From an uncultured Desulfomonile sp. (GTDB taxonomy: Bacteria; Desulfobacterota; Desulfomonilia; Desulfomonilales; Desulfomonilaceae), in the NCBI GenBank assembly GCA_964528855.1, contig CAZGVM010000002.1:1-54116 (forward strand): a DNA stretch of 54,116 nucleotides, written 5' to 3'. The notes under the pieces were generated by a model. The model did no database searches. It was not told the origin of the DNA and saw only the letters and a program-made list of their open reading frames with translations. The translations under genes were made by a program, and so were the position numbers. How positions within the stretch are numbered: the first letter of the stretch is position 1; every line of letters starts with the position of its first letter. Of the stretch, positions 1-54,116 are shown one piece after another.

Positions 1-225
1 CAATTAATAATCGATCATTCTACAAATCGCGAGAAAAAAATTGCCCTATACTACGCCCCGTGTAACTGAGGGGTTACAGAATTAACTCGAAACGACTGGC
101 GCTTTATGCAGTTTCGACATGTTGGTTCGGGACACTCTTGAGAGCAGATACAAGCGTGATTCTTGTCCAAGGCCCCTGACTCAGCAACTAATGATATTTC
201 CCGAAGGAAGTTGAACCACCCAGAA

Positions 226-258
226 CGAAAAAAGACCGGGAACAACCCGGTCTTTTTA
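226..258. terminator. Bidirectional intrinsic terminator hairpin
   Basis: GACCGGG (234-240) pairs with CCCGGTC (246-252). The stem is extended by A/T pairs and has a 5-nt loop, with an A-run before and a T-run after. It lies 17 nt beyond the stop of the minus-strand CDS ending at 275. Confidence 0.75.
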
Positions 259-274
259 AATGTATTGTAATACC

Positions 275-736
275 TTATCTTACCTGCTGTTTCTTAACCA
301 TTTCATAGGACAGGCCAGGTGTTACACAAGGATTGCAACCCGGGGAATTAATTTCAAACTTCTCCACGTTGCTACAGAGCTTGGAGTTGGGGGGAAGCAC
401 AGGAGGAGCGCCCCAGGCAACAGGGCCGCCAAAAGCGGGGGCAACGGCCTTCGGGGGGATAACCTGAACTTTTTCAGTTATGGTTGTGCCCTTCCAAACA
501 CCCCAAGGACGAAAACCGGCTGTATATTGCTCACAACCGCCAAGCATCAATGTGCTGTCGCCACCGGCCGTACCGGCTGTATTCTTGGTGTAGCTAGTCT
601 TTACCTTCATCGGTATCATGATCATATCACCGGTGGTGCCACAGATAGGCATACCAGAAACTTGAGCTCCGGCAACGGCCACCGCGGTTATAATCATAGC
701 TACCGCGCCTAAAAGAACGATCATTTTCTTAACCAT
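275..736 (-). CDS. Small secreted Cys-containing protein, unknown function (153 aa)
   Basis: ORF track gives 275..742 with a TTG start. I prefer ATG 736, which is 8 nt after GGAGG. The N-terminus has a hydrophobic signal-like segment (MVKKMIVLLGAVAMIITAVAVAGA). The protein has 5 Cys and a Gly/Pro-rich body. No family recognised. Confidence 0.6.
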   Translation of the reverse strand: MVKKMIVLLGAVAMIITAVAVAGAQVSGMPICGTTGDMIMIPMKVKTSYTKNTAGTAGGDSTLMLGGCEQYTAGFRPWGVWKGTTITEKVQVIPPKAVAPAFGGPVAWGAPPVLPPNSKLCSNVEKFEINSPGCNPCVTPGLSYEMVKKQQVR

Positions 737-1069
737 ACCCAAATCCTCCTTTTATTAGGCCCCACCGAACTCGAACCGTGGAACCACATTTGGAATTATA
801 GACACATAAAAACTGTTTGATATTTTAGCTATCAGATCAATCCCGATAAGTCAAGAAAATTTTTCTTAAAAGGGCCTGATAGCGACTCCAACACCATTAC
901 CGTCCTCACAAAAAAGTTTACGTTGTTAATATTTTTTTGTTCATCCGATTTTCTTCATAATACATTTTTACTCATTCAGGTTCAACATAAAAAGCAACCC
1001 AAGAATACCTTACATAACCTGAAAAAATTCACAAATGTTCTCCGTGGGCTACCTTTCAGTCGTTATTCA

Positions 1070-2338
1070 CTATATACCCTTAATATCACAGGGATTAGTT
1101 ATAAAGCCCGTGATCGCGCTGGCCGCAGCGACAGCAGGAGACGACAATACCACTTCACTCTCCGGATGCCCCATTCGGCCGACAAAATTCCTGTTTGTTG
1201 TTGATATTGCGCGCTCTCCCTTAGCCAGTATGCCCATGTGTCCACCCAGGCATGGTCCGCAGGTAGGCGTTGAAACTGCGCCTCCTGATTCCATGATATC
1301 CTGGACAAGACCCTCCGATATTGCCTGCAACATTATGTCCGGAGTAGCGGGGAACACGATGAGCCTGACCGATTTGGAAACTTTATTTCCTCTGAGGATT
1401 TTTGCCGCCACTCTCAGGTCTTCAATACGTCCGTTCGTGCATGATCCTATAACCACCTGATCAACGCGGACATCTTTAACTTCTGAGACGGGTTTAACGT
1501 TTTCCGGTAGAAACGGCATGGCCACAACCGGCTGAAGGTTTTCCAGATTCAGTTCCATTATATCCTCGAACGCTGCGTCCGGGTCTGTCTCAAAAACGCG
1601 GATTGGCCTTTTAAAACGACCCGAGCAATATTCCATGGTAATTTCATCAAATGGGAAAATGCCGTTCTTGGCGCCTGCTTCTATTGCCATGTTTGCAATG
1701 GTAAGACGATCTGAAATAGACAGGGAAGGAATGGCTTCCCCGGCAAACTCCATACTTTTGTATAAAGCTCCATCCACTCCTATCTTTCCGATTATTTCCA
1801 GAATGATGTCTTTTCCACAAACCCAGGGCTGTAAAGAGCCTTTGAGAACAAACTGCATGGTTTCCGGAACTTTGAACCAGCACTTTCCTGTCAACGCAGC
1901 AGCAGCGAAATCGGTGCTCCCCACTCCTGTGGCAAAGGCAGCCAAGGCCCCATAAGTGCATGTATGGCTGTCAGCGCCAATTACCAAATCTCCAGGGCCG
2001 ACCAATCCCTTTTCAGGTAACAATGCATGCTCTATTCCCATCTCACCGACATCGAAAAAGTTTACCAAACCCATTTCCCGTGCAAAAGAACGCGATTCTG
2101 CGAGCATGGAGGCGGAATCAATATCCTTTGCAGGATTGAAATGATCGAGGACGACAACCACTTTTTCCATGTCGAATACGCGCGTTCCACCAGCTTCCCT
2201 GAATGGTTTCACAGCCAAAGGAAGGGTTATGTCGTTGGCCAGGGCTATATCAACATTGGCCTGAACGAGGTCCCCCGGTTTCACGTTTTGCAACCCGCTG
2301 TGGTCCGCAAGTATCTTTTGGCTTATCGTCATTCCCAT
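1070..2338 (-). CDS. leuC: Aconitase-family dehydratase large subunit, short LeuC/HacA type (3-isopropylmalate or homoaconitate dehydratase)
   Basis: 422-aa ORF with [17 protein letters not shown] and CGPCLG motifs of the aconitase/IPM isomerase family. The size fits the short archaeal-type large subunit. AAGGA lies 10 nt upstream of ATG 2338. No LeuD-like small subunit is adjacent, so the paralogue assignment is uncertain. Confidence 0.75.
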
Positions 2339-2428
2339 TTGTAAGTTTTCCTTTTAGTTAAGAGTAACAATCGAGTGACAACCCAATCGCGCATGGTCCA
2401 AATTTTGTATCAGTTAAAATCAAGGCTT

Positions 2429-3304
2429 TCAACCTTTCAGGCATTTCCTCTTGTCCAGATAAGCCTTTAAAGCCTGTTTCCAATTCCTGAGGACAAAGTT
2501 TGTAAGAGACTGAAACTTTTTAAGATCCAGAATGGAATACAACGGCCTGGGAGCGGGACGGTTCAATTCTGCGGTGGTGAGTTCTTCAACCTTGGTCCGG
2601 TTTAACCCTTCCAGTTCAATGATTGCGCAAGCAAAACCATGCCATGTGGTCTGGCCTGAGTTGGCTACGTGGCAAATTCCTGCCGGACGCAGGTCCACGA
2701 GTTTTATCAGGGCATCCGCCAGATCCTCCGTAAAAGTTGGCCTGCCATGCTGATCGATGACCACCTTTAACACGTCTCTCTCCTGGCAAGCTTTCAGGAT
2801 TGACTCCACGAAGTTACTTCCATGCAAACCGTACAACCACTGAGTCCTGATTATAAGGCTACTGTTGGGGGCCTCTGCCATGATCATACTCTCCCCTTGA
2901 GCCTTCGTCCTGCCGTAGACTCCCAACGGATTGAGCGGATCGTCTTCCCGATAGGGAGATGTCTTCTTGCCGTCAAAAACGTAGTCAGTGCTCAGATGAA
3001 TCAGGAAAGCGCCGCAGGACACAGCCGCTTTGGCCACGTTTAACGCTCCAAGCGCGTTTACCCGATAAGCCTCGTCATGACGGCTTTCACAACCGTCCAC
3101 ATCGGTAATGGCCGCCGTATTGATGATAACAGCCGGTTTAACTTCATTGCATATTTCAATCAGCCCCTTCTCATCATTTATATTGACCTCAGGCAAGTCA
3201 ACTCCTACCCATGGTCTGTCTGAGTTGGACAATGCCGTGCACAGATCCGTCCCTAGCATGCCTTTGCCACCAATGACCATTACTGGTCCAGAACCCTGCC
3301 TCAA
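2429..3304 (-). CDS. rfbD: dTDP-4-dehydrorhamnose reductase
   Basis: 291 aa with a Rossmann GGKGMLG N-terminus, STDYVFDG and RmlD-like sequence throughout. TTG start lies 7 nt after GGAGG. Confidence 0.85.
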   Translation of the reverse strand: MRQGSGPVMVIGGKGMLGTDLCTALSNSDRPWVGVDLPEVNINDEKGLIEICNEVKPAVIINTAAITDVDGCESRHDEAYRVNALGALNVAKAAVSCGAFLIHLSTDYVFDGKKTSPYREDDPLNPLGVYGRTKAQGESMIMAEAPNSSLIIRTQWLYGLHGSNFVESILKACQERDVLKVVIDQHGRPTFTEDLADALIKLVDLRPAGICHVANSGQTTWHGFACAIIELEGLNRTKVEELTTAELNRPAPRPLYSILDLKKFQSLTNFVLRNWKQALKAYLDKRKCLKG

Positions 3305-3530
3305 AATTCCACCTCCATGGATATTGCATCACTAATCTTCACAGGATCAAATACTTGAGCGCCCAGACGCGTTATCTATTTAACTAATAATCCGGTCATG
3401 TTTCCCGTGTTCGTGGTTGAACTTGCGTTCACGTTCTAATAGTATTTATAATATCGAGCAACAACCGTTTTATCAGATTAATTCAATTTATGACATCTCT
3501 GTGGGCCTGTATGTGGAGAAAGATACGCCA

Positions 3531-4745
3531 ATGCTAATGAGGCCAGCCAGAAAAAGCGATTTCACCGTGATTTCAAGATTGTTTGGTCCGTGGACTGAAG
3601 CCTATCCCGCTCTAAAAGGCCATTTTTGGCATTTTCTTAATGGTGAATCAGTTACTGGAAATGCTTTCAGCAATGTCCTGGAATTCGATGGCAAAATCGT
3701 TTGCGCCAGTTTTTGGGAAACCAGCGGGCTTCACGAAATTGAACTGCTGGCCTTAAATTTCGATAGCCAAGAACTTCAAGAAGATCACACAAGACAGTTT
3801 CTTGAAAGCGAAATTGTGCACTGTTCCAGACTCGGCATAGGAAAAATCGGCGTACGGTGCCCTGAAAACATTGCTAAATGCATGCATGGACTTCTCAGGA
3901 ATGTCGGATTTGTGTTCGAAAGTTTCTCATACCAGGCCCAATTCGGGAAAAACATCATCACCATGACCAAACAGCTCGATCATGGGGTTGTCCCGAAAGC
4001 GGACCTCTCTAGCTTCCTGAAGAAAAAGTTACAAACATTCGGTTACGAAATAAGAGAAGAAACCGACGGTTTTTCATACCGGACGGCAGATATATGCCAA
4101 AGGCCGTTCGTCGTAAGCAAATGGCACAGAATAGTCTCTTCAGGAAGTGACCTCATCGTTTATCCTCCAGCAAAAAGACTCGAGCCTCACGAATTGGAAA
4201 CCATGTTTTACCCGCTGAGAATCGTGGACCCCGATGACGCCCCATTGCTGGTGACCATGGATAAAAAACGCGCCTGTTCACTGTTGAGCCTGCCTGAGGA
4301 GGACAGTGCTCAAAAAAACATGTTCAGTCTTGATTCAGGATCGCTCGTATGCCCAACGACCCTCAATAACACAACATATTCCATCGTGTCCGGCCACAAG
4401 AGCCTCAGGAAAGGACTACCCATACTTTTTTATGTAAACGGCCAGGGAGCGGTGGGAGAAGCCAGGATCATTGATTGGGCGGTGGAAACAGTCTCAAACC
4501 TGATCCAAAACATAGATGATTATCCAGGAATAGAAATCGGAGATGTTGACCCTAAAACCATGAAGGTCGGATCGAGGTTATCGCAAATACTCAAAATAAG
4601 ATTTAACTATTATAAAGCTTTCCAGAGGGTTGTCTCTTTTGAGGAGATAAGAACTCTGGAGGCTTCGTTTAACCCCCAGAGACGACGTTTTGTGTCCAAT
4701 CAATTGTTCGAATCCATCTCTTCGTCGGCTTACCAACAATTCTAA
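3531..4745 (+). CDS. GNAT-like acetyltransferase domain protein with unknown C-terminal domains
   Basis: ORF track gives 3417..4745 with a TTG start. I prefer ATG 3531 (MLMRPARKSDFTVISRLF..., a GNAT-like N-terminus). The first ~150 aa look like a GNAT fold. The last ~150 aa resemble a PUA/ASCH-type barrel only by eye. The start is uncertain. Confidence 0.5.
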   Translation: MLMRPARKSDFTVISRLFGPWTEAYPALKGHFWHFLNGESVTGNAFSNVLEFDGKIVCASFWETSGLHEIELLALNFDSQELQEDHTRQFLESEIVHCSRLGIGKIGVRCPENIAKCMHGLLRNVGFVFESFSYQAQFGKNIITMTKQLDHGVVPKADLSSFLKKKLQTFGYEIREETDGFSYRTADICQRPFVVSKWHRIVSSGSDLIVYPPAKRLEPHELETMFYPLRIVDPDDAPLLVTMDKKRACSLLSLPEEDSAQKNMFSLDSGSLVCPTTLNNTTYSIVSGHKSLRKGLPILFYVNGQGAVGEARIIDWAVETVSNLIQNIDDYPGIEIGDVDPKTMKVGSRLSQILKIRFNYYKAFQRVVSFEEIRTLEASFNPQRRRFVSNQLFESISSSAYQQF

Positions 4746-4775
4746 CATTACATTGAAAGCAGGCGCCAAAAATCC

Positions 4776-5321
4776 ATGGACATCCAATCAAATCAATCGT
4801 TGATCTACGAATACAAAGGAATTCGACCAACTATTGGACATGGTGTGTTCCTGGCGCCAGGAGTCGTTGTCCTCGGAGATGTCACCATCGAAGATCATGC
4901 TAACATCTGGTTTTATTCCGTCGTCAGAGGTGATGTAAATTGCGTTAGAATAGGGCGCCAGACAAATATACAGGATCACTGTGTGTTACACGTCACCAGC
5001 GATAAATTTCCCCTGAAAATAGGCGCTGACGTGGTCGTCGGCCATAGAGCGGTCCTGCACGGATGTGTGATAGAGGACGATTCCCTCATAGGCACAGGCG
5101 CGATGGTCCTCGATGGCGCTATTGTTGAGACTGGCGCAATCGTGGGCGCTGGAGCGGTAGTGACTCCTGGCAGCGTTGTCAAGGCCAATTCCGTGGTAAT
5201 GGGAACTCCAGCCAGATCCGTCAGAACAGCCACTGAAAAAGAGCGCGCCTTCAATAAAAATAATATAAACAAATATAGGACTTATGGCCAAAACTTCAAC
5301 CAAATAGCCCGATTGATTTAA
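4776..5321 (+). CDS. Gamma-carbonic-anhydrase family / hexapeptide-repeat protein (YrdA/PaaY-like)
   Basis: 181 aa with left-handed beta-helix hexapeptide repeats and the conserved His pattern (IQDHCVLHV, VVVGHRAVLHGC). Confidence 0.85.
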   Translation: MDIQSNQSLIYEYKGIRPTIGHGVFLAPGVVVLGDVTIEDHANIWFYSVVRGDVNCVRIGRQTNIQDHCVLHVTSDKFPLKIGADVVVGHRAVLHGCVIEDDSLIGTGAMVLDGAIVETGAIVGAGAVVTPGSVVKANSVVMGTPARSVRTATEKERAFNKNNINKYRTYGQNFNQIARLI

Positions 5322-5440
5322 AAAACCGCTGTTTCTTTTCTCACTCCCCCATGCGGGAACACAGAAAGCCATATTTTTATCAAATAGATACACACCCAGC
5401 CTCTCACATTCCGTCAAAATATAATGCAATACTTTAAGTA

Positions 5441-5469
5441 TTGACAATATCTAATTGGTATGCTTTATT
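5441..5469 (+). promoter_or_regulatory. Sigma70-like promoter candidate
   Basis: TTGACA (5441-5446), a 17-nt spacer, then TGcTTTATT (extended -10-like). It lies ~50 nt upstream of ATG 5519. Confidence 0.4.
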
Positions 5470-5518
5470 TATTTCAGTTGCTACGCAACAGAGCTTACTC
5501 TATACGGGAGGATCGAGC

Positions 5519-5701
5519 ATGCCTCATTCGCACAATATTGATTATTACATCGGCGGCAGCATGAAAGAAGAATCGCTGGCCGAAGCCTTAGCTGATTTTG
5601 AAGATCCTCTAGAGGGTCGTCCCGTGGACTTATTATCCTCCCTCGAAATCGATGAAGATTTCTCAGAGGAAGAACTCACTATCGATTTCGATGATTTTTG
5701 A
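5519..5701 (+). CDS. Very acidic 60-aa protein, unknown function
   Basis: ATG 5519 lies 7 nt after GGGAGGA. The ORF-track start at 5441 coincides with the promoter-like TTGACA. The protein has 19 Asp/Glu versus 2 Lys/Arg. A strong terminator follows. Confidence 0.55.
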   Translation: MPHSHNIDYYIGGSMKEESLAEALADFEDPLEGRPVDLLSSLEIDEDFSEEELTIDFDDF

Positions 5702-5721
5702 TACCTAACTCCCGGAAAAAT

Positions 5722-5767
5722 AAAAATGGCCGGACAACCTGCAGGTTCATCCGGCCATTTTTATTTT
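5722..5767. terminator. Bidirectional intrinsic terminator (long hairpin)
   Basis: AAATGGCCGGA (5724-5734) pairs with TCCGGCCATTT (5750-5760), with an inner AACC/GGTT extension. T-run follows and A-run precedes. It sits between the convergent genes 5519..5701 (+) and 5833..6132 (-). Confidence 0.85.
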
Positions 5768-5832
5768 CACTTGTAAATAAGTCTAAGGGCCTTTACCGCT
5801 CTAAAGACGCTCCCTGCGAATAATTCGCCGGC

Positions 5833-6132
5833 CTACCGTAGATTGACGGCGATTTGCTGCAGAGTTGTGATAAGGAAACTCTGCAGAAAGATGATCACCA
5901 GTAATACGATCAGTGGTGACAGGTCAATGCCCATTCTGGGAAGAGGCAAAGTCCTTCGAACAAAATTTAGGACAGGCTCCGTGACGCTGTACAGAAATCT
6001 CACGATAGGATTGTACGGGTCCGGGTTGACCCATGAAATAAGGGCGGATATTATGATCAGCCACATGTATATAGACAGAATGACATTTAGCACTTGCGCT
6101 ATAGCGCCGATAAAATTACCGAGCACGTACAT
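5833..6132 (-). CDS. yggT: YggT-family membrane protein
   Basis: 99 aa with two hydrophobic halves and the YggT-like sequence ...ALISWVNPDPYNPIVRFLYSVTEP... Confidence 0.8.
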   Translation of the reverse strand: MYVLGNFIGAIAQVLNVILSIYMWLIIISALISWVNPDPYNPIVRFLYSVTEPVLNFVRRTLPLPRMGIDLSPLIVLLVIIFLQSFLITTLQQIAVNLR

Positions 6133-6480
6133 GATTTTTTTTGTTACTCCTCAGACCTCTGTGAATACAACTCTCCGTTTGCTCCAGCATACCGGACCCA
6201 TAGTCCCGGGAACACTGCTGAGCCTCTTCATGTAATCATCAAATTAGCTTTTGAACTCCGTCAAAAAAAAAGTTACAATTTGATTAATGCGAAGCCGGAT
6301 ACAAAGTCAAGGTCTAAAGAATTGATGAGTGGAAATGTAAGGTCTCCATGCTTGTGCCATTGTAAAAGACTACAATGCTGATAATCGACTAAAATTGGAC
6401 CGAACATTGACCACGTATATTTTGTTTAGGGTATAGCTCCCTGCGGGACTTTCACGTCGGACTCAACGTGGAATATCGTT

Positions 6481-6753
6481 TTATTTGATGGATTCTTTCA
6501 AAGCTTTTGCAGCGGAAAATTTCGGGGCCTTGGTAGCTTCGATGCTGATTTTTTCTTTAGTTCTAGGATTGATGCCAGAGCGCGCTTTCCTGGTAACTAT
6601 GGAAAATTTTCCGAATCCCGGTATGGAAACCTCATCGCCACTCACCAGAACATCCTTGATTGCGCCAAACACCATTTCAATGGCTTCAGAAGCGTGTTTC
6701 TTGGTTGTTTCTCCCTTCTCAGCCAGTTTGTCCACAAATTCTGCTTTGGTCAT
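6481..6753 (-). CDS. hup: HU-family DNA-binding protein
   Basis: 90 aa (MTKAEFVDKLAEK...GFGKF...RKARSGINPRTKEKI...). I chose the second ATG (6753), 6 nt after GGAGG. The first ATG (6759) abuts the SD sequence. Confidence 0.9.
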   Translation of the reverse strand: MTKAEFVDKLAEKGETTKKHASEAIEMVFGAIKDVLVSGDEVSIPGFGKFSIVTRKARSGINPRTKEKISIEATKAPKFSAAKALKESIK

Positions 6754-6806
6754 AACCATCCTCCCTAAATTTCTTGAACATTAACGCAAACGAATTCGAC
6801 GATATG

Positions 6807-6836
6807 TGTATACGTCCTTAAAATGACAAGTGTCAA
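6807..6836 (-). promoter_or_regulatory. Sigma70-like promoter candidate for hup
   Basis: On the minus strand: TTGACA (6836-6831), 18-nt spacer, TATACA (6812-6807). Confidence 0.45.
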
Positions 6837-7050
6837 GTAAATTGTTGGTTTATGCGCTAAAAACACCACTTTTACCAAACTCACCGCGTTCACCCGCTTT
6901 TTTTCACATCACCTGTTCAGAAAGGACAGCCACAATCTTGCATTAAATTTCATAATAACGGTTGACTGCTAAAAGTCTTGTATGTAAAGCTTGTCGGACA
7001 GAGATTAAAGCTCATCTTCTAATTTTGTCCAAAAAGGCAAAGGAGGCAAA

Positions 7051-7245
7051 ATGGCCAAGACTTTAGTTATTGATGCGGAAGCTTGCAGTGGTTGTGGAAC
7101 TTGCGCCGCTATAGCGGAAGATTGCTTTGCAGTCAGCGAAGACACAGATAAGGCTTATGTGGTAGACCAGAGCGCGTGCTCTGAAGAAGAAATTCAGGAA
7201 GCCATTGACACTTGTCCAGAAGAAGCCATAATCTGGCAGGATTAA
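7051..7245 (+). CDS. Small single-cluster ferredoxin
   Basis: 64 aa with CSGCGTC...CP cluster-ligand spacing and acidic composition. AAGGAGG lies just upstream of the ATG. Confidence 0.85.
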   Translation: MAKTLVIDAEACSGCGTCAAIAEDCFAVSEDTDKAYVVDQSACSEEEIQEAIDTCPEEAIIWQD

Positions 7246-7326
7246 TTTTTTTGGGTGGACGCTACGTTAGTTCATGGTTATCGCCGCAGGGGGATAATTG
7301 ATATCTATCCAAGTGTTAATCTTTAA

Positions 7327-7902
7327 ATGACTTACTCCGGAACCGAACTATCACCCCGTCTCGTGGAGCTTTACAGGCAAATGGATGAGGCCTATTCGGA
7401 AGCTTCTAAACAGGCGGGTTTCTCTTGCGAAGGATGCAATGGGATCAAATGTTGCACTGTAGATCTGATTGTTCACACTTTCGCGGAGATGCTTCATCTG
7501 AGACGGGGTTTTAGGGTTCTGGACGAAGCTCGGCGCTTTGAAGTCAAAACAAGAGCCAGTAAGATATTAAAGGCAAAAGCTGATGACCCTCTGGGGTATG
7601 AATATCGCGAGGCAGTCTGCGCCCTTAATTTCGACGGCAGGTGTATTCTGTATGAACACCGCCCAATGATTTGTCGTCTCGCCGGGATTCCTCATCTTAT
7701 CAGCAGACCAAACGCGTCTCAAACTTCTAGTGGGGGCTGTTTTCGTTTTGAAAACGACAAGAAGCCTGTGTTCCCTGATGTGGTGATCGACCGGACCTCG
7801 TTCTATCGGGAAATGGCCGAATTGGAGCTTTCTGTGATCCGGGAACTGGGACAGCGGACCCGCAGTCTCACCATCGCCGAAATCCTGGATGGGTGTGTTT
7901 AA
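7327..7902 (+). CDS. YkgJ/UPF0153-family Cys-cluster (zinc/iron-chelating) protein
   Basis: 191 aa with CEGCNGIKCC (CxxCx4CC) plus downstream Cys residues typical of the family. Confidence 0.7.
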   Translation: MTYSGTELSPRLVELYRQMDEAYSEASKQAGFSCEGCNGIKCCTVDLIVHTFAEMLHLRRGFRVLDEARRFEVKTRASKILKAKADDPLGYEYREAVCALNFDGRCILYEHRPMICRLAGIPHLISRPNASQTSSGGCFRFENDKKPVFPDVVIDRTSFYREMAELELSVIRELGQRTRSLTIAEILDGCV

Positions 7903-8219
7903 TCACTCTTTAATCTTTTAATCGCCTCGACATCCGAGAGGTCCTGCACCAGCACCGTTTTATTTCTGGACGTCAAACCTTTGCAGACTGTAATCCTGGT
8001 GGGCGCTACCCCTAGCTTTCCCGAAATAATCCTTATCAGTTCCTTGTTCGCCCGACCTTCCACCGGTGGTGATTTCAGCTTCACTACCAACCCTTCATCG
8101 GCGCCAAACCAAACTGACTCCTGAGAAGAGTTTGGCGTCACCCGCACGCGAATTTCAAGCCCTTTTCTGGTTTGTCTTATCGCAGGTTGTTCCAGGTCCA
8201 TCTCAAACCCCACCGGCAT
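7899..8219 (-). CDS. DUF167 (YggU-like) protein
   Basis: 106 aa (...VKLKSPPVEGRANKELIRIISGKLGV...). GGAG lies 7 nt upstream of ATG 8219. It has a 4-nt tail-to-tail overlap with 7327..7902. Confidence 0.7.
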   Translation of the reverse strand: MPVGFEMDLEQPAIRQTRKGLEIRVRVTPNSSQESVWFGADEGLVVKLKSPPVEGRANKELIRIISGKLGVAPTRITVCKGLTSRNKTVLVQDLSDVEAIKRLKSD

Positions 8220-8262
8220 GAGAAAGCTCCAAAGATCACTTATGATTCAGAGGGGCTCGGCG

Positions 8263-8748
8263 CTATCCTTTTTTTTGTCTTAGTATGTGCAGACAGAAAA
8301 GGGCAGCGCCGATGCATAGAGAGCTGTCTGCGACATTGAAAGCAGGCCAGTGGATAGTCCCCACGTGAACGTCGATGAAATCAATGACCTCTCCGTGAAT
8401 GATCCGGTCGATCAGATTTCCGGACGCCCCACCAAAAAAAAGGGCCAGCGCCACCAATGACAGCAGACCATCATCATGAATCCAGAAGGTCATTCCTACG
8501 ATCACCATCAAAGCAGCCACCGAGACCAGGGTCAATACTATTCTGTTCAGAGATCCTCTGGAGCCTGAAAAAAAACCAAATGCAGCTCCAGAGTTTCTTA
8601 CATGAACCACATCCAGATAATCACTGATGACTAAATATCCATGGTTGATAGCGACATTGTTTACAATGTGACTCTTGGTGACCTGATCCAGGGCTATCAC
8701 CGATAATGATATGCCAAAAAAGATTATTGCGCGCCGCAACGTAGACAT
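8263..8748 (-). CDS. lspA: Lipoprotein signal peptidase (signal peptidase II)
   Basis: 161 aa with four TM segments and the motifs NSGAAFG and NLIDR...FNVADS. It lies immediately downstream of ileS, the classic ileS-lspA pair. Confidence 0.9.
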   Translation of the reverse strand: MSTLRRAIIFFGISLSVIALDQVTKSHIVNNVAINHGYLVISDYLDVVHVRNSGAAFGFFSGSRGSLNRIVLTLVSVAALMVIVGMTFWIHDDGLLSLVALALFFGGASGNLIDRIIHGEVIDFIDVHVGTIHWPAFNVADSSLCIGAALFCLHILRQKKG

Positions 8749-8788
8749 AATCCGCCATTTTCATTCAACAGCATATTTTGTGTCTTCT

Positions 8789-11569
8789 CTAAACGTTCAT
8801 ATTGGATTTTTCCAAAACCGATGCGCATCTGGGGCACACTTCAGGACTCCGTTCGTTCTTACCGATTTCAGTTGACCAGATCCAGCACCTAGGGCATTTG
8901 GCGCCTTCGGCCTTGCTGACATTGATCTCGGTGGGCCCATCTTCCCCCGACTCTGTCAAAACTAGTTGGGAAACTATGAAAAAACCTTCAGCGTCATCAA
9001 GTTGTCTGAACGAATTTACGATTTCAGTCTTGGCGTTAATCTGTACTTTTGCCTCAAGTGAAGAACCTATCAGCTTGGATGCCCTGGCTTCTTCCAGAGC
9101 CTTGGAGACATCCTGTCTGAGAGATACCATGCCGTCCCAAAGAGCGGTGTCGAATTCCGAAAGCGATTGAGAAACCAGGAGTTCCGGGAAGGCCACCAAG
9201 TGAACACTCGGTATTCCGGATTCCGAATGCCTGAATTCCTGCCACACTTCTTCCGCTGTAAACGACAGGATCGGAGCCATAAGCTTAACAAGCGAGGTGA
9301 GAATTAAATGAAGCGTGGTTTGGGCCGATCGTCTTTTCAGCCCGTCTTTCTCTTCGCAGTAAAGCCTGTCTTTAAGGATATCCAGATAAAGCGATGATAA
9401 ATCCACGGAACAGTAGTTATACAAGGTATGAAAAACAACGTGGAAATCAAAATCCCTGTATGCTCTGATGACCCTTTCGATAATCCAGTTGAGTTTGGTA
9501 AGCGCATATTTATCAAGGGAAGTCAGTTGATCAATATCCACCATGTCCTGGTCCGGATTGAAATCAGACAAATTTCCCAGCAAGAATCTGCATGTGTTTC
9601 TGATTCTCCTGTAAGCCTCGGAAAGCCTTTCGAGAATTTCATTTGAGATCCTGATGTCGTCTCGATAATCCTCTGCCGACACCCACAATCTTAAAATGTC
9701 CGCTCCATATTTATCGATTATCTGTTTAGGTTGGATAACGTTACCCAGGGACTTGGACATCTTCTTGCCCTGGCCATCCACAACAAATCCGTGAGTCAAA
9801 ACTCCCCTGTATGGCGCACATTTTCGTGTCCCGACCGATGTTAGCAAGGCGCTATGGAACCATCCGCGATGTTGATCGCTACCTTCAAGATAGAGATGAG
9901 CCGGGTATTCCAGAGAAGGGCGATGCTCGCAAACTGCGGCCCAGCTGACCCCTGAGTCAAACCATACATCGAGGATGTCGGTTTCCTTGACAAAGGATTC
10001 ACTGTTACAACTCGGGCACCTCAAACCATCAGGGATTAATTGTTCAACTGACGATTCAAACCATATGTCAGCTCCATGCTCTTCAAAAAGTTTTGAAACT
10101 TTTTCGAAAAGTTCTGGTGGAGCCACCACGGAATCACACTCCTTACACCTGACCGCCGTGATCGGCACCCCCCAACTTCGCTGTCGGGAAATGCACCAGT
10201 CCGGTCTGTGCTGAATCATTCCGTAAATTCGGTCTCTGCCCCATTTAGGTATCCAGTTGACTGTGTCAATTGCCTTCAGAGCGTTGGACCTTAAATTGGT
10301 TTTTTCCATGGAAATGAACCACTGATGAGTGGCACGAAAGATGACCGGCTTTTTGCAACGCCAACAGTGAGGATAGCTGTGATTTATGGTCTCAGAGCCT
10401 AGCAGGGCACCATTTTCCTCCAGTTTGGCTATGACGTCCTTGTTGGCGTCAAACACGAACTTGCCCGAAAAATACTCCGCTTCCTTGGTAAAAATGCCGT
10501 TGTCGTCAACAGGCGCATATACTTCAAGATTATATTTCAGCCCTACTTCGTAGTCTTCCTGACCATGACCAGGAGCTATGTGAACACAACCGGCTCCAGT
10601 GTCCAGAGTGACAAACGGGGCCACAATTATCATGGATTCTCTTCCATAAAGAGGATGAGCGCATTTTAGGCCTTCCAGAGATGATCCTCGGAAAGTGGCC
10701 AAGATGCTGTAGCCCTGGACGCCAAAAGCTTCCATGTTCACTGGAACCAGTCTTTCTGCAAGCACCAGTATGCCTTTTTCAGTCTCAACAGCGGCGTAAG
10801 ACTCATCGGGATGAACAGCTATTGCAAGGTTGGCCGGAATGGTCCAGGGTGTCGTGGTCCAGATCACCATGTACACGTTATCTCTGTTTTCCAGTTCTGG
10901 TATCTTCTCCGAGAAATCGTCTATCGCTTTAAATTTTACGAATATCGAGGGAGCTGAAGAATCTGCATATTCTACCTCAGCCTCCGCCAATGCCGTAACG
11001 CAGGATGAACACCAATGGACCGGCTTCTTGCCTCGATAGACAGAACCGTCCTGAAAAAAATTCCCCAGTTCCCGTGCGATGGTAGCCTGGTATTTGTAAT
11101 TCATGGTGAGGTATGGGTCTTCCCATACCCCGAATACACCAAGGCGTTCGAATTCTTCCCGCTGTATTCCGATAAATTGTGTGGCGTATTCGCGGCATTT
11201 CCTGCGAACCTCCACTTCGGTCATGGTCTGTTTCTTTTTACCCAGTTCTTTATCGACCTGATGTTCTATTGGCAAACCGTGACAGTCCCAGCCTGGAACA
11301 TAATCAGAGTCAAATCCGGCCATAAACTTTGACTTGACTATCATGTCCTTGAGTATTTTGTTCAGAGCTGTTCCCAGATGAATGTGACCATTGGCGTAAG
11401 GAGGTCCGTCGTGAAGAATATATTTTGGGCGACCCTCGGAAGCTTTTAATATTTCAGCGTAGATTTGCCCTTCCTGCCACCTTTTGAGAAATTCCGGCTC
11501 TCGCTTGGGCAAGTTCGCTCTCATTGGAAAAGTTGTGTTAGGTAAATTCAGCGTGTCTTTGTAATCCAT
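8789..11569 (-). CDS. ileS: Isoleucine--tRNA ligase
   Basis: HIGH region ([12 protein letters not shown]), KMSKS (KKMSKSLGN) and a C-terminal CPRC...CPRC zinc ribbon. I moved the start from the ORF-track 11605 to ATG 11569 ([10 protein letters not shown]), preceded by GGAGGAG. Confidence 0.95.
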
Positions 11570-11630
11570 TATTCTCCTCCGACTAAACCTGAAAAAAGGG
11601 CGCAATCGTATGCCTGTCTGTAAACAATTA

Positions 11631-11658
11631 AGTTTACCAGTTCATCTTTCAAAGTCAA
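11631..11658 (-). promoter_or_regulatory. Possible sigma70-like promoter for ileS-lspA
   Basis: On the minus strand: TTGACT (11658-11653), 16-nt spacer, TAAACT (11636-11631). This is a weak call. Confidence 0.3.
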
Positions 11659-11948
11659 TAAAATAGTCGAATTCACTCTGATTCCAAGGACTTGACATTA
11701 ACTACGTTGTGGTTTCCCGTGTCAGAGCAGAATCTCCTGTGTTTGGCCGGAAATTCTTCGCCCGCAGTAGAGAAATCGTCTCCCTCTGAATCTCTAAATC
11801 CAGGTTGGATTTGAACTGGTGGTAAAAACCTCTTGCACATCTCCAATTAACTGCTCGTCACTGTATCGGGCGCCGAAATCGGAATTTTTTAATGAATATC
11901 GCCTTGATATGGCATGGGAATTGGATTCATGATATTAGTGGGTCCAAG

Positions 11949-13469
11949 ATGAACCCGACATTCCTCAAATCGTTACTGGTCATTTTGTTGTGTATTTCTA
12001 ACTCGTTCTGCGTCTTTCGGCTAAACAATGAGGATAGCTCATCAATAAAAAATCTTGAAGGCTACGGAAACCTTGGAAAATTCGCCTTCAAAGAGGCTTG
12101 GTACGGCATCTACTTTCAGGAAGACAAGGTGGGGTATAGTCATTTCAGAATTGAACCATCGGGAGACAATTTCATTATTCACAGTGATTCGGTCATAAGA
12201 CTGACTGCGCTAAAAAAGACGAATCAGATAAAAATGGAGGAAAAAGTATTCGTCAAACCGAATCTTACGTTGATTTCATTTGAATCGTCAGTGGGAATGA
12301 ATGACAAGAATCTGGAGATTACGGGTAAAAACGAGAGTGGCAAGCTGCTGGTAAATATGACGGCGTCAGGTGAGAAGATGGAGCGATCCTATGATGTCGA
12401 TGGCGCCCTCTATCACTCAAGCGCCATTTCCCTGATGCCGGCTTTAAAGGGTTTGAGTGAGGAGGCTTCAAATTCTTTTGTAGTTTTTAACCCGGAAAAA
12501 CAGTCCATGGAGACGGTGGATCAATTGATTACCAAAGTGTCTGGAACCCCTGGACCAAATGACGCAGTCTGGAAGACACGCAACAAATTTGGAACGACAG
12601 TAGTAAATTCCTGGTTGAATCGGCAGGGTTTGACGGTGCTGGAAAAAGCCCTTGACGGATCACTGATAACGGTCTTGGAAGATGAATCAATGGCCAGGGA
12701 GTTTTTGAACAAAAAGGCCCAGCAAAAAGATTTGATACTGGATCTGAGCCTCGTAAAATCTCCGAGACCCATAATGAAACCCTCGGGGACGCGATCACTT
12801 TCAGTCGTTATTCACGGTGTCGATCCATCTCTTTTTCCTGAGGATCATCGACAAAAAATAACGACAACGGGTAAGGACGTGGCTCCAGGGAGTTTTAAAC
12901 TGGAGGTGGTCGTCGAAAATACAGCCAACTTCGTGCGCAAGAAAAAAAAACAAAAGGAATCCGACACTGAGATGCCTCAAGACTTTGACCGTGAAAAGGA
13001 TTTGGCCTCCACATTTGGCATTCAGTCGGACAACCCCATCATAATGAAGCAAGCCAGTTCCATTATTTCGCCGCAAGACCCGGATTTTGAACGTGTTGTA
13101 AAATTGGTCAACTGGACCTCAGACAATATCAGGAAGAGCATGAGAGACTCTTTCACCGCACTGGAAGTCCTTCAAACGATGGAAGGCGAATGTCAATCTC
13201 ATGCAGGCCTCTACACGGCTATGGCCCGCTCTCTTAAAATCCCCACCAGAATCATCACGGGACTTGTTTACTCTGATGGATTGGGCTTCCTGTATCATGC
13301 TTGGGCTGAGTCATACGTCGATGGATGGTTGTCTGTAGATCCGACCCTCAAACAGACCCCATCTGACGCCACCCACATAAAAATAGGAAACAGCGCTGAT
13401 GGATCTTCTTCTAACGCCGTGCTCAAAATGGTCGGAAAACTTAAAATTGAATCTATTGATTATCATTAA
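11949..13469 (+). CDS. Secreted transglutaminase-like (Cys-protease fold) domain protein
   Basis: I prefer ATG 11949 (MNPTFLKSLLVILLCISNSFC, a signal peptide). The C-terminal transglutaminase core is GECQSHAGLY...FLYHAWAE...SVDPT (Cys-His-Asp). Confidence 0.75.
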   Translation: MNPTFLKSLLVILLCISNSFCVFRLNNEDSSSIKNLEGYGNLGKFAFKEAWYGIYFQEDKVGYSHFRIEPSGDNFIIHSDSVIRLTALKKTNQIKMEEKVFVKPNLTLISFESSVGMNDKNLEITGKNESGKLLVNMTASGEKMERSYDVDGALYHSSAISLMPALKGLSEEASNSFVVFNPEKQSMETVDQLITKVSGTPGPNDAVWKTRNKFGTTVVNSWLNRQGLTVLEKALDGSLITVLEDESMAREFLNKKAQQKDLILDLSLVKSPRPIMKPSGTRSLSVVIHGVDPSLFPEDHRQKITTTGKDVAPGSFKLEVVVENTANFVRKKKKQKESDTEMPQDFDREKDLASTFGIQSDNPIIMKQASSIISPQDPDFERVVKLVNWTSDNIRKSMRDSFTALEVLQTMEGECQSHAGLYTAMARSLKIPTRIITGLVYSDGLGFLYHAWAESYVDGWLSVDPTLKQTPSDATHIKIGNSADGSSSNAVLKMVGKLKIESIDYH

Positions 13470-13481
13470 CTCTCTGTATGC

Positions 13482-13510
13482 TTGATAAATATTTCGGGAA
13501 CAAATATAAT
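13482..13510 (+). promoter_or_regulatory. Strong sigma70-like promoter candidate for the SelW-like gene
   Basis: TTGATA (13482-13487), exactly 17 nt, then TATAAT (13505-13510). It lies ~45 nt upstream of ATG 13554. Confidence 0.6.
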
Positions 13511-13553
13511 GCTGAGTTGATGAATGACTTTTTCTACCCAGGAGTATATTCTA

Positions 13554-13784
13554 ATGGCGGATTGCAAAATCACCTATTGCGGCAGTTGAAACTATCGACC
13601 AAGGGCCGCTAGTTTGGCGGAAGACCTCAAAAAGGAATTTGGTTTCGACATAGAGCTTGTTCAATCGAGTGGCGGTATCTTTGATGTTGAATATGGTGGC
13701 AAAATCATTTTTTCGAAAAAAGAAGTCGGGCGTTTTCCCGATTTGGGTGAAGTGCCAAAAATCATCAAAAAAATTAAAGATTGA
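13554..13784 (+). CDS. selW: SelW/Rdx-family selenoprotein (76 aa, Sec encoded by UGA 13587-13589)
   Basis: My own translation: MADCKITYCGS-U-NYRPRAASLAEDLKKEFGFDIELVQSSGGIFDVEYGGKIIFSKKEVGRFPDLGEVPKIIKKIKD*. It has the CxxU redox motif (CGSU) and the family hallmarks (...GGxFxV...GRFP...). GGAG lies 9 nt upstream of the ATG and a hairpin starts at the UGA. The ORF track misses this gene because of the in-frame TGA. Confidence 0.85.
13589..13615 (+). promoter_or_regulatory. Candidate bacterial SECIS hairpin
   Basis: AAACUA (13589-13594) pairs with UAGUUU (13610-13615). Inner CG/CG and CC/GG pairs surround a small G-containing apical loop. The hairpin begins at the last base of the UGA codon. 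Confidence 0.5.
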
Positions 13785-13847
13785 ACCGGTCTGTCCACCC
13801 ATACAAAACCAGGTTGATTTAAACGATTGAACTATTGCGGAAACAAC

Positions 13848-14321
13848 ATGATAGTAGAGTGTCCACACTGCAGCCAGTTGTTACAGACTGCCCAGTCTAG
13901 TCTGTCCGACATTCATGACCTGAATGTCAGATGCCCGCTATGCTCCGGTGAGGGAACGCTTGCTGGAGTCGGCTCAGAAAAAGATCTGTCTCCCGTCAGT
14001 CAAGGGATCAGGAAAAATCAGACGCGTAAAGCCGATGATGCGCTAAAAGCCCAGACTTTGCCTTCTGACTTGACCATTCCGGAAGATGCTTTCAATCATT
14101 TCAGATTCCCTGCTGAAACTGAAGCGTTACGCACGAGAGCGCCCCGTTTTGGCAAATCCTTCCGAAAGCCGCTGTTCGCCTTGGCGTCTATTCTGGTGGT
14201 CATTTTATTTGCGGCGCTGGTAAATATCATCTTGCCTGGCCCGCGTCCATACAGTTTAGAACAAACCGGTCTACCGGTGGATGTCAACTTCAACGAGAGT
14301 TCGGGTGTCGTAAATCGTTAG
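13848..14321 (+). CDS. Zinc-ribbon (CPxC...CPxC) protein with C-terminal TM anchor
   Basis: I prefer ATG 13848 (MIVECPHCSQ...VRCPLCSG). A hydrophobic segment LFALASILVVILFAALVNIIL lies near the C-terminus. No family assignment. Confidence 0.55.
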   Translation: MIVECPHCSQLLQTAQSSLSDIHDLNVRCPLCSGEGTLAGVGSEKDLSPVSQGIRKNQTRKADDALKAQTLPSDLTIPEDAFNHFRFPAETEALRTRAPRFGKSFRKPLFALASILVVILFAALVNIILPGPRPYSLEQTGLPVDVNFNESSGVVNR

Positions 14322-14374
14322 ACCGGCCGTTTGGTCGAAGCGCATGAGTCGTTAACATATCTGAGGAACCTGAT

Positions 14375-15541
14375 TTGTTACTCAATCGTGAAATCCAGGA
14401 AAAACGCGAGCGCGAATACCTAGCCGGTTACGCCATACTCTCGGAGAAGAGTCAGGGTCGGTCCAGGCCCGAAAAAGAGTGTCAATTCAGGACATCGTTC
14501 CAGAGGGACAGGGATAGAATAATACATTCTAAGGCATTCAGGAGACTCGAGTACAAAACGCAGGTATTTGCATATTATGAGGGAGACCATTACAGAACGA
14601 GGTTGACGCACACGCTTGAGGCTGCTCAGATAGCCCGCAGCATTGCCCAGTATGTCGGAGCAAATGAGGATCTTACCCATGCCATCGCCCTGGCTCATGA
14701 TCTGGGTCACACACCCTTTGGACATGCAGGAGAACAATCACTTCACGCGTTGATGCGTGATTTCGGCGGGTTTGAACATAACCGGCAATCCCTGAGGGTA
14801 GTAGATTTACTCGAAACCCGGTATCCCGATTTTCCAGTACTCAACCTTACTTTTGAAACACGAGCCGGCATAATACGACACTCAACCATCTATGATCACG
14901 CCCCCGAAGAAGACATTAAGGAGTTCTCCAGGACTCCGCAACCTTCCATGGAGACACAGATAGTTAATCGCGCCGACGAAATAGCATATAGCTGTCATGA
15001 CATAGAAGATGGTTTAAGGTCCGGTTTTTTTGAGGAATCCGATCTGGAAGAACTAGACATCTGGAAATTCATCACATCCGCTGTAAAGGATTTCTGCGAT
15101 CGAGCAGACAAGGATACGTTCAGGTATCAGTGCATTAGAGTTTTGATTGACCGCTTGATCAGGGACCTGGTCGTTCAGACAGAGGAAAATGTCTCCAGGC
15201 AAGCAATAGATTCACCAGAAGTGGTAATGAACCTGGAATTCATCGTGGTAAATTTCTCCAGAACAATGCTCGGCTGGAAAAAACAGTTGGATGAATTCCT
15301 TTATCAGAAATTCTACACGCATCACAAGCTCATGAGAATGCAATACAAAGCTAACAGGCTCCTAAGGGATCTATTCCTCGAGTATGTAGAGAGACCCTTC
15401 CAGTTGCCGCCCGGGGTTCAAAAACGAATTCATGATGGGGCAGAATCCCGTGAGAGAATAGTGTGCGATTATATAGCCGGAATGACTGACAGGTTTGCAC
15501 TTTACGAACACAGAAAGTTATTTTTGCCCTATGAATACTGA
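14375..15541 (+). CDS. dgt: dGTP triphosphohydrolase-like HD-domain protein
   Basis: 388 aa with FQRDRDRIIHSKAFRRLEYKTQV, RLTHTLE and LAHDLGHTPFGH motifs. TTG start. Confidence 0.85.
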   Translation: MLLNREIQEKREREYLAGYAILSEKSQGRSRPEKECQFRTSFQRDRDRIIHSKAFRRLEYKTQVFAYYEGDHYRTRLTHTLEAAQIARSIAQYVGANEDLTHAIALAHDLGHTPFGHAGEQSLHALMRDFGGFEHNRQSLRVVDLLETRYPDFPVLNLTFETRAGIIRHSTIYDHAPEEDIKEFSRTPQPSMETQIVNRADEIAYSCHDIEDGLRSGFFEESDLEELDIWKFITSAVKDFCDRADKDTFRYQCIRVLIDRLIRDLVVQTEENVSRQAIDSPEVVMNLEFIVVNFSRTMLGWKKQLDEFLYQKFYTHHKLMRMQYKANRLLRDLFLEYVERPFQLPPGVQKRIHDGAESRERIVCDYIAGMTDRFALYEHRKLFLPYEY

Positions 15542-15574
15542 TATTTGAAATGAGGTGTTTTGCCCCTGCAGGCA

Positions 15575-16264
15575 TTACTCTGATTTGGAAACCATCCTCT
15601 TTTTAGCCTCTTCAAAGTCTTCTGGCGTGTTGACATTCATGATGAAATCAAAAGCCGGATCGAACTTCCTGATACAATTTTCAGAAACTTCATAGGTATC
15701 CACTTCATTGAAAAGATGTTTGATTTTAAGGTCATCTCCTGTCAGCAATTTTTTTATGTGAGGGAGACATTTTTTCGAGTAAATGGCGTGCATTGGCTCA
15801 AGATGACCTTTAACTTTGGGAATCACAATGTCATGGTTGTCAAGATTGGAAAGCATGACATCTATGATTCTGGTGTCAAGAAAAGGCATGTCACAAGGCA
15901 CGAAGAAGCTATGATGATTTTTTGCCCTGATTAATCCGGTATACAATCCGCCCAAAGATCCTTTACCAGGAATAACGTCCCTGAAAAGGGGCTTCCCCAA
16001 AAACTCATAATTCTCCGGATTGTTGGTGATTATGATAGTCTCGTCGAAAAGGGCGTTCAGGACTTCTATTTCGCGTTCAATGATTGATTTTCCGTTAATC
16101 TTCAAAAGCGCTTTGTTGACTCCGCCCATTCTTGAAGCTTTTCCACCGGCCAATATGACAGCAGTAATCTTCCTGGGCCGGTTAAAAGTTCCTGAATCTA
16201 TGGAAAGGTAATCACCGGAATTGATCGACGAAGCCTTGTCATATTTGTGTTTGGTCTGATTCAT
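15575..16264 (-). CDS. mobA: Molybdenum cofactor guanylyltransferase
   Basis: 229 aa with AVILAGGKASRMGG.NKALL and MobA-like sequence thereafter. About 33 extra N-terminal residues precede the conserved start. Confidence 0.8.
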   Translation of the reverse strand: MNQTKHKYDKASSINSGDYLSIDSGTFNRPRKITAVILAGGKASRMGGVNKALLKINGKSIIEREIEVLNALFDETIIITNNPENYEFLGKPLFRDVIPGKGSLGGLYTGLIRAKNHHSFFVPCDMPFLDTRIIDVMLSNLDNHDIVIPKVKGHLEPMHAIYSKKCLPHIKKLLTGDDLKIKHLFNEVDTYEVSENCIRKFDPAFDFIMNVNTPEDFEEAKKRMVSKSE

Positions 16265-16317
16265 TTTCCAAGAATTTTACATCAATTCTGTTGCCACGGC
16301 AATTCAGGCGCCATAAA

Positions 16318-16590
16318 ATGAAAGAAAAATTTAATAAAGGACGCCAAGTGGACGATCAAAAGATTTTATCAAGCGATGACGGTTTTGGAGCAGTGACAAT
16401 GTGCCCTGGAGGGGTCGTTCACGTTAATCTTCCACATTATACGCTAAAATTTCTGCCATCCGAGTTTGAGAGATTTTCAGACCTCATAGCCAAGGCCAGA
16501 ATGAATCAGGATCGACCAAGAAAACCTGATCAGAGACCGAAACTGCAACTGGTAAGTTCAGAGGATGAAGAGGAAGACACTAAAAAATAA
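16318..16590 (+). CDS. Hypothetical protein (90 aa), acidic/basic C-terminal tail
   Basis: The ORF is open from TTG 16291. I prefer ATG 16318. No recognisable motif. Confidence 0.4.
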   Translation: MKEKFNKGRQVDDQKILSSDDGFGAVTMCPGGVVHVNLPHYTLKFLPSEFERFSDLIAKARMNQDRPRKPDQRPKLQLVSSEDEEEDTKK

Positions 16591-16597
16591 TTGTGGG

Positions 16598-16626
16598 ACT
16601 CTGGCCTCTTTGGGCGGGGCCAGAGT
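16598..16626. terminator. Hairpin between convergent genes (terminator-like)
   Basis: ACTCTGGCC (16598-16606) pairs with GGCCAGAGT (16618-16626), with an 11-nt loop. The flanking T/A runs are only modest. Confidence 0.5.
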
Positions 16627-16636
16627 TTCCCATGCG

Positions 16637-18538
16637 TCATTCAAATGAAAATATTTTTTCTTCCCCTCCCGGAGGAGTTATAAACAGCTGAAGACCGTTG
16701 GCGCCTGTTGTCTGCATGTAATCCAGGAACATTTCGTGGCTCCCCACAGTCAGCTCTACGGATCCGGACTGGTCAATGACCTTTTGTCCAGCGCCTTCTG
16801 CATTGACCACTATTTTCTTCCCAATTATCAGTCTGGCGGCGTCGTCACAGACGATCCTGAATTTGTATGTGCCTGTTTCCTGTTCGGTCAATGAAAATTT
16901 TACATAAAATCTTATACCCAGCCACTCATCCCGTTTAGGTATACCAGGAAATTCCCTTGATCCGCGGTTCACTGGATAATCTATGGCCTTGGAGAAGAAC
17001 ATACCCGCTGGTGAAAGTTTATTGAAATTAGGCAATTTTTTGGTGTTTGGCGTCAGGAAATACACGAATGCCGGTATCAGATTGACCTGACCCGTTTCAG
17101 CGGCAAAACCTTCCAGATTTCTGGACGGATTGAAGAGTTCTTCGGATCTGATCGGGGATGTCACAAACAACTGAAGCTTTGGGTCGCCCTGAGCATTGAA
17201 ATAGTCCACGGAAACCGGATAGCTGCCCTGTTGCAGGAATGCCCATCCGATCGAGCCTTCACTATCTGGTTTAGTCCCTTTTGGAGATTCTATTATCGCG
17301 CTTTTCCCGATCGTCAGCTTTGCGAAATTGTTGGACTGCATTCGGAAAGCAAAAATTCCGGCCCCTGTGACATTGAAAAAACCCTGAAACCTTACCGCCA
17401 CCATGTCTCTGCGACCTGGTATTCCCGGTATGGAGGGGCCTCCTTTTATGTCCAGTTCCGGAGTGATAAGTCTTCCAATCGGGGCCAATTTTGAAAAATC
17501 AGGCCCTTCAGGGTAATTGCCCTGTGGAACAAAATACACCTGTCCCCACAAAACGTCATAGGGTTTTTCAGGCTCCTTCCATCCCACCAGCCCCGTGTTT
17601 ATTGAGAATGGCTGCTCTTCTCCCTCAGGACCCTGAACAAAAAGTTTAAGCGTTGGAGCGCCTTTCGAATTAAAACTATCGACAATTATGGAATGCATTC
17701 CCTCGGCCAGATGGACAAATCCCGTCTTTGCCAAGGGCTCATGAATACCATCGTTTTCAACTAGGGTTTTGTCATCTATGTGTAATCTTACCCCATCTTT
17801 TGACTGAATTCTAAATTTGAAGATGCCCTCTCCCGATACCAGAAAGTTGGCCATGAAACGCAGACCAATGCCGTCTGTGTTTTCCGGAAGCCCGGGCAAA
17901 TTTGACCTGAAACTGGAAGGATCAATGTCAATTTTGTCTACAAAAAGAATTTTAGTTGGCCTAAACGCGCTGAAATCGGGCAATGCCATAATGTTGTCGG
18001 GTAATTTGTATACGTTCACAGTAAAAGTGGCCTGCCTTGGAGCCGAGGATTCAAGCGCAGCCAAAGGCCCTGTTTTTTGTTGAGCCGGTTTTTCCGATCG
18101 TTTTGATGACTCAGCTTCAGTCGTATCAGTTGATGAACGGGGTCCTTCTTTGGTTAAGGTATCCTGTTTGGGACCAGTTTTTTGTCTTGTCGGGCCAAAC
18201 GGACCGTCACTCTCGGAAGAAGGAGAGCGTTTAAGACCGGGGTGAACCCCAAACAGCGAACTGAGGGGACGATCTTCATCAACCTTGCTCCTGACTCCGA
18301 CCTCTTCACGCGTGTCAGTTTCCGCGGCTTCTCTCTCCGGAACCCCTAGCGGTGGAGCCGGACTGGATTCGACATGAAAAGACTCTATTTGCTCTGGAGG
18401 AAAACTCAAAGGTACTTTTTGAGTTGGACCACTCTTTTTCTTTATCACCAGGAAGTCTTCAGCCATTGAGGTCGGCGCCCCGTACAGAAAAACAAATCCC
18501 AGGAAAACGAAAAGTAATAATGACAAAAATTTCTTCAT
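16637..18538 (-). CDS. Secreted protein with three tandem PA14-like domains
   Basis: Signal peptide MKKFLSLLLFVFLGFVFLYGAPTSMA, then a Pro/Ser/Glu-rich linker. Three ~140-aa repeats follow, each with a PA14-like core (GIFKFRIQSKDGVRLHIDDK / GIFAFRMQSNNFAKLTIGKS / GTYKFRIVCDDAARLIIGKK) and an ...LQLF(V/I)T.P..EE ending. Confidence 0.7.
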   Translation of the reverse strand: MKKFLSLLLFVFLGFVFLYGAPTSMAEDFLVIKKKSGPTQKVPLSFPPEQIESFHVESSPAPPLGVPEREAAETDTREEVGVRSKVDEDRPLSSLFGVHPGLKRSPSSESDGPFGPTRQKTGPKQDTLTKEGPRSSTDTTEAESSKRSEKPAQQKTGPLAALESSAPRQATFTVNVYKLPDNIMALPDFSAFRPTKILFVDKIDIDPSSFRSNLPGLPENTDGIGLRFMANFLVSGEGIFKFRIQSKDGVRLHIDDKTLVENDGIHEPLAKTGFVHLAEGMHSIIVDSFNSKGAPTLKLFVQGPEGEEQPFSINTGLVGWKEPEKPYDVLWGQVYFVPQGNYPEGPDFSKLAPIGRLITPELDIKGGPSIPGIPGRRDMVAVRFQGFFNVTGAGIFAFRMQSNNFAKLTIGKSAIIESPKGTKPDSEGSIGWAFLQQGSYPVSVDYFNAQGDPKLQLFVTSPIRSEELFNPSRNLEGFAAETGQVNLIPAFVYFLTPNTKKLPNFNKLSPAGMFFSKAIDYPVNRGSREFPGIPKRDEWLGIRFYVKFSLTEQETGTYKFRIVCDDAARLIIGKKIVVNAEGAGQKVIDQSGSVELTVGSHEMFLDYMQTTGANGLQLFITPPGGEEKIFSFE

Positions 18539-18701
18539 TGGCTCACCTCACCTACTAAGAAGCGGGAGCGAAGGGTCCCCGAAAAAAGGCCCGCATTTCT
18601 TGTTTTAATACGTGAAAGGTTAACTCTCATAATACTTTCAAAACAGGACAATTTGACAATCCGGAAATTGCCAAAAAAACGGCGTCTCTGAGATTCATCA
18701 T

Positions 18702-19358
18702 TCACTGCGCTCCAGCCATTCTAGTCAAGGCCATCTCATTGTTCAGACTGTTTCTTGAGCACTTCAAGGGATTCGTCGAGAGTCTATTATAAACAGTAAG
18801 CACTTTTTTGACAAATCTGGAAGCCGGTTCAGAGCCTTCCAGTTTTCGAACCCCTCCTGGACCTATGTTGTAAGCTGCCAGCGCCAGGAAAGTTGAGTTA
18901 TCGTATTTTGAATATCTTTCGAAACAATGCCTGAGGTAGGCTGCGCCAGCCATCACGTTCTGGTAAGGGTCCCATGGATTAGTGACTCCCTGCACTTCCA
19001 GCACTATCGGACGGAGTTGCATCAAACCCTTGGCGTTCCTGTTAGACCGGATTTTAGACCTGAAACTGGATTCCACGAAGGCAACCGAAGCGAGAAAAAA
19101 AGGGTCTATTTCGAACTCGTGACCTGCCTGGAACAGCACTCTGGCATGATGCGCTTCACCTCCGAGCGCAAGCACCGTTTCTCTCAGTCTGCTGAAAAGA
19201 ACATGAGGGCTTTCGCGTTTAACGGATTTTTTGTATTTGAATGAAACCAAAATGTCTTGCCCTATGCCGGAAGAATGTTTGTGTTCATGGGCCACGACGT
19301 CACAGACGGCTATTGTTAAAATTGTCAGGAACGCGATCACTGGTGTTTTAGACATCAT
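18702..19358 (-). CDS. Lytic transglycosylase (SLT domain), secreted
   Basis: 218 aa with a signal peptide and the motifs VESSF (catalytic Glu), GLMQL and AYNIGPG. Confidence 0.8.
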   Translation of the reverse strand: MMSKTPVIAFLTILTIAVCDVVAHEHKHSSGIGQDILVSFKYKKSVKRESPHVLFSRLRETVLALGGEAHHARVLFQAGHEFEIDPFFLASVAFVESSFRSKIRSNRNAKGLMQLRPIVLEVQGVTNPWDPYQNVMAGAAYLRHCFERYSKYDNSTFLALAAYNIGPGGVRKLEGSEPASRFVKKVLTVYNRLSTNPLKCSRNSLNNEMALTRMAGAQ

Positions 19359-19364
19359 AATTTA

Positions 19365-20882
19365 TTATGCGTTCGAAGAGACGGAAGCATGATCTCCTGC
19401 AGGATGATCTACTCCCAGATGCTCGTCCGCAACAACGATTACGCCCTCATCACTTACATCTACCGAACTGAGGTGATTCGACCAGGATGACGGATATCTT
19501 TCGGTAAATTTCACCTGAAACGGTAAGAATTTCAGTGCTGAGACCTCTTTCATGAGATTCTCGGATGTTTCAAGATCTATTAGTTCGCGCACTCCTTCAG
19601 GAGTAATGGATTCTGAGATGGCCTCCGCCGAAAAATATCTCACATTAAAAGCTCCGGATCTTAAAGGATCAAAAGTCTGCTCTCCCTTTTTCGACTTCCT
19701 GGACCGGGTTTGATCAGTGTCGGAATCAAAATCTCCTTTAGCTTCTATATATAATATCTTTGATCTGAATCTATAAACTGCCAGTAGTGAACCGGCCTGA
19801 TCCAGAAAGCTCTTGCCGAACAGGATGATTGATATGTTCAGGACCAGATCTACAACCAAACTCAGACTGTAGAGGCGGAAAAAATCATCATAAGGCACTG
19901 AAAAACTGGGGTATTGCATGAGAATTATCTGAAGGAACCCGACCACCACCATGACAGACCCTAGAAACAGAGCTATCAGAGCGGAAATCCGCGATGAGGT
20001 CTTCACATACTCGGGAAAACTCTCAATCAAAGTCCCAGCCTGACGCTCACCATCCTTGCACGTCGTCGTCGCCGTTCTGGATACAGTGTTTCCAAGATTC
20101 CCCTTCGCAAATATCTTTGATCCCTCTTCAAGAATGGAGAAAAAAACGGACGGATGGCCCGTTCCTTCCACGATCATTGAATCCATCTCACGACTGGCCC
20201 CCGGTTTTTTCAAGGGAATCAGGGACAATGCTATTATGAATTTCAGCACGCACACTATCAGAAGCAATTTGTAGAAAGAAGCTGGTGATGGAAGAACATA
20301 ACCAACCCCCAACCCCAGCCCCGACAAATAAGGTGGAACCAGTTCAAGCACCTTAAATCCAAAATGTATGACTATTGCGATCGCAATCGCTTTCCAGATG
20401 AATCGGACATTCAATCGGACTATTTGTCCGGGTATTTCTGATATGTATTTCGCGTTCGACCAGATCTTGCCTATGATGAAGAAAATTAGTGATGGGGCAT
20501 GATCGTAGGATTGTAATTTCCCCTCCTTCAACCCGTGTGAAACCGTTTCCGGCCTGTAATACTCTCCCGGTCGATTCATCAGGACTCGCAGCCGGGACAT
20601 GTGTCTGAATCCGTTGAAAAGCCAGTTCAGACCAACTATAAGCCCGGCGCATGATGCAACAGTAGTGACAAAAACACCTACTATGAAAGGCACATAATTC
20701 AGTATGAATTCGTTTACCTGATCCGGAAGACGTAAAGGAAAAAATTCACGCAATTCGTAAAGACGGGTAAATGCGGCCAGACTTATGAAAATTCCGACAG
20801 CAGTCAAAACTATTCCGTATACAACTGTATGATTGGGTAATTTTGTGAATTGACTGGAACGCCTTGATCTGAATGCTAGCAT
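19365..20882 (-). CDS. Polytopic membrane protein, unknown function (505 aa)
   Basis: Multiple long hydrophobic segments separated by charged loops. Its stop lies 6 nt from the SLT gene start. No family recognised. Confidence 0.6.
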   Translation of the reverse strand: MLAFRSRRSSQFTKLPNHTVVYGIVLTAVGIFISLAAFTRLYELREFFPLRLPDQVNEFILNYVPFIVGVFVTTVASCAGLIVGLNWLFNGFRHMSRLRVLMNRPGEYYRPETVSHGLKEGKLQSYDHAPSLIFFIIGKIWSNAKYISEIPGQIVRLNVRFIWKAIAIAIVIHFGFKVLELVPPYLSGLGLGVGYVLPSPASFYKLLLIVCVLKFIIALSLIPLKKPGASREMDSMIVEGTGHPSVFFSILEEGSKIFAKGNLGNTVSRTATTTCKDGERQAGTLIESFPEYVKTSSRISALIALFLGSVMVVVGFLQIILMQYPSFSVPYDDFFRLYSLSLVVDLVLNISIILFGKSFLDQAGSLLAVYRFRSKILYIEAKGDFDSDTDQTRSRKSKKGEQTFDPLRSGAFNVRYFSAEAISESITPEGVRELIDLETSENLMKEVSALKFLPFQVKFTERYPSSWSNHLSSVDVSDEGVIVVADEHLGVDHPAGDHASVSSNA

Positions 20883-21138
20883 CTTCGACCCCTGAGCTAA
20901 ACGTAATTAGGTGCTTACCAAATCTAATATATTGTGTCAAATGAAATTGTTATGAATTTTTTTTAATGTATGACTTAACATTAGTGGGCTTTGGCCAGCT
21001 TTAGGGAGGCTTTTCGGTAAAGGTGACCGGATAGACAGTTGTAAAGGTTTCAGGCCTATGAATGGCCGTTCTTCAGAGAATCTTTCACGGTCTCTGAAAA
21101 GACCGGACCATTTTTCATGATGGCTTGAGCTTGTTTTA

Positions 21139-22041
21139 TCAAAGCAAGTCTTCTAGAGCTGTATCGACTGTGGGGAAATTGAAATGAAAGCCTTTGTCCA
21201 GGAGGGTCTTGGGAAGAACCTTCTGTCCATTTAAAACGTATGCGCTGAACTCGCCCAAGGCGGCTTTTATCATGAATGAAGGCGCCGGCACAAACGCTGG
21301 TCTTTTTAAAATTCTCGAAATTGTTTTCGAGAGTTGGCTGTTTCTTACGGGCGATGGAGCCGTGAAGTTTACAGGTCCAAAGATTTGTGTTTTTTCGATC
21401 AGGAAATGAATGGCCCTGCAAACGTCATTGATATGAATCCATGATATCCATTGCTTGCCGTTTCCAATCTGCCCGCCTACAAAAAATCGGAAAGGCAACG
21501 TCATTTGATGCAGCGCTCCACCATCGTGCCCCAAAACGATTCCGATCCTGATCCTAGCCACCCTTGCGCCTTTAGATTCGGCTTTTATAGCTTCATCTTC
21601 CCAAGCCTTGGCGAGCTGAGCGAGGTAATCTGATCCCGGAGGAGCTGTTTCATCGGACTCCTGATCTTCAGTGAGTCCATAGTAGCCTGCTCCGGAAGCG
21701 CTTATCAGGGTGACTTGATGAGCCCTATCCTCAGAGATGGCTTCGACAAGATTTCTTGTCGTGAGTATTCGACTGTCCCAAAGCAATTTTTTGTACTTGT
21801 CGTCCCAACGATGAAAGACAGTAACCCCGGCAAGATTTATCAGAATATCATGCCCCGGTATTTCGCTCTGCCAGGACCCGGGCTTCATGGAGTCAGCGGC
21901 TATTTTTCTTACTGTGGATGGTAATTGTGGACCATTGTGGGGATTTCGAGCCATAATTGTGACTTGAAAACCTCGATCCACAAGAAATTTTGTGAGGTTG
22001 GATCCCACAAACCCGCTTCCACCCGTGATAAAAATTTTCAT
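21139..22041 (-). CDS. TIGR01777/YfcH-type epimerase-family (SDR39U1-like) protein
   Basis: 300 aa with MKIFITGGSGFVGSNL, a central WE..A and a C-terminal DUF1731-like region (...GGQIGNGKQWISWIHINDV...P.KLLD.GF.F). Confidence 0.8.
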   Translation of the reverse strand: MKIFITGGSGFVGSNLTKFLVDRGFQVTIMARNPHNGPQLPSTVRKIAADSMKPGSWQSEIPGHDILINLAGVTVFHRWDDKYKKLLWDSRILTTRNLVEAISEDRAHQVTLISASGAGYYGLTEDQESDETAPPGSDYLAQLAKAWEDEAIKAESKGARVARIRIGIVLGHDGGALHQMTLPFRFFVGGQIGNGKQWISWIHINDVCRAIHFLIEKTQIFGPVNFTAPSPVRNSQLSKTISRILKRPAFVPAPSFMIKAALGEFSAYVLNGQKVLPKTLLDKGFHFNFPTVDTALEDLL

Positions 22042-22204
22042 TTTTGCATCCAGCCATTAAGGAACGAATCAGATGTTTTCACAAACTACAGATTCAATGA
22101 TTAAAAAGATGTCGGAAACATTCGTCAATGCCAAAACGCGAATATCGGCAATAGAATCAAATTGCACGCCCCCATGATATATCCGAAGACGTGCGATCTG
22201 ACAA

Positions 22205-22597
22205 CTATTGTGTTGTTTGCGTTCCGCTTCCGATGAGAGGCAAAACTTTTTCAATTTTGAAGAAAACCACATGCCTTGACAAATCTTTGGAAAACATTGA
22301 GTAATCACATCGCCTGCATATTTCAGCAATCAATGCGTCATCAGTCTGCTCTCGAATCTTGGTAAGACATATTCTTTTCCCGGAATAGCCTCCGCCGGAT
22401 TCTATGAACAGATATGTAGCAGAAGGATTTTCCGACAAATTGGCGTAAGTCTTCTTTTCCCTCATTATGAAGGCAATAGTCTCTTCATCCATAAAATGTG
22501 GACGAGCATAAACAGCGGCGTTGACTTCACCCTTTTTATCAGCGGTGGCAATTATTCCGTAACCCTTTTTCAAATCGAAGTATTCACTAAGTTTCAA
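22205..22597 (-). CDS. Pyridoxamine-5'-phosphate-oxidase-fold (flavin-binding split-barrel) protein
   Basis: 130 aa (...GIIATADKKGEVNAAVYARPHFMDEETIAFIMREKKTYANLSENP...). The call is by eye. It is the last gene of the long minus-strand run. Confidence 0.55.
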   Translation of the reverse strand: MKLSEYFDLKKGYGIIATADKKGEVNAAVYARPHFMDEETIAFIMREKKTYANLSENPSATYLFIESGGGYSGKRICLTKIREQTDDALIAEICRRCDYSMFSKDLSRHVVFFKIEKVLPLIGSGTQTTQ

Positions 22598-22643
22598 ATG
22601 ATTCCTCCCGAAGTAAAAATTCTTAGTATCTAGCTAGTTGCTA

Positions 22644-24935
22644 TCAAGCTTTGCGAATATAAACAAGAGGGCCTTGTTCCAAAAATTCTGACGGGTTGAC
22701 CCCTTCCGAACGCGGCTTGTCAAAAAATTGGTTCGTCTTGTCAATAGAGTAGGGTGTTGCCCCCGCCCCCCTATAACCATATCCGTTCGCCAACGCTACG
22801 ACCCCGGGTCTTATACCAGGAGCTATCTGAACTCTGACCGTTCTTTTTACTGATCCGTCAGAACTTTCGATACTGATCAATTCGCCTTGTTTCAATCCTC
22901 TGGCTCCAGCATCTACAGGATTGATAACCAGGCGATTTTCAGGCAGGGTTTCCAACAGCCAGGAATTCAAACCTGATTTCGGAGACCTATGAAAAGACTG
23001 GCTATAGGTGATCAAATTCAGAAAACCCTTGTCAGAACCGGCTTTAAGTTGAACACGACCTTCCCATCCGGATGGATTCACTTTATAGCCGGACTGTTTG
23101 CTAGCTGTCCTGCCAGGTGAGTCAGGCTGTTCGAAATATCCGCCTCTTTCAAACATTTTTTCGACAGTCGCCGAGTCAGTGTTTTTTGTGCGGTGAGATT
23201 GACTGAAAGCCTTGAACAAATCAGCAGTCGCCTTGTAGTAAAAGGCCTTTGCAATGCTGGGAGAATCCGTGGAGACGAAATCTTTTCCAAAATTCATTCC
23301 GAGCGCTTCCGAAAACTTGAAGAGAATATCTTCCATCAGCATCGTTTGCGGAAGAATGGGGAAATATCGCCCGCTTCGCTCGTCAACAGCCCCAACAGTG
23401 GGTGTCCTCAATCCAAACCCGGTTGCTGGACTAATAGATGGGGCCGCACAAATGTCCCACCTTTCCAGATACGTTGTGTCTGGCAAAATAAAGTCCGCCA
23501 TTGAGGCGGTCTGAGAGATGACCGTCTCTATCGCCACTACCAGCGGGAACTCCTTTTGATTTGAAATCAGGCCCGCCATTTTGGGATTCGAGTAAACCGG
23601 GTCAGCCTCCCAAATGACCAATGAATGGCCTGGAGTAAGCGGAGCCGGATCAGAAATTCTCGGTTCAACCGTGCCGAGAACATTTTTTTCCGCCTCTACA
23701 AAAAAGGAATTGTCGTCGTAAGCCAACCCGCCATGTCCTGGTATCGACCCCACCAGTAGATTCAGTGTCAGAATGGCTTCTGCAGCTTCTTTGCCAAATT
23801 GCTGCCTGTAAACTCCTGCGCCAGGAATCACCGCCGCTTGTGGACCTGCCTCGGCCAGCAATTTTGCTATCTCTATGGCCGCTCCTTCGTATGATCCCGC
23901 GTTTTCCGCATATTCTGACCCGCTATGATTCTTTACGGCATTCTTGATGGCTTCATTGTTGGCGCGCACAGCCAGGGGGAACCGATCAAAAAGAGCTTTA
24001 ATGACTCCCAGCGCAAAGCTTAAATCTTTACCGGGTATTATCGGAACCCAAATATCTGCTTTGGCTGCCGAAGTGGATTGACGCGGATCGATCACCACCC
24101 ATTTCAGGCTTGGCCTTGAAATTCGGGCCTCTGTCAGGTTCCGTGCTACCGAAAGCAAGGGCACTCCTGAATCTAATGGAGCAGACCCAAAATTCAGAAG
24201 GAATTTCGCATTCCTGTAATCTGCGTACGTCGAGCCGTATTCATCGCCAAAAACTGACCTGTTGACGGATTTGACCATGTCCTGGGCTAAAACAGAATCA
24301 TCCCTGAAGAGTCGCGCACCGGATAATGATTTGAGGAAACTCTTGATGAAGGTTAACGAACCCCAATCAGCATTCCCCACCAGGAAACCGAAACCCTGTC
24401 CGGCGTCTTTGGCTGCCTTGAATCCGGTGACTTTGCCTTCCCCAAACAAATCACCACCATTGGTGATCTCTGATATTGCTTCGGACCAGGATACCGCCCT
24501 CCACTTGCCTGAGCCACGCGGCCCCACTCTTTTTAATGGCCCGGCTATTCTGAAAGGATCGTATAGAGTCTGAATTCCACTCGAACCTATGGCGCAGATT
24601 GAAGCTCCTATGAGCGCCGCCTGTTCTGGATTTACCAGGAACGGCAGCGGATCACCCTTTGAGATAGGATGGAAAGAACTTCCGCCGATTTTCACTATTG
24701 CGCCCTCAGCGCTGCGGCAACAGATACCGCATCTGCCTTCGCACATGGCGCAAACACTGAAAAGGTTCTTCACGCCGTAGAGACTCTCTATCGGATCGAC
24801 ACCAGGAGCCCCTTTTATGTACTTAGGGACATTAGGCGGGTCTCCAAAAAAACTGCATCCAGCAAATAGTGAAACCCCACCCATCAATGAAGCGGTTTTT
24901 ATAAAATTTCTTCTGGTCAGTTTGGTCATTGCCAT
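22644..24935 (-). CDS. Molybdopterin-oxidoreductase-family large subunit, Tat-exported putative lipoprotein
   Basis: 763 aa with Tat motif TRRNFIK followed by the lipobox-like LFAGC. An FS0-type Cys cluster is present (CAMCEGRC...ICAIGSSG). A C-terminal Molydop_binding-like barrel is present (LVINPVDAGARGLKQGELISIES). By eye there is no Cys at the usual Mo-ligand position. Confidence 0.8.
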   Translation of the reverse strand: MAMTKLTRRNFIKTASLMGGVSLFAGCSFFGDPPNVPKYIKGAPGVDPIESLYGVKNLFSVCAMCEGRCGICCRSAEGAIVKIGGSSFHPISKGDPLPFLVNPEQAALIGASICAIGSSGIQTLYDPFRIAGPLKRVGPRGSGKWRAVSWSEAISEITNGGDLFGEGKVTGFKAAKDAGQGFGFLVGNADWGSLTFIKSFLKSLSGARLFRDDSVLAQDMVKSVNRSVFGDEYGSTYADYRNAKFLLNFGSAPLDSGVPLLSVARNLTEARISRPSLKWVVIDPRQSTSAAKADIWVPIIPGKDLSFALGVIKALFDRFPLAVRANNEAIKNAVKNHSGSEYAENAGSYEGAAIEIAKLLAEAGPQAAVIPGAGVYRQQFGKEAAEAILTLNLLVGSIPGHGGLAYDDNSFFVEAEKNVLGTVEPRISDPAPLTPGHSLVIWEADPVYSNPKMAGLISNQKEFPLVVAIETVISQTASMADFILPDTTYLERWDICAAPSISPATGFGLRTPTVGAVDERSGRYFPILPQTMLMEDILFKFSEALGMNFGKDFVSTDSPSIAKAFYYKATADLFKAFSQSHRTKNTDSATVEKMFERGGYFEQPDSPGRTASKQSGYKVNPSGWEGRVQLKAGSDKGFLNLITYSQSFHRSPKSGLNSWLLETLPENRLVINPVDAGARGLKQGELISIESSDGSVKRTVRVQIAPGIRPGVVALANGYGYRGAGATPYSIDKTNQFFDKPRSEGVNPSEFLEQGPLVYIRKA

Positions 24936-24952
24936 CTCAGAGTGAAACTATC

Positions 24953-25843
24953 TCAACTTAGTGGTATTTCAAATCCAATGAACACGACTGAATAACGCAT
25001 CAGGAAGACTCCGCCGATAATCAGCAGGGAAGCCAAAGCCAGCCAGTTTCGGTTATAACGTGTCTTTGGAGCCAGCAGTATTATCAACGGAACAAGCATA
25101 CCAGCCACGATTTCTCCCCACAAATACAACTTTTCGTGCAACGCAACCATGATGGACGCGTATCCGTCGGCGTTTGAAACCAGGAGGGTCAGCCAGAAAC
25201 ATGCCGTCCAGAAAAGATCCATCAGCAATATTCCTATCATCATGAGTCGCAGGCTTTTGAAAAGGTCAGGATCGAGTTTTTCCTTAATGTATCTTTCCAT
25301 GATCATTGCGACAACTACCAGAAGCGCTATCCCGGAGAGCAGGGCTGACGTAAGAAAGAAACCCGGCATCAAGGCTGAATGCCACCATGCTCTGGCTCGC
25401 ACCAGAGCAAACGCAAACCCCGTGTAGGCGTGAACAAAAATTGCCAATGGAACTGTTAAGGTCCCAAGAACTTTCGTCACTTTATCATTCTTGATAAAGA
25501 TGAAATATATGTAGATCAGGTTGGCTATCGGATAGAGAGTCAGCAGCCAGGAACCGTATGACAGGGCCGAAGTCCGGTTAAAGTATTCCGGAACAAGCGT
25601 GTGCCAGAACCTTAATGGTTGATGTAGGTCCATGATCAGGCAGGCGGGAGCTAGCAGGAGTAAAACAAAAGATATTATGGCCGCTGGCAACGCCATAGGC
25701 TTAAAACGTTTGATGCCAAATACGGTCGATAATGTGGATAGAATAAAAGAACCTGCCGACAAGCCCGTAAAATAGAAATACAGGGGAATATAAATCTTCC
25801 AGGGTATCTCATGGGGAACATTATATAAAACTGTGGCGTCCAT
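24953..25843 (-). CDS. NrfD/PsrC/DsrP-type integral membrane (quinone-interacting) subunit
   Basis: 296 aa with ~8 hydrophobic helices. Its ATG directly abuts the stop of the upstream FeS gene (TAGATG). Confidence 0.75.
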   Translation of the reverse strand: MDATVLYNVPHEIPWKIYIPLYFYFTGLSAGSFILSTLSTVFGIKRFKPMALPAAIISFVLLLLAPACLIMDLHQPLRFWHTLVPEYFNRTSALSYGSWLLTLYPIANLIYIYFIFIKNDKVTKVLGTLTVPLAIFVHAYTGFAFALVRARAWWHSALMPGFFLTSALLSGIALLVVVAMIMERYIKEKLDPDLFKSLRLMMIGILLMDLFWTACFWLTLLVSNADGYASIMVALHEKLYLWGEIVAGMLVPLIILLAPKTRYNRNWLALASLLIIGGVFLMRYSVVFIGFEIPLS

Positions 25844-26587
25844 CTATTTGTCACCGCTATTAGACCAATATGATGCGTTGGGGCTCGGGATGCTCTTGTT
25901 GTACTCCAGAATTCCCTCTCTGAAGTCATCCGTGAAATGTATCCTGCCCTTCAGGTCATGATCCGCCTGAATGTAATAGACTTTCGGCCTGGTTCCCAAC
26001 TCGGGTTTTATGACCGATGTGGGAGTGGAGGCCAACACCCTGAAGACCTCAGATGAAACGTCGTCCATGTCTCCGAAAATTAATGCTTTTGAGAGACATG
26101 CTTCCACGCAGGCCGGTTGAAGAGCGTTTTCAATCCGAAGGGAGCAGAAGTCACATTTGTCGGCCGTGTGTCTTATTGGATTAAAGAATCTGGCGTTATA
26201 CGGACAGGCCGATATACACATTCCACATCCTATGCACTTGCCGTAGTACATCACTATGACACCGTCTTCGTCACGTCTGACTGTCGCCTGCACAGGACAA
26301 ACCTGAACACATGGAGGGGTGTCACACTGATTGCAAAGCCGTCTGAGGAACATGGTTCCCACATCAGGGAAGTTTCCCTTCTGAAGTCCTTTTACCCATG
26401 ATCGCCAAAAACCCAACGGCACATTGTTTTCACTTTTGCAGGCCACCGTGCAACTGTGACAGCCGATGCATCTCCTCTGGTCCACCACCATCGCCCAACG
26501 TCTGGGTTTGGAGCCATCCTTCTCCTGGACAGGCTTTACAGACACTCCCATTCCTGAATTTCCGGTCGGCTTATCAGTCTTCATCAT
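25844..26587 (-). CDS. PsrB/NrfC/DsrO-type four-cluster [4Fe-4S] protein
   Basis: Four Cys groups are present: CIGCHSCTVAC, CNQCDTPPCVQVCP, CIGCGMCISACP and CDFC...CVEAC. I set the start at ATG 26587 (MMKTDKP), 1 nt after the cytochrome stop. The ORF-track start at 26647 would overlap the upstream gene. Confidence 0.85.
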   Translation of the reverse strand: MMKTDKPTGNSGMGVSVKPVQEKDGSKPRRWAMVVDQRRCIGCHSCTVACKSENNVPLGFWRSWVKGLQKGNFPDVGTMFLRRLCNQCDTPPCVQVCPVQATVRRDEDGVIVMYYGKCIGCGMCISACPYNARFFNPIRHTADKCDFCSLRIENALQPACVEACLSKALIFGDMDDVSSEVFRVLASTPTSVIKPELGTRPKVYYIQADHDLKGRIHFTDDFREGILEYNKSIPSPNASYWSNSGDK

Positions 26588-26588
26588 T

Positions 26589-27128
26589 TCATTTTGCCTT
26601 ATGACATCCCAAACAATTGAAGCGACTGAAAGATTCTTTGCCGTCATGGCACGAGCCTGTGGCGCAAGTGGCGCATGCCCTGGGAACGGCGTACGTCACC
26701 ATGACCGTCTCACCATCAACTATTGAATCCGGCACGAAAAGGGTAGAGGCTTCCTTGCCGATATGAACCTTCACAGGCGGAGAATCATCAAGAGCCCTGA
26801 TGACAAATGTGCCATATTTCTGGGGAGCAAATATTTTGTCGTGACAAACGTTGCAACTCTTGTATTTGCCTTCCTGGAAGGTCATGTGCGTATAATGTCT
26901 GAAGACCACCGGACCCGGCGAACCTAAGGCATTATATGAAAGGTTGCCTCCTCCGAATATGCTGGAAAAAGTCAAAATAGCGACTAGAAACCCTCCCAAA
27001 ACAAGGCCTGTCAGGACTATGCCCACTGCTTTAGATTGCAGTTTCCAAAAGTAAGACTGGTCCCTCAGATTCGAAATGAACTCCAGAATTACATTAAGTT
27101 TTCCGTTTTTTTGTGAAACAGCGGCCAT
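26589..27128 (-). CDS. Membrane-anchored trihaem c7/c3-type cytochrome
   Basis: 179 aa with an N-terminal TM segment (VGIVLTGLVLGGFLVAILTF). Haem sites are CNVCH, CATGSCH (CX4CH) and CLGCH. A c7-like FRHYTH.F lead-in is present. Confidence 0.75.
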   Translation of the reverse strand: MAAVSQKNGKLNVILEFISNLRDQSYFWKLQSKAVGIVLTGLVLGGFLVAILTFSSIFGGGNLSYNALGSPGPVVFRHYTHMTFQEGKYKSCNVCHDKIFAPQKYGTFVIRALDDSPPVKVHIGKEASTLFVPDSIVDGETVMVTYAVPRACATCATGSCHDGKESFSRFNCLGCHKAK

Positions 27129-27141
27129 AATAATCCCTGAT

Positions 27142-28896
27142 CTATCTCAAAGTCCCTACGTAATGTGACGTCCATTGACGTTTCCTGACTTCGGGATTGC
27201 CATAATCCGGAAGCACCATAGGAGACACTCTGTCGCCACCAACACCGGCCTCCTCAAGCTCCTTGTGATATTTCCTCACATGGTCCACCGACAGTTTTCC
27301 TATATCAGACCGTGTTTTTACATAATTTCCGGCGGTTTGGCCGGCCAGTCTCCCAAAAACCGTAATATCGAGAAGAGAGTTGCCCATGAGTCTGTTGGCG
27401 CCATGCACTCCGCCTCCAACTTCACCTGCCACAAAAAATCCCTCAACGGTCGTCGATCCGTCCCCTTTGTATGCCAAACCACCGTTTTGATAATGGAGAG
27501 TGGGATAAATGAGCATTGGAAGTTTTGATATGTCTATGCCGTAACGTTTGAAAAGTATGAACTTTGCGGGAAACTCTCTTTCTACCGTTCCTTCGCCTTC
27601 GAGCATATCGATCATGGGCGAATCCAGCCACACTCCGAACCTTCCGGGTTGTCCAGGAACAGGCGCTCCTTTTCCAACTTTTTCGCATTCCCGTATAATG
27701 CTGGCTGATTCTATGTCGCGAGGCTCACGCTCAAACACAAACTGGTCACCGTCTATGTTTACAAGATTGGCGCCTGCTCCCCTGACTTTTTCTGTGATGA
27801 GAAGTCCTTCAGCCTGTTCCGGAAATACGGCTCCGGTTGGATGAAACTGCGTGGCGTGTAAAAATCTGACCTGAATGCCTAAACGATACCCCATGACCAG
27901 TCCGTCACCGGTGGCGCCATAATGATTTGTGGTCATGAAACGGCTCATGTGAAGCCTTCCAGAGCCGCCGGTGGCCATGATCACCGCTTTGGCCTTTACG
28001 ATAAAGTATTCTTCTGTCTCCAGATTGTAGAGCACTGCGCCTGAACAGCGCCCTTTGTCGTCAACCAGTAGCTCAACTGCCGGTGAAAATTCCAGAACCC
28101 CGATGTCTTTAACCCTGTTACGAGACTCGTCACGCAGTGTTCTCATTATTTCCGCGCCCGTCATATCACCCGCATAGTGCATTCTCTTTCTGCAGGTTCC
28201 TGCGCCATGCAGTGTAAACATTTTGCCATCCGGCCATTTGTTAAACATGCATCCGAGCTTTTCCAGCCAGGCTATGGCTTTTGGGGCTTCAGTCACCATG
28301 GTCCGCACAAGATCCGGATCATTTTCAAAGTGCCCCCCGCCCATAACATCAAGAAAATGGTAGTAAGGTGAATCTTTCCAGCTTTTCGTAGACGCCTGCA
28401 TGCCGCCTTCGGCCATCATTGTGTTAGCATCTCCGTGCCTTAATTTAGTCGCTATGATGACGCGGGCTCCTTCTTCCTGGGCCAGAAGTGCGGCTGCCGT
28501 GCCGGCCCCACCCCCACCAATTACCAGCACGTCCGTTTCGTAATGAACTTCCTTAAAATCTATACTATCAGGGTCCACGCGGCTTTTTGCCTCAAAAGTG
28601 TCCGCTATCTCCTGGGCTATGGCCAAACCTTTGCTAGGCCCAACCTTCAACTCCCGTAAAGCTCCTGCCCGGAAATCAGGGTGGTATTTTTCCAATCGGT
28701 CACGACGTTGATCCAGAGTGAGAGCTGGGAACTCCTGCCCGGCCTTTTTCTTCATCACTCGTTCAGGACGGGTCTTCTCAACCCTTTTTATAAATTCCAT
28801 CAATTCTGCGGTGTATCCCATAAAATCCTCCGGATCAAAAAAGCTCTTGTTTCGCTTCAAAAAGGCTTTGCCACCATTTTTCAAGTATGTGGTCAA
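27142..28896 (-). CDS. SdhA/FrdA/NadB-superfamily FAD flavoprotein with ~110-aa N-terminal extension
   Basis: 584 aa with VLVIGGGGAGTAAAL, MATGGSGRL, QFHPTG and GFFVAGEV..GVHGANRLMGNSL. The TTG start overlaps the upstream stop (TTGA). Confidence 0.8.
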   Translation of the reverse strand: MTTYLKNGGKAFLKRNKSFFDPEDFMGYTAELMEFIKRVEKTRPERVMKKKAGQEFPALTLDQRRDRLEKYHPDFRAGALRELKVGPSKGLAIAQEIADTFEAKSRVDPDSIDFKEVHYETDVLVIGGGGAGTAAALLAQEEGARVIIATKLRHGDANTMMAEGGMQASTKSWKDSPYYHFLDVMGGGHFENDPDLVRTMVTEAPKAIAWLEKLGCMFNKWPDGKMFTLHGAGTCRKRMHYAGDMTGAEIMRTLRDESRNRVKDIGVLEFSPAVELLVDDKGRCSGAVLYNLETEEYFIVKAKAVIMATGGSGRLHMSRFMTTNHYGATGDGLVMGYRLGIQVRFLHATQFHPTGAVFPEQAEGLLITEKVRGAGANLVNIDGDQFVFEREPRDIESASIIRECEKVGKGAPVPGQPGRFGVWLDSPMIDMLEGEGTVEREFPAKFILFKRYGIDISKLPMLIYPTLHYQNGGLAYKGDGSTTVEGFFVAGEVGGGVHGANRLMGNSLLDITVFGRLAGQTAGNYVKTRSDIGKLSVDHVRKYHKELEEAGVGGDRVSPMVLPDYGNPEVRKRQWTSHYVGTLR

Positions 28897-29672
28897 ATGA
28901 AAGATTTGTCATCCGGCGTCCAGTCTTCAGGGGCCGTATGAGGTTCCATCTGCCGATCCACATAGAGTTTTCGCAAAGTTTCCGGGTCAGCGGCCATGAG
29001 TTGGTCCAAAGCTTTGTCATACCTGTGGGAATTTATTTTCTCCACCATGTCTTCCACGTGTTTAGCTTGAGGCCAAATATGCCGCCCCGTAATTCGTCTG
29101 CACATTATGGCGATATTATATTGGCCAAGTTCAGCTGGACACCGGGACGCGCAGATGCCGCACATCACGCAGGACATGGAAATTTCCGCGGCCTTTTCAA
29201 CATCTCCCCTGAGCGCGGCCGAGACATACTCCATGACCGAAATTTCCATAGGACATGATTTGGTGCAGGTGTTGCATCCCATGCATTTCGCAAGTTCCGG
29301 ATAGTATTTCAACAAAGTCTGAGCTTCGGGCTTGAGTTCCTCCAGATTGTAAACGGCCCTGTTCGCTGGGAAAAACGGAACCATTGTCAGATACATGTTT
29401 GGAATAACAACCGTCTGGCAAGCCAACCCAACGCTTATTTTGGAGCTGCCAGGCATCCTGTAGACCGTAGCGCATGCGCCACAAATTCCGCCACGACAAC
29501 CGCAACCGCGTATCAATTGGTAACCGGCATATTCGAAAGCCTTTTGAATGGTTAGAGTGCTCGGAACCATGTATCTTTTTCCCATTATGAAAATGGGAAC
29601 AAGATCAGTCCTTGCCGCTGCTTCGCTCGTTGTCTCGGTTTGCTGAACAGCCCCTTGAACCATTGAAGACAT
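28893..29672 (-). CDS. SdhB/FrdB-like iron-sulfur subunit ([2Fe-2S] plus 2x Cys4 motifs)
   Basis: Motifs present: CGCRGGICGAC...LAC, CMGCNTCTKSCP and CVMCGICASRCP. I set the start at ATG 29672, 7 nt after AAGGAAG. The ORF-track TTG at 29717 abuts the upstream stop. Confidence 0.8.
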   Translation of the reverse strand: MSSMVQGAVQQTETTSEAAARTDLVPIFIMGKRYMVPSTLTIQKAFEYAGYQLIRGCGCRGGICGACATVYRMPGSSKISVGLACQTVVIPNMYLTMVPFFPANRAVYNLEELKPEAQTLLKYYPELAKCMGCNTCTKSCPMEISVMEYVSAALRGDVEKAAEISMSCVMCGICASRCPAELGQYNIAIMCRRITGRHIWPQAKHVEDMVEKINSHRYDKALDQLMAADPETLRKLYVDRQMEPHTAPEDWTPDDKSFI

Positions 29673-29717
29673 GAAATCACTTCCTTTCTCAAAAACGCCT
29701 ATATTCAACCGCCTCAA

Positions 29718-30197
29718 TTATCTGGCTAAAAAGACTCCGATCATCACTCCCAGGATCAACGCCATTATGGCCATGTAATAGTTGTCCAGAGACGTAATCT
29801 TAGGGGCCGGCTGAATCGTCTCCGGCACTACTTCATCAACTATGTAATCCTTGTAACACGTGTCAACCTGAGGACAGGCCAGAACACATGAATAACATTG
29901 CTCACAATCTTCACCAACGCACGATTCAAGGGCGAAAGACGTCCTCTGTTGAGTTTTGTCAAATCTTTTTGAGTCCTTACGAAGGACAGGGCATGAATCC
30001 ACGCAGTTGCCGCATCCAAGACAGCCCTTGTCGCCTGTGATGTCTAATTCCGCGTCATTTATGTAAAGCCTGTGATAGGGTTCCATCCCTTTGGAAAGAA
30101 GCCTGAACCTGGCCACAGGAGGTTCTTTGGTCTGCAAAATAACATTTGCGACTTCTTTGTTCATCCGGTCTTTGGAACTATCCCTGGTCGTGGTCAT
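29718..30197 (-). CDS. 2x[4Fe-4S] ferredoxin-like protein with C-terminal TM tail anchor
   Basis: 159 aa with CLGCGNCVDSCP and CEQCYSCVLACP. The C-terminal hydrophobic segment is YYMAIMALILGVMIGVFLA. GGGAG lies 7 nt upstream of the ATG. Confidence 0.75.
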   Translation of the reverse strand: MTTTRDSSKDRMNKEVANVILQTKEPPVARFRLLSKGMEPYHRLYINDAELDITGDKGCLGCGNCVDSCPVLRKDSKRFDKTQQRTSFALESCVGEDCEQCYSCVLACPQVDTCYKDYIVDEVVPETIQPAPKITSLDNYYMAIMALILGVMIGVFLAR

Positions 30198-30258
30198 CTA
30201 AACGCTCCCATAACGCCCGTAAATGGCTCATCTCAGCTCCGATCCAGCTATGCCTCGA

Positions 30259-31227
30259 TTAGAATTCATGGAATTCCCTGTAAATTCCCTTGGAACGGTT
30301 GTCAAAAACCGCATTGATGTCATCCCCAAACTTGTTTGAAACTCCACGAGCCGCAAATGTCCTGGTCTCTCGTTTCTTTTTATAATTATCCAGCCAGTCC
30401 GGTGTCATTGTCGGATGGCATTTTAAACAGTTTTCCAGATTGTAGCTTTCACGGCATTCAGATTTAAATATCCTCGTCTTGTAGTGAATTTGACCGTTGT
30501 GACATCTTCTGCATGTTGATTCTGCAGGGAAAGAAACCATCCACCTCGGATTAGCCGATAACTTGTCCCAAGCCTCGTCTCGCGCTGAAGCAAACTGCCC
30601 AACGGTCATTGGCTGGATTTGACCTGCCCTGAAAGAATGAGATGCCAGAGAATGACAGGAGTCACAGGACATGTGATTCACTTCGGCGTACTTGACGTCT
30701 TTGTCGGACCTCAACGGATCCTGGTCCTTGAAACGTTCATGACATTTAGAACAGGCATTTTCTCTGGCCAACACATGCTTTCGGTGGTCCATCAGCAACC
30801 CGATTTCTCTCAGGTCGCCCGGCGGCATGTCTCTCTTGTAGACGGTCTTGCGAAAAATTGCCGCGTAATGGCAGGTCTTGCAATTGTCGCTCGGTACCCT
30901 GGTTTTGTAAAAAAGTCCCGAAATTTGAGGTTTTCTGGGATCCATTTGCGGGACAAGGTAAGAAGCTACGTGCAACAGACCACGAAATTTTGAAGCCACG
31001 GTATTTTTTGGGCTGCCCTCGATGTGACAGTTGGCGCAAGCCACCAGTTCGTGGGAAAAACCTCTGTTTTCAGCTATCAACCTGCTTTTCATCCAATCGA
31101 CATAGGCCGCCTGCTGTTGATGACAAGCCATACACGTAAAGCTCCGAACGGAAACCTCAGCGAGCAAACCTGCCACCAGCAATAACGCAACAACGCTGAT
31201 CACTATGATAGTCGGGCCCTTGGACAT
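30259..31227 (-). CDS. Membrane-anchored heptahaem cytochrome c, NapC/NirT/NrfH-like N-terminus
   Basis: 322 aa with an N-terminal TM segment. There are seven CxxCH sites (CMACH, CANCH, CKTCH, CSKCH, CDSCH, CRRCH, CLKCH). The start overlaps the upstream stop by 1 nt (TGATG). Confidence 0.8.
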   Translation of the reverse strand: MSKGPTIIVISVVALLLVAGLLAEVSVRSFTCMACHQQQAAYVDWMKSRLIAENRGFSHELVACANCHIEGSPKNTVASKFRGLLHVASYLVPQMDPRKPQISGLFYKTRVPSDNCKTCHYAAIFRKTVYKRDMPPGDLREIGLLMDHRKHVLARENACSKCHERFKDQDPLRSDKDVKYAEVNHMSCDSCHSLASHSFRAGQIQPMTVGQFASARDEAWDKLSANPRWMVSFPAESTCRRCHNGQIHYKTRIFKSECRESYNLENCLKCHPTMTPDWLDNYKKKRETRTFAARGVSNKFGDDINAVFDNRSKGIYREFHEF

Positions 31228-32255
31228 CAGGCGGTTTCCTTCCCGGTTTCAATGCGCTGCCGGATTTTTTTCTGGCGAGCCGCCTGAAAAGCGGCGGATA
31301 TGATCAGAGGGCCAGAGTTGCCAATGGGACACTTGCAGGCGCATCGACCACATCCCACACAATATTTTGAAAGTTCCATAACACGTTCATATTCCCCGAG
31401 CCTGGTCAAAAGCACCAACCCCATAGGCATTTGAACGCCTTCCACTTCTTTCAGCGGGCACACTCCTACACACGAAGCGCAGTTGTAACAGTTTATGGAT
31501 CGGCCGGTGCCTGGAACCAGCATCGACTGAAGCGCATACTCAAAAACCAAAAAAGCCGCAAAAATTATGGCCAGACTGTTCAGGGTCACGCGATCCGGCG
31601 CCTGGCCAATGAAAGTGCTTAAGTAAGCTCTTGAGAATATATTATATTCTGGAAAATCAGGAATGCCTTTTGTCAGGGCGGATTCAATCGCGTTTATATA
31701 ACCTGTGAGAGTCTCGGCGCCCCCTCGAAACATTTCAGGCTGACTGGGTCTTTCCAGCATCCCATTTTTCAGAATTTCCGTCTTGAAAGGAGAAATCTGA
31801 TTGTCCAATACCGAAATCAGGTCCGAATATTCCAGGGTCTTGATTCCCACGATCCGTCGATTCTTGACTTCTGCCTCGACTTTGATCGACCCCCTGAAAC
31901 CCTGACCCTCCCCTACGTATTTTCCATCGTGGACCTGAGAAATGCCGGCGCCCCAGGGACGCTTGGCTATACGATCCTGATCCACTGCCGTAACATTGTA
32001 GTAAGAAATGAAATAACCGGCTTTCACAACCAATATAACTATTATTAGATACCAGATATTGCGCGAGCCTGTTTTACGGTATTCCCGGTAGTAAGTGACC
32101 AGCAATGTCAAAACAATCGCCACCGTCAGGATGTACCGGCTCGAGGGAAATAATATGGCTACCAGCGCCGCATAGATTAATAGCCTGATTCCCCTGGAGT
32201 TGACCGCCTCCCACAAAAATCCCAGCGGATCACGCAATAGCCTTGACCAAGTCAT
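31227..32255 (-). CDS. Mini-NosR-like protein: 3 TM, periplasmic FMN_bind-like domain, TM, then cytoplasmic 2x[4Fe-4S]
   Basis: 342 aa with N-terminal hydrophobic helices. The FMN_bind-like core is DGKYVGEGQGFRGSIKVEAEVKNRRIVGIKTLEYSD...GGAETLTGYINAIESAL. A further TM follows, then CYNCASCVGVCP and CVGCGRCACKCP. Confidence 0.65.
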   Translation of the reverse strand: MTWSRLLRDPLGFLWEAVNSRGIRLLIYAALVAILFPSSRYILTVAIVLTLLVTYYREYRKTGSRNIWYLIIVILVVKAGYFISYYNVTAVDQDRIAKRPWGAGISQVHDGKYVGEGQGFRGSIKVEAEVKNRRIVGIKTLEYSDLISVLDNQISPFKTEILKNGMLERPSQPEMFRGGAETLTGYINAIESALTKGIPDFPEYNIFSRAYLSTFIGQAPDRVTLNSLAIIFAAFLVFEYALQSMLVPGTGRSINCYNCASCVGVCPLKEVEGVQMPMGLVLLTRLGEYERVMELSKYCVGCGRCACKCPIGNSGPLIISAAFQAARQKKIRQRIETGKETA

Positions 32256-32772
32256 CTATGTATTCCTTTCCTACAAGACCTTGCGCTAACGCCAGTTTGA
32301 GAGTTTGTTTGGGCACCACGCCGCCAAGAATGGCTTGCCTTGTTTCGTGCTGCATGGTCGCAAACATTTGTGGCAAAGGCAGGTACTGCACGCAAAAACT
32401 CTGACAATTACCACAGCGAATACATTTCAGGCCACCGTTGCGGATAAAACGATCATAATCGAGCACCCGGCCCGCTACTACCAGTTCGGCCTGCAGCGAT
32501 ATTCCCACGGGGCATCTGTCCTGAGTGGCGTAACATGCCCGACATTCGTAGCAATAAATGGTGGCGGGATTCAACCTGAACAGCGGCTTGATTACTACAC
32601 TTAACATGGCGGCAACTATTCCAAACAGCGCCACCCGGTCAAGATTCATAGTCCAGCCACGATCCTTGAGGTTCGTGAAAAACTGATACCTGTGAATCCC
32701 GGGTAGAATTACCGGCTGTTCAGTATCTTGCCTTTTGGCCCCAATCTTTGGGATGTCCTTTTTATCCGACAT
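32230..32772 (-). CDS. Membrane-anchored HdrC/NapH-like 2x[4Fe-4S] protein
   Basis: 180 aa with one TM segment (VALFGIVAAMLSVVI), then CYECRACYATQDRCP and CIRCGNCQSFC. It has a 26-nt overlap with the next gene. Confidence 0.65.
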   Translation of the reverse strand: MSDKKDIPKIGAKRQDTEQPVILPGIHRYQFFTNLKDRGWTMNLDRVALFGIVAAMLSVVIKPLFRLNPATIYCYECRACYATQDRCPVGISLQAELVVAGRVLDYDRFIRNGGLKCIRCGNCQSFCVQYLPLPQMFATMQHETRQAILGGVVPKQTLKLALAQGLVGKEYIDDLVKAIA

Positions 32773-32794
32773 GAGCCTTTTTCCCTACGTCATA

Positions 32795-32941
32795 TCAGTG
32801 AGGCAACATGGCTGACATCAGAATACCTGCTATCAAGCCGCCCAGAGCGCCCTGGACAATTTCCCCGGGAGATGTCATATCCAGGGCCCAGGCTATTATA
32901 GCTCCAGACAATACCCCTACGAACGCAAATATTATCCACAT
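32795..32941 (-). CDS. Unannotated 48-aa hydrophobic (two-helix, Gly-rich) micro-protein
   Basis: My own translation of the minus strand: MWIIFAFVGVLSGAIIAWALDMTSPGEIVQGALGGLIAGILMSAMLPH*. It sits in the 255-nt gap between the permease and the FeS gene, and its stop is 22 nt from the next start. It is below the ORF-track size cutoff. The SD sequence is weak. Confidence 0.4.
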   Translation of the reverse strand: MWIIFAFVGVLSGAIIAWALDMTSPGEIVQGALGGLIAGILMSAMLPH

Positions 32942-33027
32942 CAACAAGGCGCAGCCTCTGTTTCACCACAGCTTTATCGATTCCGCCGGGAGAATTGTCA
33001 AATCATTGAGTTTGGAACCAGATAAAA

Positions 33028-34731
33028 TCATAACCCTGGACCACTTAAGGTCGCCGTCATCCTCTTGGACAGCATTTTGGGGACCATGAATCCAATCAAG
33101 GCGGCAGCGATCAGGCCACCAATCGCTCCCTGTCCTATCTTGACAAAATCCATCTCGAAGACAGCGAAAGCCAGTATAGCGCCACTTAATGCCCCTCCAA
33201 TGAAAAACCCGACAAGTTGAATGTAATAGTTGTTCGGCGAATCTTTCCTGAATAACTTCGAACCGATAACCAGCAACAGAATATTGACGAACGCTATCAC
33301 TACGGCAAACGCCACTATCATTTTTATATCCTGAAAAAATCTCGGGTCTGATGGCTGGAATATTGACAGATTCAGAAACTTCATAAAAATTGCGGCCATT
33401 GGGGCCATGATGGCCATGGAGGCAAAAGTGTAGGCGCCCTTGATAAAGCCTGTCTCGGCCCTCATTGTGCCTTCACCCATCATGCCGCCACCCCCCAGAG
33501 GTGAAGGTCCACAAGATGTGGTGGCGTTGATTATGTATGCCGCCATTACTATGGCCAACTGGGACCAGTTAAGAAAATCGTACTGGGCCGGCCCAAACAG
33601 GTAGAGCACCGGCACGAGAGCCGCTGTTAGAATTCGCGCGCATGACAATGGCAGTATTGTCTGGAATTGAACGAATATCGCCAGCATTCCCGCCACGCCC
33701 AAAAACTGCACGCTCACAAGACTGTTTAGAATCTGTCCTAAGGCTTTGAATCCATCTGTAGCCGCCAAGGCCCCGGCAGCGAGAAATCCTGCTGCCATCG
33801 CCGTTACCGGAAGTAGAATTATGCCTTCCAACAGATCGTTCAACCTGATGCGACACACGATTATCATCAAGATGGCGCCTGCCACCAGCACCGACTGGAC
33901 CGGCATCTTCCCGAGCGGCTGAAAAATTGCAATCAGCAATGAAACTACAAAAATAATCAGGGCCAGATAGCCCTCAAGAGGAGCTTTTATTTCAGGCTCC
34001 GAGTGGAGTCCCCCAGAGGCCGAAGCCGGCGCTTCACGAAGCGATACGTCATTCGGATAAATCTTTTGACTTATGAGCTTCAGGAAAAGAGCCACAACCG
34101 CTGTTCCCAACATCAGTGAAAATGCCTGAGGCGCTCGTAGAATGCCGTCGGAAGCAGTAGCAAAAAAACTGCCCAGAAAACCTTCGGCTATCTGTCCCAC
34201 TCCACCGATAGGCGAAGGGCCGCACGATCCCATCGCATTCCGTGTAAACGCTCCTATCAAAACAATAAGTTGGGACTTTGTCAGTATCCCCAGTCCACCT
34301 TCGAACCCAAAAGTAAAAAGGAGTGGAAGCAGCGCGGCGGCCAGAATTCGGCCGCAAGGCAGTGAGGATATCACCGGCAGGTTGATGAGGATAACTAATG
34401 TCCCGACCAGACCTATCGGGCTTCGTCTCAACAATCGCAATAGCGCCTTTAGAGCTTCAAAGCCGCCTGAAGCCTTCAAACCACCGGCAAGGAAAAGTCC
34501 TGTCAACAGAGCCGTTATAGGATGAAGAATGATTCCACCTAAAAATTCATTTGGCATGAGCAAGACGGCTTGTATGCCGTAGGCCGAATATTTAAACACA
34601 GCCCCGACAATCAGGCACAATACGGTCGATATGACGAGAACCGTTTGAACGGGCGTACGGATATAACCGAACAATGTAGACAGCATCAGGGCAAGAAAAA
34701 TTCCCAGGTTTATGTACCCTAAATACTCCAA
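33028..34731 (-). CDS. Internally duplicated polytopic permease with conserved SCGPSP(I/L)GG loops
   Basis: 567 aa, highly hydrophobic. The two halves share LP(C/S)(G/C)(A)RIL(A/T)AAL..., NA..SCGPSPIGGVGQIAEG and NATTSCGPSPLGGGGMMGEG. Family not recognised. Confidence 0.7.
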   Translation of the reverse strand: MEYLGYINLGIFLALMLSTLFGYIRTPVQTVLVISTVLCLIVGAVFKYSAYGIQAVLLMPNEFLGGIILHPITALLTGLFLAGGLKASGGFEALKALLRLLRRSPIGLVGTLVILINLPVISSLPCGRILAAALLPLLFTFGFEGGLGILTKSQLIVLIGAFTRNAMGSCGPSPIGGVGQIAEGFLGSFFATASDGILRAPQAFSLMLGTAVVALFLKLISQKIYPNDVSLREAPASASGGLHSEPEIKAPLEGYLALIIFVVSLLIAIFQPLGKMPVQSVLVAGAILMIIVCRIRLNDLLEGIILLPVTAMAAGFLAAGALAATDGFKALGQILNSLVSVQFLGVAGMLAIFVQFQTILPLSCARILTAALVPVLYLFGPAQYDFLNWSQLAIVMAAYIINATTSCGPSPLGGGGMMGEGTMRAETGFIKGAYTFASMAIMAPMAAIFMKFLNLSIFQPSDPRFFQDIKMIVAFAVVIAFVNILLLVIGSKLFRKDSPNNYYIQLVGFFIGGALSGAILAFAVFEMDFVKIGQGAIGGLIAAALIGFMVPKMLSKRMTATLSGPGL

Positions 34732-34787
34732 CGATTATCTCCCTATGACCCTAGCAAATGATGCTGACCGTTATTGCAAACCAATTT

Positions 34788-35114
34788 CTAGACCCTGGCT
34801 GGTCCGCATGCCTTTCCTGACCTCTGTTGAAACCACGGGGTGTCCACAACATATCCATTTGAAGAATTGAAAATCCGTACCTGAGTTCCTACCGTAAGTC
34901 TTCCCATGCATGCCGTGCAACTGTTCAGCTCAGCCTCGATTACAGAACCGTCATCTAGTTTAACCCTGGCTGTCAGTACCGGTGAGACCAGTAAGCCCAG
35001 GTCGGAATCTTCAAATCCCACTATTATTCCACGACTGGATCGTCGAGCACGGTATATCTCGGCCGTTAAAAATACTATTAGCAAAAATATTAATGTGACA
35101 GTTTCCAAATCCAT
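34788..35114 (-). CDS. Small N-terminally anchored protein (108 aa), unknown function
   Basis: N-terminal TM segment (VTLIFLLIVFLTAEIY) followed by a ~80-aa soluble domain containing CTAC. No family recognised. Confidence 0.5.
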   Translation of the reverse strand: MDLETVTLIFLLIVFLTAEIYRARRSSRGIIVGFEDSDLGLLVSPVLTARVKLDDGSVIEAELNSCTACMGRLTVGTQVRIFNSSNGYVVDTPWFQQRSGKACGPARV

Positions 35115-35165
35115 TTTCTTGAGATCACCACGCTCCGCTTAAAAGCGGCGACCATGTCACGTAAT

Positions 35166-36080
35166 TTAAATTTTTTTCACCCTGTTGTTACCGCTATCTG
35201 AGACATAAACAAATCCGTTTTTTTCCACTATACCTGTTGGTCTTCTCAGATCAGCGTCACCCGAGCCTTCTTTTCCAATGACTGCAAGCAACTTTCCTTC
35301 GGGACTGAAATGCTGAATCCTGTGGTTCCCGGTATCTGCGATCCATATAGATCCGTCGCTAGCCACAAACATTCCCTGTGGCAGATTCATCTGGCCCGGA
35401 GCGCTTCCCTCCGATCCAAAACTCCGCCTGAACACATTTTCCCTGTTAAAAAACTTTACCTGACCGTGTTTGCTGTCTAGCACTGCTATCTCGTTGTCAG
35501 GCGTATGGGAACATGCGGTCGGCAATCTGAACTGATCATCAGCGTCTCCAAGGTCACCTATGACCGAAATCAACTCATGGTTCCTGAAAACCTGTATCCT
35601 GTGATTTCTGGTGTCAGCCACGAGCATTCTCTTTTGGTCGTCCACGTAAACTCCTTGCGGAGTCGAGAAACAGCCGCCGATGCTCCCTACCGAACCTATT
35701 GACCTCTTTACCTGACCGTTTTTGTCGAAAACCTGTATTCGACAATTGTTCGAATCGACAATGTACAGCAGGCCTTCCTCATCACAGGCTATTCCCTTGG
35801 GATAGTTCAGTCTACCGATATGAGCGCCTGGCTTTCCAAAGTAATCAGAAGGCACAAGATCGTCATTCAGCTTTGAGATACGGTATACCGGAGGCTCGCT
35901 GACGAACAGGTTGCCCTCCGGATCAAAAGCCAGGGCAAAAGGGTTGTTCAGAGAATGGGAGTCTTTTGGTGTGGGGGCAGATGGTGATTCAGTTGCGCCA
36001 GTGATTTTAGCCGCGCCGACCGCCAGCGTTGATGCCACTCCAGCGGCCCCCAGGGTTTTGATGAATTCACGTCTTTTCAT
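35166..36080 (-). CDS. Tat-exported six-bladed NHL-repeat beta-propeller protein
   Basis: 304 aa with Tat motif KRREFIK plus a hydrophobic segment and AxA. About six repeats of the ...P.G(I/V)A.D..G.(I/L)(Y/W)(I/V)(A/V)D..N(H/C)RIQ(V/H)F type are present. Confidence 0.8.
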   Translation of the reverse strand: MKRREFIKTLGAAGVASTLAVGAAKITGATESPSAPTPKDSHSLNNPFALAFDPEGNLFVSEPPVYRISKLNDDLVPSDYFGKPGAHIGRLNYPKGIACDEEGLLYIVDSNNCRIQVFDKNGQVKRSIGSVGSIGGCFSTPQGVYVDDQKRMLVADTRNHRIQVFRNHELISVIGDLGDADDQFRLPTACSHTPDNEIAVLDSKHGQVKFFNRENVFRRSFGSEGSAPGQMNLPQGMFVASDGSIWIADTGNHRIQHFSPEGKLLAVIGKEGSGDADLRRPTGIVEKNGFVYVSDSGNNRVKKI

Positions 36081-36153
36081 TGAGCTATTTCTGCTCTCAT
36101 GTTGAACTTATCAAATACAGATGGCGCAGTCTTGATGGCTGGTCTCTCAGGCC

Positions 36154-36182
36154 AATCTAATACCAAGCATAATTCTAGTCAA
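36154..36182 (-). promoter_or_regulatory. Sigma70-like promoter candidate heading the 15-gene run
   Basis: On the minus strand: TTGACT (36182-36177), 17-nt spacer, TAGATT (36159-36154). It lies ~70 nt upstream of ATG 36080. Confidence 0.45.
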
Positions 36183-36258
36183 GACTTACTCTTAACTGAT
36201 TACACATTAAATTCGACACCACTGGCCCTGCGTTTTTGGTGAGATGACTACAAGGCGT

Positions 36259-36921
36259 TCATGCAAAACGCATTATTTCATTAACAGACGCTCTTTTACT
36301 CCTGAACAGACTCGCCTTGTCGGTTGGATGCGGATAGCCCAGGGCTATTCCAATCACAAGCTTAAAGGTTTCTGGAACCGAGAGAGTTTTTCGCACTATG
36401 TCCGGGAAATGCATTGAAGCCGCCAGATAGATCGTTCCCAATCCCTGTTCGGTGGCAAGATAACAGATGGTCGTCCCGATTGACCCTATATCCAGGCACG
36501 AATAGGGCTCGTTCATCTCTGCATTTATGAAAAGATATATGATGGAAGGGGCGCCGAAGAATCTGTACATGTTAAGGTAATGCTGTTTACGGGCTTCCTT
36601 GTCATCTCGCTCAATCCCCATGTAAGTGAAAAGTTCTGACCCCAACCCCATGTATCTTCCTTTATAAAGTTCAGGAAAGATCACCGGCGTCTTGATGTCC
36701 GGACGCGGAGCAGTGCCTTTCTTGCCCTCCTCTTCAAATGCGTCTGCCAGTTGTTTCGCCTTTTCGCCATCTGCAACCACTATTTCCCATGGTTGGGTGT
36801 TCCCCCATGAAGGCGCCCATCGCGCGTTGTCTATTATCCTGGTTACTATTTCTCTTGAAACTGGTTTGGGTAAAAAAGATCTTATGCTTTTGCGGTTCAA
36901 AATCGACTCTTCCAGATTCAT
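36259..36921 (-). CDS. Nitroreductase-family flavoprotein
   Basis: MNLEESILNRKSIRSF...APSWGNTQPW is typical of the family. I set the start at ATG 36921, 7 nt after GGAGGG. The ORF-track start at 36936 is a GTG inside the SD sequence. Confidence 0.85.
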   Translation of the reverse strand: MNLEESILNRKSIRSFLPKPVSREIVTRIIDNARWAPSWGNTQPWEIVVADGEKAKQLADAFEEEGKKGTAPRPDIKTPVIFPELYKGRYMGLGSELFTYMGIERDDKEARKQHYLNMYRFFGAPSIIYLFINAEMNEPYSCLDIGSIGTTICYLATEQGLGTIYLAASMHFPDIVRKTLSVPETFKLVIGIALGYPHPTDKASLFRSKRASVNEIMRFA

Positions 36922-37081
36922 TTTTATTCCCTCCACAGTAAAAATTTATTTTGTATTACAGTATCATAAATTTTATGTACGGAAAAACTACTTCTAAATA
37001 TTTACAAAAATGCGAAAATAATGCTAATTTAGAGCGTTAATACTTAGACAACAATTCACAGTAGTGAAGGAGGGACCCAAA

Positions 37082-39106
37082 ATGGCTTTTTCGTTCCGAG
37101 GACGCGCTATTAACAAGGTTGGTGTGATTGGATCTGGTCAGATCGGTCCTGATATAGCCCTACATTTTGTAAAGGTCTTACATAATTACGGGACCCAGGT
37201 AGTGGTAGTGGATATATCCAAAGACGCTCTTGAAAAAGGAAAAGCAAAACTTTTCAAGAAAATAGACAAGGGCGGTCAGACCGGAGCTTTCAAGCCTGCC
37301 GAGGTTGAAGGCATGAAAAGCCACGTCCTGTTCACGGACGATTATGGCCAACTTGCCGGGGCTGACATTGTCGTAGAAGCGGCCACCGAAGACCTGCCGC
37401 TGAAACGAAGAATCTTCAGACAGATAGAAGATCTGGTTGCTTCAGACGCTATTCTCACCAGCAACTCATCCCACATTGAGCCGGAGAGGATTTTTTCCGA
37501 ATTAAAACATAAAGCAAGGTCCCTGTGCACTCATTACTTTTTTCCCGCTGAACGCAACCCTGCAATTGAAATTATTCCGGGGCAAGATACAGATCCTGAC
37601 ATTCATGAATTCATGATGAGATTTTACGAAACGATCGGCAAGATTCCGATCAAAGTTGGATCTCGATACGGCTACGCAGTGGACCCGGTTTTTGAGGGAT
37701 TATTACTCGCCTGTATACAATGTGTTGACGCCGGGCATGGCGACACCAAACAGGTGGATCAGGTCGCTTCAAAGTGTCTGGGGCTAACCGTTGGGCCCTT
37801 TACGGCTCACAATCTCACCGGTGGAAATCCAATTAGCGCCCATGGACTTTCCGAAATGAATGAAATTCTGAACAAATGGTTCAGGGTCCCTGAGCGATTG
37901 AAAAAGATGGTGGAAACAGGAGCGAACTGGGAAGTTCCATCAAGGGGAGAGGTCATTGAGATTGACCCGGAAAAAGAGAAAATCATAAAAGAGGAACTGC
38001 TTGGCGCTTATTTCGCTATGGTTTGCGACATGCTGGATTCTGAGATAATCACTACAAGCGACTTCGATCTTCTCATTAGTGTCGCTCTCGACATGAAGCC
38101 TCCGTTCAGCTTCATGAATTCCATGGGCGTCGATAAAGCTCTGACTTTGGTTGAATCCTTCAACAAAAAATACCCTGACATGCCCGTTTCGAAAACCCTT
38201 CGCAATCAGGCCGCATCCGGCAAGCCATGGGAACTGCTCGATGTCCTTTTCAGGAATCAGGGTGATGTCGGAATCATAACAATCTGTCGCCCGAAGGCTC
38301 TCAATGCTTTGAACTCAAAAGTATTCCATGAAATCAAAGGCTATTGCGAAATAATCAAAAATGATCCGAGCATAAAAGCCGCAGTGATAACCGGCTTTGG
38401 GAACAAAGCTTTTGTTGCCGGCGCAGATATAAAAGAAATGGCCGGATTAACAGAACCTTCCCAGGCTGAGGCTTTTGCGCGTAAAGGCCAGATTTCCACA
38501 ACGGAGTTTGAGAACCTGGGCAAACCGATAGTCGCCGCTTTGAACGGGTTCATGCTAGGAGGCGGATGTGAACTGGCCATGTGTTGCGCCGCCAGGGTTA
38601 CTCTGAAAGGATTGAAATTCTTTGCCGGTCAGCCTGAGGTCAACCTGGGACTCATCCCTGGCATGGGTGGAACCCAGAGATTGCCTCGAATAGTCGGTTT
38701 TGAAAAAGCCTCGGAAATGATTAGAACAGCCAACCCGATATCAAGTCAGCAGGCCTTTGAATACGGCCTTGTGAATGAACTGGTTGAAGGGGACGTTCTT
38801 CCTCGTTCAATTGAACTGGCTAGAGAACTCGCTGAAGGAAAGACTACTGTCAAGGCCATTGAAAAAGGGCCGGTACCCGGAGCGCCGGATCATCTGGCTG
38901 AAGTCAACATCGGTCATTTATCAAAAGCTCTGGACCAACTGGTGGTCGATGCAATCATTCAGGGAGCGAAAATGACTCTGGAAGATGGCCTGAAACATGA
39001 GGCATACCTTTTCGGTCAATGCTGGACCAAAAAGGACAACAGAATAGGACTGCAGAATTTCATCGAGAAAGGCGCCAAGTCCAAAGCAGAATTTATTCAC
39101 GAATAA
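37082..39106 (+). CDS. Bifunctional 3-hydroxyacyl-CoA dehydrogenase (N-terminal) / enoyl-CoA hydratase (C-terminal)
   Basis: A VGVIGSGQIG Rossmann fold and HACD body come first, then a crotonase fold (FVAGADIKEM, GGGCELAMCC). I set the start at ATG 37082, 6 nt after GAAGGAGGGA. Confidence 0.85.
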   Translation: MAFSFRGRAINKVGVIGSGQIGPDIALHFVKVLHNYGTQVVVVDISKDALEKGKAKLFKKIDKGGQTGAFKPAEVEGMKSHVLFTDDYGQLAGADIVVEAATEDLPLKRRIFRQIEDLVASDAILTSNSSHIEPERIFSELKHKARSLCTHYFFPAERNPAIEIIPGQDTDPDIHEFMMRFYETIGKIPIKVGSRYGYAVDPVFEGLLLACIQCVDAGHGDTKQVDQVASKCLGLTVGPFTAHNLTGGNPISAHGLSEMNEILNKWFRVPERLKKMVETGANWEVPSRGEVIEIDPEKEKIIKEELLGAYFAMVCDMLDSEIITTSDFDLLISVALDMKPPFSFMNSMGVDKALTLVESFNKKYPDMPVSKTLRNQAASGKPWELLDVLFRNQGDVGIITICRPKALNALNSKVFHEIKGYCEIIKNDPSIKAAVITGFGNKAFVAGADIKEMAGLTEPSQAEAFARKGQISTTEFENLGKPIVAALNGFMLGGGCELAMCCAARVTLKGLKFFAGQPEVNLGLIPGMGGTQRLPRIVGFEKASEMIRTANPISSQQAFEYGLVNELVEGDVLPRSIELARELAEGKTTVKAIEKGPVPGAPDHLAEVNIGHLSKALDQLVVDAIIQGAKMTLEDGLKHEAYLFGQCWTKKDNRIGLQNFIEKGAKSKAEFIHE

Positions 39107-39140
39107 ATTCCCACGATGTATTTTAAGGTAGATCGTGAGA

Positions 39141-39180
39141 AGAGAGCCAAATCAAATTTTTGGCTCTCTTTCATTTTTTA
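39141..39180 (+). terminator. Intrinsic terminator after the fadB-like gene
   Basis: AGAGAGCCAA (39141-39150) pairs with TTGGCTCTCT (39160-39169), followed by TTCATTTTTT. Confidence 0.85.
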
Positions 39181-39228
39181 CATTCCTTGCTGTTTAAGTT
39201 TTCCTCAAATCGCTCTATCCTTGTGCGC

Positions 39229-40656
39229 ATGAAGCCAACCATAGAACGTAATTCCCTGGAACGCATTGTCCTTAACTCGATCAGCGAGCACCACATGATT
39301 GAGCCTGGGGACAAAATAGTGGTCGCTGTCTCGGGCGGGGTAGACTCGGTGGCGCTTTTGTGTGTTCTCAATTCACTGTTTCCAGAAATGAATCTCGAGT
39401 TGATAGTGGCGCATGTTAATCACAATTTGCGCCCCGGTTCTGTTAAAGACAAAGATTTTGTTGAAAATCTTGCATCCAGATTACACCTGGACTTTTATCA
39501 TCTCGACGCAAATGTCCGGGCATATTCGGCGGAACATCATTTGAGCCTGGAAGAGTCCGGTCGTATAATCAGATATTCTTTTTTCCGAGAATTGCTTACA
39601 GACTTGAAAGCCAACCGGGTAGCCACGGCTCATCATGTTGACGACCAGATTGAAACTGTCTTGCTTAGATTAATTCGGGGAAGCGTCACTACCGGATTAA
39701 GAGGAATCCCAGCCGTAAGAGGAGCAATAATCAGGCCATTCATCAAAGTTGAGAGATCACAAATTGTTGAATACTGCAGACAAAAAGGTTTGAATTACAT
39801 AAATGATGAAACCAATTTTGAGATAGTGGCCGATAGGAACTTTATTAGAAACAGAGTTCTCAAGGAAATTGAAACAAGATTTCCTCAATACCGAAAATCT
39901 GTTTTAAGGACTACGGAACTTCTGAGTCGCGATGAGGAATTCCTTGAAAAAAAGGCCGGCCACCTCTACGACCTTGCAGTCAAGAGACGAGATCAGGAAA
40001 TTGTTGTTGACGTAAAACATATTTCCGGAGCTGACGATGCAATAGGCGCCAGAGTTCTAAGATCAGCCTTTTACGATTTAACAGGGCCCGACCTGAGGTT
40101 GACACAAATCAATCTCGATCAATCACTTTCTCTGGCCAGGAGCCCAAAGCCCTCTTCCAGCATTGATTTACCAGGATTTTTAAATATCAGACGTGATTAT
40201 GATAAATTAGTTATTAGCAAAAAATCGGAGGAACAAGTTGAGTCGTATTCATACACTATAAACGGTCCCGGAATTCTTGAGCTACCATCAGCATGGGGTA
40301 CACTGACTTTTACGTTACTGAAACATTTGCCTGATGAAGAAAAAATCAGGATAGACACTGGAAAAGCCTATTTTGATTTGGATTCCCTGGAATATCCTCT
40401 TATAGTCCGTTCGTTCATGCCGGGAGACAGACTGGAAGCCTGGGGTGTAAAAGGCTCCACAAAAGTCAAAAAAATTTTTATTGATAAAAAAATATCCTTG
40501 AGCTTGAGGCGGAGAATACCCCTGATCATTAAAGATGATAAAATATTGTGGATAGCAGGTGTTAGAAGAAGCCGTCTCCATGGTCTCACATCTCTATCGA
40601 AAAGGATTCTGGAGATAACGTGGATCAAGAATTCGAATCCGGAAAAAACCAAATGA
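39229..40656 (+). CDS. tilS: tRNA(Ile)-lysidine synthase
   Basis: PP-loop VAVSGGVDS is present, with TilS-like central and C-terminal domains. I set the start at ATG 39229 because the ORF-track TTG at 39160 lies inside the terminator hairpin. Confidence 0.85.
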   Translation: MKPTIERNSLERIVLNSISEHHMIEPGDKIVVAVSGGVDSVALLCVLNSLFPEMNLELIVAHVNHNLRPGSVKDKDFVENLASRLHLDFYHLDANVRAYSAEHHLSLEESGRIIRYSFFRELLTDLKANRVATAHHVDDQIETVLLRLIRGSVTTGLRGIPAVRGAIIRPFIKVERSQIVEYCRQKGLNYINDETNFEIVADRNFIRNRVLKEIETRFPQYRKSVLRTTELLSRDEEFLEKKAGHLYDLAVKRRDQEIVVDVKHISGADDAIGARVLRSAFYDLTGPDLRLTQINLDQSLSLARSPKPSSSIDLPGFLNIRRDYDKLVISKKSEEQVESYSYTINGPGILELPSAWGTLTFTLLKHLPDEEKIRIDTGKAYFDLDSLEYPLIVRSFMPGDRLEAWGVKGSTKVKKIFIDKKISLSLRRRIPLIIKDDKILWIAGVRRSRLHGLTSLSKRILEITWIKNSNPEKTK

Positions 40657-41242
40657 ATTCTTATGAGAACAGAAAAGGCTTGATCGGTTATGAGCAAGCG
40701 CTCAGCCTGGCATTTGAAAACGTGCGCCCCATGCCGGAAGAGTTATGCGCTATAATCGATGCCTTGGGACGAGTGGTTTCAAGAGACGTCAAAGCCGTCG
40801 TAAATTTGCCATCGAGGGATTCCTCGCTGAAGGATGGTTATGCCGTCTTGTCTTCGGACATTCAAACAGCGGGACCATCCAATCCCGTTTTCCTCTTGTC
40901 AATCAGGGTGAATTGGTCACGCCTCCCGGAGCCGGTCTGTTGGCGGCTGGTGGAATTTCTAGTGTGCCTGTAGTGTGCTTACCCAGGGTTGCGCTTCTGG
41001 CCACCGGTGATGAAATTATAGCTCCTGGAAAACCACTTGGCTCTGGAATGGTCTATGCCAGCAACGTCGCAATGCAGGAAGCATGGTTGAGGACTTTAGG
41101 CATCAATTGCCGCACAGAAGTTAGCAGAGATTCTTTGGAAATGCGCAGCAGAAGACTGAGCGCAATGGGAAAAACAAAAGCCCTTGTTAAAATACCGGAG
41201 GGAACGGAAAAGCTGACGGCCGGAACTAGGGTCAGTTTCTAG
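40653..41242 (+). pseudogene. moeA: Decayed molybdopterin molybdotransferase gene (moeA remnant)
   Basis: The ATG overlaps the tilS stop (ATGA). An N-terminal MoeA-like stretch is present (...LPSRDSSLKDGYAV...). After ~40885 the homology continues in another frame (...LLAAGGISSVPVVCLPRVALLATGDEIIAPGKPLGSGMVYASN...), then jumps to the C-terminal end (...ALVKIPEGTEKLTAGTRVSF*). About half of a normal ~400-aa MoeA is missing. Confidence 0.7.
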
Positions 41243-41313
41243 CAAGTGACATAGATTTTGGCTATTTTCCCCACTCATGGAATCCAGACAAAATTTTCAC
41301 TTCATAAGAAAGG

Positions 41314-42174
41314 TTGTGTGAATTGATCACTAGTTTGACTATCACCATAGTTGTGAACAATTTTGTCTCCAGATCAGGAATGAAAGGTGAACATGGCCTT
41401 AGCCTGTTGATAGATGTGGAAGAGGCTCATGTAAAAAACAAAATACTTATGGATACCGGCCAAACCCCTGAGACCTTGCTATACAATTTGAGGGCCTTAA
41501 ATGTTCAAACCTCAGAGATTTCCAAGGTCGTCATAAGTCATGGACACTATGACCACACAGGTGGACTCTGCGGATTGCTGGAGAGTAGTAACGGAAATCT
41601 CGAAGTTCTAGCTTCCGCGTTCGCTTGGGGACTTCGATTCAATAACAATCAGAACATGAAGGAAATAGGACCTGGATTCGACACCAGCGAAATAATGGAA
41701 CGCGGTGGGAAATACAACGAAATAAATCAACTCTACCAGCTCTGTGACCACCTCATGCTTAGCGGACCAATAAATAAAACAGAATCATGTGAAGCCAACA
41801 GAACCTTCATACGATCTACTGATCAAGGTTTCATGCCGGACACTTTTCAGGATGACATGGCCATTGTTGCGGATCTAGGTCCCGAAGGACTATTAATACT
41901 GACCGGATGCTGTCATTCAGGTATAATCAATACAATCCGGCATTGCATTAAAATAACAGGAAATAACCGGATCAAGGGTATTCTCGGTGGGCTCCACCTG
42001 ATAAATGCAGACACAGAGCGGCTGATTATCACCCGGGATTTTCTGAAAGACATCGATTGTGATTTCATAGCTCCAGTACATTGTTCAGGTTTGGAAGCAA
42101 CGTGCTATCTAAGACGTGAACTGGGCGATGTAGTAAAATTTCCTGGAGCCGGAGAGACTTTTAAGATTATCTGA
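41314..42174 (+). CDS. MBL-fold metallo-hydrolase (COG1237-like)
   Basis: 286 aa with ...GEHGLSLLI... and HGHYDHTGG metal-binding motifs. The start codon is ambiguous (TTG 41314 or TTG 41323). Confidence 0.75.
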   Translation: MCELITSLTITIVVNNFVSRSGMKGEHGLSLLIDVEEAHVKNKILMDTGQTPETLLYNLRALNVQTSEISKVVISHGHYDHTGGLCGLLESSNGNLEVLASAFAWGLRFNNNQNMKEIGPGFDTSEIMERGGKYNEINQLYQLCDHLMLSGPINKTESCEANRTFIRSTDQGFMPDTFQDDMAIVADLGPEGLLILTGCCHSGIINTIRHCIKITGNNRIKGILGGLHLINADTERLIITRDFLKDIDCDFIAPVHCSGLEATCYLRRELGDVVKFPGAGETFKII

Positions 42175-42269
42175 ATATTTTTGAAAGAGGATTACAACAT
42201 GCCTTTGCGCCCCTTTGACAGAATGCCCACGAATGTTGCCATTGCCTGTCCTATTGTAAGGGGTGATGT

Positions 42270-43760
42270 TTGATTCTGCTCGCAAAAGGAAAAATTCTTT
42301 ATAGCGTATTGAATACAGCGCTATTGTTAATGTTGGTCACACCTCCGGTATGTTTTGCTTCCAATGACTACCTGAACCTGAACCTGAACACAAACAGCGA
42401 CGGTATTATCGCATCAACTTTTAACATTTCCGAAATAGACCGCAATTCTCGATCTAACGTGGTTGATGATGATTTGGGGACCGTCGGAATCAAACTGTTT
42501 GATGAGGTCATGAGACTAATTCAAAACCACTATGTGTCCAATTTTCCCAAGAAACATATTCTCAAAGAGACTGTCGAGAAACTTGTTTTTTCTTTAGATC
42601 CCCTTTGCGCAGAGAAGATTCCTGGTTTCGATCAATGTTTTGACACACCGGAGGCATGTTTTGCTGCAACTTTGTCCAAAATTGCCAAACGCTGCAAGAT
42701 TAGGGAACAGCAGGTAACTCTGATGGCGCTAGAGATAGTTCTCAGGGATCTGGACCAGTATTCCTCGATACTTGACTCCAAAATGATCAATGAACTCAAG
42801 ATCAGCGCGGAAGGAAAGTTTGGAGGAATAGGCATGGTAGTGGCTTCCAAAAATGGAGCATATGTAGTCATTTCCTCAATTGAAGGGTCTCCGGCTCATG
42901 AGGCGGGTATAAACTCCGGAGACATTATTCTCGCCATTGATGGCAAGACGTTGCAGGGATTACCCCTGAATGAGTCTCTGGGACTTGTTCGAGGTCCGTC
43001 AGGATCTCTTATTCGCATCAAAGTCATGAATCACCTGACCGGTAAAATTCGAAACCTTGAAATGCGTAGAAAGATTATTCAGGCGACTCCGGTAAAATAC
43101 ACCATTATGAATCACGGAATCGGTTATATAAGAATCATAAACTTTCAGAACACAACGCGGGTGGAACTGGAAAAGGCTCTAAAATCGCTTCTGCAGAGTT
43201 CGCAGGGGCAGTTGTCTGGTCTGATTCTGGATCTGCGTGATAATCCGGGCGGGCTGTTTACCGAGGCCATCCGTGTCGCCGAGTTGTTTGTGAAAACAGG
43301 AGTGATAACATCACTTCAGGGAAAAGACACAAGATTCAGCAGGGTATTTAGTGTAAACGCCGATGGTCCATTTTCTGATCTGCCGATTGTCGTCCTTATA
43401 AACAAGGGCTCGGCAAGCGCCTCTGAAGTTTTGACCGGAGCCTTGTTGGCAAATCCAAAAGTTTTGGTAATGGGAGAGCGCAGTTTCGGAAAAGCGTCTG
43501 TTCAAAACATTTTTCCACTGCCCGGGTCAATGGCTTTGAGACTTACTACCGCTCATTACTTCACTTCGGATGGACGCGATATCGAGGGCAAAGGACTGGA
43601 GCCCGACATTCCGTTAACCAATCATCAGCTCCTGGATCAGGACAAGACAAAAAACGCGGATATTAGTGAAATTTTACGGGATCCCGAAGTGAACATGGCC
43701 ATGAATCGATTACTATCACCGAATTTTCCAATAGAATTAGTATTTTCCAATCTTTTTTAA
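42270..43760 (+). CDS. ctp: S41-family carboxy-terminal processing peptidase (PDZ-containing)
   Basis: Signal peptide and a PDZ-like GIGMVV...GSPAHEAGI..GD.I..IDG. The S41 core has LDLRDNPGG and NKGSASASE. TTG start. Confidence 0.85.
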   Translation: MILLAKGKILYSVLNTALLLMLVTPPVCFASNDYLNLNLNTNSDGIIASTFNISEIDRNSRSNVVDDDLGTVGIKLFDEVMRLIQNHYVSNFPKKHILKETVEKLVFSLDPLCAEKIPGFDQCFDTPEACFAATLSKIAKRCKIREQQVTLMALEIVLRDLDQYSSILDSKMINELKISAEGKFGGIGMVVASKNGAYVVISSIEGSPAHEAGINSGDIILAIDGKTLQGLPLNESLGLVRGPSGSLIRIKVMNHLTGKIRNLEMRRKIIQATPVKYTIMNHGIGYIRIINFQNTTRVELEKALKSLLQSSQGQLSGLILDLRDNPGGLFTEAIRVAELFVKTGVITSLQGKDTRFSRVFSVNADGPFSDLPIVVLINKGSASASEVLTGALLANPKVLVMGERSFGKASVQNIFPLPGSMALRLTTAHYFTSDGRDIEGKGLEPDIPLTNHQLLDQDKTKNADISEILRDPEVNMAMNRLLSPNFPIELVFSNLF

Positions 43761-43934
43761 AATGCTTTTTGTAGTTATTAAACATAAAATTCTTGAGCTA
43801 CTTAACAAATCAATATGTTTACATTTTATTCTTGATTTTATAATGCTTTTTGTGTATGGTTTGCTTGCCTTTCAAACGAAAGGCTGTTGATTGTTTATTT
43901 TAAATTGGTTTAAATCAAGGAGGTTAACGGGGCA

Positions 43935-44429
43935 ATGAGCTTGCCGACAGGCCATGTTAGACGTCTGTTTCTGGGTTTCACTTGCTCTATCATGTTTCTG
44001 GTTGTATTCGCAGTGTTAGTGGCCTACAACACGGAAGCGGAGTCAGCCAGTTATATTAAATCAACGGTAGATGAGTATCCTCTGACCATAGGGATATACA
44101 CGGCTAACCCGGAGGAGACGATAACATTCTACAAGAAACTGGGGTTCCGTTCCTCAGAAGGTCTTTCGAAAGGCTTGGATGTCTTTTCGATGGAAAAAGA
44201 AGGAACACCCTACAAACTTGACATTCTTCACAACCGTTATGTCAGCAAGGCGGAACTTTCTGGTGGCGTGTCAGGAATGAGCTTTAAAGTTAACGACTTA
44301 TCCGAATCAGTTCGTGAGCTTCAGAAAAAAGGTCTTCGATTTGTCGAGACAGACGGTCAGAGAGACGGTGTAAACTACGCATCTCTTAGTGACCCAAACG
44401 GGATAAGTATAAAACTTTTTCAACCTTAG
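43935..44429 (+). CDS. Secreted/anchored VOC (glyoxalase-fold)-like protein
   Basis: 164 aa with an N-terminal hydrophobic segment. AAGGAGG lies 9 nt upstream. The glyoxalase-like beta-alpha-beta pattern is seen by eye only. Confidence 0.45.
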   Translation: MSLPTGHVRRLFLGFTCSIMFLVVFAVLVAYNTEAESASYIKSTVDEYPLTIGIYTANPEETITFYKKLGFRSSEGLSKGLDVFSMEKEGTPYKLDILHNRYVSKAELSGGVSGMSFKVNDLSESVRELQKKGLRFVETDGQRDGVNYASLSDPNGISIKLFQP

Positions 44430-44457
44430 ACACTCCGCACACCGAGCGCAGAATTTC

Positions 44458-44495
44458 AAAACGAGCCTGAAAAATAAGGCTCGTTTTTGTTTTTA
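44458..44495. terminator. Bidirectional intrinsic terminator
   Basis: AAAACGAGCC (44458-44467) pairs with GGCTCGTTTT (44478-44487), followed by TGTTTTT. It sits between convergent genes. Confidence 0.85.
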
Positions 44496-44511
44496 TGCCT
44501 TGTAACAAATT

Positions 44512-45573
44512 TTATCGCCCCAGTTCACCTTTAACCTTTTGGATATCTTCCGCCTCCAACCTGAATGGAAAGTTTCTAATGTCTTTGCCTGGTTTTTCGT
44601 TGCCGTAAGGTCTGTTACAGGCTGTTCTTCCGTCAAAGCCCGGACATCCTGATGTCTCGAAAGGCTCACCTGTATTTATAATTTCATCAAGTTGGCGATC
44701 ATCAACACCAAATTCAATGATTACATCTGAGTGGTCAAAAGTCATTTTATCAAACGAGGACTTGTCATTATCAATCAGCCACCTGGCCAACTGGATTCTT
44801 CGGTAGACCTCAACCGGAGGTGACTGAACAGATTCCATGAGCGAGCCTTTCTCGGGAAAAAAAGAAAAAAGATGGGTAAAGCCGCCCATACCATGGGCCC
44901 TATCGATGGTCTGGACCAGTTCTCTTTCCGTTTCCCCCAATCCACAGATCAGATGAACTCCGGACTTGTTTTTTCCAAACACATCCAGACTCTCCTCGTA
45001 AACCCTCCAGTAGGTATTCCATTTATGAGGTCCACTTACACCTGTACCTCTGAGTTTGTCGAACAGAGCCTCCGTGGCGCAGTCTACGGCCACTCCTATC
45101 CTGTCTGCGCCGGCTGCCTTCAGATTTTTCAGATCATTTTTCTTGAGCACTGTTGGTGAAATCAGGAGTGAAACCATTTTTTTGGTGTTGGAAACCACTT
45201 TTTCACATATATGCAGGGAATCTTTTACACTGTTCGGGTGGGTCACCATCGAGACGCACACCCGGCTGACTCTATCGGGAGTCTGTTTTATGGCTTCTAT
45301 AACATCCTCCGTCTTAAAGGTCTTCCACGGAACCCTGATAAAACTCCCTCCATTTTTCACCTGTTCCTTTTCTGCGGCCAATCCGCAAAATGAACAGTTA
45401 GCCCGGCAACCGTTCTTGTATGTCAACAGGAGATTGATGCAGCCTAGGCGGGCATTACGATAAAACCAGCCACCCTCGAATTTCAGTGTCATGGCGGCGG
45501 CTAAAGACAGCCTGACGTATTCCGGGCTGTGGTCGATCCGAGTCTCAACAATCTTTGATGGAACCGAATTCAT
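44512..45573 (-). CDS. Radical SAM protein, LipS1/LipS2-type lipoyl synthase candidate
   Basis: 353 aa with CRANCSFC (CX3CX2C). Additional Cys residues are available for an auxiliary cluster. It is the last gene of the ligase / FAD oxidoreductase / rSAM / rSAM run. Confidence 0.65.
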   Translation of the reverse strand: MNSVPSKIVETRIDHSPEYVRLSLAAAMTLKFEGGWFYRNARLGCINLLLTYKNGCRANCSFCGLAAEKEQVKNGGSFIRVPWKTFKTEDVIEAIKQTPDRVSRVCVSMVTHPNSVKDSLHICEKVVSNTKKMVSLLISPTVLKKNDLKNLKAAGADRIGVAVDCATEALFDKLRGTGVSGPHKWNTYWRVYEESLDVFGKNKSGVHLICGLGETERELVQTIDRAHGMGGFTHLFSFFPEKGSLMESVQSPPVEVYRRIQLARWLIDNDKSSFDKMTFDHSDVIIEFGVDDRQLDEIINTGEPFETSGCPGFDGRTACNRPYGNEKPGKDIRNFPFRLEAEDIQKVKGELGR

Positions 45574-45643
45574 CGTTTTCCCTCAGTTCTTGAATTCTTT
45601 ATCTGGATAACACTTAGTGTCGCAATATCAAGGTCGTCTAGCT

Positions 45644-46564
45644 TTAATTAACCGCACAGCATGAGCTTTCGTATTTAACTTCAAGTCCCATGTTTTGCGC
45701 CAGTTCCACAGCCTTGTCGGAGGCCAGCGCGATGGAATTTACTCCGGCTTTTACGGCTATGATATCTACAGCAAGCCGGTATTTTCCGCGAGGTCTGGCG
45801 CACCCGAGTGATGCCAGCGTTTGAGGCATTTGAAAACGCGCTTTAACCAGAAACCTGCCTACTTCGTCGGGAGTCGGCGGAACAACTTTTTCCATGGGGG
45901 TTTGTTTCAGAGGATTTAATACCACCACCACATATTTTTTGATGGGATAACTTTTTATGATTTCCAGCGCCCGATATTCACCTAAAATCTCTCCAAAATG
46001 AAGACCCATGATAATATGAGGCGCGATTTCTATTCCGGCATGGCTCAAAGCATCCATGGTTATCATGATGGAACTCACGCCGTCTTTTAAATGATAAACT
46101 TCAAGAGCAGTTTTTTCTGAGCCTATGACGTCCACGAGAGCCTGGTCAACTCCGGCGGCCTTGAGAGCTGAAGCTGTCTTTTTGTCAACCTGACCCGGGT
46201 GGACTGACACCTTCAAATTCGTCCGTTTTTTTATCTCAAAAATGGTGTCGGTGAAACGCTCCCAGGGTAAAAATCCATTCTCGTCACACCCCCCGGTCAA
46301 AAGGATTCCTATGTCACCACGTTTCTGGGCATTAAGTGCGAAGTTCAACAATGCGTCTGGAGAGTTCAGTTCCGGCATGGATTGCAACAAAACTCCTTTG
46401 CAATGCTCGCAGCTCAACGAACAGTTTCTTGTCGTTATCGAAACGGCTTGGTATTTACCCCGAATGCCGTTGTAAACAAACATGCCCGGTGAATAAACCG
46501 TCAGAATGGAGCCGTGATTTGAACGCGACAAATTCCAAGATTCAGCAAATTGATCTTCATTCAT
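45644..46564 (-). CDS. Radical SAM protein, LipS1/LipS2-type lipoyl synthase candidate
   Basis: CSLSCEHC (CX3CX2C) is present and the C-terminus ends ...SSCCAVN. I set the start at ATG 46564 (MNEDQF), 1 nt after the upstream stop. The ORF-track start at 46606 would overlap by 41 nt. Confidence 0.65.
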   Translation of the reverse strand: MNEDQFAESWNLSRSNHGSILTVYSPGMFVYNGIRGKYQAVSITTRNCSLSCEHCKGVLLQSMPELNSPDALLNFALNAQKRGDIGILLTGGCDENGFLPWERFTDTIFEIKKRTNLKVSVHPGQVDKKTASALKAAGVDQALVDVIGSEKTALEVYHLKDGVSSIMITMDALSHAGIEIAPHIIMGLHFGEILGEYRALEIIKSYPIKKYVVVVLNPLKQTPMEKVVPPTPDEVGRFLVKARFQMPQTLASLGCARPRGKYRLAVDIIAVKAGVNSIALASDKAVELAQNMGLEVKYESSCCAVN

Positions 46565-46565
46565 G

Positions 46566-47660
46566 TCAAAAGTCCCGGACACGTTTTCTGTAACCCTCAA
46601 AAGCAATCCAGGTTTGCGAGCAAATGGACTTCATGTCATGGCCTGGCCACCTGTCCATCATCAATTTTCTCTTGGATCTCGCGTGATTGAGAACTCCGGA
46701 ATATAGACCCCTTATTTCGGACTCGTATGTGGACAAGTAATTCATGTTAGCATTTTTTATGGCCTTGACTGCCGCTATTCCGGCCATTTCTCCGGAAATC
46801 ATTGCCTGCGGCGCTCCAGCTCCGGTTATGGGATGAGTCAAACCGGCAGCGTCCCCGACAAGCGCCACATTTCCCCTGACCAGTTCAGACCTGATTCCTG
46901 AAACAGGTATAAGTCCTCTGGACCTGGACAGAATTCCCGGTGTCACCAAACCCATGTTCCTGAACATGCCCAGGAAAATTTCCAAAAGCTCAAAAGGACG
47001 ACTCTGTTTGTTCGCCAGCAGGCCCAGACCAAAATTTGCGGACATGCCTTTTGGAAAGAGCCAACCATAACCGTATGTTATAGATTTGTGAAAAAATATG
47101 ACTGTTCTGTCCAATTTTTTCGCCAAAGGGATCTGGTACTGAATACCTAAAAGGAATTCCGGTCTCCAGGATGATAAAGACTTGCCCACAGGTGAATTTG
47201 AACCGTCAGCGCCTATCACCACTGTGGATTCGGCCTCTATTTCCCGACCCCTGTGTCTGAAAATCAACCGTTGGTTCTCCAGTTTTAATAGTCTGGAGTC
47301 GCTCAAAACCTCAGCGCCATTCGATGCGGCTTGCTTTGCCAGGTTCATGTCCAGGGATTGCCTGTCAATCATAAACCCTTCCGACCTGGTTACGGCGCCT
47401 TCACCGATCTCTGCGTTTGCCGGAAAGCTATCCTCCGGGATTATTACCGTTTCCATCGAATCTACGGACTGGTCAATGATTCGCTCATTGATCCGGAATT
47501 GAGTCACGAGTTTTTTGGGTATGAACTCTCCGCAGTGAGGTTTTTCACCGATGCGTTGCTTTTTGTCGATCAACAAAACGCTCAACCCATGCCCGGCGAC
47601 TGTAGATGCGGCCACAGAACCGGCAGGACCGGCCCCGACAACAATCACATCATATTTCAT
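46566..47660 (-). CDS. Geranylgeranyl-reductase-family FAD-dependent oxidoreductase (LipT-like)
   Basis: Motifs present: MKYDVIVVGAGPAGS, GADGSNS, YGYGWLFPKG and LVGDAAGLTHPITGAG. ATG 47660 lies 1 nt after the ligase stop. An alternative ATG is at 47675. Confidence 0.75.
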   Translation of the reverse strand: MKYDVIVVGAGPAGSVAASTVAGHGLSVLLIDKKQRIGEKPHCGEFIPKKLVTQFRINERIIDQSVDSMETVIIPEDSFPANAEIGEGAVTRSEGFMIDRQSLDMNLAKQAASNGAEVLSDSRLLKLENQRLIFRHRGREIEAESTVVIGADGSNSPVGKSLSSWRPEFLLGIQYQIPLAKKLDRTVIFFHKSITYGYGWLFPKGMSANFGLGLLANKQSRPFELLEIFLGMFRNMGLVTPGILSRSRGLIPVSGIRSELVRGNVALVGDAAGLTHPITGAGAPQAMISGEMAGIAAVKAIKNANMNYLSTYESEIRGLYSGVLNHARSKRKLMMDRWPGHDMKSICSQTWIAFEGYRKRVRDF

Positions 47661-47661
47661 C

Positions 47662-49230
47662 CTATTTTTCTGCATTTAGACGCCTGAGTGTCTTCTGTAT
47701 CAGATCCATGTTCAAAAAAGTCTTGTTGTCGAATCGTCCTTTATATGCCTGAGAGCCTTTGCCCAAATCATAGCAGGTGGTAGAATCAAGATTGATCAGA
47801 ACGCCTGCTGCATCTATCTGAGACATGTCAGCTTGATGTTTGGCAAAAAAGGCCTCGCAGCAGGAACCCACGTATATACCATTTTTACCGGCGCATTTTG
47901 ATTGTATAGTATCCATGAGGTGCTCAAAACTTTGCACCGTCAATGGCTCAAGATTGTATTCCCTGGCTACGTCATAGCAAGTTCCAATTTCACATTTCCC
48001 ACACTCAGAACAGCCAGGAATGTCTCGATATTCACAGTCAAGATTTTTTGAGCAGTAGGGAAGCAGAAGCCACCTGGGAATGCTTTTGTCTATTTCTTCA
48101 GGCTGAAGATTTACAAAAAAAAGCTCGTTGGCGTCTTTAAGACTCATTTGATCATTGACTATCCTGAGTCTTTTAGCCGCTTCGGCTACTGCCGAGGCGA
48201 TCTCGGCAGGTTGAACATCAAGAACTCGTCCTTCATAAGTGTCTAAGAAACTTAAAACTGCCTGATAAACAGTCTGTGGATCCGGTTTGAGACCCACGAG
48301 GCTTGCTTCCAGATCCCGGGACAGTTTTGCCGGGATGGAGAAAAAGTCACCTGCAATAAGGGCGAGCTGAATTCTTTTTCCGCCGGGAGACAGCCAAAGA
48401 TGAGTCCTGAAAGTTCCCCCTGCCGTTTGCTTTATTGACCTGGCAGGGTCTGATTCATGAGCAGGTCTGGATTTTGAATTTACCCATTCATCACTTTGAT
48501 AATACGCCGTTTCATTTTTGAGACGCTCCGATTCTCCGGATGTCAGGCCGGCGACCGAGAGGGTAATTCCCAAGCTCTTTTCGAACGATTCGGTCAGGGC
48601 ATTTTTAACCATAGAAAGTGATGGCGCAGAATCAATCAGATCATTGAGAAAACATATCCTGTCCATCAGGGATTCTATTTCTCTCTTTTTAAGCTTTTCA
48701 ACCGGAACTCTGAGCGCCTTTAAAAATCTGTCCACTTCATTTTCTATGAGAATTGTGCCCTGAAACATCATTGCTCCGGAGATTGCGACTCCCCCGGTGC
48801 CAGATATTTTTCTGCCATTAATTTCGATGTCGTTGCGTGGCCTGAACTTTGCTTCAACCCCCAGGCTGGATATCCCTTCAGCCGCTATTGAACAGATACG
48901 TATCAGGATGGATTCAAAGCTTCCCGTAAATGGATGGGATCCCGGCCGGCCAAAAAATTCCCAGCCAAGACCGGATTCCTGAAACAGAATTCCGCCACCG
49001 CCGGTAATCCTGCGGTTAATATCAATCCCGTGGTCCCTGCAAAAATCCCGACGTATTTCCAGTTCCACATCCTGGTTGTATCCGACAAGGGCTGCGTCCG
49101 GTTTAAATTGAAGGAACCTGAATGTCGTGGGGGAATTTCCGGAAGCGACCTCCTCGAGGATGATCATGTCCAACGCCATGTTTTCGGCAGCGGATAAAGA
49201 GCCTGTATCCAACAAACGAATTTCTTTCAA
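47662..49230 (-). CDS. Lipoate-protein ligase (LplA catalytic plus accessory domains) fused to a C-terminal Cys-rich DUF116-like domain
   Basis: 522 aa. The N-terminal BPL/LplA fold has ...AENMALD..., RRITGGGGI and INGRKISGTGG (Lys). The middle region is LplA C-terminal-like. The last ~150 aa are WLLLPYCSKNLDCEY..IPGCSECGKCEIG...YVGSCCEAFF...STTCY. TTG start. Confidence 0.75.
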   Translation of the reverse strand: MKEIRLLDTGSLSAAENMALDMIILEEVASGNSPTTFRFLQFKPDAALVGYNQDVELEIRRDFCRDHGIDINRRITGGGGILFQESGLGWEFFGRPGSHPFTGSFESILIRICSIAAEGISSLGVEAKFRPRNDIEINGRKISGTGGVAISGAMMFQGTILIENEVDRFLKALRVPVEKLKKREIESLMDRICFLNDLIDSAPSLSMVKNALTESFEKSLGITLSVAGLTSGESERLKNETAYYQSDEWVNSKSRPAHESDPARSIKQTAGGTFRTHLWLSPGGKRIQLALIAGDFFSIPAKLSRDLEASLVGLKPDPQTVYQAVLSFLDTYEGRVLDVQPAEIASAVAEAAKRLRIVNDQMSLKDANELFFVNLQPEEIDKSIPRWLLLPYCSKNLDCEYRDIPGCSECGKCEIGTCYDVAREYNLEPLTVQSFEHLMDTIQSKCAGKNGIYVGSCCEAFFAKHQADMSQIDAAGVLINLDSTTCYDLGKGSQAYKGRFDNKTFLNMDLIQKTLRRLNAEK

Positions 49231-49528
49231 TGATTCAAACCCCGGTCCAATTTTTCGGCAGCGCTTTGATCCTGTTCATCGATTCGAGGGCTTTCAGGCT
49301 TGAAGATATTACATGGAATACACATTTCCCTCAACGATGTGAAACTGATTCCGTCTAAAAGCATTTTATTTGATGGTAGGAGAGCCAAGAGCTTGTGAAG
49401 ACTGGTTAAATGGTTTTCAATCCCTGAAATGTCCTTATCATGTCAATAGCTTACCAAGCCGGCGCGTAAGCCGGCCCGGTGTCATACGCAGCTATAGTTT
49501 TCGATTCCATCTCCGGAGTCAAGACTTG

Positions 49529-50080
49529 TCATTTTGCGCCGAGATCCAATGCAGGAGCGGCGTCAAGAGCCTTTATGACCATTTCGGTAAGATCCGGCAT
49601 GCCGGATGAATAAATCATGGTCTCTTTCAGGAATACGGCGCTATAGCCTTCATCTTTGGCTACTTTGTCTATAATCTGCTGAATCTGATTCATTATGGCC
49701 GTCTGAATGGCCTGTTGCTGAACCGCCAGCTTGCTTCTCACGGCCTGCTGTTCCGACTGCATTTCCTGATATTTCTGTGTCAGGTCATTTTCAAGTTTTT
49801 CTTTCTCGGCAGGTTTCAGCGTGTCTTTACCTTTTTCAAGGTCTGCTTCGAGTTTTTTGGCTTCGGTTGTAAGGCTCTCCATTTTGGGAGAAGCTGCAGT
49901 CTGCATTTTGAGCAATTGCTCTACCGCTACTTTGACCTTGTTGGATTTGGATGAAACATCGGTAAGATTAATTTGGGCAAACTTGGCGGACTGCGCCCAA
50001 CTGACATTAACGGTCGTTAAACACGCAGTAAAAACGATCAAAGTAATCAAGCAACCGAAAACCATACCTGTTTTTTTCAT
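49529..50080 (-). CDS. skp: Periplasmic chaperone Skp/OmpH
   Basis: 183 aa with a signal peptide and a long Lys/Glu/Gln-rich coiled region (typical OmpH). GAAAGGA lies 7 nt upstream. Confidence 0.8.
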   Translation of the reverse strand: MKKTGMVFGCLITLIVFTACLTTVNVSWAQSAKFAQINLTDVSSKSNKVKVAVEQLLKMQTAASPKMESLTTEAKKLEADLEKGKDTLKPAEKEKLENDLTQKYQEMQSEQQAVRSKLAVQQQAIQTAIMNQIQQIIDKVAKDEGYSAVFLKETMIYSSGMPDLTEMVIKALDAAPALDLGAK

Positions 50081-50308
50081 GAATTAATCCTTTCTCAAAT
50101 AATCCCGTCAGCATACTTCAAAGTTGCTTTAGAGTCCAACAAGAAAATGCCGGTTCCGGAATCCGTTCCTGATTGGTCACTTTGGGAAACTTTATGTTTC
50201 GACCCAATTGCCAAAAACTGCATTTTGCACATGGACAATAATTTTTTTAACCGGATTTGCCCCCGATATAATGCGTTTGCCGTCTTTTTCATTCTTGAAA
50301 TCTGAATT

Positions 50309-53300
50309 TTAGCGGACAGGTGTTTGTTGTTCATTAGAGCGTTTGGCTTCCATGACATTCTGGATCGTCTGAAAAAGCTGGTTTCTTGATATGGGTTTAG
50401 AGACATATGCGTCCATTCCGGCTTGCAGACACATTTCCTCGTCTCCTTTTACGGCGTGGGCGGTCATGGCAATTATGGGAATATTTCTGAGGCTAATGTT
50501 TTCCATGCCTCTAATCATCCTGGTAGCCTCGAGGCCGTCCATTTCCGGCATTTGCACGTCCATCAGAACAAGATCAAAGTCATCTGATGCTACTTTTTCC
50601 AAAGCTTCCAGTCCATTCTTGGCGACAACCACCAAATGTCCCTGTTTTTGAAGAATGAGAGTGGCAAGTTTCTGGTTAACCAGATTATCCTCGGCTAGAA
50701 GTATTTTCAGTGGCTTGACCGGGACAAGGCTCTCCACACTGACCGGACTCGCGGTTTTTTCCCGGGACAATTCACGCGGATTCAGGGTCATAACTATTGA
50801 ATGTAAAAGATCACTTGATATCAATGGCTTTCGCAAGTACGCCTGAACCCCTAGTTCCTGACATCTTTCACACGATCCTGAAGGATTGGCCGATGACATT
50901 ATTGCAATCTTCAGGTCCGACCAGTAGCTGTTCTTGCGTATAATGTCGGTTAATTCAAATCCATCAATGTCGGGCATCATGACATCGATCAATGCTATTC
51001 TGAATTGTTGATCATCGTTAATTGATGAATTCAGAATTTCCAGCGCTGTCACGGCAGAATCGGCAGTTTGCGGGAGCATCCCCCACTTGGTGAGCATTTT
51101 TTCAAGAATCATCCTGTTTGTATCGTTGTCGTCAACCACCAGTATTCTCACTTGATTGATGACGCTCAAATATTCATCCAGGGGTGGGCTGGATTCAGAA
51201 GGCCTGGTTACCATCCTGCACGTAAAATGGAATTGGCTGCCCTCACCCAATCGACTCTCTACCCATATCTTCCCTTGCATCAAATCCACCAACTGGGAGG
51301 TTATCGCAAGCCCCAAACCGGTTCCACCATATTTTCGGGTAGTAGATGAATCAACCTGGGTAAACGGATTAAAAATAATCTTTGTTTTTTCCGCCGGTAT
51401 TCCTATTCCGGTGTCATTTATATCAAACTGTAACTCCACTTGATCATCAATTTCCGAAATCACACTTACATTGACCAGCACCTCTCCCGTTTCCGTAAAT
51501 TTTATGGCGTTTCCTATCAGGTTAATCAGTATTTGACGCAGCCGACCGATATCTCCCGTGACTACCTCCGGAACATCTTCGGAAACGGACAATATGAGTT
51601 CGAGTTTTTTTTGACCGGCTCGGACGGCCAGGGATTGCATTATTTCTTCGAGACGATCGCGAAGGTGGAAATCGCTAAAATCGAGGTCGAGTTTGCCGGC
51701 CTCTATTTTCGAAAAATCGAGGATGTCATTAATTATTGAGAGAAGGGATTCGGCCGCATAGAGCACCAGATTCATGTGCTCTCTCTGCTCCTGGGTTAAA
51801 TCCGTGTCCAGGGCGAGTTGAGTCATGCCCAAAATACCATTCATGGGTGTTCTTATTTCATGACTCATCACAGCCAGAAAATCGCTCTTGGCACTATTGG
51901 CTTTTTCGGCGTCCTCTCGGGCTTTGATAAGTTCCGATTCAATCAGCTTGCGTTGTGAGATGTCCCTGATAATGCCTATGAATGATATCTCATTGCCTAG
52001 TTTCATTTCACTGACTGAAATTTCAATGGGGAAAGATACGTTATCTTTTCGAATGCCAAAAAGTTCCCTGGTCTTGCCTATGATTCGATATTCCCCGGTT
52101 TCCAGGTATCTGCGTATGTATCCATCGTGGAGGTCGCTGTGCGGTTGCGGGACTATGATTTTGATGTTCTTGCCGATCATTTCATTCGCGCTGTGTCCGA
52201 AAATTCTCTCAGCCGCAGGATTGAATGTCTGAACGATTCCTTTCTCGTCAATGGTTATGATGGCGTCTACAACATTTTCCACTATTGAGCGGATTCTGTG
52301 CTCACTCTTTACAACCTGTTCCTCTGCTATACTTCTTCTCTGGTCATTTCGATAGGCCTGAATGATGCTCGCGCAAGTCGCAAGATAAGGATTGAGGAAG
52401 TCTATTACGTTCTGACCGTAACCTCCGGGCCTGTTTGCAATGCCGATCATGCCCACAAAAACGTCTGCGGCGTGAAAAGGTAAACCTAGGAAAGCTCTCA
52501 GTTCAGGATGTCCTTCAGGTAGTCCGCCTTTCCTGGGGTCATTCAGAGGATCATTTGATATAACAGGTTTTTCTGTCGTAATGACACGACCGAACAGTGT
52601 TTTTAAATTGCGAAATTCAAGACCTTCGTTGGAATATTTTTCATAGAAAGCCCTGGTGGTGTCATTCCAGGCGATATTTGTGACTGCGAATGTCTTTAGA
52701 TAAGGTTGTTCATTTTGATCATAGAGAATTTCCCCGATGAATCCGTACTCACTTCTGGTCAGCTCCAGCAAGGCGTTGAGCAATTCTTCAAAAAGTTGGC
52801 GAGGATTGGGTCTAAAAAAATATCTGTTCTGAGCCCTTGTCAATGCGCTCAAAAGCTTGTTGCTGTTCAGCAAATCCTGCTCGGCTCTTTTCCGATCAGT
52901 AATGTCCTGGCTTATTTTGAGGCAGTTCGAAATCGAGCCATCAGCAAGTTTGATTGGGCTGAATGACGCTAGTTCCCAGTAAGGTTCATCGTTCACTAAA
53001 GGCTTTCGGTATAATTCGCCGGTCCATTCAGACCCCGAGTCCATAATCTGTTTAATGAGTGAGTTTTCATTTTCATAGGAGGAGTCTAACTGGTCCATCG
53101 TTTTTCCGGAAACGTCTGAAAAGCTAAACCCGGTAACCTGGCTAAATTTTGGGTTTACGTATTCTATCTTTCCATTTAGATCAGTTATCATAACCACATT
53201 GGGACTTTGTTCGACAGCACGCGAAAGTTTTCTCAACTTGTCCTCGGTATTCACCCTGTCAGTCAAATCCCTCAGCGTCCCTGAAGTCCCTACAACCTTT

Positions 53301-53974
53301 CCGCCATCATCAAATGTCAACCGCGCAAACACCTCTACCCAACAGCGCCCCTTGGTTGCGTGAAGATAACGGATTTCGTGTCTGCAATAATCTTTGAGTC
53401 CTGAAACAAGCGGTTCGAAAAGCTTCAGGTTCTTTTCACGATCAGCGGGATAAACATAATCCAGGAAGCTTTTCCCTACACTCTCCTGGATTCCAAACCC
53501 GGTAACCTCCTCCCAGGCCGGATTCAGAAAGGTCCACAAACCCTCTAAGTCCGTCTGGAAAACAACATCCTTGAGGTTGTCCACCACGTTTCTGTATTGC
53601 TTGTTGCTCTCACGTAGAGCGCGCTCCACAGATTCTCTCTGGTCGATTTGTTTCTTCAGTTCTTCATTGATTAAAAGCAGATCACCGGTTCTTTCCTCGA
53701 CACGTTTTTCAAGATCCCGTCTGGCGATCTCCAATTCGCTTTCTATTTTTTTCCGCTGACTGATGTCTCTGATCACGCCGGCAAATAAAGTTTCCTCACC
53801 GGTTTTCCAGGTCGAAATGGAAAGCTCTATTGGAAATTCGGAACCATCCTTGTGTAATCCGGACAACTCCAGGAGCATCCCAATTACAACTGATTCGCCT
53901 GTATCCATGTGTCGCTTCATTCCCGACAGATGAAGCTCCCGGAATTTCTGTGGCATTATCTGTACTAAATTCAT
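50309..53974 (-). CDS. Hybrid sensor histidine kinase (multiple PAS, GAF, HisKA, HATPase_c, two receiver domains)
   Basis: H-box SHEIRTPMNG is present, with N/G boxes GNAIKFT, DTGIGI and GGTGLGL. The two REC domains carry DVMMPDIDG and DVQMPEMDG. The first ATG (53974) falls inside a PAS domain. The frame stays open upstream to an in-frame TGA at 54089-54091, so the 5' end is unresolved. Confidence 0.85.
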   Translation of the reverse strand: MNLVQIMPQKFRELHLSGMKRHMDTGESVVIGMLLELSGLHKDGSEFPIELSISTWKTGEETLFAGVIRDISQRKKIESELEIARRDLEKRVEERTGDLLLINEELKKQIDQRESVERALRESNKQYRNVVDNLKDVVFQTDLEGLWTFLNPAWEEVTGFGIQESVGKSFLDYVYPADREKNLKLFEPLVSGLKDYCRHEIRYLHATKGRCWVEVFARLTFDDGGKVVGTSGTLRDLTDRVNTEDKLRKLSRAVEQSPNVVMITDLNGKIEYVNPKFSQVTGFSFSDVSGKTMDQLDSSYENENSLIKQIMDSGSEWTGELYRKPLVNDEPYWELASFSPIKLADGSISNCLKISQDITDRKRAEQDLLNSNKLLSALTRAQNRYFFRPNPRQLFEELLNALLELTRSEYGFIGEILYDQNEQPYLKTFAVTNIAWNDTTRAFYEKYSNEGLEFRNLKTLFGRVITTEKPVISNDPLNDPRKGGLPEGHPELRAFLGLPFHAADVFVGMIGIANRPGGYGQNVIDFLNPYLATCASIIQAYRNDQRRSIAEEQVVKSEHRIRSIVENVVDAIITIDEKGIVQTFNPAAERIFGHSANEMIGKNIKIIVPQPHSDLHDGYIRRYLETGEYRIIGKTRELFGIRKDNVSFPIEISVSEMKLGNEISFIGIIRDISQRKLIESELIKAREDAEKANSAKSDFLAVMSHEIRTPMNGILGMTQLALDTDLTQEQREHMNLVLYAAESLLSIINDILDFSKIEAGKLDLDFSDFHLRDRLEEIMQSLAVRAGQKKLELILSVSEDVPEVVTGDIGRLRQILINLIGNAIKFTETGEVLVNVSVISEIDDQVELQFDINDTGIGIPAEKTKIIFNPFTQVDSSTTRKYGGTGLGLAITSQLVDLMQGKIWVESRLGEGSQFHFTCRMVTRPSESSPPLDEYLSVINQVRILVVDDNDTNRMILEKMLTKWGMLPQTADSAVTALEILNSSINDDQQFRIALIDVMMPDIDGFELTDIIRKNSYWSDLKIAIMSSANPSGSCERCQELGVQAYLRKPLISSDLLHSIVMTLNPRELSREKTASPVSVESLVPVKPLKILLAEDNLVNQKLATLILQKQGHLVVVAKNGLEALEKVASDDFDLVLMDVQMPEMDGLEATRMIRGMENISLRNIPIIAMTAHAVKGDEEMCLQAGMDAYVSKPISRNQLFQTIQNVMEAKRSNEQQTPVR

Positions 53975-54116
53975 CGTCAGCGCTTCTGCTTCGGAATAAC
54001 CGAAGAATTTTTCTGCCGCCTTATTCCAGAAAACGATGTCGCTGTTCCGGTCTGCAATTATGATGGCTTCAAAAGTTGCATGCGCTATTCATTTGCCTTG
54101 TAACTTTGCGTTGTTC

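Follow-up and report, generated by a model that had tools for sequence, protein, structure and literature searches.

What kind of redox system is encoded by the long minus-strand gene run of this Desulfomonile window (the whole 54,116-nt stretch of DNA that was analysed), and do its genes belong to one system? ORF analysis confirmed 15 co-directional ORFs between 22205 and 36080, Pfam bore out most of the earlier domain assignments, with Fer4 variants in four proteins, and the predicted products are spread over both faces of the membrane, as the first-pass annotation had proposed for a transmembrane redox system. The features are as follows:

36154..36182, minus strand: putative sigma-70-like promoter (TTGACT-17-TAGATT) ahead of NHL, the first gene
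35166..36080, minus strand: Tat-signal NHL six-blade beta-propeller, 304 aa, periplasmic (Pfam NHL, E 1e-37)
34788..35114, minus strand: protein of 108 aa, N-terminal TM helix, CxxC..R..G motif conserved
33028..34731, minus strand: 567-aa polytopic membrane protein (TM567), two 237-aa repeats, each bearing the invariant Cys motifs LPCGR and SCGPSPxGG
32795..32947, minus strand: 50-aa two-helix membrane peptide, position kept in every orthologous locus
32230..32772, minus strand: bitopic 2x[4Fe-4S] protein (HdrC-like), 180 aa (Pfam Fer4_8/Fer4_10)
31227..32255, minus strand: NosR/NapH-like analogue, 342 aa, with N-terminal TM helices, an FMN_bind-fold domain, a TM helix and C-terminal 2x[4Fe-4S]
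30259..31227, minus strand: TM-anchored heptahaem cytochrome c, NapC/NirT-like N-terminal part (Pfam Cytochrom_NNT, 27.1 bits, gathering threshold 24.1)
29718..30197, minus strand: tail-anchored 2x[4Fe-4S] ferredoxin (Fd159), 159 aa (Pfam Fer4; C-terminal TM helix 140-158)
28893..29672, minus strand: SdhB/FrdB-like FeS subunit, 259 aa (CRGGICGAC [2Fe-2S] motif and 2x CxxCxxCxxxCP)
27142..28821, minus strand: SdhA/FrdA/TfrA-like flavoprotein, 559 aa, predicted non-covalent FAD (Pfam FAD_binding_2, E 2e-71)
26589..27128, minus strand: TM-anchored trihaem c7-type cytochrome (Pfam Cytochrome_C7, NCBIfam nanowire_3heme)
25844..26587, minus strand: PsrB/TtrB/NrfC/DsrO-type four-cluster FeS protein (Pfam Fer4_11, E 1e-23)
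24953..25843, minus strand: predicted NrfD/PsrC-type quinone-interacting membrane subunit, 296 aa, about 8 TM helices by hydropathy (Pfam NrfD, E 2e-41)
22644..24935, minus strand: Tat-lipoprotein MopB-family subunit (Pfam Molybdopterin, Molydop_binding, Molybdop_Fe4S4)
22205..22597, minus strand: PNPOx-fold protein (Pfam PNPOx_N, 28.4 bits, GA 28.1)

The tight spacing claimed earlier (86 nt or less) holds, with intergenic distances of -26 to +80 nt once starts are corrected, and the TGATG junction at 31227, the TAGATG junction at 25843/25844 and the 26-nt overlap at 32230-32255 are all present. The TTGA coupling reported at 28893-28896 is, in contrast, an ORF-extension artefact and the real gap is 71 nt, since the flavoprotein homologues are all 559 aa long and a GGAGG box lies 5' of the ATG at 28821. 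The start of the SdhB-like gene was corrected to 29672 for the same kind of upstream artefact, and orthologue lengths place the start of the PsrB/DsrO-type gene near 26587 rather than 26647. The PNPOx gene, previously counted as the fifteenth member, adjoins the run co-directionally but is not conserved with it, being absent downstream of MopB in all orthologous loci, and was thus ruled out.

Judged by gene order, the other 14 genes, from the NHL propeller at 36080 to MopB at 22644 (minus strand), are one conserved unit, as they are kept in identical order in two diverged lineages with differing flanks. A neighbourhood search, which had been suggested as a check, found this synteny in the genomes of 7 Desulfomonilaceae species. 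It also found it in a second lineage, 'Syntrophaceae' (L087, L090, L091), which is far more divergent, with 30-72% protein identity to the Desulfomonilaceae unit and unrelated flanks. All carriers are MAGs of Desulfomonilaceae/Syntrophaceae type from anoxic habitats. The best-conserved protein between lineages is the NrfD subunit (72-86% identity). It is spacing and promoter conservation that make the unit appear to be a single operon; a sequence scan of the run gave terminator-like matches at chance level only. The TTGACT-17-TAGATT element is present at 36182-36154 as described. Taken alone it is no better than chance, as shuffled sequences contain 20.0 +/- 4.6 promoter-like sites and 21 were found, but 8 of 10 orthologous loci have a TTGAC-N16-18-TAnnnT box at 102-158 nt upstream of the NHL gene, where shuffles lead one to expect 0.75 and reach 4 at most.

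The catalytic head would be formed by the flavoprotein and its FeS partner. The description of the former as SdhA/NadB-like stands as far as the FAD_binding_2 match is concerned, whereas Succ_DH_flav_C is absent according to Pfam. The best NCBIfam match is TfrA (332 bits, below the cut-off of 718), NadB models score nearly equal to Sdh and Frd models, and the family has a specific, conserved 95-aa N-terminal extension. In PDB alignments to SdhA and FrdA, the flavoprotein has conserved equivalents of FrdA His232, Thr244/Glu245, Arg287, His355 and Arg390; this catalytic H, T-E, R, H, R set is invariant and, combined with the change at His44, the pattern holds in 74-75 of 75 family members. At the position of His44, the covalent-FAD His, 74 of 75 homologues have Asn, a change that suggests fumarate reduction. 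The second protein qualifies as SdhB-like by profile (W. succinogenes FrdB, E 7e-5; M. smegmatis SdhB, E 2e-5) and by motifs that are invariant in 15 phylum-wide homologues, though not by Pfam, which did not detect Fer2_3.

The two proteins occur together in about 70 loci. The pair adjoins HdrB/HdrC(/HdrA/MvhD) in at least 70 loci from many phyla, often beside sucCD; outside the present cluster it sits with HdrC-CCG-(HdrA-MvhD) and, in several lineages, next to sucCD. These contexts tie the pair to succinate/fumarate metabolism and indicate that its electron partner is exchangeable. The present cluster has the flavoprotein and FeS core of Tfr/NDFR-type enzymes, with membrane modules standing in for the soluble Hdr partner. 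The first-pass annotation called the substrate unknown; given the FrdA-type binding residues, the missing covalent-FAD His and the sucCD neighbours, the substrate is probably fumarate/succinate. AB-only fumarate reductases with unknown donors are a recognised open problem (PMC13147460).

Three proteins carry predicted cytoplasmic-face ferredoxin domains, and the domain matches and TM helices agree with earlier descriptions of the first two as a tail-anchored ferredoxin and an HdrC/NapH-like anchored protein. Fd159, which always adjoins the SdhB-like gene and is 70-83% identical across both lineages, likely tethers the FeS subunit to the membrane and donates electrons to it. The 180-aa protein has a TM helix at 47-65 and CxxCxxCx6CP and CxxCxxCxxxC motifs that are invariant in both lineages. 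The third had been termed a mini-NosR; its Fer4 matches hold, while Pfam did not detect FMN_bind in the window's protein, for which the domain is supported by fold. Residues 100-215 (pLDDT 80-90 in the AlphaFold model) have an FMN_bind-like fold, with the FMN-binding structures 8p2b and 8p2a as top Foldseek matches (target TM-score 0.76-0.82), followed by NqrC and RnfG, and PF04205 is present in some orthologues. A single TM helix (223-245) separates this domain from the 2x[4Fe-4S] domain, placing the two on opposite membrane faces. NapH-like FMN/FeS proteins have been proposed as transmembrane electron carriers (PMC8238504). The canonical flavinylation Thr is not conserved, which counts against the membrane-bound complex proposed below. 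Neither a cytochrome b nor the NapH CX3CP motif occurs in the cluster and no bilayer-bridging cofactor was identified, which should be considered as a point against transmembrane wiring.

On the periplasmic side, Pfam supports the assignments of the heptahaem NapC-type cytochrome, the trihaem cytochrome, the PsrB/DsrO-type FeS protein and the NrfD/DsrP-type subunit. The heptahaem protein also matches Pfam Cytochrome_C7, and its seven CxxCH motifs, like its seven distal His, do not vary between lineages; it has no sequence homologue in the PDB. The trihaem motifs (CxxCH, Cx4CH, CxxCH) are conserved in both lineages. For the FeS protein, the NCBIfam scores are 215 for TtrB, 202 for NrfC and 185 for DsrO (cut-off 200), all below cut-off. 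The trihaem-FeS-NrfD-MopB module resembles both Qrc and DsrJOP, and the subunit make-up of Qrc is the same, with a cofactor-free MopB (PMC6303296). Classification as a molybdopterin-family Tat-lipoprotein is upheld by the Pfam domains, but catalysis is doubtful: in the best PDB match, T. thermophilus PsrA (E 2e-29), Cys173 aligns to Ala, and the orthologues have no conserved Cys, Ser or Sec at the Mo-ligand site. As MopB lacks this ligand and is the fastest-evolving protein of the set (30-52% identity between orthologues, about double the rate of the FeS and NrfD subunits), it may serve as a scaffold of the Qrc/ACIII type instead of catalysing a reaction. The conserved FS0 Cys motif and an Asp near the ligand position in most orthologues count against such a role, and MopB may instead be a genuine Mo/W enzyme with its own periplasmic substrate; its lipobox Cys is conserved as well.

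We consider the chances about even that the 14 genes encode one membrane-bound respiratory complex with a Tfr/NDFR-type fumarate reductase head. The head, on the cytoplasmic side, would pair a flavoprotein that binds FAD non-covalently with an FeS subunit carrying one [2Fe-2S] cluster and two [4Fe-4S] clusters. The AB pair, which in most lineages takes electrons from soluble HdrB/HdrC(/HdrA/MvhD), would here be served by a cytoplasmic-face chain of membrane-anchored di-cluster ferredoxin domains (Fd159, the 180-aa protein and the NosR-like C-terminus). Periplasmic input would come through the FMN_bind-fold domain, the NapC-like heptahaem cytochrome and the Qrc/DsrJOP-like set (trihaem cytochrome, four-cluster FeS protein, 8-helix NrfD and a MopB that is probably a non-catalytic scaffold). 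The periplasmic cytochrome pool and/or menaquinol would supply electrons that traverse the membrane and reduce fumarate inside the cell, and this inward crossing would separate charge. That one complex would hold two modules of quinone type, NrfD and the NapC-like cytochrome, counts against this model.

The same parts could run in reverse, with succinate or another cytoplasmic donor being oxidised by the flavoprotein and electrons being exported to periplasmic cytochromes, the quinone pool or a periplasmic acceptor of MopB or NHL, as in syntrophic or extracellular electron transfer. The architecture is symmetric as to direction, Qrc-like and NapC-like modules work either way (PMC6303296), the taxonomy and anoxic habitats of the carriers would suit such a role, and sucCD adjacency in relatives fits either direction of that TCA segment. 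Nonetheless, we regard reverse operation as unlikely, given the near-universal Asn in place of the covalent-FAD His. Enzymes with non-covalent FAD (TfrA, flavocytochrome c3) are poor succinate oxidisers, and succinate, at +30 mV, would need an input of energy to reduce menaquinone or low-potential haems.

It is likewise improbable that the run is a mosaic of independent travelling systems, namely an envelope/transport unit (NHL to the 50-aa peptide), a tethered fumarate reductase (the 180-aa protein to the flavoprotein) and a Psr/Ttr/Phs-like reductase of sulfur, selenium or arsenic compounds (the trihaem cytochrome to MopB). Each module type does occur on its own elsewhere, the B-C-A order of genes and the best NCBIfam/PDB matches (TtrB/TtrA/PhsA/PsrA) would suit such a reductase, as would the retained FS0 motif, and an 8-helix NrfD usually accompanies true Mo enzymes (PMC6303296). 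However, all 14 genes stay ordered and tightly spaced in both lineages despite their divergence and different flanks. Moreover, none of 86 surveyed loci with this flavoprotein family carries only part of the membrane modules, every contig of sufficient length showing the full set, an Hdr-type context or some other one. The ligand-less, rapidly evolving MopB and NCBIfam scores far below equivalog cut-offs also argue against a mosaic.

A long shot is that the pair acts on another dicarboxylate, an enoate or L-aspartate, which the complex would respire and TM567 import: the near-equal NadB scores, the N-terminal extension and the lack of Succ_DH_flav_C would allow this, but the two Arg and two His residues that bind both carboxylates of fumarate are invariant, the partner is of SdhB type, sucCD adjoins the pair in several lineages, and profile, PDB and cluster searches gave no evidence for TM567 as a transporter. 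The FAD_binding_2 family does include urocanate, acrylate and methacrylate reductases as well as L-aspartate oxidase, which has the same catalytic residues, and the existence of SdhA-family enzymes with other substrates counts against the fumarate assignment.

As in the first-pass annotation, the cluster matches no characterised complex: none of its proteins reaches an NCBIfam equivalog cut-off, and a literature search found no paper describing it. A putative cytoplasmic fumarate reductase combined with cytochromes of the periplasm, a quinone module and an orphan membrane protein with four cysteines appears to fit no described respiratory complex. We infer that the NHL propeller, the 108-aa protein, TM567 and the 50-aa peptide would also have roles in the proposed complex. 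The propeller was correctly described as Tat-exported, with a KRREFIK twin-arginine motif conserved in orthologues; its closest PDB sequences are TRIM71-type NHL domains, and it is 41-55% identical between lineages. The 108-aa protein matches no Pfam or NCBIfam family and keeps its position in both lineages (33-51% identity). TM567 had been called a dedicated substrate permease, of which only the duplicated polytopic membrane protein stands (repeats 35% identical, E 2e-22). It shows no Pfam, NCBIfam or PDB similarity and represents an orphan family, matched by only 73 clusters among 1.84 billion representatives. Its four Cys are invariant down to 26% identity, it is 66-85% identical across lineages, and it could equally be a redox or structural subunit. 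The 50-aa peptide (67-86% identity in orthologous loci) is paralogous to the C-terminal hairpin of TM567, with 48% blastp identity over 44 aa.

Homologous loci were collected by scanning genomes with the flavoprotein family and then running tblastn with every protein of the window against the recovered loci. The complete set of genes, from the NHL propeller protein to the molybdopterin-family subunit (MopB), was found in seven Desulfomonilaceae species-representative MAGs, and a short 'Syntrophaceae' contig (L026) carried part of it. Starting from the cytochrome of L026, a metagenome scan yielded three longer contigs of this second lineage (L087, L090 and L091), each with 14 of 14 genes in the same order as in the window. 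The first-pass annotation had named a lack of synteny in any other genome as grounds against its reading of the run; conserved synteny is found in two lineages. The flanks of the cluster are unlike between these lineages, and the PNPOx-fold gene (22205-22597, minus strand), which had been counted as the last member of the run, is conserved with the cluster in no orthologous locus. As all 14 remaining genes are kept in order, while the flanks differ and PNPOx is never conserved, the conserved unit consists of these 14 genes.

Members of the conserved unit in gene order, with the amino acid identity of the second lineage to the window
35166-36080, minus strand, NHL propeller protein: 41%
34788-35114, minus strand, 108-aa protein (p108): 33-40%
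33028-34731, minus strand, 567-aa transmembrane protein (TM567): 66%
32795-32947, minus strand, 50-aa peptide (pep50): 68%
32230-32772, minus strand, membrane-anchored FeS protein (FeS180): 59%
31227-32255, minus strand, NosR-like protein: 47%
30259-31227, minus strand, heptahaem cytochrome: 37%
29718-30197, minus strand, membrane-anchored ferredoxin (Fd159): 70%
28893-29672, minus strand, SdhB-like FeS subunit: 60%
27142-28821, minus strand, SdhA-like flavoprotein: 69%
26589-27128, minus strand, trihaem cytochrome: 35%
25844-26587, minus strand, TtrB-like FeS protein: 62%
24953-25843, minus strand, NrfD-type membrane subunit: 72%
22644-24935, minus strand, MopB: 30%

The order kept at such divergence argues for a functional link between the 14 genes. 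All carriers are MAGs, and cluster look-ups gave MAG proteins only, annotated as 'hypothetical', '4Fe-4S dicluster' or 'FAD-binding'. An unrelated 188-aa ORF (L026 2614-3180; L087 about 7721-8667) separates the SdhB-like and SdhA-like genes in the second lineage, the cluster being otherwise undisturbed. The MopB ORF is in two pieces in L009 (13922-15199) and L013, and L010 (4079-5359) has a shortened 567-aa gene, which may be due to frameshift errors in long-read MAGs or to gene decay.

The 15 consecutive minus-strand ORFs originally described (22205-36080) were borne out, with three start codons moved on the basis of orthologue lengths and ribosome-binding sites. The flavoprotein, which is 559 aa long in all homologues, starts at the ATG at 28821, preceded by GGAGG, the SdhB-like gene starts at 29672 and the TtrB-like FeS gene starts near 26587. 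With these corrected starts, the intergenic gaps range from -26 to +80 nt. Three of the proposed coupled junctions, namely TGATG at 31227, TAGATG at 25843/25844 and the 26-nt overlap at 32230-32255, are as claimed; the 'TTGA' coupling at 28893-28896 was an artefact of extending the flavoprotein ORF beyond its true start. The proposed promoter element, TTGACT-17-TAGATT, is present at 36182-36154, although in a scan of the single sequence promoter-like sites are no commoner than in shuffles. No terminator had been noticed in the short gaps, and terminator-like sites are likewise no commoner in such a scan than in shuffles. Across orthologous loci, 8 of 10 have a TTGAC-N16-18-TAnnnT box at 102-158 nt upstream of the first gene, as compared to 0.75 loci expected and a maximum of 4 in shuffles (500 trials), and a real sigma-70-like promoter upstream of the cluster is thus plausible. 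Together, the small gaps, the conserved box and the conserved order suggest that the 14 genes may form a single operon.

A sigma-54 promoter was also considered, because in several Desulfomonilaceae genomes the cluster is followed by genes for a HAMP histidine kinase and a sigma-54-dependent response regulator (L001 16723-19552; L007-L010, downstream of MopB). This was rejected, as the GG-N10-GC box upstream of the cluster in the window is not kept in orthologous upstream regions and as the kinase-regulator pair is not in the window. The leader was also checked for a riboswitch, of the Moco or another type, and Rfam gave no match at E <= 1 between 20000 and 38000.

Pfam confirmed the NHL, NapC/NirT-like, FAD_binding_2, c7 trihaem, Fer4_11, NrfD and MopB domains that had been read from the sequence. 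The NHL repeats lie behind a twin-arginine signal, di-cluster ferredoxin domains are found in four small proteins, MopB comprises Fe4S4, Molybdopterin and Molydop_binding domains, and the PNPOx match is borderline. The 108-aa, 567-aa and 50-aa proteins belong to no known family, and none of the NCBIfam models reached its curated cut-off with the 15 proteins scored. The haem motifs and distal His residues are invariant among orthologues. In line with the first proposal, the gene set could be matched to no characterized complex; it was not found described in literature searches or in curated families. Modular recombination is typical of this phylum; here, every redox module is of a known kind, with TM567 being the one potentially new component. 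Our main reading, to which we give about an even chance, is that the 14 genes encode a membrane-bound fumarate reductase complex. This interpretation of the cluster as a whole, including the substrate, the direction of electron flow, the physical association of the subunits and any roles of the NHL propeller, p108, TM567 and pep50, is one that we infer from sequence.

The trihaem-FeS-NrfD-MopB module combines the subunit composition of Qrc with the gene order of DsrJ-O-P. QrcABCD and alternative complex III (PMC6303296, PMC13059093) contain the same kinds of subunits, Qrc and the window having in common a multihaem cytochrome c anchored in the membrane, an NrfD-type protein, an FeS protein with four clusters and a MopB-like protein in which the catalytic ligand appears to be missing; in these complexes, as in the window, all of the module subunits face the periplasm. 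The module differs from Qrc in its cytochrome-FeS-NrfD-MopB order, in having three haems rather than six and an NrfD protein of about 8 helices (296 aa) rather than 10, and in that it is embedded in a putative operon with the putative fumarate reductase. Moreover, QrcB carries no cofactors (PMC13059093), while MopB of the window keeps the FS0 Cys motif. Assignment as QrcABCD was rejected, with scores of 143 vs 440 for QrcB, 122 vs 400 for QrcC and 45 vs 570 for QrcD. The logic of DsrMKJOP, Hmc and Tmc, in which periplasmic cytochrome c, FeS and NrfD proteins are coupled to a cytoplasmic FeS protein that supplies a cytoplasmic reductase, resembles that of the window, and the DsrJ-O-P order is that of the trihaem, FeS and NrfD genes. 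Unlike these systems, the cluster lacks both a DsrM-type cytochrome b and a CCG protein of the DsrK/HmcF/TmcB kind, has an SdhAB-type enzyme as the cytoplasmic acceptor and includes an additional MopB subunit. DsrMKJOP itself was rejected, as the cluster contains no cytochrome b or CCG protein and as DsrO scored 185 vs 200 and DsrP 69 vs 350.

With PsrABC, PhsABC and TtrBCA, the cluster shares the B-C-A composition, a four-cluster FeS protein, an 8-helix NrfD/PsrC protein and a Tat-exported MopB with an FS0 cluster; it differs in the added trihaem cytochrome and in equivalog scores that are far below the cut-offs. The best PDB match of MopB is PsrA, the Mo-ligand Cys173 of which aligns to Ala. 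At the Mo-ligand site, 7 orthologues show no Cys, Ser or Sec that is conserved; most of them, though not every one, have an Asp nearby, whereas FS0, the Tat motif and the lipobox Cys are conserved. As arsenite oxidase-type enzymes need no protein ligand to Mo, the missing Cys does not prove loss of the cofactor. MopB is also the fastest-evolving member of the cluster, with 30-52% identity vs 72-86% for NrfD. These features suggest that MopB may be a scaffold, like QrcB or ActB (PMC6303296). The cluster could instead be a mosaic of independent systems, including a genuine Psr/Ttr-like reductase, as the B-C-A composition and the exported, FS0-bearing MopB would allow; given the ligand site of MopB and the gene order kept in two lineages, we consider this improbable.

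For the fumarate reductase reading, the flavoprotein and the SdhB-like subunit (together, the AB pair) are central. The flavoprotein matches FAD_binding_2 (Pfam, E 2e-71) and aligns with SdhA and FrdA structures. The His44 to which FAD is covalently bound in FrdA is Asn in 74 of 75 members of the flavoprotein family, such that the covalent 8-alpha-N3-histidyl FAD of SdhA/FrdA is not indicated, while the catalytic residues of that family are present. Non-covalent FAD accompanies fumarate reduction rather than succinate oxidation in this enzyme family. A complex running in the reverse direction sits poorly with the FAD site, and we rate it as unlikely as the mosaic. The equivalents of E. coli FrdA His232, Thr244/Glu245, Arg287, His355 and Arg390 are invariant in the 75 family members, which come from many phyla. 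Succ_DH_flav_C, the C-terminal domain of quinone-linked enzymes, was not matched by Pfam, and a conserved 95-aa N-terminal extension is a feature of the family. A substrate other than fumarate would be compatible with these two departures, yet in view of the invariant catalytic residues it is the least probable alternative.

The SdhB-like subunit has a CRGGICGAC...C [2Fe-2S] motif and two CxxCxxCxxxCP motifs, all invariant, and thus both the [2Fe-2S] domain and the two-cluster ferredoxin domain of SdhB/FrdB. Its family profile matches W. succinogenes FrdB (1e7p_B, E 7e-5) and M. smegmatis SdhB (6lum_B, E 2e-5); the profile is needed here, as a single-sequence phmmer search against the PDB finds the generic ferredoxin domain only. 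As Pfam Fer2_3 was not detected in the protein, its SdhB/FrdB membership holds only at the level of remote homology.

The best NCBIfam match of the flavoprotein is TfrA (NF004900), with 332 bits vs a cut-off of 718. Given this score and the absence of a CCG domain from the 259-aa FeS subunit, assignment as TfrAB was rejected; CCG proteins are encoded by separate genes in other lineages and are absent from the cluster of the window. Like the window pair, in which FAD would also be non-covalent, TfrAB of Methanothermobacter comprises a cytoplasmic flavoprotein with non-covalent FAD and an FeS subunit without FrdC/D anchors, and the five-subunit, NADH-dependent FrdABCDE of Hydrogenobacter thermophilus likewise has a cytoplasmic flavoprotein and FeS protein and no such anchors. 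The cluster differs from the TfrAB type in its CCG-free FeS subunit, in the N-terminal extension of the flavoprotein and in having cytochromes, NrfD, MopB and membrane FeS proteins in place of Hdr genes. Genes like tfrAB are linked to flxABCD-hdrABC in rTCA clusters (PMC6315080, PMC13147460). For the 'AB-only' fumarate reductases of many anaerobes, the electron donors are unknown, and this was listed as an open problem in a 2026 genome survey (PMC13147460). The cluster bears on this question of electron supply.

The AB pair was followed in 86 loci from Thermodesulfobacteriota, KSB1, Zixibacteria, Gemmatimonadota, Aminicenantes, Dehalococcoidia, Fermentibacteria, Nitrospirales and others, in which its two genes are nearly always present together. 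The usual neighbors are a 135-aa HdrC-like protein and a 295-aa CCG (HdrB-like) protein, the latter in 50 of the 86 loci, and HdrA and MvhD are often found beside the pair as well. Another context is HdrA-HdrC-HdrB-HdrL-MvhD-FeS, and sucCD lies downstream of the pair in several lineages. In the cluster of the two lineages considered here, there are no Hdr genes, and redox proteins of the membrane and periplasm surround the pair. Most simply, this would be a swap of partners, with the same fumarate reductase head placed on the membrane instead of on a soluble Hdr module. The cluster thereby suggests that this catalytic pair accepts either of two partners, soluble Hdr/MvhD modules or a membrane cytochrome/quinone system, and it offers a natural module swap that is open to experiment. 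The flavoprotein and FeS family crosses phyla at 57-73% identity (L002-L086; e.g., L003 1-11674, L016, L027 and L056), its common operon being HdrC-HdrB(CCG)-[HdrA-MvhD]-B-A, often adjoining sucCD. This family looks like an uncharacterized Hdr-linked fumarate reductase, possibly an electron-bifurcating one.

Several membrane proteins of the cluster are predicted to carry further redox centers. Fd159 is a highly conserved di-cluster ferredoxin with a C-terminal TM helix, and its gene always adjoins the SdhB-like gene; FeS180 combines an HdrC-like di-cluster domain with a single TM helix. The NosR-like protein (342 aa) has N-terminal TM helices and a central domain that is modeled by AlphaFold with a pLDDT of 80-90. 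Foldseek matches this domain best to the FMN-binding domains 8p2b/8p2a (target TM-score 0.76-0.82), followed by NqrC and RnfG, and PF04205 is found in some orthologues only. A single TM helix separates the FMN_bind-fold domain from the C-terminal 2x[4Fe-4S] domain, so that the two would lie on opposite faces of the membrane. NosR, PceC and 'NapH-like' carriers (PMC8238504) are likewise single proteins with TM helices, an FMN_bind-fold domain outside the cytoplasm and a 2x[4Fe-4S] domain inside it, and they too sit in respiratory gene clusters, although the window protein is much smaller. It appears to follow the same logic, but its membership in the NosR/'NapH-like' family is unproven, as PF12801 was not detected and the Thr of the flavinylated SGAT motif is not conserved (RGGAET in the window, RGATET in some orthologues). 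NosR models in Pfam and NCBIfam were not matched either, and the cluster contains no ApbE gene. The heptahaem cytochrome matches PF03264 at residues 8-122 (27.1 bits vs a GA of 24.1), scores 34 vs 134 with the NrfH equivalog and has no sequence match in the PDB. It carries seven CxxCH motifs, whereas NapC/NrfH proteins are tetra- or pentahaem.

TM567 had been called a duplicated permease. A duplication is indeed present, the two repeats sharing 35% identity over 234 aa (E 2e-22), but nothing marks the protein as a transporter. An exhaustive search found relatives in only 73 clusters among 1.84 billion representatives, profile searches of the PDB gave no sequence similarity even at E <= 10, and the AlphaFold model has a mean pLDDT of 54.6, below what a fold search would need. 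Homologues down to 26% identity share 29 invariant columns, including four Cys in LPCGR and SCGPSPxGG, once per repeat. Half-size, single-repeat homologues (P0256, P0258 and P0263) are fused to N-terminal beta-helix/NosD-like or CARDB domains; in the distant and fused homologues, Pfam detects only these extracytoplasmic domains, which do not reveal the function. The fusions point to a link between the family and an extracytoplasmic partner, such as the NHL propeller in this cluster. The two-helix pep50 is a paralogue of the C-terminal hairpin of TM567; its place is conserved in all orthologous loci, which makes a real small gene likely. NqrD/E and RnfA/E hold an intramembrane Fe-S site. The four invariant Cys from two homologous halves of TM567 recall this site, which is a speculative lead by analogy; together, they could hold an Fe-S center or a redox-active dithiol in mid-bilayer. 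It is a doubtful proposal, if somewhat less so than the reverse and mosaic readings, that TM567 and pep50 form an intramembrane redox subunit rather than a permease and, with the NosR-like protein and the heptahaem cytochrome, a quinone-independent transmembrane wire that would bring electrons from the periplasm straight to a cytoplasmic fumarate reductase. If true, this would be a class of respiratory complex not described before.

In the proposed fumarate reductase complex, electrons from the periplasmic cytochrome c pool and/or menaquinol would enter by three routes, namely the NrfD module, the NapC-like heptahaem cytochrome and the FMN_bind-fold domain. They would cross the membrane through the NosR-like protein and TM567 as candidates, pass along three membrane-anchored di-cluster domains on the cytoplasmic face and reach FAD through the SdhB-like subunit, where fumarate would be reduced. 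In total, the complex is predicted to hold about 10 haems, 13 [4Fe-4S] clusters, one [2Fe-2S] cluster and FAD, with FMN as a possible further cofactor. Should it function in this way, Desulfomonilaceae-type bacteria, which are common in wetlands, soils and groundwater, would gain a route from donors in the periplasm to an acceptor in the cytoplasm, one that compares with Hmc, Tmc and Dsr in sulfate reduction. The cluster also places three unannotated families (TM567, pep50 and p108) in a respiratory context, providing a starting point for the study of their function.

The genes flanking the cluster are ordinary chromosomal genes, and the G+C content of 22001-36000 is slightly above that of the flanks (0.48-0.49 vs 0.445-0.46). 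Directly upstream lies a nitroreductase-family gene (36259-36936, minus strand), which adjoins the cluster in Desulfomonilaceae only (64-70% identity) and not in the second lineage. Downstream, on the minus strand, are genes for a PA14-domain protein (16637-18538) and for a 505-aa ORF without a Pfam match (19365-20882). About 6 kb downstream of the cluster, a MobA-like NTP transferase is encoded at 15575-16264 (minus strand), with a possible role in molybdopterin-guanine dinucleotide synthesis.

Follow-up and report, generated by a model that had tools for sequence, protein, structure and literature searches.

What is an enzyme of the succinate dehydrogenase/fumarate reductase (Sdh/Frd) type doing in the middle of an operon for redox proteins of the membrane and periplasm, with no membrane anchor of its own, and where would its electrons come from? 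The locus that raises the question lies in a 54,116-nucleotide stretch of DNA from an uncultured Desulfomonile species, which we refer to throughout as the window. The initial annotation placed a flavoprotein gene here beside a gene for an iron–sulfur (FeS) partner, and both open reading frames are where it put them (Table 1). Our answer has two parts. The pair is the catalytic heterodimer of a widespread family of putative soluble AB, or 'TfrAB-like', fumarate reductases. What is new is the context: only in the Desulfomonilaceae has the pair given up its usual heterodisulfide reductase (Hdr) partners for a conserved redox operon. Our main reading, to which we give a probability of roughly 0.6, is that in this family of bacteria an anchor-less fumarate reductase dimer with non-covalent FAD takes its electrons from the membrane proteins encoded around it.

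Table 1. The pair and the other genes of its co-directional block, listed in the direction of transcription; positions are those of the window.
Feature	Coordinates	Strand	Description
Leading genes of syntenic block	34788..36936	(-)	
Nitroreductase-family protein (leading gene)	36259-36936	(-)	
Tat NHL-repeat propeller (leading gene)	35166-36080	(-)	
Anchored protein, 108 aa (leading gene)	34788-35114	(-)	
Internally duplicated permease, 567 aa	33028..34731	(-)	Without Pfam match
Membrane-anchored FeS protein, 180 aa	32230..32772	(-)	
Polytopic membrane protein, 342 aa	31227..32255	(-)	C-terminal 2x[4Fe-4S] domain
N-anchored heptahaem NapC/NirT-type cytochrome c, 322 aa	30259..31227	(-)	7 CxxCH motifs
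Tail-anchored 2x[4Fe-4S] ferredoxin, 159 aa	29718..30197	(-)	C-terminal TM helix, residues 140-158; immediately upstream of pair
FeS subunit, 259 aa	28893..29672	(-)	[2Fe-2S] beta-grasp domain, then helical domain with two complete CxxCxxCxxxCP
Flavoprotein subunit, soluble-type fumarate reductase	27142..28821	(-)	559 aa; extension, FAD domain, capping domain, truncated C-terminal region
DsrJOP/Qrc-like module, downstream of pair	22644..27128	(-)	Co-directional, syntenic
Trihaem cytochrome (DsrJOP/Qrc-like module)	26589-27128	(-)	
Four-cluster FeS protein (DsrJOP/Qrc-like module)	25844-26647	(-)	
NrfD-type subunit (DsrJOP/Qrc-like module)	24953-25843	(-)	
Tat-exported molybdopterin-family subunit (DsrJOP/Qrc-like module)	22644-24935	(-)	

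The flavoprotein almost certainly begins at ATG 28821, which has GGAGG 5 nt before it. This start gives a protein of 559 aa, which matches about 100 homologues in length, in place of the 584 aa first proposed, and it shortens the N-terminal extension from ~110 to ~93 residues. The extension itself, which the initial annotation had picked out, is conserved across phyla (in two family alignments and at the N-termini of 89 loci); it carries the motifs VE.TR, HPD and G.NKG ahead of the FAD fold, a family feature also present in the window protein. Pfam FAD_binding_2 matches residues 122–508 of the 584-aa TTG frame, and there is no Pfam match to Succ_DH_flav_C (PF02910). The C-terminal domain is indeed shorter than in classical SdhA, by ~100 residues: after the HGxNRL motif, members of the family have a tail of 63–77 aa, against 158–195 aa in the SdhA/TfrA outgroups. 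No signal peptide is apparent.

A structure prediction for the extension was among the checks suggested at the outset. In the AlphaFold2 model of the flavoprotein (pLDDT 89.9) the extension is predicted at pLDDT >90. A second-look structure search, in which the extension was searched as part of the model, gave no structural match for residues 1–73. Two ideas about what the extension might be were rejected: a permuted SdhA C-terminal domain has no sequence support (hhalign profile–profile probability 0.2%), and a haem domain like that of Shewanella Fcc3 is ruled out, there being no CxxCH motif.

The FeS gene starts at ATG 29672, preceded by AGGAAG. Its product has 12 invariant cysteines, arranged as C-x4-C-x2-C-x17-C and two CxxCxxCxxxCP motifs, a pattern that bears out the original description of a single [2Fe-2S] motif alongside two complete [4Fe-4S] motifs, with no 3Fe-4S-type motif. 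The architecture is FrdB/SdhB-like, and the fold of the cluster domain is nearest to HdrC (Z 10.8). Against FrdB (1kf6_B), a VIA search independent of Foldseek aligned 142 residues of the model at Z 7.1, with the same two-domain order, and a profile search against PDB sequences found FrdB/SdhB at E values of 3e-5 to 3e-7. SdhB/FrdB was not among the best 50 matches of a Foldseek search with the FeS model.

In which direction would such an enzyme run? The histidine first put forward for covalent FAD attachment, in KLRHGD, turns out to be off-site. The residue that aligns at that position is Asn133 (in DANT), which falls opposite the His of E. coli FrdA and M. smegmatis SdhA in an alignment to PDB chains, and the position is Asn in 93 of 93 family rows, within a motif x-N-(T/S). 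Variants of E. coli FrdA His44 that lose covalent FAD also lose succinate oxidation, and they keep fumarate reduction. The invariant Asn therefore weighs against a physiological succinate dehydrogenase that would use the multihaem and pterin proteins as an outward route for its electrons. Sdh/Frd enzymes are reversible in vitro, and the periplasmic carriers of the operon could act as acceptors, but the genome also encodes, elsewhere and adjoining citrate synthase, a canonical SdhA with the covalent His. With that gene present the pair is an extra enzyme, and we think it very improbable that it is the one that oxidizes succinate. We infer that it reduces fumarate.

That fumarate is the likely substrate follows from three things taken together, the last of them a matter of genomic context. 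The window flavoprotein keeps all the FrdA equivalents H232, T244/E245, R248, R287, H355 and R390, and across 45 sequences there is no variation at the residues aligned to H232, E245, R248, R287, H355 and R390. Only 19 fixed differences separate the Desulfomonilaceae branch from the rest of the family, and none is catalytic. In other genomes, the neighbours of the family are genes of malate and fumarate metabolism. The initial annotation had suspected that the substrate may be neither succinate nor fumarate, a suspicion that sits poorly with an invariant active site and with contexts of the tricarboxylic acid (TCA) cycle type elsewhere. Its broader claim, of a non-classical use of the Sdh/Frd module, holds: the covalent-FAD His, the C-terminal SdhA domain, the 3Fe-4S motif and the anchor are all missing.

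Counting against fumarate is the fact that L-aspartate oxidase has the same active-site residues. The pair might then be a NadB-like oxidase or dehydrogenase of L-aspartate, or act on some other dicarboxylate, unsaturated or sulfur-containing, that the permease brings in. The NCBIfam NadB models do score 216–265 bits on the flavoprotein, the operon has an NHL propeller, a nitroreductase and a pterin subunit whose roles are unassigned, and the literature we searched held no biochemical test of the family on which its assignment could draw. All of the NadB models, however, fall below their cut-offs (264.5 against 452.75 for TIGR00551), and searches of the 93%-complete genome turned up neither NadA nor Asp_DH_C. 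NadB works without an FeS partner, whereas here the partner is obligatory, judging by its adjacency and by a natural fusion; the TCA-type contexts across phyla and the absence of any active-site change among the 19 substitutions point the same way. We find no orthology to NadB or TcuA, either of which the pair could have turned out to resemble. A role as L-aspartate oxidase was rejected on the NadB scores and the lack of NadA and Asp_DH_C, and a substrate other than fumarate seems to us, overall, improbable.

The family to which the pair belongs spans bacterial and archaeal phyla. In a tree made with the quick IQ-TREE method under the LG+G4 model, with TfrA and SdhA as outgroups, it is monophyletic against them (SH-aLRT 99), with the window flavoprotein nested inside. 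Others have called it a putative soluble or 'TfrAB-like' fumarate reductase (PMC6315080, PMC7282089, PMC8542988, PMC13147460), with SFR_A/SFR_B as names for the system (PMC13147460). It has been described in the 'succinate operon' of P. thermosuccinogenes (PMC7282089), in rTCA clusters of tubeworm symbionts (PMC6315080) and in Ca. Celaenobacter (PMC8542988). In 75 of 80 loci the FeS gene is the immediate upstream neighbour of the flavoprotein gene, and in one protein (P0125) the two are naturally fused, FeS part first. Where at least 6 kb of upstream sequence was available (53 loci), HdrA or HdrB is present in 42 and malate dehydrogenase, fumarase or malic enzyme in 25. The neighbours include HdrABC/MvhD/Flx modules, malate dehydrogenase, fumarase, rTCA genes and a NuoF-like protein, along with malic enzyme, succinyl-CoA synthetase, aconitase/IDH and dicarboxylate transporters. 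Nitrospira has the order aconitase–IDH–pair–succinyl-CoA synthetase; a Kingella-type locus has class I fumarase–pair–NuoF-like protein–DASS transporter. Linkage to Hdr is thus typical of the family, not universal, and it is missing at the window locus.

What takes its place is a block of 14 co-directional genes for membrane and periplasmic redox proteins, with the pair mid-way along it, flanked by the tail-anchored ferredoxin on one side and the trihaem cytochrome on the other. All 14 genes are syntenic in each of the 11 other Desulfomonilaceae genomes examined, which come from 10 genera. Two genomes of the family (G016 and G020) have neither the flavoprotein nor the permease nor the NapC-type cytochrome, and the three are likewise lacking in 16 of 16 sister-family genomes: the operon comes and goes as one piece. 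Scans of the operon proteins confirmed the ferredoxin and multihaem neighbours first noticed here. The label 'NosR-like' ('mini-NosR') for the 342-aa protein found no support: FMN_bind gives no match even at E<=5. Nor does the 567-aa permease have a Pfam match at E<=5; its nearest language-model neighbours are the SLC13/CitMHS and DcuA/B dicarboxylate carriers (scores 0.92–0.93), which make it a candidate fumarate/succinate transporter, as a lead to follow. Kinship with the Asp-Al_Ex permeases beside clostridial clusters was tried and rejected (hhalign probability 0.2%). A promoter/terminator scan of the operon gave counts no higher than in shuffled sequence, and our literature searches on the Desulfomonilaceae operon itself found nothing.

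The absence of a canonical anchor has held up, with no anchor gene overlooked: the contig has no SdhC/D gene and no CCG domain, and Sdh_cyt has no match in the 93%-complete genome. CCG domains do occur elsewhere in that genome, with 28 matches in at least 14 proteins. Could the pair work with an Hdr/Flx-type module encoded there, its place in the operon reflecting co-regulation and not electron transfer? The Desulfomonilaceae clade, itself monophyletic (SH-aLRT 100), is nested in clades with an Hdr context, and its nearest relatives (L001–L007) are Hdr-linked. Moreover, the operon has no recognizable protein, such as a dihaem cytochrome b, that would carry redox cofactors across the membrane and join periplasmic haems to cytoplasmic clusters, and this counts against such coupling. 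The ferredoxin and the 180-aa and 342-aa proteins share with HdrC/Flx subunits of Hdr-type loci a generic 2x[4Fe-4S] similarity only, the best comparison being with cluster c5 (probability 92% over 92 columns). Set against an Hdr module in trans are the position of the pair in mid-operon, with gaps of 13–71 nt and an order kept in the 11 genomes, and the gain or loss of the operon as one unit. On balance we regard an Hdr partner in trans as unlikely, if the most serious of the alternatives.

We therefore return to a dimer fed by its own operon, and to how that might work. Electrons would enter through the FeS subunit and pass along the two [4Fe-4S] clusters to the [2Fe-2S] cluster and on to FAD, with fumarate reduced at the conserved His/Arg/His/Arg site and the PRD arginine supplying the proton. 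The electron donor would in most lineages be HdrABC/MvhD with Flx or Mvh, and in others the NuoF-like protein. In the Desulfomonilaceae, the ferredoxin, the membrane FeS proteins, the NapC-type cytochrome and the DsrJOP/Qrc-like module of the operon would replace the Hdr-type donor, the pair presumably being co-transcribed with them and with the putative dicarboxylate permease. The menaquinol pool or periplasmic cytochromes are the probable source of the electrons. The tail-anchored ferredoxin, a candidate for both electron-input adaptor and membrane tether, would pass them on to the dimer on the cytoplasmic side of the membrane. Every one of these links between the pair and its neighbours is our proposal from gene content and order; the outcome would be fumarate respiration with neither an SdhC/D nor a CCG anchor.

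A bolder version, to which we would give somewhat less than even odds, sees in all this a new fumarate-respiring complex: a ferredoxin-tethered, Hdr-type dimer fed by the NapC-type cytochrome, the membrane FeS proteins and the DsrJOP/Qrc-like module, and served by a dedicated dicarboxylate permease. Such a complex would stand in for the SdhC/D-type anchor and for the Hdr module alike, and it might work as an electrogenic redox loop. The family has been noted in genomes, and is thought to permit quinone-independent fumarate reduction in many anaerobes. The same dimer looks like a portable module that is plugged into different input systems: Hdr/Flx, Mvh, a NuoF-like protein and, here, membrane multihaem/FeS proteins. 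If the Desulfomonilaceae wiring is functional, the classification of fumarate reductases would gain a new architecture. Such wiring would also offer a way to study how a cytoplasmic FeS flavoenzyme couples to periplasmic or quinone carriers in sulfate reducers, and a tractable one, since cultured Desulfomonile species exist.

How does the pair compare with what is known? With complex II (E. coli FrdABCD and SdhCDAB, W. succinogenes FrdCAB, type E SdhABEF) it shares the fold of the FAD and capping domains (Z 39.8 to E. coli FrdA, 1kf6_A) and the residues of the dicarboxylate site. Unlike complex II, it has no covalent-FAD His (the R-S-H-T motif), no Succ_DH_flav_C domain and no SdhC/D or SdhE anchor, and the 3Fe-4S motif is replaced in the FeS partner by the second, invariant [4Fe-4S] motif. 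All NCBIfam models for SdhA, FrdA, TfrA and NadB score the flavoprotein far below their cut-offs (TIGR01812, 284.8 against 567.3). The top structural match is Shewanella Fcc3 (Z 42, rmsd 2.1–2.3 A over about 391 residues of the model core), which likewise has non-covalent FAD, no SdhA-type C-terminal domain and an N-terminal add-on of ~100 aa. Fcc3, however, is a periplasmic enzyme whose add-on is a tetrahaem cytochrome domain, whereas the window flavoprotein has a haem-free extension and would receive its electrons from a separate FeS subunit.

A further comparison is with TfrAB, the thiol:fumarate reductase of Methanothermobacter (Heim et al. 1998, as cited in PMC6315080). Like the window pair it is anchor-less and has non-covalent FAD, with Cys at the His position in TfrA equivalogs. 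TfrA (NF004900) is also the best-scoring NCBIfam model for the flavoprotein, at 331.9 bits against a 718-bit cut-off, in a match that covers only profile positions 5–425 of 546. TfrA differs in having a full C-terminal domain and no N-terminal extension. In cluster content, the window FeS subunit resembles the N-terminal half of TfrB; TfrB goes on to C-terminal CCG domains, which the window partner lacks. Closest of all is the soluble AB, 'TfrAB-like' type. The loci of this type that we sampled (Clostridia with Mdh–fumarase–Hdr/Flx, and the rTCA clusters of Nitrospira and Leptospirillum) form one monophyletic family with the window pair, the tie to the published genes being by description. They have in common the extension, the Asn at the covalent-His site, the shortened C-terminus and, in the adjoining upstream gene, an FeS subunit with a 2Fe-2S and 2x[4Fe-4S] clusters. 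The difference is in the company they keep: the soluble AB type is usually linked to Hdr, Flx or Mvh, whereas the window pair, with none of the three nearby, sits in a redox operon instead.

The genes of the flavoprotein and its FeS partner belong to a long series that all read in one direction, on the minus strand. The initial annotation gave the flavoprotein 584 aa, and a frame of that length does exist when opened from a TTG, but a GGAGG stands 5 nt ahead of the ATG at 28821 and about 100 homologues (81-97% identity) are 559-560 aa long, so we place the start there and take the protein to be 559 aa. Its sole Pfam domain is FAD_binding_2; the scan found no Succ_DH_flav_C domain. Among NCBIfam models TfrA scores best, with 331.9 bits (cut-off 718) over profile positions 5-425 of 546 only; the SdhA, FrdA and NadB models all score far under their cut-offs. 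As the annotation had judged, the C-terminal domain is shorter than in classical SdhA: the tail C-terminal to the HGxNRL motif is 63-77 aa in the family versus 158-195 aa in outgroups. The long N-terminal extension is also real. An AlphaFold2 model (pLDDT 89.9 overall, >90 across the extension) gives it helices at 5-26, 36-46 and 70-76, the last preceded by two short strands. In that model, core residues 74-503 superpose on Shewanella flavocytochrome c3 (Z 42) and residues 91-535 on E. coli FrdA (Z 39.8), and residues 1-73 have no counterpart in either superposition. At the sequence level the extension is not a relocated SdhA C-terminal domain (hhalign probability 0.2%).

Genes of the pair and its surroundings in the window
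Feature	Coordinates	Strand	Remarks
Flavoprotein	27142-28821	minus	ATG start, 559 aa
FeS partner	start ATG 29672	minus	AGGAAG precedes; 259 aa
FeS protein, 342 aa	31227-32255	minus	
Permease, polytopic, internally duplicated, 567 aa	33028-34731	minus	conserved, co-linear with pair
Tail-anchored 2x[4Fe-4S] ferredoxin			conserved, co-linear with pair; TM helix residues 140-158
Two membrane-anchored FeS proteins (the 342-aa protein being one)			conserved, co-linear with pair
Heptahaem NapC/NirT-type cytochrome, N-anchored			conserved, co-linear with pair
Module of trihaem cytochrome, four-cluster FeS protein, NrfD-type subunit and pterin subunit			conserved, co-linear with pair
PNPOx-like gene, 130 aa	22205-22597	minus	distal end of block

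The active site is of the FrdA type, with an FAD predicted to be non-covalently bound. An alignment of 45 sequences from many phyla has N133, H327 (in QxHPTG), E344, R347, R368-D369 (PRD), H443 and R477 invariant, preserving the full substrate-binding His/Arg set; H327, E344, R347, R368, H443 and R477 we take to be FrdA H232, E245, R248, R287, H355 and R390 in E. coli numbering. The histidine of the KLRHGD segment, an early candidate for covalent FAD attachment, is not conserved and falls four residues upstream of the aligned site, which is Asn133 by alignment to the E. coli FrdA and M. smegmatis SdhA chains. All 93 family rows read x-N-(T/S) at this position, where SdhA-like outgroups have His and TfrA equivalogs Cys. 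Two proteins above the TfrA equivalog cut-off, P0188 and that of locus L078:10055-11680, carry this Cys (as G-C-T), in contrast to the constant Asn of the present family. FrdA His44 variants keep fumarate reduction with non-covalent FAD and lose succinate oxidation. Apart from the start and the covalent-FAD site, the observation on the flavoprotein holds.

The FeS partner has 12 Cys invariant among 55 sequences, in a C-x4-C-x2-C-x17-C [2Fe-2S] motif and two complete CxxCxxCxxxCP motifs, and therefore has no 3Fe-4S-type motif, in agreement with the annotation. Its family profile matches W. succinogenes FrdB, E. coli FrdB and a mitochondrial SdhB (E 3e-7 to 1e-4), mainly on the 2Fe-2S domain. 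Structurally, residues 114-200 (the cluster domain) come closest to HdrC (Z 10.8, 2.3 A rmsd, 87 residues); among the matches listed, FrdB and SdhB are those that cover both domains with the domain order kept (Z 6-7, ~140 residues). A natural single-chain fusion of 727 aa (P0125), with the FeS subunit (motifs for one 2Fe-2S and two 4Fe-4S clusters) N-terminal to an extension-bearing flavoprotein, supports an obligate heterodimer and suggests that the FeS-subunit C-terminus lies near the extension.

How widely is such a pair found? Searched exhaustively, the 50%-identity representatives include a small cluster set with the extension, and beyond that set generic SdhA/NadB-like matches start at about residue 95. 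In genomes sampled at one per species, 80 loci were recovered, in Thermodesulfobacteriota, Bacillota (including Blautia and Christensenella), Bacteroidota, Chloroflexota, Spirochaetota, Nitrospirota, Cloacimonadota, Aminicenantes, Thermoplasmatota, Bathyarchaeota, Theionarchaea and others, with the FeS gene directly upstream in 75. Apart from two weak matches of the 342-aa FeS protein, no other operon gene of the window recurs at these loci. When the neighbouring genes were clustered and compared with Pfam, HdrA or HdrB turned up in 42 of the 53 loci that have 6 kb or more upstream, and malate dehydrogenase, class I/II fumarase or malic enzyme in 25 of the 53; HdrC, MvhD and NAD-binding FeS flavoproteins of the Flx type recur, and 2-oxoglutarate:ferredoxin oxidoreductase, Mvh hydrogenase and Asp-Al_Ex permeases were also seen. 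Two loci are rTCA-type clusters without Hdr: Nitrospira L060:754-8986 runs aconitase, monomeric isocitrate dehydrogenase, pair, succinyl-CoA synthetase beta, and Leptospirillum L066 has the pair amid the same genes plus a citrate-synthase-like one. Kingella/Cardiobacteriaceae MAGs (L071:7250-14674 and L073) run class I fumarase, pair, NuoF-like FMN/NADH-binding FeS protein and DASS transporter (Na_sulph_symp/CitMHS), again without Hdr, in what looks like an NADH-linked version of the soluble fumarate reductase. These independent contexts point to conversion of fumarate to succinate by a putative reductase.

The names carried by near-identical proteins assign the window's organism to Desulfomonilaceae, as a MAG. 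A maximum likelihood tree (quick method, LG+G4) with TfrA, TfrA-like, PRK07803-type and canonical SdhA outgroups recovers the extension-bearing family as monophyletic and apart from them (SH-aLRT 99), and the 12 Desulfomonilaceae flavoproteins as a single clade (SH-aLRT 100). That clade nests within sequences of Hdr context, first L001/L002, next L003/L004 and after them L005-L007, so its membrane context is derived. Only 19 fixed differences separate it from the remaining family, none at catalytic residues. The flavoprotein was found in 19/24 Desulfomonilaceae genomes and 0/16 from the sister family. In 11 of these genomes (10 genera) the 16 kb around the locus were compared, and all 11 keep the same 14 genes in order from nitroreductase to molybdopterin-family subunit, except that one stretch reaches a contig end before the nitroreductase. 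The permease and NapC-type cytochrome occur in 22/24 genomes; the two without them, G016 and G020, also lack the flavoprotein. The other three without it have operon matches on other, mostly short contigs, at the contig end in G023 and one G006 fragment. Joint absence and contig breaks together indicate that the operon behaves as one unit. The PNPOx-like gene, found among the 11 relatives in the single one of the same genus and in none of the other ten, which are of other genera, is probably outside it. One NapC-type orthologue (G024:C59:56277-57164) has one in-frame TGA in its 510-aa open frame; selenocysteine, frameshift and sequencing error are all possible reasons.

The ferredoxin and multihaem neighbours described initially are present and co-linear in relatives, and no canonical anchor gene was found for the pair. 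The 'NosR-like' label of the 342-aa protein was not sustained: FMN_bind is undetected at E<=5, its sole recognised region being a C-terminal 2x[4Fe-4S]. The permease (75-92% identical across Desulfomonilaceae) has no Pfam match even at E<=5; by ESM Atlas features it comes nearest to SLC13/CitMHS/MatC_N and DcuA/DcuB dicarboxylate carriers (0.92-0.93), a lead only to a candidate dicarboxylate carrier. Elsewhere in the genome, on another contig, a citrate-synthase-like gene precedes a canonical 573-aa SdhA with the TRSHS covalent-His motif and full Succ_DH_flav_C domain (G000:C135:6090-9048); the contig stops shortly 3' of it, and no SdhB or anchor gene is seen before that point. Searches of the 93%-complete genome gave no Sdh_cyt match and no NadA.

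An FrdA-type site, a three-cluster FeS partner, the lack of an anchor gene and conserved co-linearity with membrane redox genes are established, and from them we propose a scheme. The membrane FeS proteins would carry reducing equivalents from menaquinol or periplasmic cytochromes to the cytoplasmic side. The tail-anchored ferredoxin, its FeS domain presumably cytoplasmic given the position of the TM helix, would dock the dimer and pass electrons through its clusters to FAD, and fumarate, perhaps imported by the permease, would be reduced to succinate. The weakest link is the electron route across or out of the membrane; a dihaem cytochrome b could not be recognised in the operon. Non-classical use of the Sdh/Frd module stands, then, but not the suggestion of another substrate: the evidence favours fumarate.

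The literature we searched holds no biochemical characterisation of the family and, as far as searchable, no description of the Desulfomonilaceae wiring, which appears undescribed so far. The pair is a member of a known, biochemically uncharacterised family. By description, the same type of gene set occurs in tubeworm symbionts, as a putative thiol:fumarate reductase whose genes are interspersed with flxABCD-hdrABC (PMC6315080). PMC7282089, with reference to a 2019 preprint (Koendjbiharie and van Kranenburg), places in the 'succinate operon' of Pseudoclostridium thermosuccinogenes a 'unique fumarate reductase' whose activity is coupled to the reduction of ferredoxin. Ca. Celaenobacter has a TFR-OGOR-Mvh-Hdr cluster (PMC8542988), and Nitrospira and others have putative soluble A/AB fumarate reductases (PMC13147460).

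Follow-up and report, generated by a model that had tools for sequence, protein, structure and literature searches.

A lipoate-protein ligase fused to a cysteine-rich DUF116-like domain and encoded beside LipT-, LipS1- and LipS2-like genes

A route to lipoate that uses the radical SAM enzymes LipS1 and LipS2 was established only in 2020 to 2023. It combines a two-domain ligase, sLpl(AB), with LipT, a flavoprotein of the geranylgeranyl reductase (GGR) family, and with two BioB-like radical SAM proteins carrying Cx3Cx2C motifs (Tanabe et al. 2023, PMC10332631; Neti et al. 2022, PMC9585515). LipS1 and LipS2 depend on an external reducing system (PMC9585515), and with a ferredoxin system they complete about one turnover in vitro. 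LipT was put forward earlier as their electron source, a role that is only proposed (PMC10332631). No physiological electron donor has been demonstrated for the route, and no factor is known to restore the clusters that its synthases use up.

We analyzed a stretch of 54,116 nucleotides from an uncultured Desulfomonile sp., referred to here as the window. It carries the gene set of the sLpl(AB)-LipS1/LipS2(-LipT) pathway (PMC10332631) in an order of the same kind. In the bacterial systems described so far the ligase has no such addition (PMC10332631), whereas the one encoded here is longer by about 140 residues, among them eight invariant cysteines. The LipS1- and LipS2-like proteins score just below the NCBIfam equivalog cut-offs, and most hosts are anaerobic Desulfomonilaceae and Desulfarculaceae, not sHdr sulfur oxidizers. 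DUF116, the family that the extra residues resemble, is not mentioned in the text of Tanabe et al. (PMC10332631) or in its text supplements, which also lack these taxa, and in the literature we found no publication on a ligase-DUF116 fusion.

The fusion gene and its neighbors

The ligase and the cysteine-rich region are encoded by a single, uninterrupted reading frame of 522 aa (Table 1). The segment from 47662 to 48150 takes in the linker and the DUF116-like domain (aa 361-522, with the stop codon), and the C-terminal part of the protein reads WLLLPYCSKNLDCEYRDIPGCSECGKCEIGTCYDVAREYNL...GSCCEAFFAKHQ...NLDSTTCYDLG.

Table 1. Coordinates of the fusion gene, its domains and its neighbors in the window
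Feature	Position	Strand	Evidence
LipS2-like radical SAM lipoyl synthase subunit; CRANCSFC motif	44512..45573	(-)	NF053743
LipS1-like radical SAM lipoyl synthase subunit; CSLSCEHC motif, C-terminal SSCC	45644..46606	(-)	NF053742
LipT-like FAD oxidoreductase (geranylgeranyl reductase family)	46566..47675	(-)	TIGR02032, 204.7 bits vs cut-off 158.8
Whole fusion gene, 522 aa: Lpl(AB) ligase, linker, DUF116-like domain	47662..49230	(-)	ORF list; Pfam domains; >120 full-length homologues of the same architecture
Stop codon of the fusion gene	47662-47664	(-)	
DUF116-like cysteine-rich alpha/beta domain, aa 385-522	47665..48078	(-)	PF01976, 36.7-40 bits; AF2 pLDDT 94.3
Pfam PF01976 match within the C-terminal domain, aa 386-488	47767-48075	(-)	Pfam
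C486, loop after strand 4 (TTCYDLG)	47773..47775	(-)	Conservation
Cys-Cys pair C457-C458, end of strand 3	47857..47862	(-)	Conservation
Cys-rich loop after strand 1: C393, C399, C407-x2-C410-x2-C413	47992..48054	(-)	Conservation and AF2 model
Linker, aa 361-384	48079..48150	(-)	Least conserved segment
LplB-like accessory domain, ~aa 251-360	48151..48480	(-)	Weak PF10437 match and AF2 model alignment
LplA/B catalytic domain, aa 14-217, including K141 in GRKISGTGG	48580..49191	(-)	PF21948, E 6e-38

Residues 1-360 are predicted to form a complete Lpl(AB)-type lipoate/octanoate-protein ligase. The catalytic domain matched the Pfam family LplA-B_cat, and K141 was invariant in all 69 sequences. Pfam also returned a weak match to Lip_prot_lig_C at aa 270-328. 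In Foldseek, the ligase model matched LplA structures (E 1e-25), and the full-length AF2 model (pTM 0.82) aligned with the two-domain LplA1 structure 8cri_A over 354 columns (E 1.3e-25; TM-score 0.85, normalized to the target). Scores below the cut-offs of the NCBIfam equivalog or exception models (TIGR00545, 133 bits against 280; NF053751 LplAB, 92.6 bits against 550) mark the ligase as a member of a divergent lineage. In two relatives, GcvH genes lie directly upstream.

Downstream, the LipT frame read from its first ATG shares 14 nt with the 3' end of the fusion gene, and a second ATG lies 1 nt past the fusion gene's stop codon; the two genes are translationally coupled in the window. The LipT-like protein has weaker similarity to FixC as well. 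Across related loci, a LipT gene directly followed the fusion gene in 72 of 72 cases, and LipS1 and LipS2 genes were found downstream in 66 of 70 and 56 of 66, respectively. The best match of the LipS1-like protein was NF053742 (226.5 bits; cut-off, 230) and that of the LipS2-like protein was NF053743 (229.9 bits; cut-off, 270). Rarely, Lpl(AB), DUF116 and LipT form a single polypeptide, and in one such relative a radical SAM gene comes next. In other relatives the domain is fused to a CdhB-like domain (PF02552); near one such fused gene (L088) there is neither a LipT nor a LipS gene, a point against the LipT-linked relay proposed below. In the literature the CdhB epsilon subunit appears only as a partner packed against the Fe-S-rich CODH alpha subunit, and the CdhB-like fusion lends at best weak support to an Fe-S role.

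The fusion was present in one reading frame in 78 of 80 species genomes, the other two being cut by contig ends, and in all 76 with room upstream. It recurs in Desulfomonilaceae, Desulfarculaceae, Gammaproteobacteria, Zixibacteria and Thermoplasmata, and two cultured isolates, Desulfocarbo indianensis and Dethiosulfatarculus sandiegensis, are among the single-frame carriers. Every carrier identified is an anaerobe or comes from a sulfur-metabolizing lineage rich in Fe-S proteins. An exhaustive profile search of 1.84 billion proteins with the domain of the fused clade returned only 194 clusters, and the ligase was present in 85 of the 86 full-length proteins (at least 480 aa) among the 150 matches listed. 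The fusion is genuine, conserved and selected. The idea that two genes were wrongly joined in the contig, or that the domain is a decaying appendage, has practically no chance of being right and is already refuted by the comparative data: some database entries do carry the domain as a separate short protein, but the split cases inspected (L001 and L084-L087) are frameshift or N-gap splits on error-rich contigs or N-gapped scaffolds, the single frame extends to cultured isolates, and the domain is highly conserved.

The sequence-only reading that preceded this analysis had the ligase frame running on into a cysteine-rich C-terminal region and radical SAM lipoyl synthases adjoining it. Both descriptions hold, the first as one 522-aa frame with the quoted sequence exact and the second as LipS1- and LipS2-like genes in place; the assembly or frameshift artefact that would have undone the fusion was not borne out in any of the 76 genomes.

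Two kinds of candidate were rejected. All five short matches inspected as stand-alone genes for the domain (L001, L084, L085, L086 and L087) proved to be broken fused genes, and the long stop-to-stop frames of L081 and L082, taken at first for double-ligase fusions, hold one ligase copy only. Many database entries name one half of the protein only, as "DUF116 domain-containing protein" or "lipoate-protein ligase A."

The fused domain and classical DUF116

In a Pfam scan of the whole protein, PF01976 (DUF116) was matched with 36.7 bits (E 3.6e-9) over profile positions 41-143 of 155, above the gathering cut-off of 25 bits, and the domain scanned alone scored 40 bits. The match is not due to chance, because all 29 diverged relatives of the domain match PF01976 too (best E, 9.7e-13). 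The likeness to DUF116 first noticed in the letters of this one gene was thus confirmed by the profile.

The DUF116-like domain is conserved to the same degree as the catalytic domain. Mean pairwise identity was 70% for the former, 68% for the latter, 57% for the accessory domain and 47% for the linker. Among 117 diverged representatives, which share only ~30 to 45% identity, the eight cysteines were each kept in 114 to 117: C393, C399, C407, C410 and C413 in 116 or 117, C457 in 114, and C458 and C486 in all 117. C418, the fourth cysteine of a ferredoxin-type motif, was not conserved. A CxxCxxC triad, of the kind that would suit an electron relay, is present. The domain contains no hydrophobic or membrane segment (maximum 19-residue hydropathy, 0.65; whole protein, 1.49). 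It does not qualify as a bacterial-type ferredoxin by a Fer4-type match or by CxxCxxCxxxCP repeats, Pfam giving a weak Fer4 hit in only 1 of 29 domain members (E 0.0045), and Foldseek gave no ferredoxin match.

The AF2 model of the domain (pLDDT, 94.3; pTM, 0.89) has a four-stranded beta-alpha repeat with a short extra strand before it at the N terminus. As modeled, the fold is a flavodoxin/Rossmann-like alpha/beta sandwich without a solved homologue. A PDB sequence search with the domain profile gave no matches at E <= 10, and none of the 547 Foldseek matches of the domain model to the PDB was significant, the best (E 0.15) and its neighbors being SIS, receiver and TIR domains. Neither search revealed likeness to a known ferredoxin or Fe-S protein. 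In the model, the eight cysteines occupy the loop joining strand 1 to helix 1 and the points where strands 1, 3 and 4 reach their C-terminal ends. Going by topology, these positions would lie on the edge at which flavodoxin/Rossmann-like folds bind cofactors. A role for the domain in binding a metal or an Fe-S cluster, suggested before any of these comparisons, is plausible on account of eight invariant cysteines at such a predicted edge.

We found no assigned function for DUF116 in the literature; the sole statement located is a prediction of electron transfer by Makarova et al. in 2015 (PMC5898192). The fused domain passes the PF01976 threshold, as DUF116 proteins do, and shares with them the pattern LLP[YH]C...C...CxxCGxC...C...C. 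It has the at least six conserved cysteines, including CxxCxxC, given for the family by Makarova et al. (PMC5898192), and its modeled flavodoxin-like fold agrees with their HHpred prediction for DUF116. In a classical member from Fusobacterium, seven of the eight cysteines align (hhalign E 5.8e-5), and the position of the C457-C458 pair is occupied by Ala-Cys, which makes C457 the extra cysteine of the fused domain.

The differences are equally clear. Classical members are stand-alone proteins of ~180 to 280 aa with one or two N-terminal transmembrane helices, whereas the profile match of the fused domain begins only at position 41, and the N terminus of the protein is taken up by the ligase in place of a membrane anchor. 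Fused domains score 23 to 50 bits against PF01976, compared with 157 bits for a classical member, and the profiles of the fused clade reached no classical DUF116 protein among the 1.84 billion proteins searched. The fused domain forms a separate DUF116 clade lacking the membrane anchor. Genes for classical DUF116 (COG1852/arCOG02078) neighbor those for sulfite/nitrite reductase, ArsA-type ATPase and polyprenyl synthetase (PMC5898192), and the single classical member that we found, a weak tblastn match in a Fusobacterium record, lies beside glycerol genes. The suggestion that DUF116 may act in lipoyl assembly is supported in part: the fused domain is tightly linked to LipT, LipS1 and LipS2 genes. 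An extension of this role to all of DUF116 is not supported, given the membrane anchors, the other contexts and the profile search.

Possible roles of the fused domain

Our preferred reading, to which we give a probability of roughly 0.4, is that the DUF116 domain of the 522-aa protein serves as an Fe-S one-electron relay from LipT to the radical SAM lipoyl synthases. The eight invariant cysteines would bind one or more iron-sulfur clusters, their number being suited to two [4Fe-4S] clusters, one of them ligated by the ferredoxin-like C407-x2-C410-x2-C413 triad. LipT, through its FAD, would take two electrons from NAD(P)H, and the DUF116 clusters would hand them on singly to the radical SAM [4Fe-4S] clusters of LipS2 and LipS1. 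The ligase half would first attach an octanoyl group to an acceptor protein such as GcvH or LbpA, and the two synthases would then insert sulfur into that group at C8 and C6. With the relay tethered to the ligase, acceptor, reductase and synthases would stay together in a complex. GGR-family members are often paired with a ferredoxin from the same locus, and the Methanosarcina acetivorans GGR requires one (PMC10821996). The constant LipT neighbor and the ligase-DUF116-LipT triple fusion point to electron transfer at least as strongly as to cluster repair. The lipS1-slpl(AB)-lipT-lipS2 genes of Thioalkalivibrio alone lipoylate LbpA in E. coli (PMC10332631), a point against this reading: since the pathway works without a DUF116 domain, the domain is accessory or lineage specific.

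The main rival, which we judge to have a real but minority chance, takes up an idea of the sequence-only reading: the domain would rebuild the auxiliary [4Fe-4S] clusters consumed by LipS1 and LipS2, donating a transferable Fe-S cluster or persulfide-derived sulfur in the manner of the NfuA/NFU1-type carriers of LipA/LIAS, with LipT providing reduction for cluster re-assembly. The auxiliary clusters of LipS1 and LipS2 are the sulfur source, and only ~1 to 1.5 turnovers were obtained with a physiological reducing system (PMC9585515); a regeneration factor is therefore needed, and NFU1 is reported to support turnover of human LIAS (PMC9585516). Eight invariant cysteines would suit a donor, as would fusion with the ligase, which holds the substrate protein, and a place in the same operon; the linkage to LipT fits a cluster-repair or sulfur-mobilizing role equally well. 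However, the domain is similar to neither Nfu nor IscU nor A-type carriers in sequence, fold or Pfam match, and in the model its fully cysteine-ligated sites, buried at the sheet edge, would resemble permanent redox clusters more than labile ones. TusA/DsrE sulfur-transfer genes adjoin two relatives, but adjacent sHdr-type sulfur-oxidation genes explain them, and a strict pairing with a flavoprotein that includes covalent fusion is more typical of a reductase and its ferredoxin.

It is unlikely that the domain transfers neither electrons nor sulfur and is instead a structural or regulatory zinc domain, or a redox-sensitive switch, acting as a docking platform for LipT, LipS proteins or the acceptor or as a sensor that gates the ligase. 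Cysteine-rich domains with CxxC pairs often bind zinc, no homology to Fe-S proteins was detectable, and the pTM of the full-length model suggests a defined arrangement of domains. Against this, eight invariant cysteines, with a CxxCxxC triad and a Cys-Cys pair on the cofactor edge, exceed what structural zinc needs; the carriers are without exception anaerobic or from the sulfur-metabolizing, Fe-S-rich lineages; and the flavoprotein linkage suggests redox chemistry.

Lower still in our estimation, and quite improbable, is thiol/disulfide chemistry. The domain would then be a reductase module that works through Fe-S, like the CCG domains of HdrB or like ferredoxin:thioredoxin reductase, with electrons from LipT keeping the mercapto-octanoyl intermediate or the lipoyl group reduced or releasing it from a cluster adduct. 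The enzyme that carries it binds the lipoyl arm, the archaeal relative has Hdr-like genes as neighbors, and the Cys-Cys pair with further cysteines recalls CCG-type non-cubane cluster sites. Yet Pfam CCG matched none of the 29 domain members, the 50 best Foldseek matches listed included no HdrB structure, and the one classical DUF116 protein compared lacks the first cysteine of the pair.

Returning to the relay, a wider version of it seems doubtful to us: DUF116 proteins in general would be unrecognized flavodoxin-fold Fe-S carriers and partners of GGR-family flavoproteins, and the domain and LipT would here constitute a self-contained, NAD(P)H-driven reducing system for LipS1 and LipS2, tethered to the ligase as an assembly line for lipoyl groups. 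If true, a DUF116-GGR pairing would explain why classical DUF116 is found fused to or near polyprenyl synthetase and other isoprenoid genes.

Comparison with known redox partners and cluster carriers

DUF116 is among the oldest Pfam families without an assigned function, and its fused branch gains a testable role here as a probable Fe-S helper in lipoate assembly. A cysteine-rich domain on the ligase of the pathway, with LipT always next to it, is a candidate for one of the two functions missing from the LipS1/LipS2 route. Flavodoxin and flavodoxin reductase are the electron donor of radical SAM enzymes in E. coli. The human FDX1-LIAS system (PMC10462841) follows the same logic as the proposed relay, in that a small redox protein fed by an NAD(P)H flavoprotein serves the lipoyl synthase. 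These donors are unrelated in fold and sequence to the putative carrier described here, which is covalently attached to the ligase rather than free and whose function we infer.

Pairs of GGR and ferredoxin of the FixC/FixX type (PMC10821996) offer a second parallel: LipT too is a GGR-family protein, always encoded beside, and once fused with, a cysteine-rich domain. Its partner is a DUF116-type alpha/beta domain instead of a 2x[4Fe-4S] bacterial-type ferredoxin, and its electrons presumably go to a radical SAM enzyme, where the GGR systems act on an isoprenoid. With the NfuA/NFU1 and IscU carriers the fused domain has no sequence or fold similarity, but it may have in common with them the role of sustaining turnover of a lipoyl synthase that sacrifices its own sulfur.

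Gene context and domain structure of the fusion protein

The fusion gene is followed in the window by genes for LipT and for LipS1-like and LipS2-like radical SAM proteins, the latter two each carrying a Cx3Cx2C motif. Together these genes make up the Lpl(AB)-LipT-LipS1-LipS2 set that Tanabe et al. 2023 (PMC10332631) described for lipoate assembly. The LipT reading frame begins before the fusion gene ends (ATGCAGAAAAATAG), and an alternative LipT ATG lies 1 nt past the fusion-gene stop. An OmpH/Skp-like gene lies upstream of the operon and glyoxalase-like and S41 peptidase genes lie downstream. All three are syntenic with the operon in many Desulfomonilaceae-type loci, and none was found in the Desulfarculaceae-type loci L058 to L083.

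Elsewhere in the window there is a respiratory-type gene cluster. By eye, two overlapping ORFs resemble a MoeA-type molybdopterin molybdenumtransferase divided into an N- and a C-terminal piece, a putative gene that could be frameshifted or truncated. The translation of a 1221-aa protein, again read by eye, looks like a multi-PAS/GAF hybrid histidine kinase that has an H-box (SHEIRTPMNGI) and a pair of receiver-like segments.

Locations of the features described, in the window unless another locus is named
Feature	Location	Strand	Details
Respiratory-type cluster	22644-32255	-	molybdopterin oxidoreductase (763 aa), NrfD-like membrane subunit, 4Fe-4S dicluster protein; FAD_binding_2 flavoprotein (584 aa) and ferredoxin-like partner; NapC/NirT-type multihaem cytochrome c; 342-aa protein with weak Fer4_10 match
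MoeA-like overlapping ORFs	40620-41242	+	117 and 165 aa
Glyoxalase-like and S41 peptidase genes	42270-44429	+	
LipS2-like gene	44512-45573	-	229.9 bits, cut-off 270
LipS1-like gene	45644-46606	-	226.5 bits, cut-off 230
LipT gene	46566-47675	-	geranylgeranyl-reductase-family FAD protein; TIGR02032, 204.7 bits
Fusion gene	47662-49230	-	single ORF, 522 aa, TTG start
OmpH/Skp-like gene	49529-50080	-	
Histidine kinase-like gene	50309-53974	-	1221 aa
Strands, domain model	aa 385-391, 428-432, 452-457, 475-480		
Helices, domain model	aa 414-424, 435-446, 459-470		two more after strand 475-480
P0201 gene	L090 208-2685		Lpl(AB)-DUF116-LipT
P0261 gene	L088 6001-8013 / L089 5323-7335		Lpl(AB)-DUF116-CdhB-like
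Tandem ligase genes, Dethiosulfatarculus sandiegensis	L083 (NZ_AZAC01000018) 5749-6879, 6819-8447		plain Lpl(AB), 377-aa ORF; Lpl(AB)-DUF116
Domain copy, Methanomassiliicoccales archaeon	L084 (CP070739.1) 6001-6550		abuts N gap
Classical DUF116 gene, Fusobacterium vincentii	L091 (NZ_CP084075.1) 5827-6357		176 aa

The N-terminus of the fusion protein, MKEIRLLDTG, agrees with the family consensus. Pfam placed the LplA/B catalytic domain at aa 14 to 217 (E 6e-38) and matched the accessory domain weakly at aa 270 to 328. With the full protein as the query, PF01976 (DUF116) matched aa 386 to 488 at 36.7 bits, above the curated cut-off of 25, and the isolated domain scored 40 bits. The sequence-only reading, which had called a DUF116-like extension by resemblance, is borne out by this match, and its peptide and coordinates were correct (aa 361 to 522). 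A full-length AlphaFold2 model built from 69 homologues (pLDDT 85.9, pTM 0.82) gave a 354-column alignment to LplA structures of two domains (8cri_A, E 1.3e-25; TM-score 0.85, normalized to the target). Because of this alignment and the invariant catalytic lysine motif, GRKISGTGG, aa 1 to 360 are predicted to be a complete Lpl(AB) ligase. The ligase half scored under the NCBIfam equivalog cut-offs and therefore belongs to a divergent lineage.

Conservation and distribution of the fusion

In a protein search, more than 120 cluster representatives came up (55 to 88% identity, 503 to 599 aa), and nearly all of them had both Pfam domains precomputed. Scanning one genome per species, we found the domain encoded in 195 genomes. 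The best 80 loci came from Desulfomonile/Desulfomonilaceae and Desulfarculaceae, and the isolates Desulfocarbo indianensis and Dethiosulfatarculus sandiegensis are among their sources. The nearest relatives among them (88 to 89% identity) were two MAGs, one labelled "uncultured Syntrophaceae bacterium" and the other Desulfomonile sp., which makes that lineage the most likely origin of the window. We then searched the six-frame ORFs of the best 80 loci with the window's proteins. Ligase and domain shared one ORF in 78 of the 80, contig ends cutting the other 2, which disposes of the assembly artefact that the sequence-only reading had allowed for. LipT came directly after the fusion gene in all 72 loci with enough sequence (automatic scoring gave 70; L011 and L016 were assigned by inspecting the ORF listing), and LipS1 and LipS2 lay downstream in 66/70 and 56/66 loci, respectively. 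Mean pairwise identity was 70% for the DUF116 part, 68% for the catalytic domain, 57% for the accessory domain and 47% for the linker. As judged from these comparisons, the fusion is real and selected, with purifying selection on the DUF116 part at least as strong as that on the ligase enzyme.

A profile made from 23 C-terminal domains, run exhaustively over 1.84 billion representative proteins, yielded no more than 194 matches at E <= 1e-3. Among the 150 matches listed, 86 were at least 480 aa long, and 85 of these had a detectable Lpl(AB) region. By source names, the fusion also occurs in Gammaproteobacteria (a Chromatiales bin), Zixibacteria, Chloroflexi and Thermoplasmata/Methanomassiliicoccales. 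Stand-alone domain genes were considered and rejected: all five short matches checked on their contigs were fused genes broken by frameshifts or N gaps. Many genes are split by frameshifts in the ENA ERZ25039xxx and JGI contigs L001, L085 and L087 (for example, HGD-D is in three pieces and RNase E/G in four), which is how "stand-alone DUF116" and "LplA" entries arise spuriously in protein databases.

P0201, the only triple fusion among the 150 representatives listed, is a single 825-aa polypeptide whose gene is followed by radical SAM, TusA and DsrE2 genes. In P0261, P0220 and P0249 a CdhB-like PF02552 domain (CODH/ACS epsilon subunit family) is appended to Lpl(AB)-DUF116. P0220 (1117 aa) apparently has two ligase catalytic domains, and P0249 is probably a truncated gene call. 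The P0261 gene sits in a chemotaxis/flagellar neighborhood in L088, with no LipT, LipS1 or LipS2 gene nearby. GcvH directly upstream of the fusion gene in two relatives and a dihydrolipoamide-dehydrogenase-like gene upstream in one point to the usual lipoyl acceptor proteins. The tandem in D. sandiegensis, where a plain Lpl(AB) gene directly precedes the fusion, suggests a division of labor between plain and domain-bearing ligases. Upstream of the archaeal domain copy are DsrE2/TusA/DsrE and polyprenyl synthetase genes, downstream are two HdrC/HdrB-like (Fer4+CCG) pairs and a giant HdrA-like gene, and in between are two paralogous proteins of ~225 to 230 aa without Pfam matches.

Cysteines, fold and relation to classical DUF116

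Eight cysteines (C393, C399, C407, C410, C413, C457, C458 and C486) were each conserved in 114 to 117 of 117 representatives sharing ~30 to 45% identity with the window domain; C418 and C446 were not conserved among them. No hydrophobic segment was found in the domain. A very confident model from 106 diverse sequences (pLDDT 94.3, pTM 0.89) has a beta-alpha repeat topology ending in two helices. In this model strand 1 ends with C393, C399 to C413 fill the long strand 1-helix 1 loop, C457 and C458 end strand 3, and C486 follows strand 4. From this secondary structure, all eight cysteines are therefore predicted to lie on the C-terminal edge of the sheet, the cofactor-binding side in flavodoxin and Rossmann-like folds. 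Foldseek against the PDB found nothing significant (best E 0.15, to SIS, receiver and TIR domains), and no PDB sequence was matched by a profile. Our fold findings agree with a flavodoxin-like fold and electron-transfer role predicted in 2015 for arCOG02078/DUF116 (PMC5898192).

That paper and one figure legend, listing a DUF116 gene near isoprenoid genes, were all that full-text literature searches turned up on DUF116/COG1852/PF01976/arCOG02078; papers on the lipoate pathway are silent about the domain, and databases label the fusion proteins either "DUF116 domain-containing protein" or "lipoate-protein ligase A." Classical DUF116 proteins are described as two N-terminal transmembrane helices followed by a globular domain, encoded with sulfite/nitrite reductase genes or an ArsA-type ATPase or fused to polyprenyl synthetase (PMC5898192). 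In the fused domain, the match begins only at Pfam profile position 41 and reaches 23 to 50 bits, and fused-clade profiles did not retrieve classical proteins. The fused domain is thus a distinct, anchor-less clade of PF01976. The F. vincentii protein, the one classical member found (157 bits), came from a weak tblastn match and has one N-terminal hydrophobic segment. In a profile alignment (E 5.8e-5) seven of the eight cysteines pair, the Cys-Cys of the fused clade being Ala-Cys in this protein. Its gene adjoins glpF/glpK/dhaK-like genes (named from translations, the record being unannotated there), with no lipoate genes beside it. NZ_CP084075.1 is labelled "plasmid pSB055A" but, at 2.1 Mb and essentially unannotated, is evidently a chromosome. 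The proposal that fusion implicates DUF116 in lipoyl-cofactor assembly applies to the fused clade, but not demonstrably to the whole family.

Possible role of the domain

The data show the architecture and its conservation, the strict LipT and frequent LipS1/S2 linkage, the fold class and the cysteine positions; the metal and the mechanism are inferred from these. Fe-S is the most plausible ligand of the eight invariant cysteines, which include a CxxCxxC triad, and their number would be right for two [4Fe-4S] clusters. LipS1/S2 require a reducing system and consume their own auxiliary clusters, achieving only ~1 to 1.5 turnovers in vitro with ferredoxin/ferredoxin reductase/NADPH (PMC9585515). 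LipT, a GGR-family protein with weaker similarity to FixC, is the proposed electron source of the pathway (PMC10332631), and GGR-family members often work with a ferredoxin from the same locus (PMC10821996). LipT and the DUF116 domain may form a flavoprotein/Fe-S carrier pair that would feed the radical SAM clusters while held on the ligase. Because LipT invariably adjoins the DUF116 fusion and one relative carries all three parts in a single chain, we favor this pair, at a probability of about 0.4. The same gene linkage fits a domain that replenishes the sacrificial clusters with Fe-S or sulfur, as the sequence-only reading had it; this is the main rival, though less probable. A structural or regulatory zinc site is less likely still, and thiol-disulfide chemistry by the domain is improbable.

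The domain is not universally required: a Thioalkalivibrio operon with a plain ligase works in E. coli (PMC10332631). In our view the fusion is a variant of the known lipoate assembly system that offers a useful lead, not a system of a new kind.
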